A DNA stretch of 64,000 bases from a bacterium (GCA_031441465.1 JANOEP010000049.1:1-64000); one strand, 5' to 3'; shown: positions 1-64,000, numbered from the stretch's first letter. Program-made: numbers and translations. Notes: a model not told the origin generated them from the letters alone.

Positions 1-44
1 GGTCGCGCCCGCGGCAACCCAACCCGGAAAGGATGATCATCGCG

Positions 45-761
45 ATGAAGAACTATGTCCTGGCTCCGATCTTCGCACTCTCGCTGCTGGTGTCCTGGCT
101 CATCTGGAGCAACTCGCCGCCCTACATCCGTCAGGGCGGGCCGCTGCTGATCCTGGGCCTGACCTTCTTCTTCCTTGCCCTGACCTTCGCCGTCGAGCGC
201 TTCCTGGTGCTGGGGCGGGCCGGCGGCCGCGGCAACGTGGCGTCGTTCGTGCGCGCGGTGAAGGAGTCGATCCACGCCGGCAAGCACGCCGAAGCTGTCG
301 CCGCCTGCAAGCAGCAGGGCGGCTGCCTGGCCAACGTCATCGGGGCCGGGCTGGAGCGCTACCGCGTGCGCAAGCCCGTGGCCTCCTCTGAGAAGGAACT
401 GATGGAGGAGACGCGCCGCGCCCTGGTGGAAGCCGGCGCCCTGGAGAGCCCGAACCTGGAGCAGAACCTGACGGCCCTGTCGACCATCGCCTCGATCGCG
501 ACGCTGCTGGGCCTGCTGGGCACCACCGTCGGGATGATCCGCTCGTTCCAGGCCATGTCGCACGCCGGCGCACCGGACGCGACGCAGCTGGCTCTGGGGA
601 TCTCCGAGGCTCTGGTGAACACGGCGCTGGGCCTGATCACGGCCATCCTGGCGACGGTGCTGTACAACTACTTCACGACGAAGGTCGACCGGTTCAACAC
701 GATGGTCGAAGAGACGTCTTACGAGGTGCTGCAGTTGCTGGAGAACGCGAAGGAGTCCTGA
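45..761 (+). CDS. exbB: MotA/TolQ/ExbB proton channel protein
   Basis: Motifs 'LSTIASIATLLGLLGTTVGMIRSF' and 'LALGISEALVNTALG'. ATG at 45 lies downstream of AAAGGA; the ORF track start at 33 abuts that RBS. Confidence 0.9.
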   Translation: MKNYVLAPIFALSLLVSWLIWSNSPPYIRQGGPLLILGLTFFFLALTFAVERFLVLGRAGGRGNVASFVRAVKESIHAGKHAEAVAACKQQGGCLANVIGAGLERYRVRKPVASSEKELMEETRRALVEAGALESPNLEQNLTALSTIASIATLLGLLGTTVGMIRSFQAMSHAGAPDATQLALGISEALVNTALGLITAILATVLYNYFTTKVDRFNTMVEETSYEVLQLLENAKES

Positions 762-764
762 GCC

Positions 765-1199
765 ATGGCGCGTCGCACGCGAGTCCGCATCGACATGACG
801 CCCATGGTGGACGTGGCGTTCCTGCTGCTGATCTTCTTCATGTCCACGACGCAGTTCAAGCCGCCGGAGCAGGTGGCGGTGCGGCTGCCCAGCTCGAGCT
901 CCGAGATCCACGTGCCGGAGACCAACACGATCATCCTGACGGTGAACCGCGAGGGTCGGGTGTTCATCTCGAGCGAGCGCGGGACCGACGCCCAGGAGCT
1001 GCTGCCGACCGAGGCGCTCAAGGCGATCGTCGACTGGCGCAGCCGCAACCCCGGCGCGGTGGTGGTGCTCAAGGGAGACAAGGACGCGTCGTTCGGGGCG
1101 ATGGCGGACCTGATGGACTCCCTGGCCGAGGCCAAGACGCTGCGGTTCAACCTGATGACCGACCTCAAGAAGCGGGCGCCGGCGCAGCCGGCGTCGTAG
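765..1199 (+). CDS. exbD: ExbD/TolR biopolymer transport protein
   Basis: TM segment 'IDMTPMVDVAFLLLIFFM' with the conserved Asp, and 'VLKGDKDASFG'. Confidence 0.9.
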   Translation: MARRTRVRIDMTPMVDVAFLLLIFFMSTTQFKPPEQVAVRLPSSSSEIHVPETNTIILTVNREGRVFISSERGTDAQELLPTEALKAIVDWRSRNPGAVVVLKGDKDASFGAMADLMDSLAEAKTLRFNLMTDLKKRAPAQPAS

Positions 1200-1209
1200 A
1201 GGAGAGCCG

Positions 1210-1713
1210 ATGTCCGACATCGCCGTCGCCGAGAGCGGCCCGAAGAAGCCGCCGCTCGCCAACAGCCTGTTCCGCCCGAAGAAGCGGCGGTCGGTGATCC
1301 GCATCGACATGACGCCGATGGTGGACGTGGCATTCCTGCTGCTGATCTTCTTCATGGTGACCACGGTGTTCCGCCGGCCGCTGGCGATGGAAGTGAACAT
1401 GCCGGAGCCGGGGGCGAAGGTGGAGGTGCCGGAGTCGAACGTGATGACGGTGTACGTGGACCGTGACGAGTCGCTGTACTTCAAGCTGGGGACCGGGGCG
1501 CTGAGCAAGGCGAGCTGGGCGGAGCTGGCGGAGGACTTCCGCAGCTTCAGCGCGGCGAACCCGGAGCTGATCGTGCTGGTGAAGATCCACCGCAAGGCGC
1601 GCTACGAGCCGATGGTGGACATGATGGACACGCTCGAGGACGCCAACATGCAGCGGTTCAGCCTGATCCCGATGAAGGAGGGCGAGGACGCCGTGCTGGA
1701 GGGAGTGCGATGA
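1210..1713 (+). CDS. exbD: second ExbD/TolR biopolymer transport protein
   Basis: Same 'IDMTPMVDVAFLLLIFFM' TM motif; AGGAG RBS upstream. Confidence 0.9.
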   Translation: MSDIAVAESGPKKPPLANSLFRPKKRRSVIRIDMTPMVDVAFLLLIFFMVTTVFRRPLAMEVNMPEPGAKVEVPESNVMTVYVDRDESLYFKLGTGALSKASWAELAEDFRSFSAANPELIVLVKIHRKARYEPMVDMMDTLEDANMQRFSLIPMKEGEDAVLEGVR

Positions 1714-2510
1714 AGGGCAAGCAAGGATCGGCCGCCGCGTCTCATATCCCTTGGGCGTTCCGTCTCGACGATGCGCCGCAGCTGCCGCTGACGGGCGAGA
1801 GCCACCCGCTGCGGCGGGAGCTGGCGCGCTGGCTGAGCTGGGCGAACGGGATCACGCTGCTGCTGGGGGTGCTGGCGTTCGCGGGTTGGTGGCTGTGGAG
1901 CCACCGTCAGGTGGCGGTGGAGCCGCCGCGCGAGATCCGGATCGTGCGCTACACGGACCTGGGGGTGCCGCCGTCGATCTCGCGGCCGACCGCGCCGCAG
2001 GTCAGCGTCGCGCAGGCCGTCGCGGACATCGTCGCGCCGCCGCCGTCGATCGCCGTGCCGGAGCCGGTGGCCGACGAACTGGCCTCGGCGCAGACCATCG
2101 CGTCGGTCGACGAGATGGCCGAGGCGCTCGCTCCCGTCTCGCTCGACGACCTGAACCTGGCGGCGGGCGATTCGGTCGCGGGCGGGTACGCGCCCGCCGA
2201 GGCGGAACCTCAAGAAATCGTCTTCGAATCGACGCAGGTCGACGAGGCGCCGGAAGTGGTGACCAAGACGCCGCCGGTGTACCCGCGCGCCGCCCGCGAG
2301 CAGGGGATCGAGGGGTTCGTCGCCGTGAAGCTCCTGGTGACCGCCGACGGCGCCGTCCGCCAGGTGAACATCCTGCGGTCCAAGCCGGAGGGTGTCTTCG
2401 ACGAAGCGGTGGGCCAGACCGTGGCCGGCTGGGTGTTCAAGCCCGGCCGGATCGGCGGCAAGCCGGTCCCGACCTGGGTGACCACGACGCTGCAGTTCCG
2501 CCTGAACTAG
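1710..2510 (+). CDS. tonB: energy transducer TonB
   Basis: N-terminal TM, Pro-rich linker and TonB_C 'PVYPRAAREQGIEGFVAVKLLVTADG...WVFKPG'; ATGA overlap with exbD. Confidence 0.88.
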   Translation: MKGKQGSAAASHIPWAFRLDDAPQLPLTGESHPLRRELARWLSWANGITLLLGVLAFAGWWLWSHRQVAVEPPREIRIVRYTDLGVPPSISRPTAPQVSVAQAVADIVAPPPSIAVPEPVADELASAQTIASVDEMAEALAPVSLDDLNLAAGDSVAGGYAPAEAEPQEIVFESTQVDEAPEVVTKTPPVYPRAAREQGIEGFVAVKLLVTADGAVRQVNILRSKPEGVFDEAVGQTVAGWVFKPGRIGGKPVPTWVTTTLQFRLN

Positions 2511-3049
2511 CCGGGCGCGCGGCCGGTCCCGCACGGCGTCGTGCGGTCGTTGCCGTAGACCCGGAACTCCAGGCCCGCCGGGTCGAAGGGGGCCAGGCGG
2601 AAGCGCGCCGACCGCCGCGAGAAGCATTCGCAGACGTCGGTCATGTACTCCCAGAGCCTGATCTCCACCACCCCGTCGCGGACTTCGACCGACGTCCGGA
2701 TCTCCTTGGTGCAGCAGTTGATGTCGATCGAGGCGACGGTCACGACGGTCGTGTCGCCCCGGACGACGACCGACAGGGCGCCTGGGCCGTCGGGCGCCGG
2801 CGCCGGGCCCGGCGGCAGCAACTCGACCTTTCCCCGTACCAAGTCCGTTCCCGGCAGGATCTCGGGCATGGGGAAGTGCTTCAGGTCGCCGGCGGGGGCC
2901 GTCGCCGCGGCATCCGCCCCCACCGCCGCGCCTTCGCCGTGCGCGACGCCGGGGTCATCCGCGACGGCGGCACGGGGCGGCGTCTCCCGGCAACCGGCGG
3001 TGAGCAGCAGGAATCCAACGATGAGTAAGGATTTCACAGAGCGCGCCAT
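2507..3049 (-). CDS. hypothetical lipoprotein with conserved-looking NCC...CxC cysteines
   Basis: Start MARSVKSLLIVGFLLLTAGC (lipobox) after a GGAGG RBS; C-terminal 'INCC...DVCECF'. Confidence 0.65.
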   Translation of the reverse strand: MARSVKSLLIVGFLLLTAGCRETPPRAAVADDPGVAHGEGAAVGADAAATAPAGDLKHFPMPEILPGTDLVRGKVELLPPGPAPAPDGPGALSVVVRGDTTVVTVASIDINCCTKEIRTSVEVRDGVVEIRLWEYMTDVCECFSRRSARFRLAPFDPAGLEFRVYGNDRTTPCGTGRAPG

Positions 3050-3278
3050 GACGGGACCTCCGGCCGGGGTGGGCCTCATGCTGGCAGAATTCGGCGCACC
3101 TTGCAACCGTGCTTCCGCCGCGGCGGTTCCCGGCAATGGCCGGGGCCCGATAAAGCTGTTGAATGATTGACATGTAGGCTGATAGGATCCCGCCACGGGG
3201 CCGTGCAGATCCGGATTTCGCGCCGTTGCCGCACCCCCACACCATACCAGACGGCGCACCAACCGGGGAGGGATACTC

Positions 3279-6005
3279 ATGTCACGCTCTACTCTTTGGC
3301 TGCTGGCGCTGTGCGCCGCAGTCTCCTTGTTGTTCGTCGCCTGCGGCGGCGGCGACTCGCCTTCGGATCCGCCGCCGCCGGCCGGGACGACGGCGCTCGT
3401 CGGCGACGACGGGAACGAGACCACCAGCTTCGATTCGTTCGAGCAGGTCTCGTTGTCGCTGGCCGAACTCGACCCCAACACCATCTACACCGTCGAGGTC
3501 AGCGACGCCGCCAAGTCGCTGCTTGGCCGCTACGAGCTCACGACCGACGGCAACGGCGAGATGGACGCCTCTTCGGTCATCTACGATCCCGCACCCGGCG
3601 ACTACGATGTCGAGGTGCTGGGCACCTCCATCTCCTTCACCCTGACCGTCAACGAGCCCACCGGTTTCTGGGGCATGCCCTGCAACGACGCCGGCGTCCA
3701 CGCCAACAACTACGACGTCGGCGACATGGTGTATTTCACCATCGGCAACGGCACGGCCGGCGCCGAGGTCGACCTCTACGTCGTGCCCAACCGCTACGAC
3801 TGGGCGGTCGGCATGTACCTGTTCGATTACACCGAGTCGGTCGAGCGTGTCGTGCTGGACGCGGAGGGAGAACTGGCCCCCACCGCCATCTGGCAGTCCG
3901 CCGGCAACACCGAAAGCGTTTCCTACGACGTGATCATCGACGTCAACCGCGACGGCGTGTACGACGCCGGCGACTACCTCGACGGCCAGATCGGCGTGGG
4001 CTTCGTCGTGCAGGAGACCGACGTCGCCAAGACGCTCATCGACGGCCACGTCGTGGAGCGCCTCAGCTCCGACGACAACTACGTGTACCGCGACGTCTTC
4101 AGCACGAACGAGAACGTCTACGTCTACCTGAACCCGGTCGCGCGCATGCGCAACCTCGGCGGCGACCGCTACGTGCGCTGGTACATCGTGCCTCACCAGG
4201 AGGAATGGCTCGACGGGGACGAACTGAATCCCGTGTCCTCGCCGATCGGCGACACCGTCCAGTTCGGCTGCACCAACGCCGGCCGGCGCCTGCTGTGGCC
4301 CGCGCCGCTGGAGGCGGGGCAGTACGACATCGTGATCGACGTCAACGGCGACGAGCTCTACGACCTGGGCGAGGACATCCTCGACGGTTACAGCGGCCAG
4401 GGCGACTGGGTGGGCTTCACCGTCCAGGACCCGCCGGCGACGCGTGACTGGACCCTGCTGGTCTACTCCGACGGCGAAGGCGGCCTCTCGGCCTCCCGCT
4501 CCGCCTACGCGGCGGAGATCTCCGGCGCCATGAACACCAGCATGTACGCCGCGGTCCTGTTCGACGGCGACGACGGAGCCGGCTACGCCGACTGCAAGCG
4601 CTACATCTGCAATCCGGGCGCGGTGGTCGAGGACGCCGACTACCCCGACGATCTGAACATGGGGCACCCGCTCACCCTGCAGGACTTCCTGACCTGGGGC
4701 ATCGCCAAGTTCCCGGCCCGCAAGTACATGATCGTGCTCTCGAACCACGGCGGCAGCTGGTTCGGCGAAAGCCACGCCGTTCCGAACGAGCTGTGGTACG
4801 AAGGCGACAAGGCCATGTGCTACGACGGCGGCGACGCCCTGAACATGTACGAACTCCAGGCGGTCTACCGCGACATCAAGGCGATGGTCGGCGAGAAGCT
4901 GGACGTCATCTGGTACCAGGGCTGCCTGATGGGCGGCGCGGAGGTGGCCGCCATCTCCCAGGACTACTTCGACTACATGGTGTCCCACGAGACCGTGCGC
5001 TTCGGCTCGGAGAACACCGGCAAGTTCCCGGCCGTCGTGCAGACGCTCATCGGCAACCCCAGCGCGGCGGCCGCCGCCACCAAGTGCGTCGACGCCCCGA
5101 CGGTGCCGAACGCTACGTACAGCGCGACCTACGAGCTGAGCAAGTACGGTGCCCTGGAGACGTCGCTGCGCTCCTTCGTCGACCAGGCCCTCGGTCACGA
5201 TGATTTCGACGGCTTCAAGGTCAACCTGATGGCGATCCTCAACGCGACGCGCCGGGTCAGGACCGTGGGCGACACATCCAACCTGGAGCCCTACGAGCAG
5301 AACGGCGACCTGCAGGACTTCTTCGAGCGCGTCGCCGACTTCGAGGGTGAGGACATCCCCGCGGCCATCAAGACGGCGGCGGGCGCGGTCGCGGCCGCCG
5401 GTGCGCAGCTCGTCGACACCGGGATGGGCAACGTCGGCGGCGACCCCGGCCTCAACGGCGTGGCGATCTGGCTGCCCCGCTCACCGGCGGAGTTCAACAC
5501 CTACGCCGTCGAGTACTCGGGCTTCGACTTCGCCACCAACACGCGCTGGCTCGAGTTCCTGGGTTCGCTCTACGGCGTGGCCTACCGCATCGAGCTGACG
5601 TGGGGCGCCGAGCCGCGGGATCTCGACTCCCACCTGTACGACGCTTCGGGGAACCATCTGGCCTACTACAATACGGTGATCCCCACCGCCGACCTCGACA
5701 CCGACGACACGTCGGGGTACGGGCCCGAGAACGTGCGCATCGCGTTCCTGGCCCCGGGTGATCGGGACCACTACGAATACTTGGTTCGCCTGTACTCCGG
5801 GGACGGCGCCAACGGCGCGCTGAGCACCGTCAAGGTGTTCCGCGGCGGCGACCCGACGCCCGCCGCCACGTTCTACCGGACCTGGAACGACAGCCAGCGG
5901 GGCTGGCACGTGTTCAACATCCTGGTCGAAAACGGCGCGATCGTGCCTGTCGAAGCCGTGTACCCCGACATCCCGAACCTGCTGACGGCCGAACCGGCCA
6001 AGTAG
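3279..6005 (+). CDS. clostripain-like (peptidase C11) lipoprotein with two upstream DxNxD(G/E) repeat domains and a C-terminal YfaP/DUF2135-like domain
   Basis: Lipobox 'LFVAC'; catalytic-type motifs 'IVLSNHGG' and 'DVIWYQGCLMG'; C-terminal 'IELTWGAEPRDLDSHL...LDTDDTSGYGPENV'. Confidence 0.8.
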   Translation: MSRSTLWLLALCAAVSLLFVACGGGDSPSDPPPPAGTTALVGDDGNETTSFDSFEQVSLSLAELDPNTIYTVEVSDAAKSLLGRYELTTDGNGEMDASSVIYDPAPGDYDVEVLGTSISFTLTVNEPTGFWGMPCNDAGVHANNYDVGDMVYFTIGNGTAGAEVDLYVVPNRYDWAVGMYLFDYTESVERVVLDAEGELAPTAIWQSAGNTESVSYDVIIDVNRDGVYDAGDYLDGQIGVGFVVQETDVAKTLIDGHVVERLSSDDNYVYRDVFSTNENVYVYLNPVARMRNLGGDRYVRWYIVPHQEEWLDGDELNPVSSPIGDTVQFGCTNAGRRLLWPAPLEAGQYDIVIDVNGDELYDLGEDILDGYSGQGDWVGFTVQDPPATRDWTLLVYSDGEGGLSASRSAYAAEISGAMNTSMYAAVLFDGDDGAGYADCKRYICNPGAVVEDADYPDDLNMGHPLTLQDFLTWGIAKFPARKYMIVLSNHGGSWFGESHAVPNELWYEGDKAMCYDGGDALNMYELQAVYRDIKAMVGEKLDVIWYQGCLMGGAEVAAISQDYFDYMVSHETVRFGSENTGKFPAVVQTLIGNPSAAAAATKCVDAPTVPNATYSATYELSKYGALETSLRSFVDQALGHDDFDGFKVNLMAILNATRRVRTVGDTSNLEPYEQNGDLQDFFERVADFEGEDIPAAIKTAAGAVAAAGAQLVDTGMGNVGGDPGLNGVAIWLPRSPAEFNTYAVEYSGFDFATNTRWLEFLGSLYGVAYRIELTWGAEPRDLDSHLYDASGNHLAYYNTVIPTADLDTDDTSGYGPENVRIAFLAPGDRDHYEYLVRLYSGDGANGALSTVKVFRGGDPTPAATFYRTWNDSQRGWHVFNILVENGAIVPVEAVYPDIPNLLTAEPAK

Positions 6006-6044
6006 GGAGGGGCAGAGAGAGACCGGGATTCAGTCCCGGGCACG

Positions 6045-6074
6045 GGAGGGCGGTCGCTTCGGCGGCCGCCCTCC
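6045..6074. terminator. GC-rich hairpin between convergent genes
   Basis: GGAGGGCGGTCGC-TTCG-GCGGCCGCCCTCC. Confidence 0.6.
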
Positions 6075-6094
6075 TTCACATGACGGCGGTGGGA

Positions 6095-8200
<2,106 letters not shown>

Positions 8201-8340
8201 CGGCGGACTTCACCGTTCCGGGTCCGGGTTGCGCCCGCGCGCCCCGTCGGGGTACGATGCGCGCGGCCGAGCGATCCCACAAGCTAACCCATCGCCCGCG
8301 GACAGGCTACCGCGCCGGCGTACCTTCGACGGAGGCCGTG

Positions 8341-9489
8341 ATGTTCCGACAGCTCGCTCCCGGCGCCGCCGTCTTCGCTTCGGATCTGGGCCCCTGGGGC
8401 CTGACTTGGACGCGCCGCGGCGTCGACGCCCTGGCCCTGCCCGATGTTTCGGAGGCCTCCGTGCGCGCTGTGCTGGAGCGCGCCGCGCCCGGCCGCGACT
8501 ACCCGACGCGGCCGCCGGTCGCCGTCGGCGACCTCGCGCGGCGCGTGCGCGCCCACCTGGCCGGCAAACCCGACGGCTTCCTCGACGTGCCGCTCGATCT
8601 CGAGCGCCTGCCGCCTTTCGCGCGCAAGGTCTCGCGGGCCCTGTGCCGGGTCCCGCCCGGCTCGACGGTGAGCTACGCGGAACTCGCGAAGCGCGCCGGC
8701 TCTCCCGGCGCCGCGCGCGCCGTCGGCACGGTCATGGCCCGCAACCCGCTGCCGCTGCTGGTGCCCTGCCACCGCGTGCTCGCGGCGGGCGGCGCGCTGG
8801 GCGGCTTTTCGGCGCCCGGCGGCACCGACCTGAAGGTCCGCCTGCTGCACCGCGAAGGGGTCGTGCTCAGCCCGCGCCACCAGGCGGGGCTGGACCACCT
8901 CGCGCGCGCCGACCGTGCGCTGGGTCGCGTGATCCGCCGCGCCGGCCCCTACCTGCCTGCCTTCGGCGACCGGCGCGACCCCTACGACGTGCTGGTCACG
9001 AGCATCGTGCACCAGCAGCTCGCCGTGAAGGCGGCCGCGACCATCGCGCGGCGCGTGCGCGCGCTCACGCCCGGCTCGGCCTTCCCTTCGCCGCAGGAAC
9101 TGCGGCAGCTGTCCGACGCGGAGCTGCGCGGCGCCGGCCTCTCCTCGCAGAAAATCGGCTACCTGCGCGACCTCGGCGCGCGGATCGACGACGGTCGGCT
9201 CGACCTGCGCTCGCTGCGTCGCCTCGACGACGCGGCGGCGACCGCCGCGCTCTGCACCGTCAGGGGCATCGGGGTCTGGACCGCCCAGATGGTGCTCATC
9301 TTCCAGCTCGGCCGGCTCGACGTCTGGCCGGTCGACGACCTCGGTCTGCAGAAGGCGGCGCAGCGGCACCTCGACCTCGCCGAGACGCCCAAGGCGAAGG
9401 CGATGGCCGCGATCGGCGAGCGTTGGGCGCCGTACCGCTCGCTGGCGGCGTGGTACCTCTGGCAGCTGGTGGACGGGGGAGCCGCTTGA
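8341..9489 (+). CDS. fusion of O6-methylguanine-DNA methyltransferase (Ogt) and AlkA-type 3-methyladenine DNA glycosylase
   Basis: 'ARAVG...NPLPLLVPCHRV' followed by 'SIVHQQL', HhH 'VRGIGVWTAQM', 'WPVDDLG' and 'WAPYRS'; GGAGG RBS before 8341. Confidence 0.88.
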   Translation: MFRQLAPGAAVFASDLGPWGLTWTRRGVDALALPDVSEASVRAVLERAAPGRDYPTRPPVAVGDLARRVRAHLAGKPDGFLDVPLDLERLPPFARKVSRALCRVPPGSTVSYAELAKRAGSPGAARAVGTVMARNPLPLLVPCHRVLAAGGALGGFSAPGGTDLKVRLLHREGVVLSPRHQAGLDHLARADRALGRVIRRAGPYLPAFGDRRDPYDVLVTSIVHQQLAVKAAATIARRVRALTPGSAFPSPQELRQLSDAELRGAGLSSQKIGYLRDLGARIDDGRLDLRSLRRLDDAAATAALCTVRGIGVWTAQMVLIFQLGRLDVWPVDDLGLQKAAQRHLDLAETPKAKAMAAIGERWAPYRSLAAWYLWQLVDGGAA

Positions 9490-9577
9490 ATGGCGCCGGA
9501 CCGGGGTTCTCCCTACGTTGAGCCGTCGCCCCTGCCGGTCCGCAGGTCGACGGCCGGCTCGAATCCTGGAGCGCGAG

Positions 9578-11797
9578 ATGCGAAGCCTGACCCTCGCCGC
9601 GGTCGTCCTCGCCCTGATCCTGGCCGCCGGCTGCCGCTCCACGATGCCGCCGGCGCCGCTCGTCGAATCGTCCCCCGCCCCCGCCGCGGCGTTCGACGCC
9701 GTCGATCTGACCTCGTTCCTGTCGCTGCCGGAGCCGGAGCGCGCACAGCGCCGGCACCTCGCCGATGCGGAGTTGGCTGAATTCCGCCGTTGGTGGGGCA
9801 AAATTCCCAGCATGCTGAACACGGACGGCCTCTATCACAATTTCTACGGCGGTAACGGTTTGCTCAGCGACGGCCGCCGGACCATCGACGACCTCAACCG
9901 TACCATGATGAACCTGCACCACGCCACGCAGGCCGATCCCAGCTGTACCGAGGCCTGGACCAGGATGGGCCGCATCCTGACCGAATACGGCGATTGGAGA
10001 CGAGCCGACGCCGCCTTGACGGCGGCCTGGCGGGCCTGGCCGCACGATCCCCGCTTGTCGGACCGTTCCGGGCCGGCGTGGGAGGTGTCGCAGTACCACG
10101 CCTGGCTGTGTCGGGACACGGCGCGCTGGGAAGAGGGGCTCGCCCTGCTCGCGCGCGGGGACGGGACGACCGCGGTGCCCCCCGACGAGCAGAACCAGCT
10201 GCTGCGCGGTTTGCTGCTGGCCGGGGCCGGCCGTTTCCGGGAGGCCATGGACGTCGCGGTGTCGATGCCGCCGCTGCGGTACCCCCGTGAGGGCTACGGC
10301 ATGACCGCAGCCAGCTACGGCAACAACTGGATCGAAGCCATGGCCTGGTTCGCCGCCGGCGACCCCGCCTTCGCCCGCAAGGCGCTGGGCGAGATCTACA
10401 CGTATCGTTTGTTGCAACAGTCGACGCGCTACTGGAACGACGTGGCCCTGATCCTGGACGAAGTCGGCCTCGGCACCGAGTCCGACGCCGCCTTCGTACG
10501 CTCATTCCAGGGCCGTTTCCCGCTCGTGGCGTTCTTTCCCTACCAGGGCTGCTCGGTGCCGTCGGTGATTCTGGGCGAACCGTCGCCCACGGCGCCCGTC
10601 TACCTTGCCTGGGACGAGCACTACCTGGCGGGATCGTTGTTCGCCTTCGCCGCCAACTCCATGGCCCGCTTCTGGACGCTCGACGACGAGTCGCGCCGGC
10701 CCCGCCGCGGGCGGACGGTCGTCGAGGCCCTGTCGATCTGCATGCGCAAGCACGACCGCCCGGTGCTGGCGCAGGCCCTGCGCGGGCGCATGCACTACTA
10801 CCTCGGCGAGGAGGAGCTGGCGCTCGCGGATCTCCAGGCCGCGCGCACCGCCCTGGCGGCCGACGGCCGGGGGGACGCCGCGACGAGCCTCGTCCTGGGC
10901 ACGATCCTGCTGAACCGGCGGCAGCCGGAGGCGGCGCAGATCTGCCTGCAGGAAGCGGTTGTCCTGGAGCCGGCCCTGGCCGGCGCCTGGCGCACCCAAG
11001 GCGTCGCGCTGGCGATGCTGGGCCGCCACGCCGAGGCGGATTCGGTCCTGGATCGCGCGGTGGCGCTCGACCCCTACGCGATCAGCGGCTGGTACAACCG
11101 CGGCCTGCACCACCTCGACCTGCACCGCTGGGAGGAGGCGTGCCGGGACCTGGGCGTCGCCGTCCGCCTGGAGGCGGACAACGCCGACGCCCTGGAAATG
11201 ATGCAGGTCGCCCAGTCGTCCCTGCTGCGCAGCGAACAGCGGGACGCGGCCGCCCGGCTCGGCGCGGCCGCCGACAGCACGGCCGCCGAATTGCGCGCGG
11301 GTCGCAACCTGGTGCGGATGGCTCTGCGCGATGATCTGGGGATCGCCATGTCGGCGGGCGCGCAGGCGGACCAAGGGGCGTTCGCCGACAGCCTGGCCAC
11401 GCGCTACGCCCGGTCTCCGTCGTCGGAACTGCGGCAGGATCTGGCCGCGGCGTTGCTGAAGGCCGGCCGTCACGACACCCTGCTCGCCCTGCTCGCTCGC
11501 CACTGGCTCCGTGAACTCGCGCCGCTCGAACAGCAGATGCTGCTGGAAGCGGACCGCGCCCTGGGGCGCCCGGATCGCGCCCTGGCCCTGGTCGACCAGC
11601 TCACGGCCGGTGATCTCGCCATCGAGGATCCGCTACGCGGCGATCCAGCGCTGTGGTCCAGCGCCGCCCTGATCTGTCTGGACGCCGGCCGTCGCGAGGC
11701 GGCGTTGCACGCACTCGACGAGGCGGTGCAGATCGACCCGGAGAACTCGCCGCTCGTCAGCTTCCGCGAACTGGTCCGCAGCCAGTCCTCCCGTTGA
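9578..11797 (+). CDS. TPR-repeat lipoprotein
   Basis: Lipobox 'LAAGC'; several TPR-like helices such as 'AVALDPYAISGWYNRGL'. Confidence 0.7.
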   Translation: MRSLTLAAVVLALILAAGCRSTMPPAPLVESSPAPAAAFDAVDLTSFLSLPEPERAQRRHLADAELAEFRRWWGKIPSMLNTDGLYHNFYGGNGLLSDGRRTIDDLNRTMMNLHHATQADPSCTEAWTRMGRILTEYGDWRRADAALTAAWRAWPHDPRLSDRSGPAWEVSQYHAWLCRDTARWEEGLALLARGDGTTAVPPDEQNQLLRGLLLAGAGRFREAMDVAVSMPPLRYPREGYGMTAASYGNNWIEAMAWFAAGDPAFARKALGEIYTYRLLQQSTRYWNDVALILDEVGLGTESDAAFVRSFQGRFPLVAFFPYQGCSVPSVILGEPSPTAPVYLAWDEHYLAGSLFAFAANSMARFWTLDDESRRPRRGRTVVEALSICMRKHDRPVLAQALRGRMHYYLGEEELALADLQAARTALAADGRGDAATSLVLGTILLNRRQPEAAQICLQEAVVLEPALAGAWRTQGVALAMLGRHAEADSVLDRAVALDPYAISGWYNRGLHHLDLHRWEEACRDLGVAVRLEADNADALEMMQVAQSSLLRSEQRDAAARLGAAADSTAAELRAGRNLVRMALRDDLGIAMSAGAQADQGAFADSLATRYARSPSSELRQDLAAALLKAGRHDTLLALLARHWLRELAPLEQQMLLEADRALGRPDRALALVDQLTAGDLAIEDPLRGDPALWSSAALICLDAGRREAALHALDEAVQIDPENSPLVSFRELVRSQSSR

Positions 11798-11894
11798 TCC
11801 TGTCTGATTCCGCTCAACCCGGCCCGGCGGGGGTCGATACAGACCGGGACCTCCTACTTCGCCGATTTCCGCCCAACGGTGAACAGGTGATACG

Positions 11895-13724
11895 ATGTCG
11901 CTCCGTACCTGGCTGCAATGCTCGATCCTGGCGCTGGCCGTTCCCGCCTTTGCCGGCGATCCGCCGTCTGCGCCGGCCAGTTGGGGCGAGGCGCCGTTCC
12001 AACTGGCCGACGGCGCCGACCACCTCGAGTTGAACCACGGGTTGCTCGTCTTCGACCCCGGCGTCGGCGCCTGGCTGCCCCTGGCCCCCGGCGTGCCGAA
12101 CTTCGGCTACACGCACCAGGAGAGATGGCTCGCCTTCCGTGTCGCGCGCCGCAGCGCGGCGACGCGCGATCTCCTGCTCGCGGTCTCCTACCCCCTGCTG
12201 GACGAAATCGACCTTTATGTGGTGGGTGACGACAGGGCGGTTCTCGTCGCGCAGACCGGCGACCTCGAGAACTTCGGGCATCGCCCCCTCCCGCACCGCC
12301 ACTTCCTGCTCGCGATCGCGCCGCAGGCGGCCGCGGAAACGGCTTACCTGCTGCGCGTGCGCTCGAGCAGTTCGCTTCAGGTGCCCCTGGCGCTCTGGGA
12401 CTCCGGCCAGTACTTCCGGGCCGAGACCGATCGTTATGCCTTCTTCGGTCTCTTCTACGGCGCGATGCTGCTGGTCGTCCTGTACAACGCGGCGATGTTC
12501 GTCGCGCTCCGCGAGCGCGTGCACCTCGCGTTCGTGGTGCACACGGCTTCGTTCCTGGGCCTCATGGCCGCCCTGCAGGGTTTGGGCTACCAGTACCTGT
12601 GGCCGGGATGGCCCTGGCTGCAGGAGAGGGCGCCGGCCATCTTCGTGGCGGCGGCCGCCGGCAGCGCCTTCTGCTTCGCGGACGATCTGTTGGGCCTGCG
12701 TGAGCGCGCGCCCAGGTTTTCTCGCGTGTTCCGTGTCGGGGCGCTCGTCTGTCTCGCCAACCTGGTCGCGGCCTGCCTGTTTTCCTACGCGCACGTCATG
12801 CGGCCCCTGCTCGCGGTGGCCGTCTTGAGCTCCTGCGTCGTCGCCTGGGGAGGTCTCCACCAGTGGCGCCGCGGCGGTTGGGCCGCGCGCTGGTTCGTGG
12901 CGGCCTGGCTGACGTTCCTGCTCGGGACGGTGCTGATGATCGTCAGCAAGTTCGGCCTGCTGCCGCGCTCGTTCCTTTCCGAGAACGGGCCCCTGTTCGG
13001 GCTGGCGGGCGAAGCGGCGCTGCTGTCGCTCGCGCTGGCCGGTCGCTTCCGGGAACACAAACTCGCGCGGCGGGCCGCCCAGGCCGAGCTGTTGCGCATG
13101 CAGCAGGAGTCGAACCGCGTGCTCAAGCAGGAGGTCCAGCTGCGCACCTCCGAGCTGCAGAACATGATGCGCGAGCTGGCCCAGGCCAACGAGGAGCTGG
13201 AACTCAACAATCACTTCGACGGCCTGACAGGCCTCTGCAACCGGCGGGCGCTCGACGAGCGACTGGATCTGGAGTTCTCGCGGGCGCAGCGGGAGTGCGA
13301 GCCGATCTCCCTGGTCATGGTGGACATCGATCATTTCAAGAATTTCAACGACACGTACGGTCACCTGGTCGGTGACGATTGCCTGGTCGCCGTGGCCAAG
13401 GCAATCGAGGCGGCCGCCCGCCGCTCGACCGACTTCACCGCACGATTCGGCGGCGAGGAGTTCGTCGTGCTCGTCCCCGACGCGGCCCCCGGCAAGCTGG
13501 CCGCCATCGGCGAACGGGTGCGCCGAACCGTGGCCGACATGGTGTTCGAAGTCGACGGCCGCCGCGTCCCGGTGACCGTCAGCGTCGGCTGCGGCATGCT
13601 GCTGCCCGCGCCGAGCGACACGCCCGACGCCTTGATCCGACTCGCCGACGCGGCCCTCTACAAGGCCAAGGACGGCGGGCGCAACCGCGTCGAGACGGAG
13701 ATCCGGAATCCGGTCCTGGTCTGA
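11895..13724 (+). CDS. 7TM-DISM sensor diguanylate cyclase
   Basis: Signal peptide, DISMED2-like 'NFGYT...WL', seven TM helices, coiled coil, 'DIDHFKNFNDTYGHLVGD', RxxD I-site (RSTD) and GGEEF. Confidence 0.9.
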   Translation: MSLRTWLQCSILALAVPAFAGDPPSAPASWGEAPFQLADGADHLELNHGLLVFDPGVGAWLPLAPGVPNFGYTHQERWLAFRVARRSAATRDLLLAVSYPLLDEIDLYVVGDDRAVLVAQTGDLENFGHRPLPHRHFLLAIAPQAAAETAYLLRVRSSSSLQVPLALWDSGQYFRAETDRYAFFGLFYGAMLLVVLYNAAMFVALRERVHLAFVVHTASFLGLMAALQGLGYQYLWPGWPWLQERAPAIFVAAAAGSAFCFADDLLGLRERAPRFSRVFRVGALVCLANLVAACLFSYAHVMRPLLAVAVLSSCVVAWGGLHQWRRGGWAARWFVAAWLTFLLGTVLMIVSKFGLLPRSFLSENGPLFGLAGEAALLSLALAGRFREHKLARRAAQAELLRMQQESNRVLKQEVQLRTSELQNMMRELAQANEELELNNHFDGLTGLCNRRALDERLDLEFSRAQRECEPISLVMVDIDHFKNFNDTYGHLVGDDCLVAVAKAIEAAARRSTDFTARFGGEEFVVLVPDAAPGKLAAIGERVRRTVADMVFEVDGRRVPVTVSVGCGMLLPAPSDTPDALIRLADAALYKAKDGGRNRVETEIRNPVLV

Positions 13725-13770
13725 CGGCCGGCCGCGGGCGCCGGGCTGCGGCACGGCGCCCCGCGCGTCC

Positions 13771-15906
13771 CTACTTCCCGATTCCCGCCAGATCCAGCAG
13801 GAAGGCGTACTCCCGCGCCGTTTCGCGGTGACGCTGGAAGCGTCCCGATGCGCCGCCGTGGCCGGCTTCCAGGTTGGTGACCAGCAGCAGCCGGCGGTCG
13901 TCCGCCTTCAGGCGGCGCAGCTTGGCGACCCACTTCGCCGGCTCCCAGTATTGCACCTGGGAGTCGTGCAGCCCCGCGGTGACCAGCAGGTGGGGGCGGG
14001 GCACGGCCGCGACGTTGTCGTAGGGCGAGTAGGACAGCATGCAGCGGTAGGCCGCTTCGTCGTGGGGGTCGCCCCACTCGTCGTACTCGGCGGTGGTCAG
14101 GGGGATCGACTCGTCGAGCATGGTGGTGACCACGTCGACGAACGGCACCTGCGCCACGACGCCGGCGAACAGGTCGGGAGCCAAGTTGACCACCGCGCCC
14201 ACCAGCAGGCCGCCGGCGCTGCCGCCCATGGCGTACAACCGCCGCGGGTCGGCGTAGCCGGCCGCCACCAGAGCCCGGCCGCAGTCGATGAAGTCGTGGA
14301 AGGTGTTCAGCTTGTTCAGGAGCTTGCCGTCCTCGTACCAGAGGCGGCCCATCTCGTCCCCGCCGCGCACGTGCGCGATGGCGAAGCAGAAGCCGCGATC
14401 CAGGAGGCTCAGCCGCGCGGAATCGAAGTCGGGATCGGTGCTCGAACCGTAGGACCCGTAACCGTAGAGCAGCAGCGGGCGCGTGCCGTCCCGCGGGAAA
14501 TCGCGCCGGTGGACCAGGGTGACGGGCACGCGCGCGCCGTCGCGGGCCTCGATCATGAGGCGCTCGCAGGCGTAGTCGTCGGGGGAGAAGCCGCCGAGGA
14601 CCTCGTCCCGCTTCAGCAGGGTCTTGCGGCGCGTCTTCATGTCGTAGTCGTAGGTCGAGAACGGCGTGGTCGGGGACTCGTAGCCGAAACGCAGGACGTC
14701 GGTGTCGGCCTCGCGGTTCACGCCGACGGAGGCCACGTAGGCGGGCTCGCCGAAATCGAGGTCTTCCCAGTTCCCGTCAGCGCCGGGCCAGGGCTGCACC
14801 CGCAGCCGGGTCAGGCCATCGCGCCGCTCGCTCACGACCAGCCAGTCGCGGAACGGCTCGACTCCCTGCAGCAGCGTGTCCTCGCGGTGGGGGAGCAGTT
14901 CGCGCCAGCTTTCCTTGCCGGTGGCCGCCGCCGAAGCGGCCATCAGCCGGAAGTTGCGGGCCCGCCAGTTGGTGGTCACGAAGAACGTGTCGCCGAGGTG
15001 GTCGACGGAGTACTCGTGGTTCCGCTCGCGGGGCTGGAAGACGCGGAACGCATCGCGGGGGCGGTCGGCCGCCACGTAGCGGACTTCGGTGCTCACCGAC
15101 TGGTAGCAGCCGATCAGCACGTACCGGCGCGATTTCGTCTTGCCGACGCCGACGGAGAACGTCTCGTCGTCCTCCTGGTAGACCAGGGCGTCGCCGGTGG
15201 GATCCTTGCCCAGCGTGTGGCGCCAGACCTGGTAAGAGCGCAGGGTGCCGGGGTCCTTCTTGGTGTAGAAGAGGGTGCGGTCGTCCTCGGCCCAGACGTG
15301 GTTGCCGCTGGCGTTGGGGATGGCGTCGGGCAGGACCGCGCCCGTCGTCAGGTCCTTGAAGCGGATCGTGTAGAGGCGCCGCCCGACGGCGTCGTCGGCC
15401 CAGGCCAGGACGCCGCCGCCGGAGCTGACCGCGGTGTTGCGGGCCTGGAAGAAGGCGTGGCCTTCGGCCAGGACGTTGACGTCCAGCAGCACCTGCTCGG
15501 GCGCGTCCGGCGCGTCCGCCCGGCGGCAGAAGACCGGGTATTCCTGGCCCCGGGCGAAGCGCGCGTAGTACCAGTGGCCGCGGTCGAGGTAGGGAACGGT
15601 GTCGTCGTCCTTCTTGATGCGCCCGGTGATCTCCGCGAAGAGCGTCTCCTGCAGGGCGGCCGTGGGCGCCAGCACCGCGCCGGCGTAGGTGTTCTCGGCC
15701 TCGAGGTAGGCGATCACCGCGGGGTCCTCACGACGGTTGAGCCAGTAGTAGTCGTCGACGCGCTCGCCGCCGAACTCCCGGAACACGTGGGGTTCGACCC
15801 GTGCGACCGGCGGCGCGGGAGCGGTGACGGGGTCCGCAGCGGCGGCGAGGCCGCCGAGGCCGCAGCAAGCGGCGACGAACAGGAACCGCAGCAGGGGGGT
15901 GCGCAT
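13771..15906 (-). CDS. ptrB: oligopeptidase B (S9A) with signal peptide
   Basis: 'LYGYGSYG', nucleophile 'GGSAGG', 'HDSQVQYWEPAKWVA' and 'AGHGG'. Confidence 0.92.
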   Translation of the reverse strand: MRTPLLRFLFVAACCGLGGLAAAADPVTAPAPPVARVEPHVFREFGGERVDDYYWLNRREDPAVIAYLEAENTYAGAVLAPTAALQETLFAEITGRIKKDDDTVPYLDRGHWYYARFARGQEYPVFCRRADAPDAPEQVLLDVNVLAEGHAFFQARNTAVSSGGGVLAWADDAVGRRLYTIRFKDLTTGAVLPDAIPNASGNHVWAEDDRTLFYTKKDPGTLRSYQVWRHTLGKDPTGDALVYQEDDETFSVGVGKTKSRRYVLIGCYQSVSTEVRYVAADRPRDAFRVFQPRERNHEYSVDHLGDTFFVTTNWRARNFRLMAASAAATGKESWRELLPHREDTLLQGVEPFRDWLVVSERRDGLTRLRVQPWPGADGNWEDLDFGEPAYVASVGVNREADTDVLRFGYESPTTPFSTYDYDMKTRRKTLLKRDEVLGGFSPDDYACERLMIEARDGARVPVTLVHRRDFPRDGTRPLLLYGYGSYGSSTDPDFDSARLSLLDRGFCFAIAHVRGGDEMGRLWYEDGKLLNKLNTFHDFIDCGRALVAAGYADPRRLYAMGGSAGGLLVGAVVNLAPDLFAGVVAQVPFVDVVTTMLDESIPLTTAEYDEWGDPHDEAAYRCMLSYSPYDNVAAVPRPHLLVTAGLHDSQVQYWEPAKWVAKLRRLKADDRRLLLVTNLEAGHGGASGRFQRHRETAREYAFLLDLAGIGK

Positions 15907-16035
15907 GAGGGCCGCCTCTCGCCGGAGTGAAGCCGGGCCGGGATCGATGTCGGCGGTGTGTGGCTACGCAACCGCGCCTCGACAGTTGCGCGCCCGCCGC
16001 CTACACTGGCGCCGCACTCCAGCCGAGGCGGCGCC

Positions 16036-17214
16036 ATGTCCCGGAACGCCATGTTGACCGGTCTCGACGTCCTGGTCGAGCGCGACTTCGCGCCGTTGTG
16101 CGGTCGGCGCGTCGGCCTGCTCTGCCACCCCGCCTCGGTGGACCGCCGCCTGCGCCACGCCGCGCGCCTGCTGCACGAAGCCGACGGCGTGGACCTGCGC
16201 TGTCTGTTCGGCCCGCAGCACGGCCTGCGGGGCGAGACCCAGGACAACATGGTCGAATGGCGCGGCTTCACCGACCCGGTGACCGGCCTGCCGGCCTACT
16301 CCCTCTACGGCGAGCACCGCCGGCCCACCGCGGCGATGCTCGCGGACCTCGACCTGCTGGTGATCGACCTGCAGGACGTCGGCGCGCGCTACTACACCTT
16401 CATCTGGACCATGCTGCTGTGCCTCGAGGCGTGCGCCGATCAGGGCAAGTCGGTGCTGGTGCTCGACCGCCCGAACCCCCTGGGAAACGCCCGCGAGGGC
16501 AACGTCCTGGACCCCGCCTTCCGCTCCTTCGTCGGCCTCGAGCCGCTGCCCATGCGGCACGGCCTGACCGTCGGCGAACTGGCCCGGCTCTTCCGCCGAC
16601 GCCGCGGCCTGGACGTCGACCTCGAGGTGATCGGCTGCCGCGGCCTGGATCCCGGCGCCTGGTTCGACGAGACCGGCCTGCCCTGGGTCCTGCCGTCCCC
16701 GAACATGCCGACGCTGGACACCGCCGCGGTCTACCCCGGCATGTGCCTGCTTGAGGGCACCCAGATGTCGGAAGGGAGGGGCACGACGCGGCCCTTCGAG
16801 ATCTTCGGCGCGCCGTGGCTCGCGCCGGAGCGGCTCGCCGATCGCCTGGCCGGCGCCGACCTGCCGGGCGTCCGGCTGCGGCCGCTGCACTTCGAACCCG
16901 CTTTCCAGAAGCACCGGGGCCGGCTGTGCGGCGGCCTGCAGTTGCACGTGACCGACCGCCGTGCGTTCCGGCCCGTGCTGACCGCGGTCGCGGTGCTCTG
17001 CGCGGCGCGCGCCCTGTGGCCGGACGAATTCCGCTGGCAGGAGCCGCCGTACGAGTACGAGACGGTGAAGCCGCCGATCGACATCCTCGCCGGCGGCCGC
17101 GGGCTGCGCGAGGGCGTCGACGCCGGCGCCGACCCGCGCGACCTCGTCGGCGGCTGGGACCCGGAGTTGCGGCGCTTCGAGGCCGAATTCGAGGAGCTGC
17201 GCGGCGATGGCTGA
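16036..17214 (+). CDS. namZ: DUF1343 exo-beta-N-acetylmuramidase (NamZ/YbbC family)
   Basis: 'LFGPQHG', 'DLQDVGARYYTF', 'VLDRPNPLG', 'PSPNMP' and 'SEGRGTTRPFE'. Confidence 0.88.
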   Translation: MSRNAMLTGLDVLVERDFAPLCGRRVGLLCHPASVDRRLRHAARLLHEADGVDLRCLFGPQHGLRGETQDNMVEWRGFTDPVTGLPAYSLYGEHRRPTAAMLADLDLLVIDLQDVGARYYTFIWTMLLCLEACADQGKSVLVLDRPNPLGNAREGNVLDPAFRSFVGLEPLPMRHGLTVGELARLFRRRRGLDVDLEVIGCRGLDPGAWFDETGLPWVLPSPNMPTLDTAAVYPGMCLLEGTQMSEGRGTTRPFEIFGAPWLAPERLADRLAGADLPGVRLRPLHFEPAFQKHRGRLCGGLQLHVTDRRAFRPVLTAVAVLCAARALWPDEFRWQEPPYEYETVKPPIDILAGGRGLREGVDAGADPRDLVGGWDPELRRFEAEFEELRGDG

Positions 17215-18958
17215 GCGCGCGACCGGCGTCCGCGGCGCCATGATCCTGGCCGCGGGGCTCGGCACGCGCCTGCGGCCCCTGACCGACACGACCCCCAAGC
17301 CGCTGGTGCAGCTCGGCGGCCGCACGCTGCTGGCGCGGATCGCCGCGAGGCTGCACGGCGCCGGCGCGCGGCGCCTCGCCGTGAACGCCCACCACCTGCC
17401 GCAGTCGATCGCGCAGGCGTCGCACGCGCTGGTCGGATTCGACGAAGTCCGCGTCTTCACCGAGCCCGCCATCCTGGGCACCGCCGGCGGGATCGCGAAC
17501 GCGCGCGCGTTTTTCCGCGGTGAGCCCCACATCCTGCTGCACAACGGCGACGTCGAGGCCGACACCGACCTCGCCGCCCTCGTCGCCGACCATCTCGCGA
17601 CGGGAGCGGCCGCGACCCTGTTGCTCGCCGACTGGGCGCCCGTCAATTCCGTGCAACTGGGCGGCGACGGGATCGTGCGCGACATCGGCGACCGCGGTCA
17701 CGCCCCCGTGCGCGACGGCGACCGCTCCCTGACCTACACCGGCGTCGCGGTGCTCGCCGCGCGCTTCCTCGACGCCCTGCCCGACGGCCCGGGCGCCCTC
17801 ACCGACGCGCTGCGCTCCTGGATCGTGCGCGAGCCCGGGTCGGTGCGCGGCATCGCGCCGGCCGACCTGCGCTGGTCCGACCTGGGGACGCCCGGACGCT
17901 ACCTCGACGCGCTGCTCGCGCTGGACGACCCGGCCGACGCGGCCGCGGCCGCCGCCGCCGTCGCCGCGCTGCCGGTCGTGAAGTCGTGCGGCTGGGACGG
18001 GGCCGCCGTCACGCGACTGGCGCCCGAGGGTTCCGACCGCGGCTTCTGGCGCCTGCGCCGGGGCGCCGGGAGCGCCGTGCTCATGAAGGACCGCCCCCGC
18101 GATCCCGAGTTCGACCGCGCGGTGTCGGTCGCCGCCTTCCTACACGCGGAGGATCTCGGCGGCGCCGCGGTCCTCGGCGCCGACCGCGAGGACGGCGCCG
18201 CCCTGCTCGAAGACCTCGGCGACGACTCGCTGCACCGCCTCGCGCACGCTCCGGGCGCCGACCGCCTGGCCCTGTACGGCCCGGTCGTCGACCTGCTGGC
18301 GGCGTTGCAGTCGCGCGGCACCGCCCAGAGCGGCGCCTGCCCCGCGGCTTGCGACCGTGTCTTCGGGCGCGAGGACCTGCTGGCCGAGACCGCCTACTTC
18401 CGCCGCCGTTTCCTGCTGGAGGACCGCGGGCTGTCCGCATCGCAACTGGACGGCCTCGACGCCGAGTTCGCAGCGCTGGCCGACGCCGTGTCGGCGCAGC
18501 CGCGCGCCCTGATGCACCGCGACTTCCAATCGCGGAACATCCTGCTGCACGACGGCCGCGTGCGTCTGGTGGACGTGCAGGGGATGCGGCTCGGGCCCTG
18601 CGCCTACGACCTGATGTCCCTGCTGCGCGACGCCTATGTCGATCTCGGCGACGAGCTGCGCAGCGCGCTCCTGGACCGCTTCGCCAGGGCAAGCGCCGCC
18701 GCCGGCGGCCCGGCCCCGCGCCCGGCGGCGGAACTGCGCCGGGACGCGACCCTGGCCGGTCTGCAGCGCGTCCTGCAGGCCCTCGGGGCGTTCGCCTTCC
18801 TCTCGAACGTCAAGGGCAAAACGGCCTTCCGTAATCATATCCATCTGGCATGGAATCACTTACAGGACTTGCTGGCCGACTTGGAGCGCCTCCCGCCCCC
18901 CGCCCCCCGCATGGCGAAACTCCATCATGTCGTTGCAATAATCACTATTGATCAATAA
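17207..18958 (+). CDS. MurU-like nucleotidyltransferase fused to an AmgK-like anomeric sugar kinase
   Basis: N-terminal 'AMILAAGLGTRLRPLTDTTPKPL'; C-terminal 'GSDRGFWR', 'LLEDLGD', 'HRDFQSRNI', 'VDVQG' and 'YDLMSLLRD'. Confidence 0.85.
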   Translation: MAERATGVRGAMILAAGLGTRLRPLTDTTPKPLVQLGGRTLLARIAARLHGAGARRLAVNAHHLPQSIAQASHALVGFDEVRVFTEPAILGTAGGIANARAFFRGEPHILLHNGDVEADTDLAALVADHLATGAAATLLLADWAPVNSVQLGGDGIVRDIGDRGHAPVRDGDRSLTYTGVAVLAARFLDALPDGPGALTDALRSWIVREPGSVRGIAPADLRWSDLGTPGRYLDALLALDDPADAAAAAAAVAALPVVKSCGWDGAAVTRLAPEGSDRGFWRLRRGAGSAVLMKDRPRDPEFDRAVSVAAFLHAEDLGGAAVLGADREDGAALLEDLGDDSLHRLAHAPGADRLALYGPVVDLLAALQSRGTAQSGACPAACDRVFGREDLLAETAYFRRRFLLEDRGLSASQLDGLDAEFAALADAVSAQPRALMHRDFQSRNILLHDGRVRLVDVQGMRLGPCAYDLMSLLRDAYVDLGDELRSALLDRFARASAAAGGPAPRPAAELRRDATLAGLQRVLQALGAFAFLSNVKGKTAFRNHIHLAWNHLQDLLADLERLPPPAPRMAKLHHVVAIITIDQ

Positions 18959-18976
18959 TAATGACGATGGTATAAT
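18948..18976 (+). promoter_or_regulatory. sigma70-type promoter with extended -10
   Basis: TTGATC (18948-53), 17-nt spacer, TGgTATAAT (TATAAT at 18971-76) in an AT-rich patch upstream of CDS 19088. Confidence 0.7.
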
Positions 18977-19087
18977 TATTGACGTCGCGGCCGGGCAGGT
19001 AAGCCGGTCGCGCCCCTCACCGCCGGGATCGACCGTCGAGCCGGGCAGAGATGTTGGCATCGTGACGTCGCGAACCAGGAGACCGAC

Positions 19088-19642
19088 ATGACAACCTTGC
19101 GCCTGCTGCTGCTGTTCTGCCTGATCGCTGCCGTGCCCGCGCTGGCCGACCCCCTGGTCATCCCCCTGACCAATGTCGACGGCCAGTACGTCGCGCGGTT
19201 CGGCGAGAGTGCACGGTCCACCACCTTCACCCTCGCACCCGAAATCGGTGCGATCGACGACCTGTCGATCCACTGGACCGGCGAGGCCTTCAACGGCCAG
19301 CGTCGCGACGGCAACGGCAACCTCGTGGACTGGATCGCCGACTTGGTCGCGTTCGTGCCCGACCCCCACGGTGGGTTCCTGTGGGCCGTGGCGCAGCCGC
19401 TGACCGGCGCCTTCGACCTCAGCACGCCGTTCACCACCCTCGGCGGCAGCGCCGTGGCGAGCTGGGCGTTCCTGCTGGACGGTCCCGTCCAGGTCGGCCT
19501 GGCCCTGGTCGCGAGCCAGGACGACGACATGGAAATCGTGGCCTGGCCCGAGGCGCGCCTCGATGCGGCCGCGATCGAGGCCGGCACGTACGTCGGCAAC
19601 GAAGACGCCACCTGGGGGAGCGTGAAGGCTCTCTACCGATAG
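19088..19642 (+). CDS. secreted hypothetical protein with C-terminal TWGSVKALYR tail
   Basis: AGGAG RBS, signal peptide ending 'VPALA-D', C-terminus 'VGNEDATWGSVKALYR'. Confidence 0.75.
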   Translation: MTTLRLLLLFCLIAAVPALADPLVIPLTNVDGQYVARFGESARSTTFTLAPEIGAIDDLSIHWTGEAFNGQRRDGNGNLVDWIADLVAFVPDPHGGFLWAVAQPLTGAFDLSTPFTTLGGSAVASWAFLLDGPVQVGLALVASQDDDMEIVAWPEARLDAAAIEAGTYVGNEDATWGSVKALYR

Positions 19643-19758
19643 TTTTCCCAGCAGGTGAGGGGAAGCGGGGCGCCGGTCGCTGTGGGCCGGTGCCCTGTTT
19701 TTCGATTTGCTGCCGGGCGGCTCCGGCTTACTCTGGACCGACCCGAAGGGAGATCGTG

Positions 19759-21012
19759 ATGCACGACAGGATCCAGGTGGCGGTGGACTCGGAGATCGGC
19801 GGACTGGAGGCGGTGCTGCTGCACCGGCCGGGGCCCGAGATCGAGAACATGACACCGCAGAACGCCGAGCGCGCATTGTACAGCGACATCCTCAACCTGC
19901 CGGAAGCCTCGGCGGAGTACGCCGTGCTGGAGGGCGTGCTGGCCCGTTGCGCGCTGGTGCTGCACGTGGACGAGCTGCTGGCGGACGTGCTCGCGGACGA
20001 GACGGCGCGCGCCGCGCTGCTGCGCCGCATCTGCGCGCGGGAGAACGTCGACCGGCTCGAAAGCGCCCTGGCGGCGTTGCCCGCCGCGGAACTGGCGCGG
20101 CGCCTCGTCGAGGGCATCGCCCTGGAGCCGGCGTCGTTGACCGACTACCTGAGCGCCGAGCGCCACGCCCTGCGCCCCCTGCACAACCTGTTCTTCATGC
20201 GCGATACGGCGGCCGCGGTCGGCGACCGCGTCCTGGTCGGCCGCATGGCCAACGCGGTGCGCGAGCGCGAGGCGGTGATCCTCGAGGCGGTGCTGCGCTG
20301 CCACCCGTTGCTGCGCGCGCGCACCGTCGAACCGGACTCCCTGGTCGGTTCCGCCATGAAGCTGGAGGGCGGCGACGTGCTGGTCGCGCGCGAGGACCTG
20401 CTGATCTTCGGCCTCGGCCAGCGCACCTCGCCGCAGGCCGTCGATTTCGTCGTCGAACGCCTGCGCGAGACGCGCGGGCGCTTCGACGTGGTGGTCCAGG
20501 AACTGCCGGCCGCGCCGGAATCGTTCATCCACCTCGACATGGTCTTCACCATCCTGGATCGCGACGCCTGCCTGATCTACGAGCCGGTGATCACGGGGCC
20601 GACGCGCCTGCGCACGGTGCACCTGAGCGTCGAGGGGGGGCGCGTCGTGTCGATCCGCGAGGACGAGCACCTGCTGGACTGCCTGCGCCGGCTCGGCCTG
20701 GACCTCGAACCGGTGGCCTGCGGCGGCCACACCGACCCCTGGCTCCAGGAGCGCGAGCAGTGGCACTCCGGCACCAACAGCTTCGCGCTGGCGCCGGGGC
20801 GCGTGATCGTCTACGGCCGCAACGTCCACACGGTCGAGGAGCTGGACCGCCACGGCTTCGCCGTCATCGAGGCCCGCGACGTTGTCGACGGCCGCGTCGA
20901 TCCCGCCGCCTACCGGCGCTGCGCCATCGTGCTGCCCGGCTCGGAACTCCCCCGTGGCGGCGGCGGGCCGCGCTGCATGACGATGCCCCTGCGACGGGCG
21001 TCGGTTTCTTGA
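19759..21012 (+). CDS. arcA: arginine deiminase
   Basis: 'SEIGGLEAVLLHRPG', 'FFMRD', 'LEGGD', 'HLD' and 'GGGGPRCMTMPLRR'. Confidence 0.92.
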   Translation: MHDRIQVAVDSEIGGLEAVLLHRPGPEIENMTPQNAERALYSDILNLPEASAEYAVLEGVLARCALVLHVDELLADVLADETARAALLRRICARENVDRLESALAALPAAELARRLVEGIALEPASLTDYLSAERHALRPLHNLFFMRDTAAAVGDRVLVGRMANAVREREAVILEAVLRCHPLLRARTVEPDSLVGSAMKLEGGDVLVAREDLLIFGLGQRTSPQAVDFVVERLRETRGRFDVVVQELPAAPESFIHLDMVFTILDRDACLIYEPVITGPTRLRTVHLSVEGGRVVSIREDEHLLDCLRRLGLDLEPVACGGHTDPWLQEREQWHSGTNSFALAPGRVIVYGRNVHTVEELDRHGFAVIEARDVVDGRVDPAAYRRCAIVLPGSELPRGGGGPRCMTMPLRRASVS

Positions 21013-21049
21013 CCCATCACCCCCGCCGTCTTCATCGGCGACGGTGCGA

Positions 21050-23437
21050 TCACCTGACGATCACCATCTTGTGCGTCGCCAGCCGCGCATCATCACGCAC
21101 GCGGATCAGGTAGGTTCCGGCCGCCACGGCGCGGCCCGCCTCATCGTGCGCGTCCCAGGTGAACAACATCGGCGTCTTGCTGCCGGCGCCGCGATGGAGC
21201 TGCCGCACCAGGTGCCCGCGCACATCGAACACGCTCACCTCGAGCAGTCCGCGCCCGGAAGCAGTCACTTCGAAAGACGAGGCTCCTGGCGACGGGTTGG
21301 CCAGCAAGGCGCGGATCAGCGGCAAGGCCGCTTCATCACGCGGCTGCGGCGCGGAGGTCATGCTGCCGGGTCCGTGCAGTCCGTGCCCCGCCGCGACCGC
21401 CTGGTCCCAGTCGCCGATGAACTCCCACCAGTTGGAGAGCGCCTCGCTGCCGTAAGCCAGGCCGTTGTCGTGGCCCGGCATGCTCATCATCCAGTAGATG
21501 TACCACTGCGTTTCGACGCGCTGGCTGAAGTCCATCACACCGTCCGGCCACGGCCACACCAGCGATCCCCAGGTGTCGACGTTCAACGGCGTGAAGGTGC
21601 CCGAACCGTCGACGGTCCAGTCGGCGATGTCGCTGAGGACCACCGTCTGGTTCTCGTAGTCGTAATCGGCCAGCGTGTTGGGGGGGCTGTGCGTGTCCCC
21701 GCAACGGCCGGTCACTTTGTTGCCATCCTGGTCCTGGCCGCGCCACTGCTTCCAGAAGAGGTCGGCATTGCCGTCCTGCTGCTCGTTCACCCAGGCGAGC
21801 TGCGATTCCAGCTGGTGCCCGTGGTCATGCACCGCCTCGGCCTGGCTGCGGCGGAAGTTGTAACCGTAAACGACGTAGGACTTGTCGTAGACCGGCAGGT
21901 CGGACGGGTCGCGGTTGCTGTTGGAGATGTCGCCCGTCAACGGGCTCGACATGTTCGATTCCCAGCCGCCGCGGAAATCGGCCACGTCGTGCAGGCCCGG
22001 GTCGAAGCTGGGCCAACGCCCCAGGCCGCCCGTCCAGACCCAGATCTCCTTGACGCCCAGGTCTTCCACGTAGTGGCGCACGTCGAGGCGATCGAAGATC
22101 GTGAACCAGTCCGCTTCCCACAACGGGTCGCCCTGGTCGTAGCCGACGATCTTGCCGGGCGGCGTCTGCTCGTAGACGGTGATCTGGTCCACCACCCGAT
22201 AGCCCAGCGACGGCCGCGCCTGCGGGTCGTTGTACGCGCGGAATCGGCTGCCCTGCTCCAGGGAGAACTTCGTGCGGCGGTTCATCGCCAGCACGTCGGC
22301 ATCCAGCTGGGCCAGGGTCAGCGGGTTCAGCCACCAGAAGTCCGGCGAGATGGAAGTGTCCAGGTTGACTCCGTCCGCGGTCGCGAAGTACCTGATGACC
22401 AGCACCGGCACCTCCCAGATGGCGTTGGTCACGGGCGTCGACAGGTCGTTTGGCAGCACTTCATGCGTCGGAGCCAGGACCGGCGCCCGCACCTGCAACT
22501 CGCAGGACGCCGACCGTCCCCGGTACGTCGCCGTCAGCGTGACTGTTCCCGCGCCCACGGCGCGCAGAGCGCCGTCCGGCAGCACGTCCACGGCATTCGC
22601 ATCGCTGGTCGACCAGGCGGCGACGCTCTGCGGGATCTCGACCTCGCCGAACTGCGTCGTGGCCGTCAGCGTCACGTACACGGGCCAGGTCACCCACGGC
22701 TCCGTCGCGCGTGGCGCCGCCGTCAGATCGGTGACCGTCAGCCCCGCCAGGAAGGCCGCTTCGATTTCCGCCGCGCTGCGCACGACGCTGCTGATGCGCC
22801 ATTCGTCGATCGCGCCTTCGAGGGTGTCGCCGGCGCCCTCGCCGCCGACCTGGAACTGCGCGTCCCCGATCGCCGGCGGCGTGTAGCCCACGCCCTCTTC
22901 ACCCCGCAGCACGCCGTCGATGTAGACGCGGGCAACGTCGCTGTCCCAGGTAAACGCGCAATGGTGCCACTGCTCGGCCGCCCATTCGCCGGCCAGGTTG
23001 CAGCTCGCGCCGCGTTCGGGCAGGCCGTGGTCGCTCCACCGGTTGATCATGATCCGCAGATTGTCGGCGCCGTCCTTCGCCAGCAACAGGCCGCCCCAAG
23101 TCCCCCAGGTCAGCATCAGGTGTGTCTGGCCGTCGTTGCCGGCCCAGTGCGGTTTCAGCCAGAACTCGACGGTTCCCGCCGCCATGACCAGATTGCCTGC
23201 CGCGGCGTAGCGCAATTGCGCACCGCTCGGCAAATCGATGGCTTGGCCGAACACGCCGCCCGTGTAGCCGACGCCCGAGGCCGAGGCCGGGCTTTCGCCG
23301 GCTGCGCCCAGCACATTCCCGTTGCCGTGAAGAAGCAAGAGAGTGTGTGCGTCGGGCGTGAGCTCCTGCGCGACGGCAGGCCCGACGGCGATCGCGAGCA
23401 GCAGAGCCGCGACGCTGATCCTGGCGAATGAATGCAT
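21050..23437 (-). CDS. secreted LamG + Ig-like + uncharacterised domain protein with FlgD/T9SS-like C-terminal domain
   Basis: Signal peptide; LamG 'GTVEFWLKP...WHHCAFTWD...GAIDEWRISS'; Big_2-like 'WSTSDANAVDV'; CTD 'VSVFDVRGHLVR...WDAHDEAGRAVAAGTYLIRV...KMVIVR'. Confidence 0.75.
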   Translation of the reverse strand: MHSFARISVAALLLAIAVGPAVAQELTPDAHTLLLLHGNGNVLGAAGESPASASGVGYTGGVFGQAIDLPSGAQLRYAAAGNLVMAAGTVEFWLKPHWAGNDGQTHLMLTWGTWGGLLLAKDGADNLRIMINRWSDHGLPERGASCNLAGEWAAEQWHHCAFTWDSDVARVYIDGVLRGEEGVGYTPPAIGDAQFQVGGEGAGDTLEGAIDEWRISSVVRSAAEIEAAFLAGLTVTDLTAAPRATEPWVTWPVYVTLTATTQFGEVEIPQSVAAWSTSDANAVDVLPDGALRAVGAGTVTLTATYRGRSASCELQVRAPVLAPTHEVLPNDLSTPVTNAIWEVPVLVIRYFATADGVNLDTSISPDFWWLNPLTLAQLDADVLAMNRRTKFSLEQGSRFRAYNDPQARPSLGYRVVDQITVYEQTPPGKIVGYDQGDPLWEADWFTIFDRLDVRHYVEDLGVKEIWVWTGGLGRWPSFDPGLHDVADFRGGWESNMSSPLTGDISNSNRDPSDLPVYDKSYVVYGYNFRRSQAEAVHDHGHQLESQLAWVNEQQDGNADLFWKQWRGQDQDGNKVTGRCGDTHSPPNTLADYDYENQTVVLSDIADWTVDGSGTFTPLNVDTWGSLVWPWPDGVMDFSQRVETQWYIYWMMSMPGHDNGLAYGSEALSNWWEFIGDWDQAVAAGHGLHGPGSMTSAPQPRDEAALPLIRALLANPSPGASSFEVTASGRGLLEVSVFDVRGHLVRQLHRGAGSKTPMLFTWDAHDEAGRAVAAGTYLIRVRDDARLATHKMVIVR

Positions 23438-23673
23438 GAATCCCCCCCGATTCCGACGATTCTCCATGCTGGCGTGATGGGACCCCCGCGAAATGATAGT
23501 ACACATCCAGGAGCGCGCGGCAGGAAAATCGCGGCGTGGGGGCCGGCGAAACGGGGTCGGGGCGCCGTTACCAGGCCCGAGCCGACGCGCCCGCGGTTGC
23601 GAAGTGCGGCAGCCGTCGCTAATATCGGCGCCGGCAGGCAATCGGTCCGTGAACCGCAATCCGGAGGTTTGGC

Positions 23674-24501
23674 GTGAATTCGAGGCATGTCCTGGTGGTG
23701 GCGGCGCTGGTCGCCGTTTGTTCCGGCGCGTCGGCCGGCGAGTGGCAGAAGTCCGCGGACCTGGGGCTGATGTTCAGCCAGAGCGGCTACAGCGGTTCCT
23801 GGGCCGGCAGCGAGCTGGGCTCGGTGGTCTGGACCTTCACCGGCGACGTCGCGGCGCAGAAGGATCTCAACGCCTCGACGAACTGGAAGAACACCCTGAA
23901 GCTCACCTACGGCCAGACCCACCAGGAGAAGGAAACCGCCGCCGGCAAGGTGTGGGCGTCGCCGCTGAAGTCGACCGACCGCATCTTCTTCGAGTCGCTG
24001 CTGCGCTTCGGCACCGACCGCCCGATCACGCCCTACCTGGCCTTCGCGGCCGAGACCCAGTTCCACGACGGCGACAACCACCCGCTGACGCCGGCCCTGC
24101 TGACCGAGTCCGCGGGCCTTGGCCGACAGCTGGTCAAGAACGAGACGACCGACCTGATGACCCGCGTCGGCCTCGGCGTGCGCCAGCGCACGGCCTACCG
24201 GGTCGCGACGGTGCAGGACGCCGGCCTGGAGTGGGTCACGGACCTGACGCACACCTTCAACCCCCAGTTGAACGTCGTCTCGAAGCTGCGGGTCTTCCAG
24301 GCCGTCGCCAGTAATCTCGACGAGACGTACGGCGACGACTGGCAGGGCACCGACGTCGCCTACGAGACGAAGTTTTCGGCGCAGGTCTCCAAGTACGTGC
24401 AGACCTCGCTGTTCCTGGAGTGGCTCTACGACCGGGAGATCTCCGACCGCGGGCGCTGGCGGGAAATCGTCGGCTTCGGCGTGACTTACAAACTGTTCTA
24501 G
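23674..24501 (+). CDS. outer membrane beta-barrel (DUF3078/DUF481-like)
   Basis: Signal peptide, 'SQSGYSGSWAGSE', amphipathic strands and C-terminal 'FGVTYKLF'. Confidence 0.7.
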   Translation: MNSRHVLVVAALVAVCSGASAGEWQKSADLGLMFSQSGYSGSWAGSELGSVVWTFTGDVAAQKDLNASTNWKNTLKLTYGQTHQEKETAAGKVWASPLKSTDRIFFESLLRFGTDRPITPYLAFAAETQFHDGDNHPLTPALLTESAGLGRQLVKNETTDLMTRVGLGVRQRTAYRVATVQDAGLEWVTDLTHTFNPQLNVVSKLRVFQAVASNLDETYGDDWQGTDVAYETKFSAQVSKYVQTSLFLEWLYDREISDRGRWREIVGFGVTYKLF

Positions 24502-24553
24502 TCGCGCCGCGCGACGGATCGCGGGGCCGGAGCGCGCGGGCGTTCCGGCCTCG

Positions 24554-25912
24554 TCACGCCGGATCGCGTTTCAGCCCCGGCAGCAGCACCCCCGCCGACA
24601 CCAGCAGTCCCGGGAAGATGGGCTCGACGCCCAGCCAGGGCCCGCCGCTCCCCAGCGCCAACCAGGCCAGCGAGACGCCGCCGGCGGCCAGCATCGAGGC
24701 GGTGGCGCGGCCCACCCTGGGCCGCCAGCGCGTGTAGCCGAGCATGATCGGCAGCAGCAGCACGGGCGTGCCCACGCTGCCGAGGTGGTGCCAAAGGCCG
24801 ATCACCGATCCCGACCACAGGGCCAGGACGACCGCGAGGACCGACGTCGCGAGCAGACCGATGCGCACGGCCGTCATGGTGCCCGGATCGTCGGCGGGCG
24901 GGCCGCCGCGCCGCAACCGCAGCCAGACGTCGCGGCCGGCGGTGATGGCGGCGATGAAGGCGTAGGAATCGACCGTGGACATGATCGTCGCCAGCAGGCT
25001 GGTCAGGAACAGTCCCTGCAGCAACGGCGGCAGGACCGCCGCGGCCAGCCGCGGGAACGCGGCCACCGGATCCTCCAGGCCCGGCAGCACGGCGCGCGCG
25101 TAGAGCCCCGAGGTGGTGGTCAGGAAGTCGAAGAACACCCAGAACAGGATCGAGACGAGCAGGCCGCGCCGGGCCGTGCGCTCGTCGCGCGCGGCGCAGC
25201 AGCGCTGGTAGAAGGCCGGCTCGACCAGGGTCGTGGCCGCGATCACGTACCAGATCGCCACGGCCTGGAAGCCGCGGCCGCCGTGCCAGGTCAGGTGCTG
25301 CGGCGGCAGCGCGTCGCGCAGGAAATCCCAGCCCCCGAACTTCGCGACGCACACCGGCACCAGCACCATGAAGCCCAGGAACATCAGGACGAACTGCACG
25401 ATCTCGGTGCCGACCACCGCGCGCAGGCCCCCGCGCACCACGTAGCCCACCGACAGCACCATGCCCAGCACGGCGCCGAGCCACAGCGGCCAGCCCAGGG
25501 CCATCTCGACCAGCACGCCCATCATCAGCACGTAGGGCGCCGGCACCGTCATCACGAAGATCACGGCCGCGCCCAGCGCCGCGGCGCGCGTGCCGTAGCG
25601 CTCCTGCAGCAGGTCGGGCATGGTCAGCGCCCGGCCGCGGCGCGCACGGCCGGCCAGCACGAGCGCGAAGACCAGGGCGTAGAGGTAGTAGGGCGCCCCG
25701 AACACGAGCCAGTTGCTGACGCCGTAGGTCCAGGCGTACTCGCCGACGCCCAGGATGCCGCCGTACCAGGTCGAGACCGTGGTCGCCACGAAGGCGGGCA
25801 GCGTCAGGCGCCGGCCGGCGAGGAGGTAGTCGGTCTCGTCGCGGGCCGGCGTCCGGAACAGGCGCAGCACCGCGTAGGCCAGGAACAGGGCGTAGGCGAC
25901 GACGATGATCAT
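24554..25912 (-). CDS. sodium:solute symporter family transporter, probably for thiamine or a precursor
   Basis: 'YLLAGRRL', 'GGLRAVVGTE' and 'LATIMSTVDS'; ATGA overlap with thiN. Confidence 0.85.
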   Translation of the reverse strand: MIIVVAYALFLAYAVLRLFRTPARDETDYLLAGRRLTLPAFVATTVSTWYGGILGVGEYAWTYGVSNWLVFGAPYYLYALVFALVLAGRARRGRALTMPDLLQERYGTRAAALGAAVIFVMTVPAPYVLMMGVLVEMALGWPLWLGAVLGMVLSVGYVVRGGLRAVVGTEIVQFVLMFLGFMVLVPVCVAKFGGWDFLRDALPPQHLTWHGGRGFQAVAIWYVIAATTLVEPAFYQRCCAARDERTARRGLLVSILFWVFFDFLTTTSGLYARAVLPGLEDPVAAFPRLAAAVLPPLLQGLFLTSLLATIMSTVDSYAFIAAITAGRDVWLRLRRGGPPADDPGTMTAVRIGLLATSVLAVVLALWSGSVIGLWHHLGSVGTPVLLLPIMLGYTRWRPRVGRATASMLAAGGVSLAWLALGSGGPWLGVEPIFPGLLVSAGVLLPGLKRDPA

Positions 25913-26622
25913 GGGATCGCCGCACCCGCGACCAATCCGCCGCGGCGCACCACCACCAGCAGCGAGCCCGCCCCGACCGTCAGACGGACGGGCCCGTCGG
26001 CGACCTCGTTGGAAACGGTGGCCGGACCGCGGCCGTCCACCACGGCGTCCCGCAGGGGGTAGCGGACGCCGCTGATCGTGACGCTGTGCGCGCCGCCCGG
26101 CAGCGGCAGCAGCGAGAGCGCGGTGCCGACGGGCAGGTCCCAGACGAACGACTCGCCTGAGCCCGCCCTGACCGCCGCCGTCCCGGCGTCCGCCAGCAAC
26201 AGGCGCAGGCGACCGGCCCAACGCTCCGGCAGCAACGCGTTGTGCAGCGCGTGGTCGAGCAAGCCGCCGCCCGCACCCAGCAGCACGGCCTCGCGGCAGC
26301 CCTCGCGCTCGGCGAACTCCAGGGCCTTCTCCGCGTCGGTCGTGTCCTCCCTCGTGTCGCGCACCACCCGCACGCTGTCCGGCACGTCACGGACGCCCTC
26401 GCCCAGGGTGTCGAGGTCGCCGACGATCGCGTCCGGCAGGCGCGGCAACCGGGCGTAGGGGCGGCCCGCCGCGTCGGCGCAGAGGAAGAGGTCGGCCGCC
26501 GCCAGGTGCGCGGCCAGCAGGTGCGGCGGTGGGGGATCGCCATCGGCCAGCACGACGGCGCGCCGGCCGCGCTTCGGCAGCAGGATTCCGTCGAAGCCGA
26601 CCGGTGTCCCGTCAGAAGTCAT
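25909..26622 (-). CDS. thiN: thiamine diphosphokinase
   Basis: 'CADAAG', 'IVGDLD', 'DTTDAEKAL', 'GGLLDHALHN' and 'GVRYPL...VSNE'. Confidence 0.85.
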   Translation of the reverse strand: MTSDGTPVGFDGILLPKRGRRAVVLADGDPPPPHLLAAHLAAADLFLCADAAGRPYARLPRLPDAIVGDLDTLGEGVRDVPDSVRVVRDTREDTTDAEKALEFAEREGCREAVLLGAGGGLLDHALHNALLPERWAGRLRLLLADAGTAAVRAGSGESFVWDLPVGTALSLLPLPGGAHSVTISGVRYPLRDAVVDGRGPATVSNEVADGPVRLTVGAGSLLVVVRRGGLVAGAAIP

Positions 26623-28882
26623 AGCGCACGCCCGTCTGGAAGTTGCGGCCGGCGGCGGGGATCAACCAGCGGCCGTCGTACCAGTAGCCGTTGGTCTCGT
26701 ACTCGGCGTCCAGGACGTTGCGCACGTCCAGGGAGAGGCGCGCGCCGCGCAGGCCGGGCGCGTATCCGGCCAGATCCAGGCCCGCGCTCAGGTCGAGGGT
26801 CGCGTAGCCGTCGATCGTGCGCGCGTCGAGGCCCGTGGCGTCGAGGTGCTGACGGCCCACGCTGCGCAGGCGCAGGCGGGTGTCGAGGGCGCCGAAGTCC
26901 GACGCCAGGGTCAGGCTCGCGAGGTGGTTCGGGAACAGAGGGATCGGGTTGCCGGCGTCATCGAAGCTGCCGCTCTCCCCGTTGGGACCGATGGTCGCGA
27001 TGTAGGCGTCGAACTCGTCCCAGCTGCGCGAGGCGGCGAGGCGCAGTTCGTGCCGTGGCGCCAGGCGCGCGGTCAGGCCCAGTTCCAGGCCGCGGTGTAG
27101 GGTGCGTTCGGCGTTGCCGCGGATCGCGGCGCCGTCATCGTCGACCGCGCCGTAGGGGACGATCTCGTTCGTGAAATCCATCCAGTACCCGTTGAGAGTC
27201 CAGCTCAGACGATCGTTGCGCCACGACCAGCCCAGCTCCCAGTCGACGGCCTTCTCCTCGCGCACGTAGGGATCGGACCACTGCAGGTATTCGGGATTGC
27301 CGTCTCCGTCTTCGTCCACCTCGCGGCTGGTGCGGAACAGAGGCGCGACGCCCAGGTCGTCGGGCCCGTACCAGGTGTCGTACAGCTCGCCGTCGGTCGG
27401 CTCGCGGCGCGTCACGCCGACGTGGAGGTACGTCGTCGCGCGCCCACCCCAGGGCCGCGTCGGCAGTTCCCAGTGCACGCCGCCCTTGGGGTTGAACCAG
27501 TTGTACTCCACCTCGTAGGCGTGCCGGTCCTCGCCGGTGAAGTTGCCCAGCTCGGCCTGTCGGAAGGCGTACTCCTTGTGCTGGAGCTGCAGGTCGGCGA
27601 TCAGGGTCAGGCCCGGCGCCGCCTCGATCATCGTGTTGACGAAGACGCTCTGCGCCTGCTTATCGCCGGTGTAGCGGTAGTAGTCCACGCCCCGCAGGCC
27701 GTCGACGACGCCCGCGACCGACAGCACGTCGCCGTGGTGGTCGCTGTGGAAGTCGTACAGGTCGCCGCCGAGGATCGTGCGGCCGCCGCCGTGGCGGATC
27801 TCCAGGTGCGGCACCCAGCCGAGCTGGTCCTTGTCCACGATCTTGCGGCGCACGAGGTCGACCGCGTCGTCCGCTCCCAGGCCGAGGCTGCGGTCGAGGC
27901 TGTAATCCCCGGCCCGCACCCCTGCCTTGAGGTTCTCGTAGAAGCCCTCGCCGTGGATCAGGTAGGCGGCCTGCACGAGGGTCACGCGGTCGGACAGCTC
28001 CCAGCGGTGGTGCAGTTCGTAGTGGGGCTGCCGGAAGTCGTCGACGGCGTGCGGGTAGGTCTCGGGGTTGGCGCGCCGGTCGATCAGCAGATCCGCTTCC
28101 GCGGCCGCGTTCCAGCCGTGCTTGCTCACCTCGTGGCCGGTGTAGAAGTTGGCCTGCAGCGACTGGTTCACGCCGGCCCAGCGCCCGCTCCAGAACGCGC
28201 CCCACAGGCGGCTGCCGGTGCGGTCGCGGTAGCCGTCGCTGAGGATGCGCGACCAGCGGACGGCGCTGCTGAAACCGTTGCCGACCAGGCCGGTCTGCCA
28301 GGCGGCCGACCCGCGCCAGGTGCCGAAGCTGCCCCCCTGCAGCGCGACGCGGCCGGAGGCTTCGTCGTCGAGCTGCTCGGTGACCAGGTTCACGGTGCCG
28401 CCGACGGCGGTCGTCGCGCCCAGGGAGTTGGTGATCCCGCGCTGCACCTGGACGTCCTCCAGCGATGCCGCCAGGTCGGGCACGTCCACCCAGTAGACCT
28501 GGTGATCCTCGGGATCGTTCAGGGGGATGCCGTTGATCATCACACCCACGCGTTTCTGGTCGAAGCCGCGGATGTTCAGGTAGGTGTAGCCGACGCCGTT
28601 GCCGGCGTCCGAGGTGGCGTGCAGCCCCGGAGTGTCCTCGAGCAGCAGGGGCAGGTCGGCGGCGCCGAGGCGGTCCTGCAGTTCCGCGGCGGTGATGTTC
28701 TGCTGGCTGAGGCGGACCTCCCCGCCGTACCGCGAGGCGGTGACGACGACCTCGGGCGCCCAGTCGAGGTCGAGTGTGTCGGGGAGTGCGTCGTGCGGGT
28801 CCGACGCCGAGGCGGCGACGGCGAGCAGGAGGCAGCCGAGGGCCGCCGCACGGGGGCCGACGGCGACCAGGAGACGCGCCAT
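26612..28882 (-). CDS. TonB-dependent receptor, probably for thiamine
   Basis: TonB-box-like 'EVVVTASR', plug 'SDAGNGVGYTYLNIRGFDQKRVGVMINGIPLNDPE', C-terminal Phe; lies downstream of a TPP riboswitch. Confidence 0.88.
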   Translation of the reverse strand: MARLLVAVGPRAAALGCLLLAVAASASDPHDALPDTLDLDWAPEVVVTASRYGGEVRLSQQNITAAELQDRLGAADLPLLLEDTPGLHATSDAGNGVGYTYLNIRGFDQKRVGVMINGIPLNDPEDHQVYWVDVPDLAASLEDVQVQRGITNSLGATTAVGGTVNLVTEQLDDEASGRVALQGGSFGTWRGSAAWQTGLVGNGFSSAVRWSRILSDGYRDRTGSRLWGAFWSGRWAGVNQSLQANFYTGHEVSKHGWNAAAEADLLIDRRANPETYPHAVDDFRQPHYELHHRWELSDRVTLVQAAYLIHGEGFYENLKAGVRAGDYSLDRSLGLGADDAVDLVRRKIVDKDQLGWVPHLEIRHGGGRTILGGDLYDFHSDHHGDVLSVAGVVDGLRGVDYYRYTGDKQAQSVFVNTMIEAAPGLTLIADLQLQHKEYAFRQAELGNFTGEDRHAYEVEYNWFNPKGGVHWELPTRPWGGRATTYLHVGVTRREPTDGELYDTWYGPDDLGVAPLFRTSREVDEDGDGNPEYLQWSDPYVREEKAVDWELGWSWRNDRLSWTLNGYWMDFTNEIVPYGAVDDDGAAIRGNAERTLHRGLELGLTARLAPRHELRLAASRSWDEFDAYIATIGPNGESGSFDDAGNPIPLFPNHLASLTLASDFGALDTRLRLRSVGRQHLDATGLDARTIDGYATLDLSAGLDLAGYAPGLRGARLSLDVRNVLDAEYETNGYWYDGRWLIPAAGRNFQTGVRYDF

Positions 28883-28920
28883 GGTGGTTCCTTCCTTACG
28901 GGCCGTGGAACCGGCGGCGA

Positions 28921-28953
28921 TAAAAAAACGCCGGCTCCGTCGAGGGGGCCGGC
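28921..28953 (-). terminator. intrinsic terminator in the TPP riboswitch expression platform
   Basis: Minus strand GCCGGCCCCCTCGACGGAGCCGGC followed by GTTTTTTTA. Confidence 0.8.
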
Positions 28954-28975
28954 CGCATGGCGGTCGTTGCAGATT

Positions 28976-29052
28976 CCCGTTTCCCTACGCCGGCATGACC
29001 CGGTTCAGGTTCCAAGGGTCTCTCTCAGGCCTGAAAGGCCACCCCTAACGGT
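28976..29052 (-). ncRNA. TPP riboswitch (THI element)
   Basis: Minus strand CCGTTAGGGGTGGCCTTTCAGGCCTGAGAGAGACCCTTGGAACCTGAACCGGGTCATGCCGGCGTAGGGAAACGG contains the CTGAGA, ACCTGA and GCGTAGGGAA hallmarks, with P1 CCGTT/AACGG. Confidence 0.95.
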
Positions 29053-29062
29053 TGACCCGTTC

Positions 29063-29091
29063 ACCATAGGTCGGCCGCTGGGGCGTGTCAA
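29063..29091 (-). promoter_or_regulatory. sigma70 promoter of the TPP-riboswitch operon
   Basis: Minus strand TTGACA-N17-TATGGT immediately upstream of the riboswitch. Confidence 0.7.
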
Positions 29092-29164
29092 GAGATGGCG
29101 GGGCGGCGGGGGTCGTGTTAACGTCTGGTTCCGACTGCGGAATTGTCGCGAACGGAGCCGCGAA

Positions 29165-29602
29165 TTGAACGACCTGATCGCCGGCCCCGCCGGCCCGACC
29201 CTGGAACTGCTGCGCAACGCGCGCCTGTTCGTGAGGCGTCCGGGAGCCTTGGCCCTGCTCGAGCGCGAGCGGACGGCCCGGATCCGGCTGACGACGGACC
29301 AGATCCACCATCCGGACACCCCGGGCGACTACGTGGTCCGGCACGGCCGGTTGCGCCTGTCGGAATTCCTGGCGGACGGCCGCGAAGTCTGCCGGGCGGT
29401 GCTGCAGACAGGTTTTTCCTTCACGATTCACGGTCCTGCCGCGACTGCGCGGCCCGGAACGCCGCTGGACGTCTGCGTGCTGATGGCCTTGGGCGACGTC
29501 GAACTCTGGCGACTGCCGGCCGGATCGTTCGGGCGGCTGGACGTGACCTCCGGCCAACTCCGCGACCGGCACCTCGCCCACGACCTCGAGGAGAACCGAT
29601 GA
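29165..29602 (+). CDS. stand-alone cyclic-nucleotide-binding-like domain protein
   Basis: 3' part of track ORF 27422..29602. TTG start after GGAG; 'YVVRHGRLRLSEFLADGREVCRAVLQTGFSF' resembles the cNMP-binding barrel; ATGA overlap with gpmI. Confidence 0.55.
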   Translation: MNDLIAGPAGPTLELLRNARLFVRRPGALALLERERTARIRLTTDQIHHPDTPGDYVVRHGRLRLSEFLADGREVCRAVLQTGFSFTIHGPAATARPGTPLDVCVLMALGDVELWRLPAGSFGRLDVTSGQLRDRHLAHDLEENR

Positions 29603-31173
29603 CCGACCGCCGCCGCCCCCACACCCCGCTGGTCCTGTGCATCCTGGACGGTTTCGGCTGGCGCCGCGGTCCCGGCTCCGAATACGGCAACGCCATCGCG
29701 TTGGCGAAACCGGCGTACTACGAGAGCCTGCTGGGCGAGTACCCGCACACGACGCTGCATTGCCACGGGCTCGAAGTGGGCTTGCCCGAAGGCCAGATGG
29801 GCAACAGTGAGGTGGGGCACCTGACGATCGGCTCCGGCCGCGTCATCGACCAGGACCTCAACCTGGTGACGCGCAGCCTCGCGAGCGGCGCCTTTGCCGA
29901 GCACCCCGTCTGGCGACGTCTCGTTTCGGAACTGAAGGAGCGGGGGGGACGGCTGCACCTGCTGGGCCTGGTTTCCGACGGCGGCGTCCACTCTCACGTC
30001 GAACATCTGAAGGAGATCATCCGGATCGCGGCCGGCCAAGGCGTCGGCGAGATCTTCATCCACGCCTTCCTGGACGGGCGCGACACCGACCCCCACGGCG
30101 GCCTGCAATACGTGCGGGATCTGGAAGCCGAACTGGCCGGGATCGGCCGGGGACGGATCGCCACCGTCGGCGGCCGCTACTACGCCATGGACCGCGACCA
30201 ACGCTGGGACCGGGTCGAGAAGGCCTGGCGTGCGCTGGTCCACGGCGAGGGGGAGAAGGCGTCCGACGCCGCGGCGGCGATCCGGCGTTCCTACGAGGGC
30301 GGGGTCACCGACGAGTTCATGCTCCCGACCGTGATCGTCGATGCGGGCGACGCCCCCCTGGCGACGGTCCGCGACGGCGATGCCGTCTTCTTCTGGAATT
30401 TCCGCTCCGACCGGGCCCGCGAGCTGACCTGGGCGTTCAACGTGGACGGTTTCGACGGCTTCCCGCGGCCGATCCGCCCCGCCGTGGACTACCTGTGCAT
30501 GACGGTCTACGACGAGAGTCTGGGCCTGCCGGTGATGTTCGACCCCGAGGCGCCCCGCGACCTGCTGGCCGACGTCTTCGCCGCGCACGGGGTGACCAAC
30601 CTGCGCACCGCCGAGACCGAGAAGTACGCCCACGTGACCTACTTCTTCAACGGCGGGCGCGAAGAGCCGTTCGCGGGCGAGGACCGGCGGCTCGTCCCCT
30701 CGCCGAAGGTCGCCACCTACGACCTGCAGCCGGAGATGAGCGCACCGGCCGTCGCGGGGATCGTCCTGGAGGCGCTGGCGGCCGGCCGGCATGAAGTGAT
30801 CGTGGTGAACTTCGCCAACGGCGACATGGTGGGCCACACCGGCGTGCTGGAAGCGGCGGTGGCGGCGGTCCGCACCCTCGACGGGTTGCTGGCGCGGATC
30901 GTGCCGGCGGTGCTGGAGCGCGACGGCGTCCTGCTGCTGACCGCCGACCACGGCAACTGCGAGGAGATGATCGCCCCGGACGGGCGCGTCTTGACCAATC
31001 ACACCCTGAACGACGTGCCCTTCGTCGTGGTCGGCCGGGAATTTGCCGGCCGCCGCGGCATCCTGTCGGCACGCGACGACGCCGGTCTGCGGGACATCGC
31101 CCCGACCATGCTCGACCTGCTCGGGCTGCCCCAGCCGGAGGCCATGACCGGCAGGTCTCTGCTGACTACTTGA
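29599..31173 (+). CDS. gpmI: 2,3-bisphosphoglycerate-independent phosphoglycerate mutase
   Basis: 'ILDGFG', 'GQMGNSEVGH', 'SDGGVHSH', 'AETEKYAHVTYFFNGG' and 'TADHGNCE'. Confidence 0.95.
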   Translation: MTDRRRPHTPLVLCILDGFGWRRGPGSEYGNAIALAKPAYYESLLGEYPHTTLHCHGLEVGLPEGQMGNSEVGHLTIGSGRVIDQDLNLVTRSLASGAFAEHPVWRRLVSELKERGGRLHLLGLVSDGGVHSHVEHLKEIIRIAAGQGVGEIFIHAFLDGRDTDPHGGLQYVRDLEAELAGIGRGRIATVGGRYYAMDRDQRWDRVEKAWRALVHGEGEKASDAAAAIRRSYEGGVTDEFMLPTVIVDAGDAPLATVRDGDAVFFWNFRSDRARELTWAFNVDGFDGFPRPIRPAVDYLCMTVYDESLGLPVMFDPEAPRDLLADVFAAHGVTNLRTAETEKYAHVTYFFNGGREEPFAGEDRRLVPSPKVATYDLQPEMSAPAVAGIVLEALAAGRHEVIVVNFANGDMVGHTGVLEAAVAAVRTLDGLLARIVPAVLERDGVLLLTADHGNCEEMIAPDGRVLTNHTLNDVPFVVVGREFAGRRGILSARDDAGLRDIAPTMLDLLGLPQPEAMTGRSLLTT

Positions 31174-31251
31174 TTATGAATAATTAAATTCAACATTATG
31201 AGCCGGTTTCCGGCCCATCGCGCCACATCATATGAAAAAACCGTGAAGTTG

Positions 31252-31280
31252 TAGACAAATCAGAGGCTTCGATGTATCAT
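31252..31280 (+). promoter_or_regulatory. possible sigma70 promoter
   Basis: TAGACA-N17-TATCAT in an AT-rich intergenic region upstream of CDS 31412. Confidence 0.45.
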
Positions 31281-31411
31281 CTTGCGAGCACAGAGTTCGT
31301 GGGCCGCGATCCACTTTCCACGCTTCATAATCCTGAACTTGACGCCTGGATCCGACTCCCACTCGTGCCCTGCGCGGGAAACGTGTGTCCGAAGCAGAGG
31401 AGACAGAAAGC

Positions 31412-33331
31412 ATGAAACGAACGCTCCAGAGCGCCGTGGCGCTCGCCGTTGTCGTGTGCGTGGCGGGGATCGCCGCCGCCCAGACGATCGACGACATCCA
31501 GTACTACAATCCCACGACCGGCGCGCCGGCCAGCCCCTACAACGGCACGACCCAGACCGTCGAGGGCCGGGTCTACGTCGTCAAGGGCACCTACAACGCC
31601 GGCAGCCACTACATCATCGACAACTCCGGCAACGGCATCGCCTTCTTCAACTCGGCGGCGCCCCCGCTGACCTACGGCGACCGCGTCTCGGTCACCGGCA
31701 CGGTGGGCATTTTCCAGGGCGAGATCCAGCTCTCTCCCGCGCCGACGGTGACCTTCCTCGGCGCCGAGGCCGCCCCGGTGCCGGTCGTGATGACGATCGC
31801 CCAGGCCAAGTCCGACTACGAGAACGTGGGCAAGTTCGTCTCGATCGCCGGCACGATCGCGACCCCGGTGGCTTCCAACCAGTTCAGGATGAACGCCGGC
31901 ACCGACACCATCATCGTCTATGTCGACACCGATACCGGCATCAACACCGGCGGCGTCGCGGTGGGCGACAGCTACCGGATCCTCGCCCCGCTGGTCAACT
32001 TCACGGGCGGCATCATGGAGCTGAAGCCCCGTCGCCAGAGCGACCTCATCGAGGGCACGGGCCCGATCATCGACGTGATCAACTGCACCGACTGGACCCC
32101 GCTGGCCAGCGACCCGATCACCGTCACCTCGACGATCACCGACGACGTCGCCGTGACCTCCGCAGCGCTCTACTACCGCGACGACTCCGGCGACAGCACC
32201 GGCGTCTTCCTGAGCGTCGCCATGTCCAACCTCGGCGCCAACGTGTGGTCGGGCACGATCCCCGGCGGCACCCTGGGCCGCCAGGTCGACTTCTACGTCC
32301 GCGCGCTGGACGGCAACGGCAACATCTCGCTGAACCCGGGCGACGCCCCGGCCGGCTGGTACGAGGTCGCGGTGGGCATCACGTCCATCCACGACGTGCA
32401 GTACGTCAACCCCGCGACCACCCCGCAGAACTCGCCGTTCACGGGCCGCGTCGTCAACGTGCAGGGCATCGTCACGGCCGGCACCGGCGACGCCGGTTCG
32501 ACCAGCAAGTTCATCATGCAGGACGGCGCGGGCACCTACAGCGGACTGCTCTGCTACGAGGGGACCGCCGCCAACTTCCTGCTGCCCGGCGACGAGGTCC
32601 AGGTCGGCGGCTACATCGAGGAGTACTTCGGCCTGACCGAGATGAACCCGCACAACGGGACGGCGATCGAGTACATCTCCTTCGAGAACGCCCTGCCCAC
32701 CTACCACCAGGTGCACACCGTCGTGCTGTCCGACGACACGTCGCCCGGCGGTTACCTGGGCGAGGCCTACGAGAGCGTCCTGGTGCGCACGTTCTCCTCG
32801 ACCGTGCTCGACACCCTGGGCTCGGCCGTGTACAGCGAGTTTCTGTGCTCCGACACCGGCGTCCGCGCCGACTCGCTGGTCGTCAACGCCGCCTTCAACA
32901 TGGTGTACAACCCGGTCATCGGCGACCTGGTCACGGCGAAGGGCTTCATGGACTACGCCTTCGGCGAGTTCCAGCTGGTCCCCTTGCGCGACGAGGACAT
33001 CGTGGTCGGCGCCACGGCCGTCGACGACGGCCTGCCCCACGTCCTGCCCGCGGGCGGGTTCTCGAGCGTCATGCCGAACCCGTTCAACCCCAAGACGGAG
33101 ATCCGCTTCGTCCTGACGCGGGACAACCTGACGCAGCTGAACATCTACAACATCCGCGGCGAGCTGGTCTCCACGCTCGTCAACGAGCGCCTCCAGGGCA
33201 GCGGCGAGCGCGTCGTGACCTGGGACGGCACCGACAACGCCGGCCAGCAGGTGGCCAGCGGCACCTACTTCGCCCGTCTGCGCATCGGCGGCGACGTGCT
33301 GCAGGTCCGCAAGCTCATGCTGGTGAAGTAG
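31412..33331 (+). CDS. secreted protein with OB-fold-like repeats, an Ig-like domain and a FlgD/T9SS-like C-terminal domain
   Basis: Signal peptide; repeated 'TI.DIQY...SP..G....V.G.V' and 'GD.V.V.G...E(Y/F)...E' modules; CTD 'PNPFNPKTEIRF...IYNIRGELV...WDGTDNAGQQVASGTYFARL...KLMLVK'. Confidence 0.8.
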   Translation: MKRTLQSAVALAVVVCVAGIAAAQTIDDIQYYNPTTGAPASPYNGTTQTVEGRVYVVKGTYNAGSHYIIDNSGNGIAFFNSAAPPLTYGDRVSVTGTVGIFQGEIQLSPAPTVTFLGAEAAPVPVVMTIAQAKSDYENVGKFVSIAGTIATPVASNQFRMNAGTDTIIVYVDTDTGINTGGVAVGDSYRILAPLVNFTGGIMELKPRRQSDLIEGTGPIIDVINCTDWTPLASDPITVTSTITDDVAVTSAALYYRDDSGDSTGVFLSVAMSNLGANVWSGTIPGGTLGRQVDFYVRALDGNGNISLNPGDAPAGWYEVAVGITSIHDVQYVNPATTPQNSPFTGRVVNVQGIVTAGTGDAGSTSKFIMQDGAGTYSGLLCYEGTAANFLLPGDEVQVGGYIEEYFGLTEMNPHNGTAIEYISFENALPTYHQVHTVVLSDDTSPGGYLGEAYESVLVRTFSSTVLDTLGSAVYSEFLCSDTGVRADSLVVNAAFNMVYNPVIGDLVTAKGFMDYAFGEFQLVPLRDEDIVVGATAVDDGLPHVLPAGGFSSVMPNPFNPKTEIRFVLTRDNLTQLNIYNIRGELVSTLVNERLQGSGERVVTWDGTDNAGQQVASGTYFARLRIGGDVLQVRKLMLVK

Positions 33332-33360
33332 CCGGTTTTCGACTGCTTCGAGGACGCACG

Positions 33361-33390
33361 GAAGCCCCGGCCCCGCGGCCGGGGCTTTCC
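33361..33390 (+). terminator. intrinsic terminator
   Basis: AAGCCCCGGCC-CCGC-GGCCGGGGCTT followed by a pyrimidine tract. Confidence 0.7.
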
Positions 33391-33459
33391 CTTGCTGTTT
33401 CAATCTTCATTGATTAATCTGGAATGACCGATTTCGACACTCCAGCGAGGAAGTGCGAC

Positions 33460-33816
33460 GTGAACGAGTTGATCCGGATCTCCGACGCGGCGGCGGACGC
33501 CTTCGGCGCCCTCGACCTGCCGCCGGACGGCCCGCAAGCCGTCCGCCTCTACTTCCAGGGCTTCGGCTGAGGAGGTCCCGCCGTGGGCATGGCTCTGGAC
33601 GAGCCGAAGGACGACGACAGGACGGTCACGACACAAACCCTGGACTTCATCATGGCGCCCGACGTGGTGTCGGTCGTCGAGCAGGGGGGCGGCATCGTCA
33701 TCGACTACGTCGACGACGGCGTGCGCAAAGGCTACACGCTGAACCTGGCCGACCGCCTCGGCGGTGCCGGCGACGAATGCGGCGGCGGCAGCTGCGGCAG
33801 CGGGGGCTGCGGCTGA
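33460..33816 (+). CDS. HesB/IscA-like selenoprotein (Sec at in-frame TGA 33568-33570)
   Basis: GTG start after GAGG; reads 'VRLYFQGFG-U-GGPAVGMALDEPKDDD...CGGGSCGSGGCG'; candidate SECIS hairpin GGCTC-TGGAC-GAGCC about 20 nt after the TGA. Confidence 0.88.
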
Positions 33817-33844
33817 CCGGAACCTTGAACCTCGATTCAGCAAG

Positions 33845-33868
33845 CGGGGAGGGGCGACCCTCCCCGCC
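33845..33868. terminator. hairpin downstream of the HesB-like gene
   Basis: GCGGGGAGGG-GCGA-CCCTCCCCGC followed by CTT. Confidence 0.6.
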
Positions 33869-33888
33869 TTCGCTCTCAACTACTGATT

Positions 33889-34017
33889 CGGTACAAGCCG
33901 TCGTGACAGGGGTGTCCGGAGGTATCCTGCGCCAGGAGGGCGCAGGATGCCGCAGGCCAAGCGCGCCGGGCACAGGATGTGCCCGGCACGCGTCCCCTGT
34001 CGCGACGGCTTGTACCG
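33889..34017. repeat. structured inverted-repeat element (MITE/REP-like or sRNA)
   Basis: 24-bp terminal inverted repeats (33889-33912 and 33994-34017, one mismatch) enclosing two 10-13-bp hairpins with GGA loops. Confidence 0.75.
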
Positions 34018-34021
34018 TTGT

Positions 34022-34834
34022 TCAGCGGAAGGCTGTGATGTAGGCCACCCAAGCCGGCGAATTGTCGCCCTCGTCTCGGAGCTGGAATTCGCCGTCGGGC
34101 TCGCCGTCCTCGTCGGCGCCCTCCCAGTAGACATCCACCCGCGAGAAGCCGGCCTCCAGCAGGAGGTCGCGGACCTCGGGGATCGACCACAGGCGCCAAC
34201 GGTAGACGAAGGCGTTGGTCAGCTCGCTGCCGTCGGGGAAGCGGAAGTGGATGCGGCAGACGTATTCGTGGGTGATGGGGTTGAAGGCGTCCTGATCCCA
34301 GACGTAGGTGAAGCCCTCGCAGTCGCGCTCTTCGAACTGGAGCACCTGGGCCTCCGACCCGCCGAAGATGTCCAGCATCAGCATGCCTTCGGGGCGAAGC
34401 GAGCGCCGGCAGTTCTCCAGGTAGCCCTTCAGTTCCGCGCGCCCGTGGAAGCACCACCACGAGAAGTTCGTGGCGGCCAGCACGTCCACGGCCGGGCCGG
34501 CGACGTGGCGCACGTCGTCCTGGACCAGCGTGGCGCGCGCGGCGGCGGCGCCCAGCGGTTGCACGTTGTGCTCGCGGCCCCAGTCGAGGGTCGGGCCGTC
34601 GAGGTCCACGCCCAGGGCCGTGTTGTCCGGTCGGTGGCGGATCCAGCAGCAGCCCAGGTTCAGCGTCCCGCAGAAATCCTCGCGCAGGTCGCGCGGGAGG
34701 CGCCCGTAGGCGGCGGCGAAGGCGTGGTCGATGAACTCGACCTCGGCCTCGGGGTTCTGCACGGCGTTCTCGTAGAGCAGGTGGGGATCGGCGGTGGCGG
34801 CGGTCAGCCGCGGACGTCTGGCGGTCCTGGACAA
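34022..34834 (-). CDS. class I SAM-dependent methyltransferase
   Basis: 'LYENAVQNP', 'LREDFCGT', 'GVDLD' and 'YVWDQ'; TTG start after GGAG (the track start at 34861 is also possible). Confidence 0.8.
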   Translation of the reverse strand: MSRTARRPRLTAATADPHLLYENAVQNPEAEVEFIDHAFAAAYGRLPRDLREDFCGTLNLGCCWIRHRPDNTALGVDLDGPTLDWGREHNVQPLGAAAARATLVQDDVRHVAGPAVDVLAATNFSWWCFHGRAELKGYLENCRRSLRPEGMLMLDIFGGSEAQVLQFEERDCEGFTYVWDQDAFNPITHEYVCRIHFRFPDGSELTNAFVYRWRLWSIPEVRDLLLEAGFSRVDVYWEGADEDGEPDGEFQLRDEGDNSPAWVAYITAFR

Positions 34835-35235
34835 GGTGTTATCTCCCGATCGTATGTCCACCTGGGGCGACCCCGCGCGGGTCGCCGGCGCCGGGGAACA
34901 TAATCACACGCGGCGACCACGAACAACCACCAATCGGACGCCGATCCGCACCTCCGCTGCCACGACTGCCCCCGTCGCGTCATCATCGGATCTTGCACGG
35001 TCGGCCCGCCGTCGGTCCGGAAATGCCTGACCCGTGTCGCCCGCCGTCCGATTGCGGAACTCATCCTCAGCGTCGTGGGGAGCCTGCCGGGTTCCGGGCG
35101 GCTAGGCGCGACACCGCCGGCACCCCGGTCTCCCGTGCCAACCCCCCGTCCACGAGCACCTTGCGACCCTCGTGCGGGGCGACTGCAATGCCATGTGCAA
35201 AGGGATGTTACGTAAACAGCGCCTGCCATGACCTG

Positions 35236-35251
35236 TGGCATATCGCTTGCA
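35236..35251 (+). promoter_or_regulatory. sigma54 (-24/-12) promoter
   Basis: TGGCATATCGCTTGCA has exact GG-N10-GC spacing and the TTGC core, about 105 nt upstream of the giant gene. Confidence 0.7.
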
Positions 35252-35356
35252 CCTGGACCCGCTGGCCCGTGCCGCAACGCCGGATCTCCATGTCCGGCTT
35301 TGCATTCTGCACGGCCGTCCGCGACCCGGACGTCCCTGGATCCCTTCCACGGCGGG

Positions 35357-38300
35357 ATGACCATGAACGAGCGCACGCGCAGCAAGTTCGCCATCGCCAA
35401 GTTCGCCACTGTCTTGGCTCTGGGCCTGATGGCCCTGGCCCCGACGGTCGCCCAGGCGTTCGACCACCTCGAGATCACGGTGATCAACCCCGAGATCGTC
35501 GACGGCCGGCCCTCGGTGACCATCTACGAACAGTTCAGCGTGCTCGTGCGGGCGGTGAACGCCGACGGCTCGACCGACACCGCGGCGGACTTCATCCGCG
35601 CCGCGCTGTCCTCGCCGGACGTGGCCGCGAACATGCCGGCGTCGGCCTACCTGCAGAACGGCGAGCGCATCTTCACCGGGATCGACTTCCTGGACGACGG
35701 GCAGCCGGTCCGGATGCGCGTCGCGGACCAGGACGACGGCTCGGTGCCGTTCGCCCAGGTGGAGATCAACTGCTACAACTTCGTTCACCATTTCGAATTC
35801 GGCGTGCCGCCCGGCGACAAGTTCGTCGGCCAGACCGTCGCGCTGACGGTCACCGCCCGCGATCATCTCAACGCGGCCGTCCGCAACTTCGGCGACGACG
35901 TGGTGCTGTCGCCGGCCCTCGGGCACTTCACCGCGGGCCCGTCGCTCACCGTCGGCGGCGGTTCGTTCGTCTTCGGCGTCGCCGCGGTCAACGTGGTCTT
36001 CCAGGGCACCGATCCCGCGACGCAGCAGAACACGGTCAACGCCCTGAACACCGTCGTCTACCCGACGCAGGCCTCGGCCGCGATCGGCAGCGGGCTCGTG
36101 GCGCCCCTCTACCCCGGGACCCTGAACCGCGTCGTGCTGCTGCTGCCGGGCCAGACCCTCACGCCCGGCGTCAGTCCGGGCCGCAGCGGCACGGCCATCG
36201 CACAGATCTCGGGCTTCCCGTTCACCGGCATCGACGTCTACGCGACCGACCAGTACTGGAACCCCGTGGCGGCGGGCCCCTTCCCGACGCTGGCCTGGAG
36301 CGCGAACGACGCGGCGCCCGGCGTGGCGCTACCCGCAGGCGGCCCCATGAGCAGCAACACGGTCCAGGACCAGGCGGCCACCCTGATGACCTCGGGCCTG
36401 CGCCAGATGACCGTCACCGCGTCGGGGGCCATCTCGACCTCGAGTTCGGCGAACGTCCAGGTCAACCCGGCGGGCCTCCACCACTTCTCGTTCGACTACG
36501 CCGTGCTCGACACCAACGTCGTCCAGGCGACCACGACCCCGTTCCAGATCCGGGTGCGCGCCTACGACTCGTTCAACAATCTCTTCCCGTACAACGGGCC
36601 GGTTTCGATGCGGGTGCGCATCGGCGCGAGCGACGAGAGCGCCGACTACCTGATCACGACCAGCAACAACTTCGTCGGCGGCGTGCTGAACGCCTCGATG
36701 CAGGTGACCAAGCGCGCGTTCAGCGCCCGGATCATCGTCGACAGCAACACCGGCGTGGTGACGCTGTCGGGCGACTTCCAGGTGAACGCGGGTCCCATGG
36801 AGAAGGTCCTGTTCACGCTGCCAGGCCAGACCTGGACGCCCGGTCTGAACGACCCGGACTTCGGCGGCAACATCGGCCTGCCCACGCCGATCGTCGCCGG
36901 GCAGATGGTCGAACCCCTGGAGATCCGGGCCGTGGACCGCTACGGGAACCTCGTCTCCGGCGCGCGCACCGTCGCCATCACCTGCCCGACGGGCCACCTG
37001 CTGCTGCTCGACGGCGGGGGCAGCCTGATCGAGAGCGGCGTCATCAGCCTGAACGGGACCGGCGTCTACAGCGCGTTGATGGCGACGTTCGGCGACCAGG
37101 TGCTGCAGGCCGGCGTCGGCGGGCAGGCGGACAGCTTCTCGAGCCCCCTGCACGTCTCGCCGAACACCTACCAGCGGCTGATGGTGATCGCGCCCGGCGA
37201 GACGCTGGACGCCGGCACGATCTACGCGCCCGGCAAGCTCGGCCTCCCGTCCCCGCAGGACGCGGGTGCGCCCTTCAACATCCAGGTCGTCGCCACCGAC
37301 TACTACTTCAACCCGATCGACGCGACGAGCCCGTTCCTGCCGATCCCGCTCAGCTTCACCAGCACCGATCTCCAGGCGACCCTGCCCGCCGGGCCCCAGA
37401 GCCTGCAGACCGGGACCGGCGTCTTCCAGGTCACGCTCAAGACGCTGGCCGACCCCAACCAGCAGCTGGTCACCGCCACCGACCAGGTGCGGTCCTACAC
37501 CGCGTCCGCGCTGATCCCGGTCGAGGCCGGCGTGATCGACCACTTCGAGATCGGCGTCAACAACGGCACCAACCCCGACCCGACCGACAGCCTCGAGTCC
37601 GTGCCCGACCACCAGGCCGGCGCTTGGCTGCCGAACCTCACCGTGATCGCGCGCGACGCCTACGGCAACCACATCCGCGCCTTCACCGACAGCGTCACCC
37701 TGCACCTGAACGTGGACGGCGACGTGCTGGCGCCGGTGCGCATCAGCCTCGCCGACGGCTACGGCAGCGGCACCTACCAGGGCGTGTGGCGCGGCAGCCT
37801 GCGCATCACGCGCGCCGGCTCGGGGGTCACCGTGTCGGCCTTGGACGACATCTACGGCCGCTCGGGCGTGAGTAACGCCTTCACCGTCTTCCCGGGCGCC
37901 TACGTCGGCTTGCAGGTCCTGCTGCCGGGCGAGACGGCCACACCGGGCGAAGCGCCCGGCAAGTTCGGCACCCCGTTGCCGGTGGTGGCCGGAGAAGAAG
38001 TGACCGCCGCGGTGTCCGCCCTGGACGCCTGGTGGAACCCGACGCCCGCCGGCCCCATCGTCAGGGTGTCGAGCAGCGGCTATGCAGACCTGATCTCGGC
38101 CAACGACGTGCCGCTGGATCCCGACGGCACGTCGGACTTCGCGCTGTCCTTCCGCACGGCGACGGCGCAGACGCTGCGCGCGCGGGACCTCGCGGTGTCC
38201 GCCCGCCGCGATTCCTGCCTCGCGACGGTGACCCCGGACGCGTTCTACCGCCTCCAGGCGATCGCGCCGGGAGAGACGCCGAATCCGGGCGGCCCCGAGG

Positions 38301-41300
38301 TCGACGGCAAGACCGGCGCGCCCGCGGTGCAGACCGCGACGCTGCAGTTCCCGCTGACCGTCAACGCCGTCGACCGCTTCTGGAACCGGGTCGACAACAG
38401 CTTCCACAACATCCACCTCGGCAGCGACGAGGGCTCCATCGTGCCGGGCAACCCCCTGAACAACGGCCAGGCGCTGGCCGCCGGCGAGATCGTGTTCCCC
38501 GTGGCGATCTCGAGCCTCGGCTACGCCACGCTCACGGCCTACGACCTGACCGACGCCGGGATCCTGGGCCACGACGTGGTCGTGCAGGTTGCCGCCGGGG
38601 CCCAGTACCGGATCACGACCCCCGACACCGCGCTCGTCGGTCCGCCGAGCACCTTCGCCATGACCGTGGAACTGGTGGACGAGGCCGGGACCGTCATGGT
38701 CAACGCCTACAACCCGGTCACCCTGCGCGTCCTGACGCCGACGCTGCAGCCGGCCCCGGGCGTGCTGCTGGCGACGGGCGCCCAGCTGACCGCCGGCGTC
38801 GTCACGATCCCCGGCCAGGCCTACGACATCGCCAGCCGCATCGTCGTCGAGGTGAGCGACACCTCCGGTCGGCTCGGCTACAGCGACATCATCCGCATGG
38901 ACCCCAACGGTCTCTGGTACGACGTCATCGTCGGCACGACCCCGACGCCCGTGACGGGGCCGCCGGCGGCCTTCCCGGTGACGGTGCGGCTGCGCGACAC
39001 CGAGACCGGGTCGCTCGTGGACGACGACCGTTTCTTCAGCGTCGCGGTCGTCGACGACGACGGCGCGCTCGGAGCGGGTGCCGTCGGCGTGACCACACGC
39101 CGCCTGGTCGACGGCCAGGTCACCTTCCAGCAGACCTACACGCAGGCCGGCGAGTTCGCGGTGCGCGCCTTCGATCCCAGCGGCCTGGCCGGCGACAGCC
39201 CCCTGTTCACCGTCCAGCCGAGCGGGTACCAGCGGCTGCAGCTGCTGGCGCCGGGGGAGACGGCACGACCGGGCGCCGCCGCCTTCGCCGCCACCGGCAA
39301 GTCGGCCCTGCCCGACACCCAGCGCTCGGGCGAACCGTTCCCGCTCGCGGTGCGCGCCGTGGACCAGTACTGGAACCCGATCGGCGACGAAGCGTCCGGC
39401 CGGATCCACCTCGCGGCGACCGACGGCTCGTTCTCCTGGCCGGACAACCCCGACCCGCAGGACGCGCCCTTCTTCCTGGGCGGCCGCGCCGTCGACGCCT
39501 TCCTGGTGGCCGAGGGCGAGGTGGGCGTGACCGTGAGCGATCTCGACGCGCCGCAGCTGCCGGGGCAGACCGTCGCGGTGCCGGTGCGCCGCCCGTACGC
39601 CTACGAGGTCACCGTGCCCGCGTCTGCCCAGACCGGCGGCATGCCGGGCTTCGCGATGACGGTGCGGCTGGTCGACCCCGACACCGGGGACCCCATCGCC
39701 GACGCGGGGCACCGCGTCACCCTGACGCCGCTGCGGGCCAACTTCGCGCCCGGCACGGGCGTGCTCGGCACCGCGGAGGTCTACCTGGTCAACGGCGTCT
39801 CGTTCATCAGCGACCAGAGCTACAGCGCCCTGGAAGACCTGCGGGTCCGCGTCGCCGACGACTACGGCCGGCAGGCCACGAGCGACGTCGTGACGATGGA
39901 GACGGGCGGCCTCTACTACGACGTGGTCGCGCCCGCGACCGCGACCGTGGGCGGCCCGGCCACCCTCCCGATCGCGGTCGACCTGATCGACAGCAACACC
40001 GGCGAGCGCGTGACGGCCCACAGCGGCCTGATCCAGATCTCGGTGCTCAGCGCCGCCACCGGCGAGGCCGGCGGCGGCGTGCTGGGCACCATCCAGCAGA
40101 TGCTGACCGGCGGCCACACCGACATCCAGCAGACCTACACGCTGGCCGAGGAAGTCTACTTCCGCGTCGTCGACGGCGACGGCAACGAGGGCTTCTCCAA
40201 CAGCTGCCGCCTGGAAGCCGACGGCTTCAAGCAGCTGCAGATCGTCGCGCCCGGCGAGACGCCCGAGCCCGGCGCCGAGGCCGGCACCGGCAAGATCGGC
40301 GCCCCGGTGGTCCAGACGGCGGGCGAGCCCTTCGTCGTGGAACTGCGCGCGGTCGACCAGTTCTTCAACCCCGTCACGTCGCTGGACGACGGCGCCCTGG
40401 AGCTGACCTGCTCGGAGCCCGATCTCTTCGCCTGGCAGAATCCCGCGGACTACCACGCCCCCTTCGTCGGCGGTCGCCGGCAGGTGGGGGTCGTGCTCGA
40501 CGGCGCGGGCAACCTGACCCTCAGCGCCGACGACACCCAGCACCCGTCGGCCGGCCAGGGCCACGTGACCATCCCGGTGGCGGAGGCCGTCTACCAGGTC
40601 ACCGTCCCGGACACGACCTTCGTGGGGCCGCCCTCGCGCTTCGCGGTGGGCGTGCGCCTGGTCAACCCGGCCACCGGGGCCACGGTGCCGGCGGGCAACC
40701 GCATCGCCCTGGAAGCGCTGCGCTACGACTTCGGCGCGCCCGAAGGACTGCTCGGCGTCACGGGGTGGACGCTGCTGCAGGGCTCGGCCGACATCGCCAC
40801 GCAGAGCTACGGCGTCAGCGAGCGCATCATCATCCGCGTGTCCGACGAGCGCGGCCGCACGACCGACAGCGCCGTGGTGACGGTCATCCCCGTGGGCGTG
40901 ACCTACGCCGTGACGGCCCCCGACACGGTCGTCGCCGGCGAGTCCTGGCCGCTGTCGGTCACGCGCGTCGACGTGACCACGGGCCGTCTGGTCACCGGCT
41001 ACGACGAGACCTTCAGCATCTCGGCGATCAACGCCTGGTCGGGCGCGGTGCGCCCCGATCCGGCGCTCGTGCCGACGGGCGTGCTGCGCTACACCTACGG
41101 CGCCACCGTCGAGGGCCGCGCGCTGCTCGACAACCAGGCCTACGACCGCGCCGAGTCGATCTACCTGCGCGTGACCGACGCCGCCGGCGGCGACGTGCTC
41201 AGCCGCCTGATCACCGTGCTGGCCGCGCCGGCCCGGTTCTTCACCCTGACCCTGCTCGAGCCGGACGGCTCGCCCTTCGACCGCGTCCTGCGGCCCGACC

Positions 41301-42148
41301 AGCAGATCCGCGTCCGCGTCGCGGCGCGCGACGAGGGCGGCAACCCGGCGCCCCGCGCCGCCGTCGCCTTCGAGATCCGCGCCGGAGAGGCCACGCTCGG
41401 CTCGGCGCGCGCCGGCGCGGTGCACCTGACGACCGGCAGCGACGGCACCGTCGAGACGACCCTGCGCATCGGCGCCTTCGGGACGACGGACGTCCTGCTG
41501 CGGGCCGGCGTGGACGCCCTCGACCCCGAGGAGGTCCTGCTGAGCGTGGCCGGGCCGCCGGTCACCACGGTGATGTTCACGGGCGTCGCCAGCGAGTACC
41601 TCGACGGCTGGTACGTCAGCGACGACACGCGGATCGCCCTGTCGGCGGTGCCGGGGATCCCCGAGGCGACCACGACGATCCGTTTCGACATCGATCAGGC
41701 CGACGGCGTGCAGCCGCTGACCGCCTACGAGGAGCCCTTCACCCTGGGCGACCTGATCCCGGGCGAATCCGGGGTTCATGTCCTGCGCTTCTTTGCCGAA
41801 GAGAACACCGGCGTGCAGGAGGCGCTGAGGGAAATCAAGCTGTACACCACGCAGGCGTTGGCCGAGGACCGGGAGATCACCAACCGCCCCAACCCGTTCA
41901 ACCCCGTGCTCGAGCTGACGCGGATCCTGTTCAAACCGACGGCCGCCGGTACCGTGAACATCACGATCTACGACCTCTACGGGGCGATCGTGCTGAATCA
42001 CCACCTGAACGCCGCCGCCGACCAGACCACCGAATTCGCCTGGAACGGCCGCAACGGCCAGGGCGACGTGGTGGCCAACGGCGGCTACATCTGCCGGGTG
42101 ACCGGCCAGGGCTTCGATTTCCGCCGCAAGATCGCGGTGGTGAAGTAG
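35357..42148 (+). CDS. giant (~2260 aa) repetitive beta-sandwich surface protein with FlgD/T9SS-like C-terminal domain
   Basis: Signal peptide ending 'VAQA-F'; two families of internal repeats; C-terminus 'NRPNPFNP...ITIYDLYG...WNGRNGQGDVVANGGYICRV...RKIAVVK'. The start may be 35357 or 35363. Confidence 0.85.
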   Translation: MTMNERTRSKFAIAKFATVLALGLMALAPTVAQAFDHLEITVINPEIVDGRPSVTIYEQFSVLVRAVNADGSTDTAADFIRAALSSPDVAANMPASAYLQNGERIFTGIDFLDDGQPVRMRVADQDDGSVPFAQVEINCYNFVHHFEFGVPPGDKFVGQTVALTVTARDHLNAAVRNFGDDVVLSPALGHFTAGPSLTVGGGSFVFGVAAVNVVFQGTDPATQQNTVNALNTVVYPTQASAAIGSGLVAPLYPGTLNRVVLLLPGQTLTPGVSPGRSGTAIAQISGFPFTGIDVYATDQYWNPVAAGPFPTLAWSANDAAPGVALPAGGPMSSNTVQDQAATLMTSGLRQMTVTASGAISTSSSANVQVNPAGLHHFSFDYAVLDTNVVQATTTPFQIRVRAYDSFNNLFPYNGPVSMRVRIGASDESADYLITTSNNFVGGVLNASMQVTKRAFSARIIVDSNTGVVTLSGDFQVNAGPMEKVLFTLPGQTWTPGLNDPDFGGNIGLPTPIVAGQMVEPLEIRAVDRYGNLVSGARTVAITCPTGHLLLLDGGGSLIESGVISLNGTGVYSALMATFGDQVLQAGVGGQADSFSSPLHVSPNTYQRLMVIAPGETLDAGTIYAPGKLGLPSPQDAGAPFNIQVVATDYYFNPIDATSPFLPIPLSFTSTDLQATLPAGPQSLQTGTGVFQVTLKTLADPNQQLVTATDQVRSYTASALIPVEAGVIDHFEIGVNNGTNPDPTDSLESVPDHQAGAWLPNLTVIARDAYGNHIRAFTDSVTLHLNVDGDVLAPVRISLADGYGSGTYQGVWRGSLRITRAGSGVTVSALDDIYGRSGVSNAFTVFPGAYVGLQVLLPGETATPGEAPGKFGTPLPVVAGEEVTAAVSALDAWWNPTPAGPIVRVSSSGYADLISANDVPLDPDGTSDFALSFRTATAQTLRARDLAVSARRDSCLATVTPDAFYRLQAIAPGETPNPGGPEVDGKTGAPAVQTATLQFPLTVNAVDRFWNRVDNSFHNIHLGSDEGSIVPGNPLNNGQALAAGEIVFPVAISSLGYATLTAYDLTDAGILGHDVVVQVAAGAQYRITTPDTALVGPPSTFAMTVELVDEAGTVMVNAYNPVTLRVLTPTLQPAPGVLLATGAQLTAGVVTIPGQAYDIASRIVVEVSDTSGRLGYSDIIRMDPNGLWYDVIVGTTPTPVTGPPAAFPVTVRLRDTETGSLVDDDRFFSVAVVDDDGALGAGAVGVTTRRLVDGQVTFQQTYTQAGEFAVRAFDPSGLAGDSPLFTVQPSGYQRLQLLAPGETARPGAAAFAATGKSALPDTQRSGEPFPLAVRAVDQYWNPIGDEASGRIHLAATDGSFSWPDNPDPQDAPFFLGGRAVDAFLVAEGEVGVTVSDLDAPQLPGQTVAVPVRRPYAYEVTVPASAQTGGMPGFAMTVRLVDPDTGDPIADAGHRVTLTPLRANFAPGTGVLGTAEVYLVNGVSFISDQSYSALEDLRVRVADDYGRQATSDVVTMETGGLYYDVVAPATATVGGPATLPIAVDLIDSNTGERVTAHSGLIQISVLSAATGEAGGGVLGTIQQMLTGGHTDIQQTYTLAEEVYFRVVDGDGNEGFSNSCRLEADGFKQLQIVAPGETPEPGAEAGTGKIGAPVVQTAGEPFVVELRAVDQFFNPVTSLDDGALELTCSEPDLFAWQNPADYHAPFVGGRRQVGVVLDGAGNLTLSADDTQHPSAGQGHVTIPVAEAVYQVTVPDTTFVGPPSRFAVGVRLVNPATGATVPAGNRIALEALRYDFGAPEGLLGVTGWTLLQGSADIATQSYGVSERIIIRVSDERGRTTDSAVVTVIPVGVTYAVTAPDTVVAGESWPLSVTRVDVTTGRLVTGYDETFSISAINAWSGAVRPDPALVPTGVLRYTYGATVEGRALLDNQAYDRAESIYLRVTDAAGGDVLSRLITVLAAPARFFTLTLLEPDGSPFDRVLRPDQQIRVRVAARDEGGNPAPRAAVAFEIRAGEATLGSARAGAVHLTTGSDGTVETTLRIGAFGTTDVLLRAGVDALDPEEVLLSVAGPPVTTVMFTGVASEYLDGWYVSDDTRIALSAVPGIPEATTTIRFDIDQADGVQPLTAYEEPFTLGDLIPGESGVHVLRFFAEENTGVQEALREIKLYTTQALAEDREITNRPNPFNPVLELTRILFKPTAAGTVNITIYDLYGAIVLNHHLNAAADQTTEFAWNGRNGQGDVVANGGYICRVTGQGFDFRRKIAVVK

Positions 42149-42156
42149 GAGAGGCC

Positions 42157-43491
42157 ATGCAGCGCCACGCGGACAACAACCAGCGCCAGCACCCCCGACG
42201 CGCCCGCGGTGCGACGGTCCGGCGATTCGTCGCGTTCCTGACCCTGGCGGCCGTCCTGGCCGCCGCGCCGGCCCTCGCCGGCCAGGACGGCGGCGCGCCC
42301 GGCGCGTTCCTGCGCTTCGGCAGCAGCGCCCGCAGCCTCGCCCTGGGCGGGGCCGTCGGCGCGCTCGGCGGCGACGTCGCCACCGTGTACTGGAACCCGG
42401 CCGCCTTGTCGCAGCTGCGCACGATGGAGGTGACGGCGATGGGAGCCACCCTCTTCGGCGACACCCGCTACTCGTACGTGGCGTTCGGCCTGCCGAGCGA
42501 GGGCCGGGGCACCTTCGCCTTCAGCGGCACCTTCACCAACAGCGGCGAGTTCGAGCGCGCGTCGGAGTGGATCGACATGAACGACACCTTCCAGGAGAAG
42601 GAAGGGATCTTCGCGCTGACCTACGGCCGCGGCAACAGCCGCCTGGGCTGGGGCGTCACCCTGAAGTCGATCTCCCAGGACGTGGGCGGCTTCACCGGCT
42701 CGGGCTATGGCGCCGACCTGGGCCTCTACCTGCGGCCCGAGCGCCGGCTCAGCCTGGGCGTCTCCTACCAGAACGCCCTGCAGCCCGAGATCACGCTGGT
42801 CGACCAACCCGAGAAGCTGGCCCGGACCCTGCGCGCCGGCGCCGGCCTGCATTTCTTCAACAACCGCATGCTCGTGCTGACCGACCTGGTCCGCACCGAC
42901 GGGATGGACCTGGACTTCCAGGGCGGCATCGAGACCTGGCCCCTGCGCCAGCTGGTGCTGCGCGGCGGTTACGACACCGTCCGCGACCAGACCAGCTTCG
43001 GGGCCGGCGTGCGCTGGCAGAACTGGCAGCTCGACTACGCCCACGTCGCGCACGACCTGGGCTCCACGACGGTGGTCAGCGCCACGATGCGCTTCGGCAT
43101 CACCGACGGCGTCGAGATCCACAGCGACCGCCTGCGCTTCAGCCCGTCGGGGAACGACCGCAGCGTGTCCTTCGGGGTCGACACGGCGCTGCGCGGCGAG
43201 GTGGCGGAGTGGCGCGTCGAGATCCGCAACGACCAGGGCGAACTGGTGCGGCGGATCTTCGAGGAGGGCCCGCCGCCGGAGGCCGTGGCCTGGGGCGGCG
43301 AGGACGAGAACGGCCGGCTGGTGGGCGACGGCGTCTACAGCGCCACCGTCTTCGTCATGGACGACCTGGGCCAGGAGTGGGACCACGAGGTCCAGGTGGA
43401 GATCATGGGCTTCCGCAACCGGACCCGGACCCCGATCCGCATCGACATCGACGGTTCCGAGAGCCTGAAATCGCGAGAGGACGACCGATGA
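42157..43491 (+). CDS. PorV/PorQ-like (FadL-type) outer membrane barrel with C-terminal FlgD-like domain
   Basis: 3' part of track ORF 38032..43491. 'GAFLRFGSSARSLALGGA...YWNPAAL', 'GYGADLGL', 'LDYAHVAHDLG', then 'FSPSG...AWGGEDENGRLVGDGVY'; AGGAG RBS. Confidence 0.82.
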   Translation: MQRHADNNQRQHPRRARGATVRRFVAFLTLAAVLAAAPALAGQDGGAPGAFLRFGSSARSLALGGAVGALGGDVATVYWNPAALSQLRTMEVTAMGATLFGDTRYSYVAFGLPSEGRGTFAFSGTFTNSGEFERASEWIDMNDTFQEKEGIFALTYGRGNSRLGWGVTLKSISQDVGGFTGSGYGADLGLYLRPERRLSLGVSYQNALQPEITLVDQPEKLARTLRAGAGLHFFNNRMLVLTDLVRTDGMDLDFQGGIETWPLRQLVLRGGYDTVRDQTSFGAGVRWQNWQLDYAHVAHDLGSTTVVSATMRFGITDGVEIHSDRLRFSPSGNDRSVSFGVDTALRGEVAEWRVEIRNDQGELVRRIFEEGPPPEAVAWGGEDENGRLVGDGVYSATVFVMDDLGQEWDHEVQVEIMGFRNRTRTPIRIDIDGSESLKSREDDR

Positions 43492-46400
43492 AACGACATC
43501 CCGCCGCCTGGCTGCCGGCCCTGCTGGTGCTGCTGGTCTTCGCCGCCCTGCCGGTCTTCGCCGGCGACGACGACTCGGTGGTCCCGAACGAGGATGCGCT
43601 CTGGCGCGCCGCCGGCGACACCTTCGCCCGCGACACGGACAAGAGCAACGCCCTGCAGCAGTTCCAGCTGTACCTGACCCATTACAAGAAGACCGACCGC
43701 GCGGCCCGCGCCCAGTACATGGTGGCCGAATGCTACTTCTGCAACGGCGACTACGACACGGCGCTGCGCGAGTACGCGAGGGTCGGGAAGTTCAAGGGCG
43801 GCGACCCGTACCTTGCGGGCAGCGCGCTGCTGCGCCAGGGCGAATGCCAGTTCAACCTGGGCAAGCAGGAGCGGGCCCTGGAGACCTTCACGCAACTGCT
43901 GCAGCAGAGCACCGACAGCTTCCTCGCCGGCGAGGCCCTGTTCGCCATGGGCCAGACCCAGGCCTCGCTGCAGGACTGGCGCAGCGTGGAGAAGACCTAC
44001 AAGCAGCTGCTGGCCGACCGGCCCGGCTACCAGAGGCTGCCGCAGGTGCAGTTCGTCCTGGGCCTGTTCGCCTACGTGAAGCAGGACTACGAGGGGGCCA
44101 CGCAGCACTTCGAGAAGGTGGGCACGGACCTGGGCCTCTACTACCTCGGCCGCTGCCTCGAGGCTTCCGGCCAGTACATCCTGGCCGTGCAGCGCTACCG
44201 CCAGGCCCTGCGGCTCTTCCCGGACAGCCCGCTGGCCGACGACGCCGCGTTCAGCGTCGCCGAGGCTTTCTACAACAGCGACCAGAACAAGGTCGCCGCG
44301 CGCAGCTACCGCGACTTTCTCGAAGGGTACCCCGACAGCAAGTTCGTGCCGATGGCGCGTTACAAGCAGGCCTGCGTGGACTACCGCTCCGGCGAGTACA
44401 ACGAGTGCGTGCGCAAGCTCGAGGATCTCTGCAAGGATCTCGGCGGCGAGCCGATCTGCGCGCCGGCCAACTACCTGATGGGCTCGGCCTGGATGGCGCT
44501 CGGGCGGACCAGCCACGCCATCTTCGCCTTCACCGAGGTGGTCAAGGGCTACCCGGATTCGGAACTCGCCAGCGCCGCCATGCACAAGGTCGTCTACGCC
44601 TACATCGCCGAGAAGAACTACCCCCAGTCCATCCTGATGGCACACGAGTTCATGGACATCTTCCCCGGCGATCCGCTGTCGGCCCGCGTCCAGGTGCTCC
44701 TGGGCTACGCCCACAAGGAGCTGCAGGAGTACGACCTCGCGGTGCGCGAATTCCAGAACGTGATGGACCGCCACGTCAACACCGACGCCGGCGAGCGGGC
44801 GCTGTTCCTGGCGACCGACACCTACCTGAAGCTGGAGCAGTACGACCGCCTGATCACCAACTACCACTTCATCGCCAACCGCCTGCTGCCCACGCCCAGC
44901 CCGTGGCGCGCGCGGACCTACTATCAGCTCGGCGAGGCCTACTACCACGAGGGTCTCTTCCGCGAAGCGGGCGGCATGTACCGGCTGGTGCTGACCGGCT
45001 ACCCGCGCAGCGAGGTGGCGGCGGCCAGCCTGCAGGGCCTCGTCGCCAGCTACAGCCAGATCGGCGAGTACGACCTGGCCCTGGAGGAACAGGAGAAGTT
45101 CCTCTTCGAGCTGGCGAACGCCGACAGCGAAGAGGGCGGCAACTCGCTGGCCCTCGGCTCGCTCTACTTCAACCAGCACGACTACCAGAAGGCGCTGGAG
45201 GAGATCACAAAATTCCTGGAGCGCAACCCCGAAGGCCCGCAGGCCGCGGCCGCGCTGCTCAACCAGGGCGACTGCTTCTACCGCCTGCAGTACTACGAGA
45301 ACGCGGTGGAGGCCTGGCGGAAGCTGGTCACGAACTTCCCGCGGGCGAGCGAAGCCGACGAGGCGCTCTACCGCCTGGCCGACACCCAATTCGGTCTGGC
45401 CCGCTTCGAAGAGGCGCGAGCCAGCTACCTGACGCTGCAGAAGCGCACGCCCGACGGCGCCCACGCCGCCGACGCCGCCTTCGGCTTGGCCAACTGCCAC
45501 TACAACCAGCAGCAGGACCAGGCGGCGATCACGGCCTTCCAGGCCTTCCTCGAGGATTTCCCGGAGGACCCCCGCGTCGAGGACGCGGAACTGGGCATCC
45601 AGAGCTGCTACTACCGCAGCGGCAAGGACATGGAGGAGTACCTGGGCACCCGTCCGGACAGCCCCCTGGCCGGGGACTATTACTGGACTAAAGGTCAAAA
45701 CTTGTTTGCCGAAGGAAACTACGAGGCCGCTGCCAAGGCGTTCGAAAAAGTCACCCTGGACTACGCCGACAGCGAGAGCGCCCCGGGCGCCCTCTTCTAC
45801 CTGGCCGAGAGCTACTACCGCTTGGAGCAGATGCCGATGGCGCTCGCAGGCTACCGCAGTTTCCTGAAGACGAACCCCGACCACGAGCTGGTCGGGTTGT
45901 CGCGCTTCCGCGAGGGCACCGTCCTGTACAAGACGGAGCAGTACGAGGAGGCGGCGGAAGCCTACGAGTACCTGGTCGACACCATGCCCGCCGGCGAGTA
46001 CTCGCCCCTGGCCCTGTTCAACGCCGGCCTCTGCTACCAGGAACTCGAGGACTGGCCGGCCGCCATCGGCGCGCTGATCCGCTTCCAGGCGGACTACCCC
46101 GCCGACGAGCGGGCCAAGGGCCTCGCCTTCCAGATCGCCACGCTGTACCAGGACGAACTCGGCGATTTCGAGAACGCCGCGACGGCCTACCAGAAGGCGC
46201 TCGAGAAGGGCGAAGCCGGCATCGAGGAGATCGGCTACCGGCAGGGGCAGTGCTACGAGAAGCTCGACCGCATCGAGCAGGCCGTCGCCAGCTACGAGAT
46301 GTCCGCCAGCGGCGCCGACGTCGCGGCCCCGCACCGCATCGCCAGCCTGGCCCAGATCGGCCAGATCAGCGAGGAGCGCGGGGACTGGAACACCGCCGTC

Positions 46401-46502
46401 CAGGCCTACAACAGGATCGTGCAGACCAACGGCAAGCCGGAATGGACGGCGATGGCCGAGGGCCGGCTCGCCGAAATCCAGGCCATGTCCGCCGGCAACT
46501 AG
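43488..46502 (+). CDS. large exported TPR protein (CpoB/BamD-type TPR repeats)
   Basis: Signal peptide 'MKRHP...PVFA-G'; many repeats of the form 'Y...l..(Y/F)P.S..a..A.(F/Y)..(A/G)e.YY'; ATGA overlap with the barrel gene. Confidence 0.85.
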   Translation: MKRHPAAWLPALLVLLVFAALPVFAGDDDSVVPNEDALWRAAGDTFARDTDKSNALQQFQLYLTHYKKTDRAARAQYMVAECYFCNGDYDTALREYARVGKFKGGDPYLAGSALLRQGECQFNLGKQERALETFTQLLQQSTDSFLAGEALFAMGQTQASLQDWRSVEKTYKQLLADRPGYQRLPQVQFVLGLFAYVKQDYEGATQHFEKVGTDLGLYYLGRCLEASGQYILAVQRYRQALRLFPDSPLADDAAFSVAEAFYNSDQNKVAARSYRDFLEGYPDSKFVPMARYKQACVDYRSGEYNECVRKLEDLCKDLGGEPICAPANYLMGSAWMALGRTSHAIFAFTEVVKGYPDSELASAAMHKVVYAYIAEKNYPQSILMAHEFMDIFPGDPLSARVQVLLGYAHKELQEYDLAVREFQNVMDRHVNTDAGERALFLATDTYLKLEQYDRLITNYHFIANRLLPTPSPWRARTYYQLGEAYYHEGLFREAGGMYRLVLTGYPRSEVAAASLQGLVASYSQIGEYDLALEEQEKFLFELANADSEEGGNSLALGSLYFNQHDYQKALEEITKFLERNPEGPQAAAALLNQGDCFYRLQYYENAVEAWRKLVTNFPRASEADEALYRLADTQFGLARFEEARASYLTLQKRTPDGAHAADAAFGLANCHYNQQQDQAAITAFQAFLEDFPEDPRVEDAELGIQSCYYRSGKDMEEYLGTRPDSPLAGDYYWTKGQNLFAEGNYEAAAKAFEKVTLDYADSESAPGALFYLAESYYRLEQMPMALAGYRSFLKTNPDHELVGLSRFREGTVLYKTEQYEEAAEAYEYLVDTMPAGEYSPLALFNAGLCYQELEDWPAAIGALIRFQADYPADERAKGLAFQIATLYQDELGDFENAATAYQKALEKGEAGIEEIGYRQGQCYEKLDRIEQAVASYEMSASGADVAAPHRIASLAQIGQISEERGDWNTAVQAYNRIVQTNGKPEWTAMAEGRLAEIQAMSAGN

Positions 46503-46532
46503 CCGGCTCAACTCAGAGAGAGGAACCTTCAC

Positions 46533-47258
46533 ATGCTGGGGATGTCGCTCACCAAAGTCATTTTCGGTTCGTGGTCGATGCTCATGCTCATCGCCTGCTC
46601 CATCGTCACGATCGCCTACGCGATCGAGCGCGTGGTGTATTTCCACCGTTCCCGTTCCGACGTGCGGGCCTTCATGAAGGACCTCGCCGCCAGGATGAAG
46701 ACCGGCGACATGAAGGCCGCCACCCAGTGGTGCGACCAGCAGAAGGGCGCCGCCGCCCGCGTCGTCAGCCAGTGCCTGCCGCAGGTGCACATCAACGCCT
46801 CGGAACTCAAGCAGCGCTTCGACACCGCCATCGAGATGGAGCAGGTGGAGATGGAGCGCAACCTGAGCATCCTGGGCACGATGAGCAACATCGCCCCGCT
46901 GCTGGGCCTCTTCGGCACGGTGATCGGCATCGTCCGCTCCTTCAACGACATCGGACGCACCGGCGCCGGCGGCAGCGCCGTGGTGGCCATGGGCGTCGGC
47001 GAGGCGCTGACGGCCACGGCGGCCGGCATCTTCGTGGCCGTCATCGCCACGATCTGCTTCAACTACTGCGTGCGCCGCATCCGTACCCGCATCATCGAGC
47101 TGGAGGACGTCCGCGAGGAGTTCTTCTGCGTGCTGCGCGGCCTCGCGCGGCAGGACGGTCCCGCGTCTGCGCGCGCCAAGGCGGACAAGCACGACGTCAA
47201 CGCCCTGTGCGACGCCGTCGTCACTTCGGCCCAGGAACCCGCCGCGGTCGGCCGGTAG
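46533..47258 (+). CDS. MotA/TolQ/ExbB proton channel protein
   Basis: 'LGTMSNIAPLLGLFGTVIGIVRSF' and 'GVGEALTATAAG'. Confidence 0.9.
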   Translation: MLGMSLTKVIFGSWSMLMLIACSIVTIAYAIERVVYFHRSRSDVRAFMKDLAARMKTGDMKAATQWCDQQKGAAARVVSQCLPQVHINASELKQRFDTAIEMEQVEMERNLSILGTMSNIAPLLGLFGTVIGIVRSFNDIGRTGAGGSAVVAMGVGEALTATAAGIFVAVIATICFNYCVRRIRTRIIELEDVREEFFCVLRGLARQDGPASARAKADKHDVNALCDAVVTSAQEPAAVGR

Positions 47259-47273
47259 GAAGCGAGACCCGAC

Positions 47274-47705
47274 GTGGCACGATCCGACCGATCGCAACTG
47301 CACCAGGAGAGTTCGCCCAACATCACCCCGTTGGCGGACGTCACTACGATCCTGATCATCGTGTTCCTGATGACCATGCCGGCCATCCTCGGCAACGGCA
47401 TCCAGGTCAACGCGACGCGCGCCGAGGCCAGCGAGACCGTGGTCACCACGCGCGAGCAGCAGGACCAGGAGATGCTCATGGTGAGCGTCGCCCCCGAGGG
47501 CATCAAGATCAACGGCGAGACGGTGGTGCTCGCGGAACTCGAGCGGCGGCTGAAGGACGCGCTCTCCACGCGCACCGACAAGACCGTCGTCATCGTGCCG
47601 AGCGACTTCGTGAAGCTCGGCGACGTGGTCGACGTCATGGACGCCGCCAAGGGCGGCGGCGCCAGCAGCCTGGCGCTCCTGAACCGCAAGGAGGGGGCGC
47701 GATGA
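47274..47705 (+). CDS. ExbD/TolR family protein
   Basis: 'PNITPLADVTTILIIVFLM' with the TM Asp. Confidence 0.85.
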   Translation: MARSDRSQLHQESSPNITPLADVTTILIIVFLMTMPAILGNGIQVNATRAEASETVVTTREQQDQEMLMVSVAPEGIKINGETVVLAELERRLKDALSTRTDKTVVIVPSDFVKLGDVVDVMDAAKGGGASSLALLNRKEGAR

Positions 47706-48112
47706 AGGTCTACCGCTACGAGTGCAAGACGAACGTCGCGCCGCTGATCGACGTCTCGCTGTGCATCGTCCTGACCCTGATGATGATCTCGCCGTTCCTC
47801 AACGAAACCGCCCAGGTGGTGGACCTGCCCGTGGCCCGCGCGAGCCAGATGGACGACACCGACAACACCGAGGTCATCTTCACCCTCGACGGCAAGATCT
47901 ACGTGGGCGATGAGCAGATCGCGCTCGAGGAGGTGCGGACCCGGCTGACGCCCCTGTTCGAGAACAACCCGGACGCCGTGGCGGTCATCAAGGCGGACAA
48001 GAGCCTGCTGTACGGTGATGTCGAGCGCCTCATCGCCGAGGTCGAGGGCGCCAAGGCGGCCCGCATCGCCATCTCCACCGGCAAGAAGGACACGGAGGGG
48101 GCGGAGCTATGA
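47702..48112 (+). CDS. second ExbD/TolR family protein
   Basis: 3' part of track ORF 46250..48112. 'NVAPLIDVSLCIVLTLMM' and 'VIKADKSLLYG'; ATGA overlap. Confidence 0.85.
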   Translation: MKVYRYECKTNVAPLIDVSLCIVLTLMMISPFLNETAQVVDLPVARASQMDDTDNTEVIFTLDGKIYVGDEQIALEEVRTRLTPLFENNPDAVAVIKADKSLLYGDVERLIAEVEGAKAARIAISTGKKDTEGAEL

Positions 48113-49452
48113 TGATGCAGGAAATCAGTCGCCGCGCGGCGACGACGGGCGGCTTCACCGCCAGCTTCGTCATCCACGCCAGCATCATCCTGCTGCTCAT
48201 GCTGATGATGCGCGAGGGCGCCCGCAAGGCGGGCGAGGCGTTCGACGAGCTGACGGAGATCGCCTACATCGAAGCCCAGTACGGCGAGGACGTGGCCCAG
48301 AAGGTCCGCCTCAAGACGCAGCCGGTGGTCCAGCCGCAACAGGAGGCCCCGGCCGAAACGAAGCTCGACGAGGCGCCGGTCCCGCAGCCGGAGACGGCGC
48401 AGCCCGCGCTGCAGAGCCGCCCGCTGCTGCAGACCCTGCCCAACAAGCTGGCGACGCGGCCCTTGCTGCCGAGCCGGCGGGCCGCGGACGTGGACGCGCC
48501 CCGGCTGTCGACCGCCCAGCAGCGCCAGTTCCTGGACACCACTTCGCGCCAGCTGGATTCCCGGACCTTCGCCGACGCCGCGCCGCGGCTCGACACGCGC
48601 AACCTGCGGGATCCCTCGGCCATGGCGGCGGACGCGAACGCGCCGCGCCTGACGTCGAGAGAGGCGCAGGCCGCGTTCCAGGGCAACGACGTGGCGCTGG
48701 TCGGGCGCAAGAGCAGCGTGGACCTCTCCGAGGTCGACTTCGAGGTCGGGCAGGGCGGCACCTCGTCCGGCGGCGGCCGCATGGCGCTGCAGTTGGCCAC
48801 CGGCGGCAGCGAGACGGGCCACGCCGGCCTGGTCGGCGGCCGTCTCGAAGAAGGCCAGACGGCCTACCAGGGTTCGGTGGCCGCGCTGGTCCAGACCGCG
48901 AAGGACAACGAGCGGCGGGCCGCGGCCGCGATCGACGTAGCGGCTCCCGCGCGTTCCACCGAGGGCCGCACCACGCTGCTCGACTACGGCCCGGGCGGCA
49001 CGACCGGCGCCACCGGCCAAGCCAGCCTGCGCGGCCGGCAGCAGGCTCCGGCCGAGGCGCCGAGCGCCGCGGCGGTGGCCCAGGCCACCGGCAAGCAGGC
49101 GGTGCAGCCGCCGACGCAACTGGCCGAGACCCAGGCCAAGGCCATGGGCGGCAAGGGCGTCTCGATGACCATCAGCGGCCAGATCAGCGACCGCAAGGTC
49201 GTCGCCAGCGCCATGCCGCTCTACAGCGAGGCGGCCCGCAAGGCCGGCTGGGAGGGCGTGGTGGCCGTGCACTTCACGGTCCTGCCCGACGGCCGGGTCA
49301 AGGACAACATGTACTTCGATCAGACCTCGGCCCACCGCGACCTGAACCGGGCCGCGATGGACGCCGTCAAGCAGTTCCGCTTCGAGCCTCTCTCGGGCGC
49401 GGACCGTGTCGAACAGTGGGGGGTGATCACGATCGTCTTCCGCCTCAATTGA
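48109..49452 (+). CDS. long TonB/TolA-family energy transducer
   Basis: TM with the S-x3-H motif ('SFVIH'), long low-complexity linker and TonB_C 'PLYSEAARKAGWEGVVAVHFTVLPDGRV...AVKQFRFEP'. Confidence 0.85.
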   Translation: MMMQEISRRAATTGGFTASFVIHASIILLLMLMMREGARKAGEAFDELTEIAYIEAQYGEDVAQKVRLKTQPVVQPQQEAPAETKLDEAPVPQPETAQPALQSRPLLQTLPNKLATRPLLPSRRAADVDAPRLSTAQQRQFLDTTSRQLDSRTFADAAPRLDTRNLRDPSAMAADANAPRLTSREAQAAFQGNDVALVGRKSSVDLSEVDFEVGQGGTSSGGGRMALQLATGGSETGHAGLVGGRLEEGQTAYQGSVAALVQTAKDNERRAAAAIDVAAPARSTEGRTTLLDYGPGGTTGATGQASLRGRQQAPAEAPSAAAVAQATGKQAVQPPTQLAETQAKAMGGKGVSMTISGQISDRKVVASAMPLYSEAARKAGWEGVVAVHFTVLPDGRVKDNMYFDQTSAHRDLNRAAMDAVKQFRFEPLSGADRVEQWGVITIVFRLN

Positions 49453-49505
49453 GCGGAACCCCGACAACTCCATAGCCGACGAACCTGAGTCAAAGGACAC
49501 ACATC

Positions 49506-50444
49506 ATGACTCGCAACGACTTCAGGGGATTGTTGACCATCGCCGCGGGCGTCTGCCTCCTGTTCGGCAGCGCTCCGGCCCCCGCCTGGACGGAACAGGA
49601 AACGGCCGCCAACCAGGGCCTGCCCGAGATGGTCGTGGAAGCCGAAAACCAGGTCCTGCAGGACATCACCAAGAGCACGTTCGAGGTCGCGCTCAGCGCC
49701 GCGATCATCGACACGTTCTTCACGGACTTCGATGAGGCGGTCCTGGTGATCAGCCCCGTCGAGGGCCTGCAACCCTTCCTGAACAACCCTCGCGACCTGC
49801 ACAGCGACCAGGTCCCGCACTGCTGGCTGCGGGACCCGGCGCAGCCGCCGGTGGTGACGTTCTTCCCGGAAGACCCCGAAGGGCACCAGGCCCGCCGCTG
49901 GGCGCTGACGGTGACCGACTTCCGGGGCGCCCCCTTCCGCCACTTCGAGGAGAAGGGCCAGCCGCCGGACCAGGTCGCCTGGGACGGCCGCGGGGACCTC
50001 AACGAGATGCTGCAGGTGGGCTACCCCTACAGTTACGTCTTCAGCGTCACCGACAAGGGCACCAACACCTACAACTACGCCGGGATCAGCTTCCGTATCC
50101 CGGCCGTGGACTACCGCGAGAAGAACGAGCGGCGGCTCGAGTTCACCGGCGACGAGGTGTTCCAGAAGGGCGGCACGCTCCTGCGCGACAGCGGCCGCGG
50201 CTGGCTGACCCGCGCGGCGGACCAGATCCGCCGGGACCATCCCTATTCGCCGCTGAAGGTCGTGGTGCAGGCGGAGAACAAGCTCCTGGCCCAGGACCGC
50301 GCCAAGGTCGTGGCCGAGTTCCTGGTCGGGTGCATGCTGCTCTCCGACGACTGGATCAAGGTCGAGGCCGTGGCCAAGCCCGATCTCCGCTCGGAGATGG
50401 ACGGCTCGGTGAGCATCCGCGTGGAGCACGCTGCGGGAGTTTGA
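49506..50444 (+). CDS. exported protein with FlgD-like domain and degenerate OmpA-like C-terminal domain
   Basis: Signal peptide; 'WALTVTDFRG...GQPPDQVAWDGRG'; C-terminal 'EVFQKGGTLL...LTRAADQI...LAQDRAKVVAEFL'. Confidence 0.65.
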   Translation: MTRNDFRGLLTIAAGVCLLFGSAPAPAWTEQETAANQGLPEMVVEAENQVLQDITKSTFEVALSAAIIDTFFTDFDEAVLVISPVEGLQPFLNNPRDLHSDQVPHCWLRDPAQPPVVTFFPEDPEGHQARRWALTVTDFRGAPFRHFEEKGQPPDQVAWDGRGDLNEMLQVGYPYSYVFSVTDKGTNTYNYAGISFRIPAVDYREKNERRLEFTGDEVFQKGGTLLRDSGRGWLTRAADQIRRDHPYSPLKVVVQAENKLLAQDRAKVVAEFLVGCMLLSDDWIKVEAVAKPDLRSEMDGSVSIRVEHAAGV

Positions 50445-50477
50445 GCGACACTCGCACGGCGAGCCGAACGCGAACAA

Positions 50478-50503
50478 GGGGGTGCCGCCCGCGCGGCGCC
50501 CCC
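50478..50503 (+). terminator. hairpin ending the large operon
   Basis: GGGGGTGCCGC-CCGC-GCGGCGCCCCC. Confidence 0.5.
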
Positions 50504-50505
50504 GT

Positions 50506-50587
50506 CCATTTGTCGATCCGGGCGCCGCACCTTCGGCGCCCGCGGCCACTTGTCGAATCCGGGCGCCGCACCTGCGGCGCCCTCGGC
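50506..50587. repeat. two-copy ~41-bp tandem palindromic repeat
   Basis: CCA(T/C)TTGTCGA(A)TCCGGGCGCCGCACCT(T/G)CGGCGCCC occurs twice, each copy with a GGGCGCCG/CGGCGCCC stem. Confidence 0.8.
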
Positions 50588-50665
50588 GTCTACGGGGGTT
50601 GATTTAATCCGGTATTTGAGGGATGATGTCGGGCACACGCGCCGATCCGGGGGGAGAGGGGATCC

Positions 50666-51400
50666 ATGGACGCGACCAGCAGCTCGAAAGTCGCCGAACG
50701 ACTGGCGGACAGCCCGTTCGGCCGGAAGGTGGGGTCCGAGATCTGCGGCACCCTGCTGGACATGTCCGTGACGGTCGACTTCGAGGCCGGCGCGGTGCTC
50801 TTCGAGGAGGGGGACCCGCCGCAGGGCGTGTACTTCGTCTGCGAAGGTCAGGTCAAGCTGATCCGCTCCGGTCCCGGCTACCGCGAGCACATCGTTCATC
50901 TCGCCGAGCGGCAGGCCGTGTTCGGGGAGGCATCGCTCTTCATGGCGACCCACCCCGTGACCGCGGTCGCCCTGAAGCCGAGCACCCTGCTGCGCTTTTC
51001 CCGCGCCCCGTTTCTCGAGTACATGGCCCGCCAGCCCGTCCTGCAGGGCTACGTCCTGGAAGTCATGGCGGGCTGGCTGCAGCAGCTCATCGAGAAGATC
51101 GACGAGTTGACCCTCTGCGGCGGCGCCCAGCGGCTGGCCCGCTACCTCGTCGGCCTCCACGAGAAGAACCCCTACGCCGGCTATGTCATCGCCGCGCAGG
51201 TGGAATTGCCGACCCGCAAGCGCGACCTCGCCACGATGCTCAACATGAACCAGCCCTCCCTGTCGCGCATCCTGCGGCAGCTCCAGGACCAGACCCTGAT
51301 CGAGGTCAAGGGGCGCCGCGTCGTCCTGAAGGATCTCGAGGCGCTGCGCGGTCTGGCGCGGTTGCCAGAATTCAAGGGCGTGCACCGGGATTTCGCCTGA
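50666..51400 (+). CDS. Crp/Fnr family transcriptional regulator
   Basis: 'LFEEGDPPQGVYFVCEGQVKL', 'VFGEASLF' and HTH 'LPTRKRDLATMLNMNQPSLSRIL'. Confidence 0.92.
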   Translation: MDATSSSKVAERLADSPFGRKVGSEICGTLLDMSVTVDFEAGAVLFEEGDPPQGVYFVCEGQVKLIRSGPGYREHIVHLAERQAVFGEASLFMATHPVTAVALKPSTLLRFSRAPFLEYMARQPVLQGYVLEVMAGWLQQLIEKIDELTLCGGAQRLARYLVGLHEKNPYAGYVIAAQVELPTRKRDLATMLNMNQPSLSRILRQLQDQTLIEVKGRRVVLKDLEALRGLARLPEFKGVHRDFA

Positions 51401-51441
51401 GCCGCGTTGGAGATCCCGCCCGGCGGGGTCGGCCCGCCGTC

Positions 51442-51470
51442 TTGACATTCCAGCGTCAAAGGCCTATTCT
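51442..51470 (+). promoter_or_regulatory. sigma70 promoter of rpsD
   Basis: TTGACA-N17-TATTCT. Confidence 0.75.
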
Positions 51471-51644
51471 TGCCTGTTCCGGGCCGATACGGACCTAGGT
51501 GATGGATGCGTGCGAGCGGCGCCCTGCGGGGACCGGCTCCACGCCCGCCGGCCCGCAGGTGAAGACGCCGTCAATCCATCGACGATCATCTCATGATCGC
51601 GCACGACGGCCTTCGCGAACCCGAGACGCCTTGGAGGCAGTGAC

Positions 51645-52253
51645 GTGAAGTTTACCGGATCGAAGATCAAGAAGTCCCGAGCGCTGGGCATCCCCCTGTC
51701 GCCGAAGGCCGAGCGCTACCTCGACCGCAAGCCGTACCCGCCCGGACAGCACGGCAAGCTGCAACAGATGCGTCGCCGCAAGATGTCGCCGTACAAGACC
51801 CAGCTGCTCGAGAAGCAGAAGCTGCGCGCCCAGTACAACATCCACGAGCGCCAGCTGCGCAATTACTACGCGCGGGCCTCGCGCAAGGGCGACATGGTCA
51901 ACTCGCTGGTGCAGGAGCTGGAGTCGCGGCTGGACACGGTGGTCCTGCGCGGCGGTCTGGCCCGCTCGATCTACGCCGCGCGCCAGTACGTGAGCCACGG
52001 CCACATCCTGGTCGACGGCCGCAAGGTCAACATCGCCAGCTTCCGCGTGCGGCCCAACCAGGTCGTCGGCATCCGCGAGAAGAGCCGCAACCTCGACTGC
52101 ATCCAGATCGCCCTGGACACGTCGCAGACCGTGCCGCCCTACCTGGAGCGCGACAAGAAGTCCATGACCGTGAAGTTCCTCTACGACCCCCCGCGGTCGG
52201 AGGTCCCTCTGATGTGCGAAGTGCCGCTGGTCATCGAGTTCTACTCGCGCTGA
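51645..52253 (+). CDS. rpsD: 30S ribosomal protein S4
   Basis: 'YPPGQHG', 'QLLEKQKLRAQY', 'LESRLDTVV', 'ARQYVSHGHI' and 'VIEFYSR'; GGAGG RBS. Confidence 0.96.
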   Translation: MKFTGSKIKKSRALGIPLSPKAERYLDRKPYPPGQHGKLQQMRRRKMSPYKTQLLEKQKLRAQYNIHERQLRNYYARASRKGDMVNSLVQELESRLDTVVLRGGLARSIYAARQYVSHGHILVDGRKVNIASFRVRPNQVVGIREKSRNLDCIQIALDTSQTVPPYLERDKKSMTVKFLYDPPRSEVPLMCEVPLVIEFYSR

Positions 52254-52275
52254 TCCTCGACAAGATCGCCGGACG

Positions 52276-52305
52276 AGCCCGGAGCCCTGCGGCTCCGGGC
52301 TTTTT
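52276..52305 (+). terminator. intrinsic terminator
   Basis: AGCCCGGAGCC-CTGC-GGCTCCGGGCT followed by TTTT. Confidence 0.85.
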
Positions 52306-52553
52306 ACGATGAATTGACTCCAGATATCAACAAAAAGCGAACGCCGACTGATCGAGTAAATGATTACGGATTTGTGAGTTACCGCACATTGCCTGATCGC
52401 CGGAACAGATCCGTGCAATTAATAGTTGTGCCGTGGTTCTTAATTTTGTGTTATAGTATTGATGTTCGCCGCAGGTCTCCCCAGGACCTGGCGGGCAGAG
52501 GATCGAGCACCGAGCACGGCGATGGTCGTCGCCGTCAGCTACCAGGAGAACCG

Positions 52554-53234
52554 ATGATGAAAAAGCTTACGATCGCATCTCTCTTGATCCTGAGCCTCGC
52601 GGTCGTCGCGCAGGCCGGCGTCATCAACGACATCCGCACCGGCGTCATCCCCGAAGGCAGCGTGGTTGTGGTCAACGGCGCCGTGGTGACCGCCGTGCAG
52701 AACAACAGCTTCACGATGACCGAACTGCCCGCCGGCCCCTACACGGCCATCTGGGTCTACGTCGGCGCCGCGCCCACGGTCGCCATCGGCGACCTCGTCG
52801 AGGTGAAGGGCTTGACTCGCAATTTCAACGGCCGCGCCGAGATCAACCTGCTCTACCCCGGCGACGCGCACGCCACGGTCACGGGCTCGGGCCTGGTGCC
52901 GAACATCCAGCTGACCACCACGCAGCTGCAGGCCGACCCCGAAGCTTGGGAGAGCCACGTCGTGACCATCACCGACGGCCTGATCGTGCAGGAGATGCTG
53001 CCCGAAGGCATGTGGCGCGCCGCTTCGGTCGAGACCGGCCTGAGCGTGGTCTTCGACGACTACTTCTACGACTACGCCACGGTCGACCTGGGCGACTGCT
53101 ACAACAACGCCTACGGCATGTACCAGTGGTTCGGCGGCATCTGGATCTTCAAGGTCTTCACGACCGCGGACACCGACTGCACCGTCGCCAACGAGGACTT
53201 GAGCTTCGGTTCGCTCAAGGCGCTCTACCGGTAA
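52554..53234 (+). CDS. secreted OB-fold-like protein with SFGSLKALYR tail
   Basis: AGGAG RBS, signal peptide 'MMKKLTIA...AQA', C-terminus 'CTVANEDLSFGSLKALYR'. Confidence 0.8.
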   Translation: MMKKLTIASLLILSLAVVAQAGVINDIRTGVIPEGSVVVVNGAVVTAVQNNSFTMTELPAGPYTAIWVYVGAAPTVAIGDLVEVKGLTRNFNGRAEINLLYPGDAHATVTGSGLVPNIQLTTTQLQADPEAWESHVVTITDGLIVQEMLPEGMWRAASVETGLSVVFDDYFYDYATVDLGDCYNNAYGMYQWFGGIWIFKVFTTADTDCTVANEDLSFGSLKALYR

Positions 53235-53255
53235 TCCGATCCTCTTCGAGGCTGG

Positions 53256-53290
53256 GGAAGGGACCGCCGATCACGGCGGTCCCTTTTTCC
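53256..53290 (+). terminator. intrinsic terminator
   Basis: AAGGGACCGCCG-ATCA-CGGCGGTCCCTT followed by TTT. Confidence 0.85.
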
Positions 53291-53449
53291 AACCATCCGG
53301 CGCATTCGTAAAATGATCCACCATTTCGACGGCGCGTTTGCAGAATCCTCCCGATCCGTGCTACGCTCTCGCCCCGACGGCTTCCAGCCTCACCGGGGCG
53401 CCCTGCGGCGCATCCGTGGAAGCCCCCACCTCGACGAAAGGCTTTTGAG

Positions 53450-54139
53450 ATGAAGCTGCTTGCTACCGTGCTGCTGCTGCTGGTCGCCCTGCCCGCGTTC
53501 GCCGGAACCATCATCGACCTGCAGATGGGCGCCTACACCGTCGGCGCCGAAGTCGTGGTCAACGGCGCCGTGGTCACCGGTGTCCGCTACAACGGTTTCT
53601 TCATGACCGAGGATCCGAACGCGCCCTACGCCGGCGTCTGGGTCTTCACCAGCACCGCCCCCGGCGTGACGGTGGGTCAGCTGGTGAACGTCGCCGGCCT
53701 CTACGAGGAGTACTACAGCTACACGGAGATCAACGTCTTCACCGACCCCAACGGCTACGTCACGGTGCTGGGCGAGCACATGGGCGCCATCTACCCGTTG
53801 CCGGTCACGGTGACCGAACTGGCCGCCAACGGCGAGGCCTACGAGGGCTGCTTCATCATGGTGACCGACGGCATGATCGTGGTGACCGCCCCGAACCCCT
53901 ACGGCGAGTGGCAGGTCGAGTCCTACGAGGCGCCCGGCCAGTTCCTTTGGATGGACGACTACTGGTACGACGACACGACCGTCCAGCTGGGCGAATGCTA
54001 CGACTGCGCGACGGGCATGCTGGCGTTCAGCTTCGGCACCTTCAGGCTGGAGCCGATCGCCGATGCGATCTGCGTGGTCGACTGCACGGTGGCCAACGAG
54101 GACCTGAGCTTTGGCGCCGTCAAGGCCCTGTACAAGTAG
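53450..54139 (+). CDS. paralogous secreted OB-fold-like protein with SFGAVKALYK tail
   Basis: Shares 'VVVNGAVVT', 'F.MTE', 'I.VTDG.IV', 'DDY.YD' and 'CTVANEDLSFG' with CDS 52554. Confidence 0.8.
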   Translation: MKLLATVLLLLVALPAFAGTIIDLQMGAYTVGAEVVVNGAVVTGVRYNGFFMTEDPNAPYAGVWVFTSTAPGVTVGQLVNVAGLYEEYYSYTEINVFTDPNGYVTVLGEHMGAIYPLPVTVTELAANGEAYEGCFIMVTDGMIVVTAPNPYGEWQVESYEAPGQFLWMDDYWYDDTTVQLGECYDCATGMLAFSFGTFRLEPIADAICVVDCTVANEDLSFGAVKALYK

Positions 54140-54166
54140 GTTCTGGCTACGAAATTGTCCCTGCTC

Positions 54167-54192
54167 GAGGCGAGGCCCCGTGGCCTCGCCTC
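54167..54192. terminator. hairpin between convergent genes
   Basis: GAGGCGAGGCC-CCGT-GGCCTCGCCTC. Confidence 0.6.
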
Positions 54193-54215
54193 TGCCGTTG
54201 GCGGTGCGGCGGCCG

Positions 54216-55184
54216 TCAATCCCCGCGCGCCAGGTGCCCGCGGACGTAGTCGCGGACGCCGTCCTCGAGGCGGGTGAAGGGGCGGTCGTACCCGGCGCGG
54301 CGGAGCTTCGCGAGGTCGGCCTGCGTGTGGTACTGGTACTTCCCGCGCAGGTGGTCGGGCATCTCGATGTAGTCGATCCGGGGCTCGCGGCCCAGGGCCG
54401 CGAAGACGGCGGTCGCCAGGTCGTTCCAGCTGCGGGCCTCGCCGGTGCCGCAGTTGAACAGGCCGTTGATCTGCGGGTGGTCGAGCAGCCAGAGCACGAC
54501 GTCCACGGCGTCGCGCACGTCGATGAAATCGCGCACCTGGCCGCCGTCGGCGAATTCCGGGCGGTAGGACTTGAACAGGTCGACCCGGCCGCCCGCGAGG
54601 ATCTGGCCGTGGGCCTTGTGGACGACCGAGCGCATGTCGCCCTTGTGGTCCTCGTGCGGGCCGTAGACGTTGAAGAACTTCAGGCCGGCGATGCCGTCCA
54701 GATGGTCGTGGCGCAGTGCCCACAGGTCGAACAGCTGCTTGGAGAAGCCGTACATGTTCAGCGGCGCGAGGGCGGGCGTCGCGGCGTCCTCGTCGCTGTA
54801 GCCGAGCGCGCCGTCGCCGTAGGTGGCGGCGCTGCTGGCGTAGATGAAGCGGATCCCCTCCTCGAGGCACCACTCGCACAGCTCGCGGGTATAGCGGTAG
54901 TTGTTGTCCAGGAGGTAGTCGGCGTCGGTCTCGGTGGTGCTGCTGCAGGCGCCCAGATGGATCACGGCGTCGATGTCGGCGGCCAGCGCGCCCTCGCGCA
55001 CGTCCAGCCGGAAGTCGTCCTTGTCCACGACGTCCTCGACGCGCAGGCCCAGCAGGTTGCGCCACTTCGCGCCGTCGCGCAGGCGGTCCACCACCACGAT
55101 GTCGTCGACCCCGCGGGCGTTGAGCCCGCGCACGACGTTGGCGCCGATGAAGCCGGCGCCGCCGGTCACGATGATCCTGCCCAT
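54216..55184 (-). CDS. rfaD: ADP-L-glycero-D-manno-heptose 6-epimerase
   Basis: 'IIVTGGAGFIG', 'HLGACSSTTE', 'YASSAATYG', YxxxK 'YGFSK' and 'FNVYGPHEDHKGDMRS'. Confidence 0.93.
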   Translation of the reverse strand: MGRIIVTGGAGFIGANVVRGLNARGVDDIVVVDRLRDGAKWRNLLGLRVEDVVDKDDFRLDVREGALAADIDAVIHLGACSSTTETDADYLLDNNYRYTRELCEWCLEEGIRFIYASSAATYGDGALGYSDEDAATPALAPLNMYGFSKQLFDLWALRHDHLDGIAGLKFFNVYGPHEDHKGDMRSVVHKAHGQILAGGRVDLFKSYRPEFADGGQVRDFIDVRDAVDVVLWLLDHPQINGLFNCGTGEARSWNDLATAVFAALGREPRIDYIEMPDHLRGKYQYHTQADLAKLRRAGYDRPFTRLEDGVRDYVRGHLARGD

Positions 55185-55221
55185 GGTCCCTCCCGGGATG
55201 CGGGTCGTTGCGTCGGGTGCG

Positions 55222-55250
55222 AATCTACCCGCAGGACGGGGCAGCGTCAA
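55222..55250 (-). promoter_or_regulatory. possible sigma70 promoter for rfaD
   Basis: Minus strand TTGACG-N17-TAGATT. Confidence 0.55.
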
Positions 55251-56086
55251 CGCGGGTCGCCGGGAAGGCGGCCCCGCGAGCGTTGCCACAGCTTCCAGTC
55301 GCGCATCACGGCGCCGATCGCCGAGGTCGCCGACCAGACGAAGCCGGGCCAGCCGTCCACGACGCCGGTGCGCATCACGTACTGGCGCCAGAAGGTGGCC
55401 GGACCGGTGGTCAGCAGGTGCCACCAGCGGAAGCGGTACTTGTCGCCCAGGGCGTCCAGCGTGGTGTAGTGGTCCACCTTGCGCAGGTAGGCGCGCCAGT
55501 CGTCCATCGCCGCGTGCAGCAGCGGTTCCTCGAGCCGGCCCGCCGTGGCGCCGGGAGCGAGCTGCAGGCTCTCGTGGACCAGCGAGGGGGTGAAGCCCGC
55601 CCGCCCGCGCCGGACCAGCCGCAGGGTGTGGTCGCGGGCGAGGCAGCGCGCGCGCATGCGCCGTCCCAGCACGGTGTTGACGCGATGCAGCAGCCAGCCG
55701 TCGTGCTGCCCGAGGCCGCCGCCGGCCTTCAGCTCGCGGAGCCGGTCGCGCAGGGCGGGCGACAACTCCTCGTCGGCGGCGATGCACAGGGCCCAGTCCG
55801 CGGACACGCGGTCCAGCGCCGCCTGCCAGGCGGCGCCGAAGCCGTGGAATTCGAGGCGGTCGGCGACGACGCGGGGGAAGGCGCCGCCCGCGGCGGCGGC
55901 GGCGACGATGCCGGGCGTGCCGTCGTCGCTGCCGGTGTCCAGGACGACCAGTTCGTCGACCAGCCCCGCGAGGCTGGCGAGGCAGCGCGGCAGGAGCCGC
56001 TCCTCGTTCTTGACGATCAGGAATGCCGCCAGGGTGTCCAGGGTCGCGCCTCGCAGTGTGTCCGTCCTCGTCGGGAGACCGTTCAT
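55247..56086 (-). CDS. family 2 glycosyltransferase (WaaE/LgtF-like)
   Basis: 'IVKNEERLLPRCLASL', 'LDTGSDDGT' and 'VHE'. Confidence 0.85.
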   Translation of the reverse strand: MNGLPTRTDTLRGATLDTLAAFLIVKNEERLLPRCLASLAGLVDELVVLDTGSDDGTPGIVAAAAAGGAFPRVVADRLEFHGFGAAWQAALDRVSADWALCIAADEELSPALRDRLRELKAGGGLGQHDGWLLHRVNTVLGRRMRARCLARDHTLRLVRRGRAGFTPSLVHESLQLAPGATAGRLEEPLLHAAMDDWRAYLRKVDHYTTLDALGDKYRFRWWHLLTTGPATFWRQYVMRTGVVDGWPGFVWSATSAIGAVMRDWKLWQRSRGRLPGDPR

Positions 56087-56166
56087 GGAATATTCTCGTT
56101 GAATAATAAAGAATTACAAGTTTCATTCGTGGGTGCGCCGCGCCGGCGCGAGGTTCGGGCTCCAGG

Positions 56167-57309
56167 ATGTTCGAGGCACGACCCGTGAGGATCCTGTTCA
56201 GCAGTTGCCTGCAGGAGTGGGGGGGCGGCGAGCACTGGATGCTGTCGACCGCCCTCGGGCTGCGCGCCCGGGGCCATCAGGTCGAACTGGCGTGCGCCCG
56301 CGGCAGCGAACTGGCGCGGCGCGGCGCGGCCGCCGGGCTCGCGGTGACGGAGCTGGTCTTCCACGGCGACCTGGACCCGGCTCTCTCCTGGCGCTACTGG
56401 CGGTTGTGCCGGCGGCACCGGATCGACCTGCTCTGCCTGAACATGGACAAGGTGCTGCGTGTGGCGGGACCAGCCGCGAGGCTGGCCGGCGCCGTGGTCG
56501 TGCCGCGGCGCGGCAGCGAGTCTCCCCTCGGCAGCAAGGTCTCGCACAAACTCGCGTACCTGAAGGTCGCCGCCGGCGTCATCGTCAACTCGCTGGCCAC
56601 CCGCGCGACACTGCTGGCGAGCGCCCCCTGGCTGCCCGCGGACAAGGTCCGCGTCATCGCCAACGGGATCGACGTCGCACGCTACGCCCCGGACCCCGCC
56701 GCGCGCGCCGCGGTGCGCGCCGAAGCCGGCGCCGGGCCGCGGACGCCGGTGCTCGGGATGGTCGGCGAGCTGACGACGCGCAAGAACCACCTGGTGGTCG
56801 TGCGGCAGCTCGGGGCCCTGCGCGCGCTGCATCCCGACCTGCAGCTGTGGATCGTCGGCGAGGGGCCGCAGCGCGACGTCCTGCTCGAGGCGGCCCGCGC
56901 GGCCGGCGCCGCGGACGCCCTGCGTCTGTTGGGGTTCCGCGACGACGTGCCCCGCATCCTGCAGGGGGTCGACGTGTTCTGCCACCCGGCGCGGCGCGAG
57001 GGCTTCGGCTACGCCGTGGTCGAGGCGATGGCCGCCGGCAAGCCGGTCGTCGTCGCGCGCGCGAGCAACCTGCCGGAGATCGTGCCGGACGGCGAGGCGG
57101 GCCTGCTGCGCGATCCCGACGACGGTGATGGCTGGCGCGGGGCCGTCGCGGCCCTGCTCGGCGACGCCGCGCTGGCCGGGCGGCTGGCAGGCGCGGGCCG
57201 GCGGCGGGCCGGCGAGCTGTACTCGTGCGGGCGGATGCTCGACGAGGTCGAAGAGCATTTCCGAGAGCTGCTGCGCCGTTCCGCCGGGAGCGGAGCCGCG
57301 GCCGGTTAG
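56167..57309 (+). CDS. family 4 glycosyltransferase
   Basis: 'WGGGE', 'IANGID', 'LGFRDDVP' and 'EGFGYAVVEAMAAGKPVV'. Confidence 0.9.
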   Translation: MFEARPVRILFSSCLQEWGGGEHWMLSTALGLRARGHQVELACARGSELARRGAAAGLAVTELVFHGDLDPALSWRYWRLCRRHRIDLLCLNMDKVLRVAGPAARLAGAVVVPRRGSESPLGSKVSHKLAYLKVAAGVIVNSLATRATLLASAPWLPADKVRVIANGIDVARYAPDPAARAAVRAEAGAGPRTPVLGMVGELTTRKNHLVVVRQLGALRALHPDLQLWIVGEGPQRDVLLEAARAAGAADALRLLGFRDDVPRILQGVDVFCHPARREGFGYAVVEAMAAGKPVVVARASNLPEIVPDGEAGLLRDPDDGDGWRGAVAALLGDAALAGRLAGAGRRRAGELYSCGRMLDEVEEHFRELLRRSAGSGAAAG

Positions 57310-57359
57310 TTTCCGACACCACCACGACCGCAACCCATCACAGCAGACGAGGAGAGGCG

Positions 57360-57833
57360 ATGAGCTACCCCGTGAACGAAAAACAGATCATCCGCAACTG
57401 CAAGATCGGCGAAGGCACCAAGATCTGGAACTTCGTCAACATGTACGATTGCGAGGTGGGCCGCGACAGCATGATCGGCACCTTCGTCGAGCTGCAGAAC
57501 GGCGTCAAGGTGGGGGACCGCACGCGCGTCCAGAGCCACACCTTCGTCTGCGAGCTGGTGACCATCGGCGACGACGTGTTCGTTGGCCACGGCGTCATGT
57601 TCATCAACGACACGATGCCGCCGCAGCCCGAGAAGGAGAAGTGGAAGTCCACGACCATCGAGGACCGCGCCTCGATCGGCAGCAACGTGACCCTGCTGCC
57701 GGTGCGCATCGGCCACGACGCGGTGGTCGGGGCGGGCGCCGTCGTGACGAAGGACGTGCCGCCAGGCGCCGTCGTCGCCGGCAACCCCGCGCGCATCCTG
57801 CGCTACAAGGAGGGTTTCGGGCCGAAGGCCTGA
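57360..57833 (+). CDS. hexapeptide-repeat N-acetyltransferase (WxcM/WbpD-like)
   Basis: 'IGEGTKIW', 'VFVGHGVMFIND' and 'VGAGAVVTKDVP...VAGNPAR'; GGAG RBS. Confidence 0.88.
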   Translation: MSYPVNEKQIIRNCKIGEGTKIWNFVNMYDCEVGRDSMIGTFVELQNGVKVGDRTRVQSHTFVCELVTIGDDVFVGHGVMFINDTMPPQPEKEKWKSTTIEDRASIGSNVTLLPVRIGHDAVVGAGAVVTKDVPPGAVVAGNPARILRYKEGFGPKA

Positions 57834-57941
57834 TCCGGCTGCGGAACGCCGCCGACGCGATTATCCTGACCCCGCGGTGCGGGCGCCGTCGGCGCCCGTT
57901 CCCCTGTCGAGACGCGACCAGATCCCGGGAGGCCCTTGCAC

Positions 57942-59564
57942 ATGCCGATCTCCTGCCCACACGGCCGGTACAGGTTGTTGCCTGCCTTGGCGTTCCTCGC
58001 AGCCTGCGCCGCCGCCGGACTGGCCGGTCCGCCGGCTTCCGCGGCCCCACCCGCCGCGGCCGAGCCCGACAGCGCCCTGGCGCTAGCCCTCGCCCGGATC
58101 GACGGCGAGCCCCTCGCGCTCGAGCAGGCGCTGCTCGCGGCGGTCGAGGGCTCCACCGATGCGCGGATCGCGCGGGCCGAACTGGACGCCGCGCGGGGTT
58201 CGCTGCGGCGGGAGCGCGGCGGATTCGATCCCGAATTCTTCGGCGGCTTGAGCCGCAACGCTTCCGACCAGCCCACCGCCTCCCTCTTCGCCGGCGCCAG
58301 CGTTCTGGAGACGGAGCAGAGCGTGGGCACGGCGGGGCTGTCCTTGAAGACGCGCTGGGGCACCGAGCTGACGGCCTCGCTGGAAGCGGCGCGGTCCGAG
58401 ACCAACAACGCCTACGCGTCGCTGCGGCCGCAGTACGACGCGGCCGGCCGCCTCGAGCTGCGCCAGCCGCTGTTGAAGGGATTCGGCGCGGCGGCGGGCG
58501 GCGCCCTGGCGTCCGCCGAACGCAGCTACGAGGCCGCGCTCGCCGCTCACGACGACGCCGTCCTGGGCGTGCGCGCCGTGATCGAGACGGCCTACTGGCA
58601 GCTCCACGGTGCGGTGCGCGACCTCGCCGTGCAGCAGTTGCTGCGCGACCAGGCAGCCTCCCTGCTGTCGGAGACCCGCGTCAGGGCGGACGCCGGGTTG
58701 ATCGGTCCGGTCCAGGTGGCAAGCTCGCGCGTGTTCCTGGCCGAGCAGGAGCAGGCGCTGCTGGATCGGCGCGAGTCACTGGATCTGGTATCGGACAGCT
58801 TCGCCGCGCTCATCGGGCGCCGCCCGCAGGCGGGAGCGCGCCGCTACCTGACCACCGATGCGCCGCCGCTCGCCTACACGGTGCCCGACGAGGAGGCGAC
58901 GGTGGCCGTGGCCCTGTCCGACAACCTCCAACTGCGGTCGTTCGAACGGAATGTGGCCGCCCTGGAGGCGCTCGCGGACGCCGCCGCGGGCAACGCGCGG
59001 CCCCGGCTGGACCTGCTCGGCTCGCTGGGCGGCGCGGGACTGTCCGGTTCGGGCCGGCAGATCGTCTCGCCCTTCGGCGCCGACCCGGAGACCATCCGGA
59101 CCGCCGACATCGGCGGTCTCGGCGAGAGCTTGGACCAGGTCGTGCGGCGGACGTACCCGAACTGGAGCGTCGGCGTGAGCTTCTCGATGCCGCTGGGCGG
59201 CCGCGCCGGAGGCGGCGAACGCGACCGGATCCGGGCCTCCACGACCTACGCGGGCCTGCAGCTCGAGTCCGCGCGCCGCGGCCTGGAATCGCGGGTCCGC
59301 GCCGACTGCCGCGAACTCGCTGCCAGCCGCGACCGGCTCGCCCTGGCCGACGAGGGCGTCGCGGCGTCCCGCGAGCAGGTGCGGATCGGTCTGATCGAGT
59401 TCCGCAACGGCCGCACGACGGCCTTCGAACTGGTGCGCCTGGCGGCCGACCTGGCCGCGGCGCAGCAACGGCATTCCCAGGCGTTGGTGCGCGCCGCCCG
59501 CGCGGCGGCCGACCTGCGGCACCTGACGGCGGACGGTTTCATCACCAAGGAGAGCGGGCAGTGA
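57942..59564 (+). CDS. TolC family outer membrane efflux protein
   Basis: Helical OEP repeats 'LRQPLLKGFG', 'AYWQL' and 'FRNGRTTAFEL'; first gene of an RND operon. Confidence 0.85.
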   Translation: MPISCPHGRYRLLPALAFLAACAAAGLAGPPASAAPPAAAEPDSALALALARIDGEPLALEQALLAAVEGSTDARIARAELDAARGSLRRERGGFDPEFFGGLSRNASDQPTASLFAGASVLETEQSVGTAGLSLKTRWGTELTASLEAARSETNNAYASLRPQYDAAGRLELRQPLLKGFGAAAGGALASAERSYEAALAAHDDAVLGVRAVIETAYWQLHGAVRDLAVQQLLRDQAASLLSETRVRADAGLIGPVQVASSRVFLAEQEQALLDRRESLDLVSDSFAALIGRRPQAGARRYLTTDAPPLAYTVPDEEATVAVALSDNLQLRSFERNVAALEALADAAAGNARPRLDLLGSLGGAGLSGSGRQIVSPFGADPETIRTADIGGLGESLDQVVRRTYPNWSVGVSFSMPLGGRAGGGERDRIRASTTYAGLQLESARRGLESRVRADCRELAASRDRLALADEGVAASREQVRIGLIEFRNGRTTAFELVRLAADLAAAQQRHSQALVRAARAAADLRHLTADGFITKESGQ

Positions 59565-60652
59565 TTCACCGACACGCGGTATCGAAGCGCGCCGCGGGCG
59601 CGATCCTCGCGGCCCTCGTCCTGGCCCTGGCCGCCGGCTGCGCGAAGGAGAAGGCGGGGGGCGGCTTCGCCATGCCGCCGATGCCGGTCGTCACGGCGAC
59701 GGCGACGCCCACGGCCATGCACGACAGCTACACGGCCGTCGGCACCTTCGAGGCGACCGAGCAGGTCGTCGTCACGGCCGAGATCGACGGCCTGGTCATG
59801 GAGCTGCCCTTCCGCGAGGGCGGCGCCCTGCGCCGGGGCGACCTGATCGCGCGGATCGACGACGCCCAGACCCGCGCCGAGACCGACCGCGCCGAGGCCC
59901 GCGTCGCGCAGAGCAGCGCCGCGTTCGACCGCGTGCGCTCCGTCGTCGACCAGGGCGCCGGCGCCCCGCAGGACCTCGACGACGCCGCGGCGGCCCTGAA
60001 GGTGGCCGAGGCCGACCTGGCGGTGGCCCGGGCGCGTCTGGCCAAGACCAGGATCGTCGCGGCCTTCGACGGCACCGCCGGCACGCGCCGCGTCAGCCGC
60101 GGCGCCTTCCTGCGGACCGGCGACGCGATCACCGAGCTGGCCCGCCTCGACCGGCTGCGCCTGCTGTTCGCGGTGCCCGAGCGGTACCTGGGCGCGCTGC
60201 GCCCGGGCGCGCCGGTCGCGGTGCGGACCACGGCCTACCCGGACCTCGTGTTGTCCGGCACGCTCGCCGTCGTCGAGCCGGTGGTCGACGCGGCCACCCG
60301 CAGCGTCGGGGTCGTGGCCCTGATCGACAACGCCGACGGCCGCCTGCGGCCCGGCATGTCGGCCGAGGCGTCGGTGGTGCTGGACGAGCGGCCCGCGGCG
60401 CTGGCCCTGCCCAGCGAAGCCGTGGTCGCCCAGGGCGACCGCATGCTCGTCTACGTGATCCAGCCCGACAGCACGGTCGCGCCCGTCCCGGTGACCCTGG
60501 GTCTGCGCACTTCCTCCCTCGTCGAGATCCTCGAAGGCCTCGCCCCGGGTGCGCTGGTGGTGCGTGCCGGTCATCAGAAGATCTACCCGGGCGCCCGCGT
60601 GATCCCCCTTCCGGCCGGCGACGCGCCGACCGCCGGCGGAGGGGCCCGATGA
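59561..60652 (+). CDS. RND efflux periplasmic adaptor subunit
   Basis: 3' part of track ORF 57125..60652. Lipobox 'LAAGC', 'IVAAFDG', 'VDAATRS' and 'LRPGMSA'. Confidence 0.88.
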   Translation: MIHRHAVSKRAAGAILAALVLALAAGCAKEKAGGGFAMPPMPVVTATATPTAMHDSYTAVGTFEATEQVVVTAEIDGLVMELPFREGGALRRGDLIARIDDAQTRAETDRAEARVAQSSAAFDRVRSVVDQGAGAPQDLDDAAAALKVAEADLAVARARLAKTRIVAAFDGTAGTRRVSRGAFLRTGDAITELARLDRLRLLFAVPERYLGALRPGAPVAVRTTAYPDLVLSGTLAVVEPVVDAATRSVGVVALIDNADGRLRPGMSAEASVVLDERPAALALPSEAVVAQGDRMLVYVIQPDSTVAPVPVTLGLRTSSLVEILEGLAPGALVVRAGHQKIYPGARVIPLPAGDAPTAGGGAR

Positions 60653-63600
60653 AGCTGAGCGACGTCTCCATCCAGCGGCCGGTCTTCGCGACGGTGATGA
60701 GCCTGGCCATCGTGCTGCTCGGCGTGATCTCGTACACGCGGCTGCCGGTGCGCGAGTACCCCGACATCGACCCGCCGATCGTCTCGGTCTCGACGTTCTA
60801 CCGCGGCGCCAGCCCCAGCGTGGTCGAGACCGAGATCACCGACGTGCTCGAGGAGACGTTCTCGACCCTCGAGGGCGTCAAGTCGCTCACGTCGTCGAGC
60901 CGCGAGCAGGGCTCGACCATCACCATCGAGTTCGAGCTGAGCCGCGACGTCGACGAGGCGGCCAACGACGTGCGCGACCGCGTGTCCCGCGCCCGCGGCA
61001 GCCTGCCCAACGAGGCGGAAGATCCCGTCGTCGAGAAGATCGACACCAACGCCCAGCCGATCGTCTGGCTGGCCCTGCAGAGCGACGTGCACGGCACGCT
61101 CGAGATGTCGGACCACGCGGATCGCGTGCTGAAGGACCGCCTGCAGCGCCTGCCGGGCGTCGGCTCGGTGTTCATCGGCGGCGAGCGCCGCTACGCCATG
61201 CGTGTCTGGCTCGACCCGCGCCGGCTGGCCGCGCGCGGGCTGACCGCCGGCGACGTGGCGGTGGCCCTCGCCCGCGAGAACGCGGAGATCCCCGGCGGCC
61301 GCGTCGAGGGCGCGCAGCGGGAGTTCGCGGTGCGCACCCGCGGCGAGCTGGTCACGGCCGAGGAGTTCGGAGCGATGGTCGTCGCGACCCGCGAGGGCGG
61401 GGTGGTGCGCCTGCGCGACGTCGCCGAGGTGACCGTCGGCGCCGAGGACGAGCGCACCGTCACCCGCTACAACGGCCTGCCCGCCGTCGGGCTGGGCGTG
61501 GTCAAACAGGGCAAGGCCAGCACGCTGGAGGTGGCGGAAGTCGTGCGCGCGACGCTGCCGTCGCTGCGTGAGGAGCTGCCGGCGGGCATGCGGCTGGAAG
61601 TGGCCTACGACTCGTCGCTGTTCATCAGCGAGTCGATTCACGAGGTCCGCGACACGCTGCTGATCGCCGTCGCGCTGGTGATCCTGGTGATCCTGGTCTT
61701 CCTGAAAAGCCTGCGGGCCACCCTGATCCCCGTGCTGGCGATCCCGGTCTCGATCGTGGGCACCGCGACGGTCGCCCTGGCCATGGGCTTCACGATCAAC
61801 ATCCTGACGCTGCTGGCGCTGGTGCTGGCCATCGGCCTGGTCGTGGACGACGCCATCGTGATGCTGGAAAACGTCCACCGGCACCTCGAGATGGGCAAGA
61901 CCCGCCGGCGCGCCACCGTCGACGCCGCGCGCGAGATCGGCTTCGCGATCGTCGCGACGACCGTCTCGCTGGTGGCGGTGTTCATCCCGCTGTCGTTCCT
62001 GACCGGGACCGTGGGCCGGCTGTTCCGCGAGTTCGGCATCTCGGTGGCCGTGGCCGTGCTGCTGTCGGGCTTCGTCGCCCTGACGCTGACGCCCATGCTC
62101 TGCTCGAAGATGCTGTCCCCCCTGGCCGGCAAGCGCCGGAGCTGGGCCGAGCGGTCATTCGAGGCGTTCTTCTCGGGCCTGAACCGCTCCTACGGCGCCA
62201 CGCTGCGCTGGTGCCTCGGGCACCGCGCGCTGGTGCTGGTGTCGGCGGCCCTGATGATCGCGGCGGCGGCCTGGGTCTACCGGCTGCTGCCGCGCGAGCT
62301 GGTGCCCGTGGAGGACCGCAGCGCGGCCTTCGGCATCGTGATCGCGCCCGAAGGTTCGACCCTCGATTACACCGACGCCGCCATGCGTCAGGTCGAGTCG
62401 GTGCTGATGCCCCTGCCCGAGCGCCGGGGCCTGTTCACCGCCGTGGGCCTGGGCTTCGGCGGGCCGGGCCGGGTCACCGACGGCTTCCTGTTCCTGAACC
62501 TGGCGCGCGCCGACGAGCGCGACCGCACCCAGCAGGAGATCGTCCAGGGCCTGTTCCCGCCGCTGATGGGCATCCCGGGCGTGCTGGCCTTCGTGGTCAA
62601 CCCGCCCAGCATCGGCGGCAGCTTCGATTCCAAGCCCATCGAGTACGTGCTCAAGGGAGACAGCTACGAGCAGCTCGGCGAGGCCGTGCAGATCATGATG
62701 GCCAAGGCCCAGGAGCTGGGCTACCTGGTCAACCTGGACACGGACCTCAGCCTGAACAAGCCCCAGCTGGACATTGAGATCGACCGTGAGCGGGCCGGCC
62801 AGCTGGGCGTTTCGGTCACCGAGATCGGCTCGACGCTCGAGGCCCTGCTCGGCGGCCGCGTCGCCGGCAACTACAAGAGTGGTTCGAAGCAGTACGACGT
62901 GATCGTCCAGATGCGGCCGTCGGAGCGCGCGACGCCCGACGCGATCGGCAGCCTGCTGGTGCGCGGCGCCGGTGGACTGGTGCCCCTGGCCAACGTGGTC
63001 CGGATCCGCGAGACCGTCGCGCCCAAGGAGCTGAACCACTACAATCGCGTGCGGGCCGCCTCCCTCGGCGCCAGCTTGGCGCCCGGCGTGGACCTGGGCA
63101 CGGCGCTGGACGCCCTGGACCGCATCGTGCGCGACGACCTGCCCGCCGGCGTGACCCGCGAGCTGAAGGGCCAGTCGCGCGAGTACCGCGAGTCCAGCGG
63201 CAGCCTGAACTTCCTGTTCGGCCTGGCGATCGTGTTCATCTTCCTGGTGCTGGCGGCGCAGTTCGAGAGCTTCGTCCACCCGCTGACGATCCTGCTGTCG
63301 GTGCCGTTGGCCGTGGTGGGCGCCCTGCTCGCGCTCTTCGCCCTGGGGCAGGGCCTGAACATCTACTCCCAGATCGGCCTGATCATGCTGATCGGCCTGG
63401 TGACCAAGAACGCTATCCTGATCGTGGAGTACGGCAACCAGCGGCGCAACGGCGGCGAATCGGCGCGCGAGGCCATCGTCCAGGCCGCGGCCATCCGCCT
63501 GCGCCCGATCCTGATGACCTCGTTCACGACGATCTTCGGCATCCTGCCCATCGCCATGGGCCTGGGCGCCGGCGGCGAGTCGCGGCAGCCGCTGGGGATC

Positions 63601-63720
63601 ACGGTGGTCAGCGGGATGCTGTTCTCGACCTTCCTGACCCTGGTGCTGGTGCCGGTGGTGTACGACCTGCTGTCGCGCTTCACGCACGCGCAGGTCGAGG
63701 GGGACGAACCCGGGGAGTGA
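60649..63720 (+). CDS. RND efflux transporter permease (AcrB/MdtB family)
   Basis: 'IQRPVFA', 'LPVREYPDIDPP', 'GLVVDDAIV', 'KNAIL' and 'RLRPILMT'. Confidence 0.95.
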   Translation: MKLSDVSIQRPVFATVMSLAIVLLGVISYTRLPVREYPDIDPPIVSVSTFYRGASPSVVETEITDVLEETFSTLEGVKSLTSSSREQGSTITIEFELSRDVDEAANDVRDRVSRARGSLPNEAEDPVVEKIDTNAQPIVWLALQSDVHGTLEMSDHADRVLKDRLQRLPGVGSVFIGGERRYAMRVWLDPRRLAARGLTAGDVAVALARENAEIPGGRVEGAQREFAVRTRGELVTAEEFGAMVVATREGGVVRLRDVAEVTVGAEDERTVTRYNGLPAVGLGVVKQGKASTLEVAEVVRATLPSLREELPAGMRLEVAYDSSLFISESIHEVRDTLLIAVALVILVILVFLKSLRATLIPVLAIPVSIVGTATVALAMGFTINILTLLALVLAIGLVVDDAIVMLENVHRHLEMGKTRRRATVDAAREIGFAIVATTVSLVAVFIPLSFLTGTVGRLFREFGISVAVAVLLSGFVALTLTPMLCSKMLSPLAGKRRSWAERSFEAFFSGLNRSYGATLRWCLGHRALVLVSAALMIAAAAWVYRLLPRELVPVEDRSAAFGIVIAPEGSTLDYTDAAMRQVESVLMPLPERRGLFTAVGLGFGGPGRVTDGFLFLNLARADERDRTQQEIVQGLFPPLMGIPGVLAFVVNPPSIGGSFDSKPIEYVLKGDSYEQLGEAVQIMMAKAQELGYLVNLDTDLSLNKPQLDIEIDRERAGQLGVSVTEIGSTLEALLGGRVAGNYKSGSKQYDVIVQMRPSERATPDAIGSLLVRGAGGLVPLANVVRIRETVAPKELNHYNRVRAASLGASLAPGVDLGTALDALDRIVRDDLPAGVTRELKGQSREYRESSGSLNFLFGLAIVFIFLVLAAQFESFVHPLTILLSVPLAVVGALLALFALGQGLNIYSQIGLIMLIGLVTKNAILIVEYGNQRRNGGESAREAIVQAAAIRLRPILMTSFTTIFGILPIAMGLGAGGESRQPLGITVVSGMLFSTFLTLVLVPVVYDLLSRFTHAQVEGDEPGE

Positions 63721-63773
63721 GGGCCGGCTGCGGATCGCGGCGCGGCGCGCCCCATCCGTGGTAGACTCGTACC

Positions 63774-64000
63774 ATGAAACCGACCGCCGACACACCGGCG
63801 AAGGAAATCTTCGCGACCGCCTGGCAGGACGAGGCCCCGGACCTCGGCGTCCTGAAGCGGTGGCTCCACGAGAATACCCGGCTCGGACCGCACCGCACCG
63901 TGCCGGCGGTGCCCTGCCTGATCCACGACACCTACCTCGACACGCCGGATCTGAGGATCCTGCGCGCCGGCTACGCCCTGCGGATCCGGCGGGCGGCCGG
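63774..64000 (+). CDS. CYTH-like domain protein, partial (runs off the window)
   Basis: Open frame from ATG 63774 containing 'HDTYLDTPDLRILRAGYALRIR'. Confidence 0.6.
   Translation, partial: MKPTADTPAKEIFATAWQDEAPDLGVLKRWLHENTRLGPHRTVPAVPCLIHDTYLDTPDLRILRAGYALRIRRAA

Follow-up and report, generated by a model that had tools for sequence, protein, structure and literature searches.

An eight-gene operon combines a TonB-type motor, a type IX-style barrel and a giant surface protein

The window analyzed here, a 64,000-nucleotide stretch of an uncultured Krumholzibacteria genome (GCA_031441465.1 JANOEP010000049.1:1-64000), carries an operon at 35357-50444 in which the genes for a giant surface protein and an outer-membrane barrel of type IX style stand together with those for a proton-driven motor of the TonB type (Table 1). 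A first-pass annotation of this DNA had described eight co-oriented genes, their domains and three ATGA overlaps, and all of these were recovered where it had placed them. The overlaps lie at 43488, 47702 and 48109 (junctions of genes 2/3, 5/6 and 6/7), and the spacings from gene 1 to gene 8 are 8, -4, 30, 15, -4, -4 and 53 nt. These overlaps and short gaps, the gene order kept in related loci and a divergent lineage with the same architecture (see below) indicate that the genes form one unit. Metatranscriptomic contigs 90-95% identical to the operon were found in three runs from two studies, and one of 3.56 kb spans the junctions of genes 1, 2 and 3. They give a weak hint of co-transcription; DNA carry-over is possible.

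Table 1. Genes and sequence features of the operon, with positions counted from the first nucleotide of the window.
Feature	Position	Strand	Basis
Sigma-54-type -24/-12 promoter element (TGGCAT-N5-TTGC), predicted	35236..35250	+	107 nt before first ATG
Gene 1: giant secreted Ig-repeat protein, 2263 aa, N-terminal signal peptide	35357..42148	+	Sequence; weak Big_1 match
C-terminal sorting-type domain of giant protein, aa 2178-2261	41888..42139	+	FlgD_ig, TIGR04183
Gene 2: PorV/PorQ-family 14-stranded outer-membrane barrel; barrel aa ~45-314, Ig aa 319-416, tail 417-444	42157..43491	+	NF033709, AF2, Foldseek
Gene 3: TPR protein, 1004 aa, signal peptide, no lipobox Cys	43488..46502	+	TPR families, N-terminus read
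Gene 4: ExbB/TolQ-family proton-channel subunit	46533..47258	+	PF01618, 98.6 bits
Gene 5: ExbD/TolR-family subunit 1, D22 in membrane helix	47274..47705	+	PF02472, 68.3 bits
Gene 6: ExbD/TolR-family subunit 2, D17 in membrane helix	47702..48112	+	PF02472, 66.5 bits
Gene 7: TonB-like force transducer, 447 aa; membrane helix, ~300-aa low-complexity linker, TonB_C 370-446	48109..49452	+	PF03544, TIGR01352
Gene 8: exported 312-aa protein; disordered N-terminus, Ig aa ~117-213, OmpA/MotB-like fold aa ~228-306	49506..50444	+	AF2, Foldseek
Strand-like motif LPEMVVEAENQVLQ, aa 39-52 of the last protein, in its disordered N-terminus; candidate TonB-box / TolB-box equivalent	49620..49661	+	Orthologue conservation

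Domain profiles detected no TonB-dependent receptor (neither Plug nor TonB_dep_Rec) and no TolA, TolB or Pal among the eight genes, which agrees with the earlier remark that receptor, TolB and Pal are missing from the operon. The nearest TonB-dependent receptor lies on the opposite strand at 26612-28882. The second exbB-exbD-exbD-tonB operon reported for the window is present, and its start is corrected from 45 to 33 (range 33-2510).

The predicted promoter element upstream of gene 1 is the sole + strand match with at most one mismatch in the 64-kb window. Counting this window, the corresponding upstream region matches at 9/10 positions in 5 of 13 cassettes and at 8/10 in 2 more, and rpoN is encoded in the host genome. 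A longer open reading frame of gene 1 begins at 35228; because the promoter element falls within it, 35357 is favoured as the start of the giant gene. If this element drives the cassette, expression would be conditional.

The giant protein carries a sorting-type tail, and its neighbour is a PorV/PorQ-family barrel

The giant protein, previously described as about 2260 aa with a T9SS-like C-terminal domain (CTD), has 2263 aa; its tail scores 33.7 bits against FlgD_ig (cut-off 27) and 21.4 bits against the T9SS type A model TIGR04183, just below the cut-off of 23. The CTD end of the PorU model also picks out this tail, one of about 50 such tails in the host genome. A repeat motif of the type LLPGET..PG...G.P, read by eye, recurs at about 262, 486, 608, 853, 966, 1293 and 1626, and the closest Atlas clusters, as a lead only, are unnamed or belong to Big_1/invasin-type Ig families. 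The giant protein is the least conserved of the eight cassette proteins; fast evolution is common in exposed proteins and thus fits a position at the surface.

The product of gene 2 is a member of the PorV/PorQ family by sequence and fold, and its model is nearer to PorV than to FadL; the first-pass annotation had called it PorV-like and would have been refuted by a plain FadL-type importer. It scores 115.9 bits against the family model NF033709 (cut-off 90, residues 51-316), and it is neither a PorV nor a PorQ equivalog (NF033710, 31 bits vs 250; NF033711, 87.5 vs 220). The AF2 model (pLDDT 86.6) has 14 strands at 90-313 and an N-terminal plug region. Its first two Foldseek matches are the PorV chains 8gl6_F (E 2e-11) and 6h3i_F (E 1e-10), whereas FadL matches appear only from E 3e-8 (rmsd 5.2 for PorV vs 7.5-8 for FadL/TodX). 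Both chains come from structures of PorV with a cargo CTD on SprA (PDB 6H3I, 8GL6). Binding of the CTD by the present barrel is suggested by its adjacency to the tailed giant protein.

Beyond the barrel, the protein continues into an Ig domain (FlgD_ig match at residues 334-398) and a tail (aa 417-444) that is conserved yet disordered. By the established topology rule, a barrel with an even number of strands has both termini in the periplasm, where the Ig domain therefore probably lies as well. Fusions occur in other lineages. Among 12 scanned homologues, three (P0160, P0201 and P0221) combine barrel, FlgD_ig and OmpA in a single chain, and at one locus (L113) a barrel-OmpA fusion adjoins genes for TPR, ExbB, two ExbD and TonB proteins. 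Four of the 12 carry a C-terminal TPR region, and P0100 joins the barrel to about 900 aa of TPR, although a frameshift error at the 4-nt overlap might have created this last fusion. Such chains link the barrel with both the OmpA-like and the TPR component.

The operon encodes a complete motor, a TPR protein and an Ig/OmpA-like protein

The motor is complete: an ExbB, two unlike ExbD proteins with the membrane Asp, and a long TonB-type protein with an S...H motif and a canonical TonB_C domain. Each had been assigned before, and the profiles agree (PF01618, PF02472 twice, TonB_C). ExbB falls below both equivalog cut-offs (TolQ, 104 vs 221 bits; ExbB, 83 vs 206), and both ExbD proteins miss that for TolR (45.5 and 56.8 bits vs 127.3). 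In a phylogenetic tree, ExbB forms clades of its own (support 99/96), apart from the host TolQ, the host Ton-type ExbB and E. coli TolQ/ExbB; the motor thus groups with none of these Tol-Pal or Ton subunits. The TonB-like protein scores 52.4 bits against PF03544 and 55.3 against TIGR01352 (cut-off 27.1), and S19 and H23 of its membrane helix are invariant in 37 orthologues. The TPR protein, expected at about 1000 aa, has TPRs throughout, with 12 stretches of TIGR02795 YbgF/CpoB-type repeats (303 bits).

The last protein was modelled at pLDDT 73.2, with residues 26-56 and 83-108 below 50. Its central domain is FlgD_ig-like. Comparison with the Ig domain of the barrel gives 27-40 bits in 12/12 loci; judged from sequence, the two Ig domains are homologous. 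The C-terminal domain reaches only E 0.0084 against Pfam OmpA, but Foldseek assigns it an OmpA/MotB-like fold with probability 1.00 (E 3e-7 to 1e-4; PA0833, MotB, OmpA, Pal and YiaD). In OmpA and Pal, the peptidoglycan-binding loop carries a conserved Asp, and this Asp and an Arg hold the peptide stem. R265 of the last protein is invariant in the orthologue alignment. The usual loop appears to be missing: the model leaves two residues between the strand at 250-256 and the helix at 259-277, and a weak hhalign alignment with E. coli Pal (E 0.02, probability 2.3%) places a 7-residue gap opposite the Pal loop. The OmpA-like anchor proposed earlier thus stands as a fold and is weakened as an anchor; with the loop and its Asp seemingly gone, this OmpA-like foot may not bind the wall.

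Across 34 orthologues, V44 and N48 of the candidate N-terminal box, and K56 just beyond it, show little or no variation, and the divergent lineage carries a related motif, SLT[VI]EGEDR[VI]R[IV]EF. Conserved, disordered segments of both the last protein and the barrel sit where a strand-capture motif would be expected.

The cassette is conserved as a unit and dispensable

All eight genes occur in identical order at 41 of 61 related loci. The other 20 comprise one paralogue with motor genes only and 19 loci that are split or truncated at contig ends and whose genes follow this order. The eight-part architecture is also kept in a second lineage, deeply divergent from the first, in which the first protein has about 1050 aa. 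The idea that the cassette is conserved as a unit across genomes is therefore upheld. Flanking genes are shared among close relatives only (Crp in 10 loci, rpsD in 14), and in three loci, perhaps four, a 4.4-kb insertion splits the cassette into two halves. Among 151 genomes sampled from the phylum, about 100 have the cassette (both lineages counted, with the barrel as marker); it was not found in the other 50 or so, some of them 96-100% complete, and is therefore dispensable. Our literature search found no description of this eight-gene combination.

The host genome (96.8% complete) encodes SprA (470.8 bits summed, cut-off 200) and a PorU-like protein with a Peptidase_C25 domain (403 bits, just below the cut-off of 420). 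The latter adjoins a PorV-family gene on contig C10, likely the host's PorV orthologue. SprA is present in 150 of the 151 genomes, including all of the approximately 50 that lack the cassette, and about 50 other tailed proteins in the host genome have no such motor. With SprA in 150 genomes and the cassette in about 100, the cassette is an accessory module and not a general type IX motor. The first-pass annotation had asked whether hosts encode SprA and GldKLMN. SprA was found; GldL, GldM (two models) and GldN gave no match in the host (TIGR03513, TIGR03517, PF12081 and TIGR03523), and the same profiles were silent in the control and five other genomes, so that these searches have no positive control and do not establish absence. 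GldK gave partial sulfatase-fold matches only, with no L/M/N-like genes after them. A canonical TolQ-(TolR)-TolA-TolB-Pal-CpoB locus lies on contig C46.

Comparison with known systems and alternative readings

The closest published analogue of the cassette is the core complex of the Agl-Glt gliding machinery. The ancestral core of this Myxococcus xanthus system comprises aglR, aglQ, aglS, gltC, gltD, gltE, gltG and one extra gene, and it forms a single operon of unknown function in non-myxobacteria (Luciano et al., 2011, PMC3169522). As modelled in two papers, the machine consists of a TolQ-like protein, two TolR-like proteins, the TonB-like GltG, a TPR pillar of about 1000 aa, outer-membrane barrels and a surface adhesin (PMC3169522, PMC11761067). 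The gene set that defines a core complex there (TolQ-like, two unlike TolR-like, TonB-like, large TPR; PMC3169522) is found in the cassette. Both have one TolQ-like and two unlike TolR-like subunits, a TonB-like transducer whose linker is long and disordered, a TPR protein of similar size, and an outer-membrane barrel output with a surface adhesin. The cassette differs in that its barrel is of the PorV/PorQ family with an Ig domain, its adhesin ends in a sorting tail of type IX kind, it encodes a single TPR protein instead of three, and the TonB-like protein has about 15 residues before the helix and no cytoplasmic FHA domain. The GltC model scores 23.4 bits against the cassette (cut-off 450) and the AgmX/PglI tail model 22.9 (cut-off 40); the likeness to Agl-Glt is one of gene layout.

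Modules of TPR, tolQ-like and two heterologous tolR-like genes with a vWA-type transducer have also been described, and that paper regards the recurrent TPR/TolQ/TolR-pair layout as a sign of further undiscovered PMF-driven envelope systems (Mol Biol Evol 2025, PMC12204202). The cassette repeats this layout, followed by a membrane-anchored transducer, but here the transducer ends in TonB_C instead of a vWA fold, and the portion available mentions no PorV-like barrel or sorting-tailed giant protein (PMC12204202).

The cassette might alternatively be a tethering paralogue of Tol-Pal, in which the motor and its TonB/TolA-like arm mobilise the OmpA/Pal-like protein through a TolB-like N-terminal box and stabilise or remodel the outer membrane locally, for instance at the anchor of a very large surface protein or coat, leaving the adhesin unmoved. 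The motor belongs to the 5:2-type family, TolQ and TolR are the best-scoring models for ExbB and both ExbD proteins, the arm has the S...H helix motif, and the CpoB-type repeats, the Pal/MotB-like fold and the short N-terminal strand motif as candidate handle all have Tol-Pal parallels. In its pattern, that motif is similar to EVRIVIDSG, the sequence with which mature E. coli TolB begins and presumably its TolA-binding box. PorE, which is T9SS-linked, is described as a CpoB + TolB + Ig + Pal fusion (PMC12204202), and its TPR, Ig-like and OmpA-like domains are the periplasmic domain types of cassette genes 3 and 8. Still, we consider this reading unlikely. All Tol equivalog cut-offs are missed, ExbB lies outside the TolQ group, there are two unlike TolR-like genes, the operon has neither a TolB propeller nor a lipoprotein Pal, and the host already possesses a complete Tol-Pal locus. 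The seeming loss of the peptidoglycan-binding loop also speaks against it, as does its failure to explain why the motor is so strictly linked with a PorV-type barrel and a giant protein that bears a sorting-type tail.

An importer of a new TonB-dependent type is a distinctly poorer prospect. Here the barrel, a member of the FadL superfamily with an N-terminal plug region, would be a plugged channel opened by the TonB-like protein, and the giant Ig protein would capture a large or hydrophobic substrate, as in SusCD-type systems. The operon indeed supplies the usual energiser of import, a full ExbB-ExbD-TonB set with the membrane Asp in ExbD and a TonB_C above the family cut-off. However, it contains no 22-stranded plugged transporter and no enzymes, binding proteins or inner-membrane transporters, and its motor does not group with the operon at 33-2510. 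The barrel is nearer to PorV than to FadL/TodX and passes the PorV/PorQ model only, and it is the periplasmic last protein, rather than the barrel, that has the best TonB-box-like motif. To our knowledge, PorV acts as a carrier or anchor and not as a channel.

With the T9SS pairs PorU-PorV and PorZ-PorQ the cassette shares a PorV/PorQ-family barrel whose gene adjoins that of a protein with a sorting-type C-terminal domain, in a host that has SprA, PorU and PorV; its barrel differs in lying under both equivalog cut-offs and in its extra periplasmic Ig domain and tail. We know of no T9SS powered by ExbB-ExbD-TonB instead of GldLM/PorLM, and of no T9SS barrel-cargo pair in one operon with a motor. 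In the least probable reading, the Ton-type motor stands in for GldLM/PorLM, and its pull frees the private PorV-like shuttle and the 2263-aa cargo from the SprA translocon. In favour of this, the host has SprA, PorU and PorV, the Gld profiles found no match (though with the uncertainty given above), and so long a cargo might require a dedicated carrier and energy source. Against it, the cassette is evidently not required for type IX export, as SprA in cassette-less genomes and the motor-less tailed proteins attest, and cargo size is not the reason for the motor, since the cargo of the divergent lineage has only about 1050 aa. Of the earlier notion of a hybrid proton-driven system, the conserved unit, the PorV-family barrel and the motor clades of its own therefore hold, whereas a T9SS variant with a swapped motor is not supported as a general statement: SprA occurs in more genomes than the cassette, and the host has its own SprA and PorU-PorV. 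The cassette may yet be a private energiser for one cargo or a gliding/contact apparatus.

A model for force transduction to a giant adhesin

The data show which genes are present, how they are ordered and conserved, and to which folds and families their products belong; from this anatomy we propose contacts, a direction of force and a cellular purpose. Our preferred reading, to which we assign a probability of roughly 0.45, is that the cassette encodes a proton-driven, envelope-spanning force transducer that acts on a dedicated barrel holding a giant adhesin exported by the type IX route. The giant protein would cross the inner membrane via Sec and, using its C-terminal sorting domain, pass the outer membrane by the host's ordinary SprA translocon. 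The barrel encoded next to it may then retain it, as PorQ keeps PorZ and PorV keeps PorU. In the periplasm, the barrel's Ig domain would dock its homologue in the last protein, which adds the OmpA/MotB-like foot.

ExbB and a heterodimer of the two ExbD proteins would use the flow of protons to move the TonB-like arm, and the 1004-aa TPR protein may scaffold this arm, as has been modelled for GltD and GltG. We infer that TonB_C would bind and grip the disordered N-terminal strand motif of the last protein, by analogy with TolA and the TolB N-terminus or TonB and the TonB box. Pulling could then engage, release or drag the barrel-adhesin unit, making the machine a motor-controlled clutch or mover of one adhesin. 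Whether its purpose is movement, clutch or release is a guess, and we know of no motility phenotype in this uncultured phylum.

It is possible, if doubtful, that the cassette represents an unrecognised class of envelope machine, in which a Ton/Tol-type 5:2 motor, a TonB-like arm, a TPR scaffold, an Ig/OmpA-like adaptor and a PorV barrel move, tension or release a giant adhesin. Alongside Agl-Glt and GldLM-SprB, it would then offer an independent third route to gliding or contact by means of adhesins, and it may occur in several uncultured phyla: Krumholzibacteriota, as described here, and, by leads only, Elusimicrobiota, WOR-3 and Firestonebacteria.

Eight co-oriented genes form a compact cassette

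The host genome (3.49 Mb in 74 contigs, 96.8% complete, ~70% G+C) carries the cassette as eight + strand genes spanning 35357-50444 of the window, separated by junctions of 8, -4, 30, 15, -4, -4 and 53 nt, three of which are ATGA overlaps. Gene calls, junctions and profile searches bore out the first-pass annotation of these genes in every detail that could be checked. The second exbB-exbD-exbD-tonB operon that it had described is also present, with its start at 33 and not at 45. Two observations concern the surroundings of the cassette. The tailed protein encoded 5' of it is not found alongside the cassettes of relatives, and the tandem paralogues occur as two to four tandem copies at the same place in close relatives.

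Features of the cassette, its surroundings and related loci (C9 and C54, contigs of the host genome)
Feature	Position	Strand	Description
Gene 1, giant protein	window 35357-42148	+	2263 aa; C-terminus matches FlgD_ig (33.7 bits, cut-off 27) and the T9SS type A tail (21.4, just below the cut-off of 23)
Gene 2, barrel	window 42157-43491	+	PorV/PorQ family (115.9 bits, cut-off 90); FlgD_ig domain at C-terminus
Gene 3, TPR protein	window 43488-46502	+	1004 aa; TPR throughout, signal peptide
Gene 4, ExbB	window 46533-47258	+	ExbB/TolQ family by profile search
Gene 5, ExbD	window 47274-47705	+	ExbD/TolR protein unlike gene 6; membrane Asp
Gene 6, ExbD	window 47702-48112	+	ExbD/TolR protein unlike gene 5; membrane Asp
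Gene 7, TonB-like	window 48109-49452	+	447 aa; by profile search
Gene 8, last protein	window 49506-50444	+	312 aa, exported; OmpA match only faint
Sigma-54-type element	window 35236-35250	+	TGGCAT-N5-TTGC, 107 nt 5' of the gene 1 ATG
Hairpin	window 35279-35298		G+C-rich, followed by a T-rich run
Tailed protein	window 31385-33331		648 aa, exported; FlgD_ig/T9SS-type tail; 2 kb 5' of the cassette
Tandem paralogues	window 52314-53234, 53450-54139		two proteins without a Pfam family
Second exb operon	window 33-2510		exbB-exbD-exbD-tonB, ordinary-looking; TonB of 265 aa
Clostripain-family (C11) protein	window 3279-6005		908 aa; 3' of the second exb operon
L043, host locus	C54:13110-23883		one-strand block with the host's best PorV-family match, a TBDT-like gene, a 944-aa unknown, two GWxTD proteins, a lone 324-aa ExbB/TolQ-like protein without ExbD, and a TolC-like protein
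L044, host locus	C9:97020-107400		3109-aa tailed protein, directly followed by the barrel's closest host paralogue (30% identity, without Ig); no motor genes alongside
L045, host locus	C9:157069-162795		617-aa TPR protein, ExbB, ExbD, ExbD, gap, PBP-like protein
L113, locus of a distant bacterium	3504-12821		PorV-like barrel-OmpA fusion (OmpA 67 bits), then ~1025-aa TPR, FlgD_ig protein, ExbB, two ExbD, TonB_C

A + strand scan of the entire window, allowing one mismatch, returned the sigma-54-type element 5' of gene 1 and no other match, and rpoN is encoded in the host genome. Across 13 cassettes, the window's included, a 9/10 match precedes the first gene in five and an 8/10 match in two more; five have no such match at this place, and one is masked by N. 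The hairpin lies in the 5' leader, between this element and the first ATG, and may be an attenuator or a chance structure; an Rfam scan of 34850-35450 returned nothing meaningful, with no family match for the hairpin. Cassette-like contigs, 90-95% identical, were found in three metatranscriptomic runs from two studies, and one contig of 3.56 kb spans the junctions between genes 1 and 2 and between genes 2 and 3. Being assembled contigs that may include DNA carry-over, they do not prove transcription, and transcript ends, strand and level cannot be read from them.

The eight genes are conserved as a unit

Conservation was surveyed by alignment of ExbB orthologues against one genome per species, keeping the best 80 of 536 relatives. 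The window's type of ExbB was found in 61 of these 80, and 41 of the 61 loci hold all eight genes in identical order. Another 19 run off a contig or are interrupted by an insertion, and their remaining genes agree in order; the last, L071, has only a paralogous motor, and its genome carries a full cassette as well. These counts confirm that the cassette is conserved as a unit. In L083, L096, L106 and probably L095, the cassette is halved between the TPR gene and exbB by a 4.4-kb insertion of unrelated genes, which encode an enoyl-CoA hydratase, a ferredoxin and, on the opposite strand, a hybrid histidine kinase. The Crp-family gene downstream of the cassette is shared by only 10 loci, and a flanking rpsD by only 14; all are from close relatives, and both genes were rejected as members. 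As these flanks recur only in close relatives while the eight genes are kept, the conserved block is exactly the eight genes.

A further 12 loci from other families of the phylum, fetched around matches to a barrel-plus-Ig profile, comprise two of the window's type, with first proteins of ~2280-2340 aa, and 10 that are deeply divergent and have the same order. The divergent type encodes, in order, a ~1050-aa protein with Big_1 and FlgD_ig, a barrel with FlgD_ig, a ~1040-aa TPR protein, ExbB, two ExbD proteins, a ~308-aa TonB_C protein and a last protein with FlgD_ig, at 23-44% identity to the window's proteins. In G037, G138, G054, G008 and G061 (sampled genomes of the phylum), matches to the divergent last gene contain in-frame stops, which may reflect decaying copies or cross-frame alignment.

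The cassette is less widespread than SprA

Distribution was assessed in 151 genomes of the phylum, all from one class. A full-length barrel-plus-Ig marker was present in 98 and cut at contig ends in two more; it was not found in ~50, including some that are 96-100% complete and all six of one family. By a profile of the last protein, the window's type (at least 377 bits) is present in 48 of the 151 and either type in 94. Of these 151 genomes, SprA was found in 150.

These figures bear on the proposal of the first-pass annotation that the cassette could be a type IX secretion system variant with a swapped motor, which they do not support as a general statement. The host does have SprA (on C54), and on C10 it encodes a PorU-like protein of peptidase family C25 beside a PorV-family protein; a PorV/PorQ-profile search of its genome gave 13 matches, eight above the cut-off, and ~50 of its ORFs end in a tail of the kind carried by gene 1. 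However, the near-universal SprA occurs without the cassette in a third of the genomes that have it, and we therefore reject the cassette as the general type IX motor. No match to GldL, GldM (two models) or GldN was obtained in the host genome in searches run without a positive control; the same profiles were also unmatched in five genomes labelled Marinifilum, Cytophagia, KSB1 or Zhuqueibacter, labels that look unreliable. The host's GldK-like sulfatase-fold genes are not trailed by L/M/N-like genes.

Beyond the phylum, an exhaustive homologue search returned 3030 cluster representatives with E <= 1e-10, of which 102 reach E <= 1e-30. One cluster of barrel-plus-Ig homologues bears the name Firestonebacteria, names being informative for only three of the clusters of 10 distant barrel homologues. 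For the last protein, the nearest Atlas clusters occur most often in Elusimicrobiota and WOR-3, a lead given without alignment. Several loci (L053, L057-L067, L069 and L092) with ExbB 58-83% identical to the window's have record titles naming Fibrobacter sp., Fibrobacteraceae, Latescibacterota or Gammaproteobacteria, which seem to reflect noise in labelling or binning and were not counted as spread across phyla.

The motor is separate from Tol-Pal and Ton-type motors

The host genome encodes six ExbB/TolQ paralogues in total. The ExbB tree has an unresolved backbone and several long reference branches. In it, sequences of the window's type group as one clade (99/96) and those of the divergent type as another (100/100); both are split (100/97) from a group containing the host's TolQ and E. 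coli TolQ and ExbB, and both also lie apart from the host's Ton-type ExbB. The tree thus agrees with the earlier proposal of a motor separate from the Tol-Pal and Ton-type Exb systems. The possibility that the cassette serves as the organism's Tol-Pal was rejected, because a complete, canonical TolQ-(TolR)-TolA-TolB-Pal-CpoB locus is present on C46.

Other host loci combine similar parts. L043 is possibly another link between PorV-type barrels and the ExbB/TolQ motor family. L044 pairs a tailed protein with a barrel, and L045 recalls the TPR-tolQ-tolR-tolR modules described in PMC12204202.

Models of the barrel, the last protein and the TonB-like protein

The barrel model (pLDDT 86.6) has an N-terminal plug region, 14 strands at residues 90-313, an Ig domain at 319-416 and a tail at 417-444 that is disordered yet conserved. 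In structural comparison it most resembles 8gl6_F and 6h3i_F, PorV chains from the F. johnsoniae translocon, and FadL and TodX rank lower. Together with the profile match, this upholds its initial assignment as PorV-like; a plain FadL importer was rejected on the same ranking. Barrels of 14 strands begin and end on the periplasmic side, which would place the Ig domain and tail in the periplasm.

The model of the last protein (pLDDT 73.2) shows a disordered N-terminus, an Ig domain homologous to that of the barrel, and a C-terminal fold matching OmpA, MotB and Pal. In this model the usual peptidoglycan-binding Asp loop appears to be missing from the OmpA-like fold, and hhalign gave an alignment to E. 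coli Pal that is too weak to assign the binding residues. The disordered N-terminus contains a highly conserved strand-like motif, LPEMVVEAENxVRQ, with a related motif in the divergent lineage; at the level of sequence resemblance only, it may recall a TonB box or the TolA-binding N-terminus of E. coli TolB. Two helix residues of the TonB-like protein, S19 and H23, are invariant. The protein further has a conserved stretch immediately beyond the membrane, a variable linker of ~300 aa and a canonical TonB_C domain. In one complex-prediction run without controls, using residues 27-312 of the last protein and 316-444 of the barrel, with residues 340-447 of the TonB-like protein as partner, the scores were 0.01, 0.31 and 0.01, each below the mark of 0.32; the run neither supports nor counts against a contact.

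Gene fusions join barrel homologues to periplasmic modules

Twelve longer homologues of the barrel were scanned. Three join barrel, FlgD_ig and OmpA in one chain, four carry a C-terminal TPR region, and one has a TolB_N/LpoB-like domain; one consists of a barrel with ~900 aa of TPR, possibly a frameshift artefact at a gene overlap. These fusions and L113 indicate that PorV-type barrels of these lineages are habitually joined to periplasmic Tol-Pal-like modules. Fusions in other lineages support physical coupling of genes 2, 3 and 8, and those of barrel to Ig and OmpA, or to TPR, provide direct contact hypotheses.

Discussion

Three papers describe the nearest systems: the core complex of Agl-Glt type (PMC3169522), a structural model of Agl-Glt (PMC11761067), and force transducers, TPR-tolQ-tolR-tolR-vWA modules and PorE (PMC12204202). 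The gene set of the cassette is undescribed in the literature searched in full text; related clusters could be listed in the gene tables that supplement PMC3169522 and PMC12204202. By the defining features of Tol-Pal and of the TBDT-linked Ton system, the cassette belongs to neither, although its working principle would be like that of Tol-Pal or Agl-Glt. The best-supported reading, to which we assign a little under even odds (about 45%), is a proton-driven, envelope-spanning force transducer that acts on a dedicated PorV-family barrel, which in turn holds a giant adhesin exported by the type IX route. The scaffold and adaptor of this transducer would be supplied by genes 3 and 8; all contacts between the parts, and the purpose of the cassette, are what we infer.

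Among the known proton-driven envelope motors of the ExbB/TolQ family, Ton serves import, Tol-Pal envelope stability and Agl-Glt gliding, and others serve flagella; type IX secretion is thought to depend on a different motor, GldLM. What energizes SprA in a phylum with no match to GldL, GldM or GldN, in searches lacking a positive control, is a further question. In the cassette, a Ton-type motor and outer-membrane parts of type IX kind are combined in one conserved eight-protein system, which opens the questions of how force is delivered to PorV-like barrels and of how bacteria outside Bacteroidota deal with their numerous sorting-tailed surface proteins.
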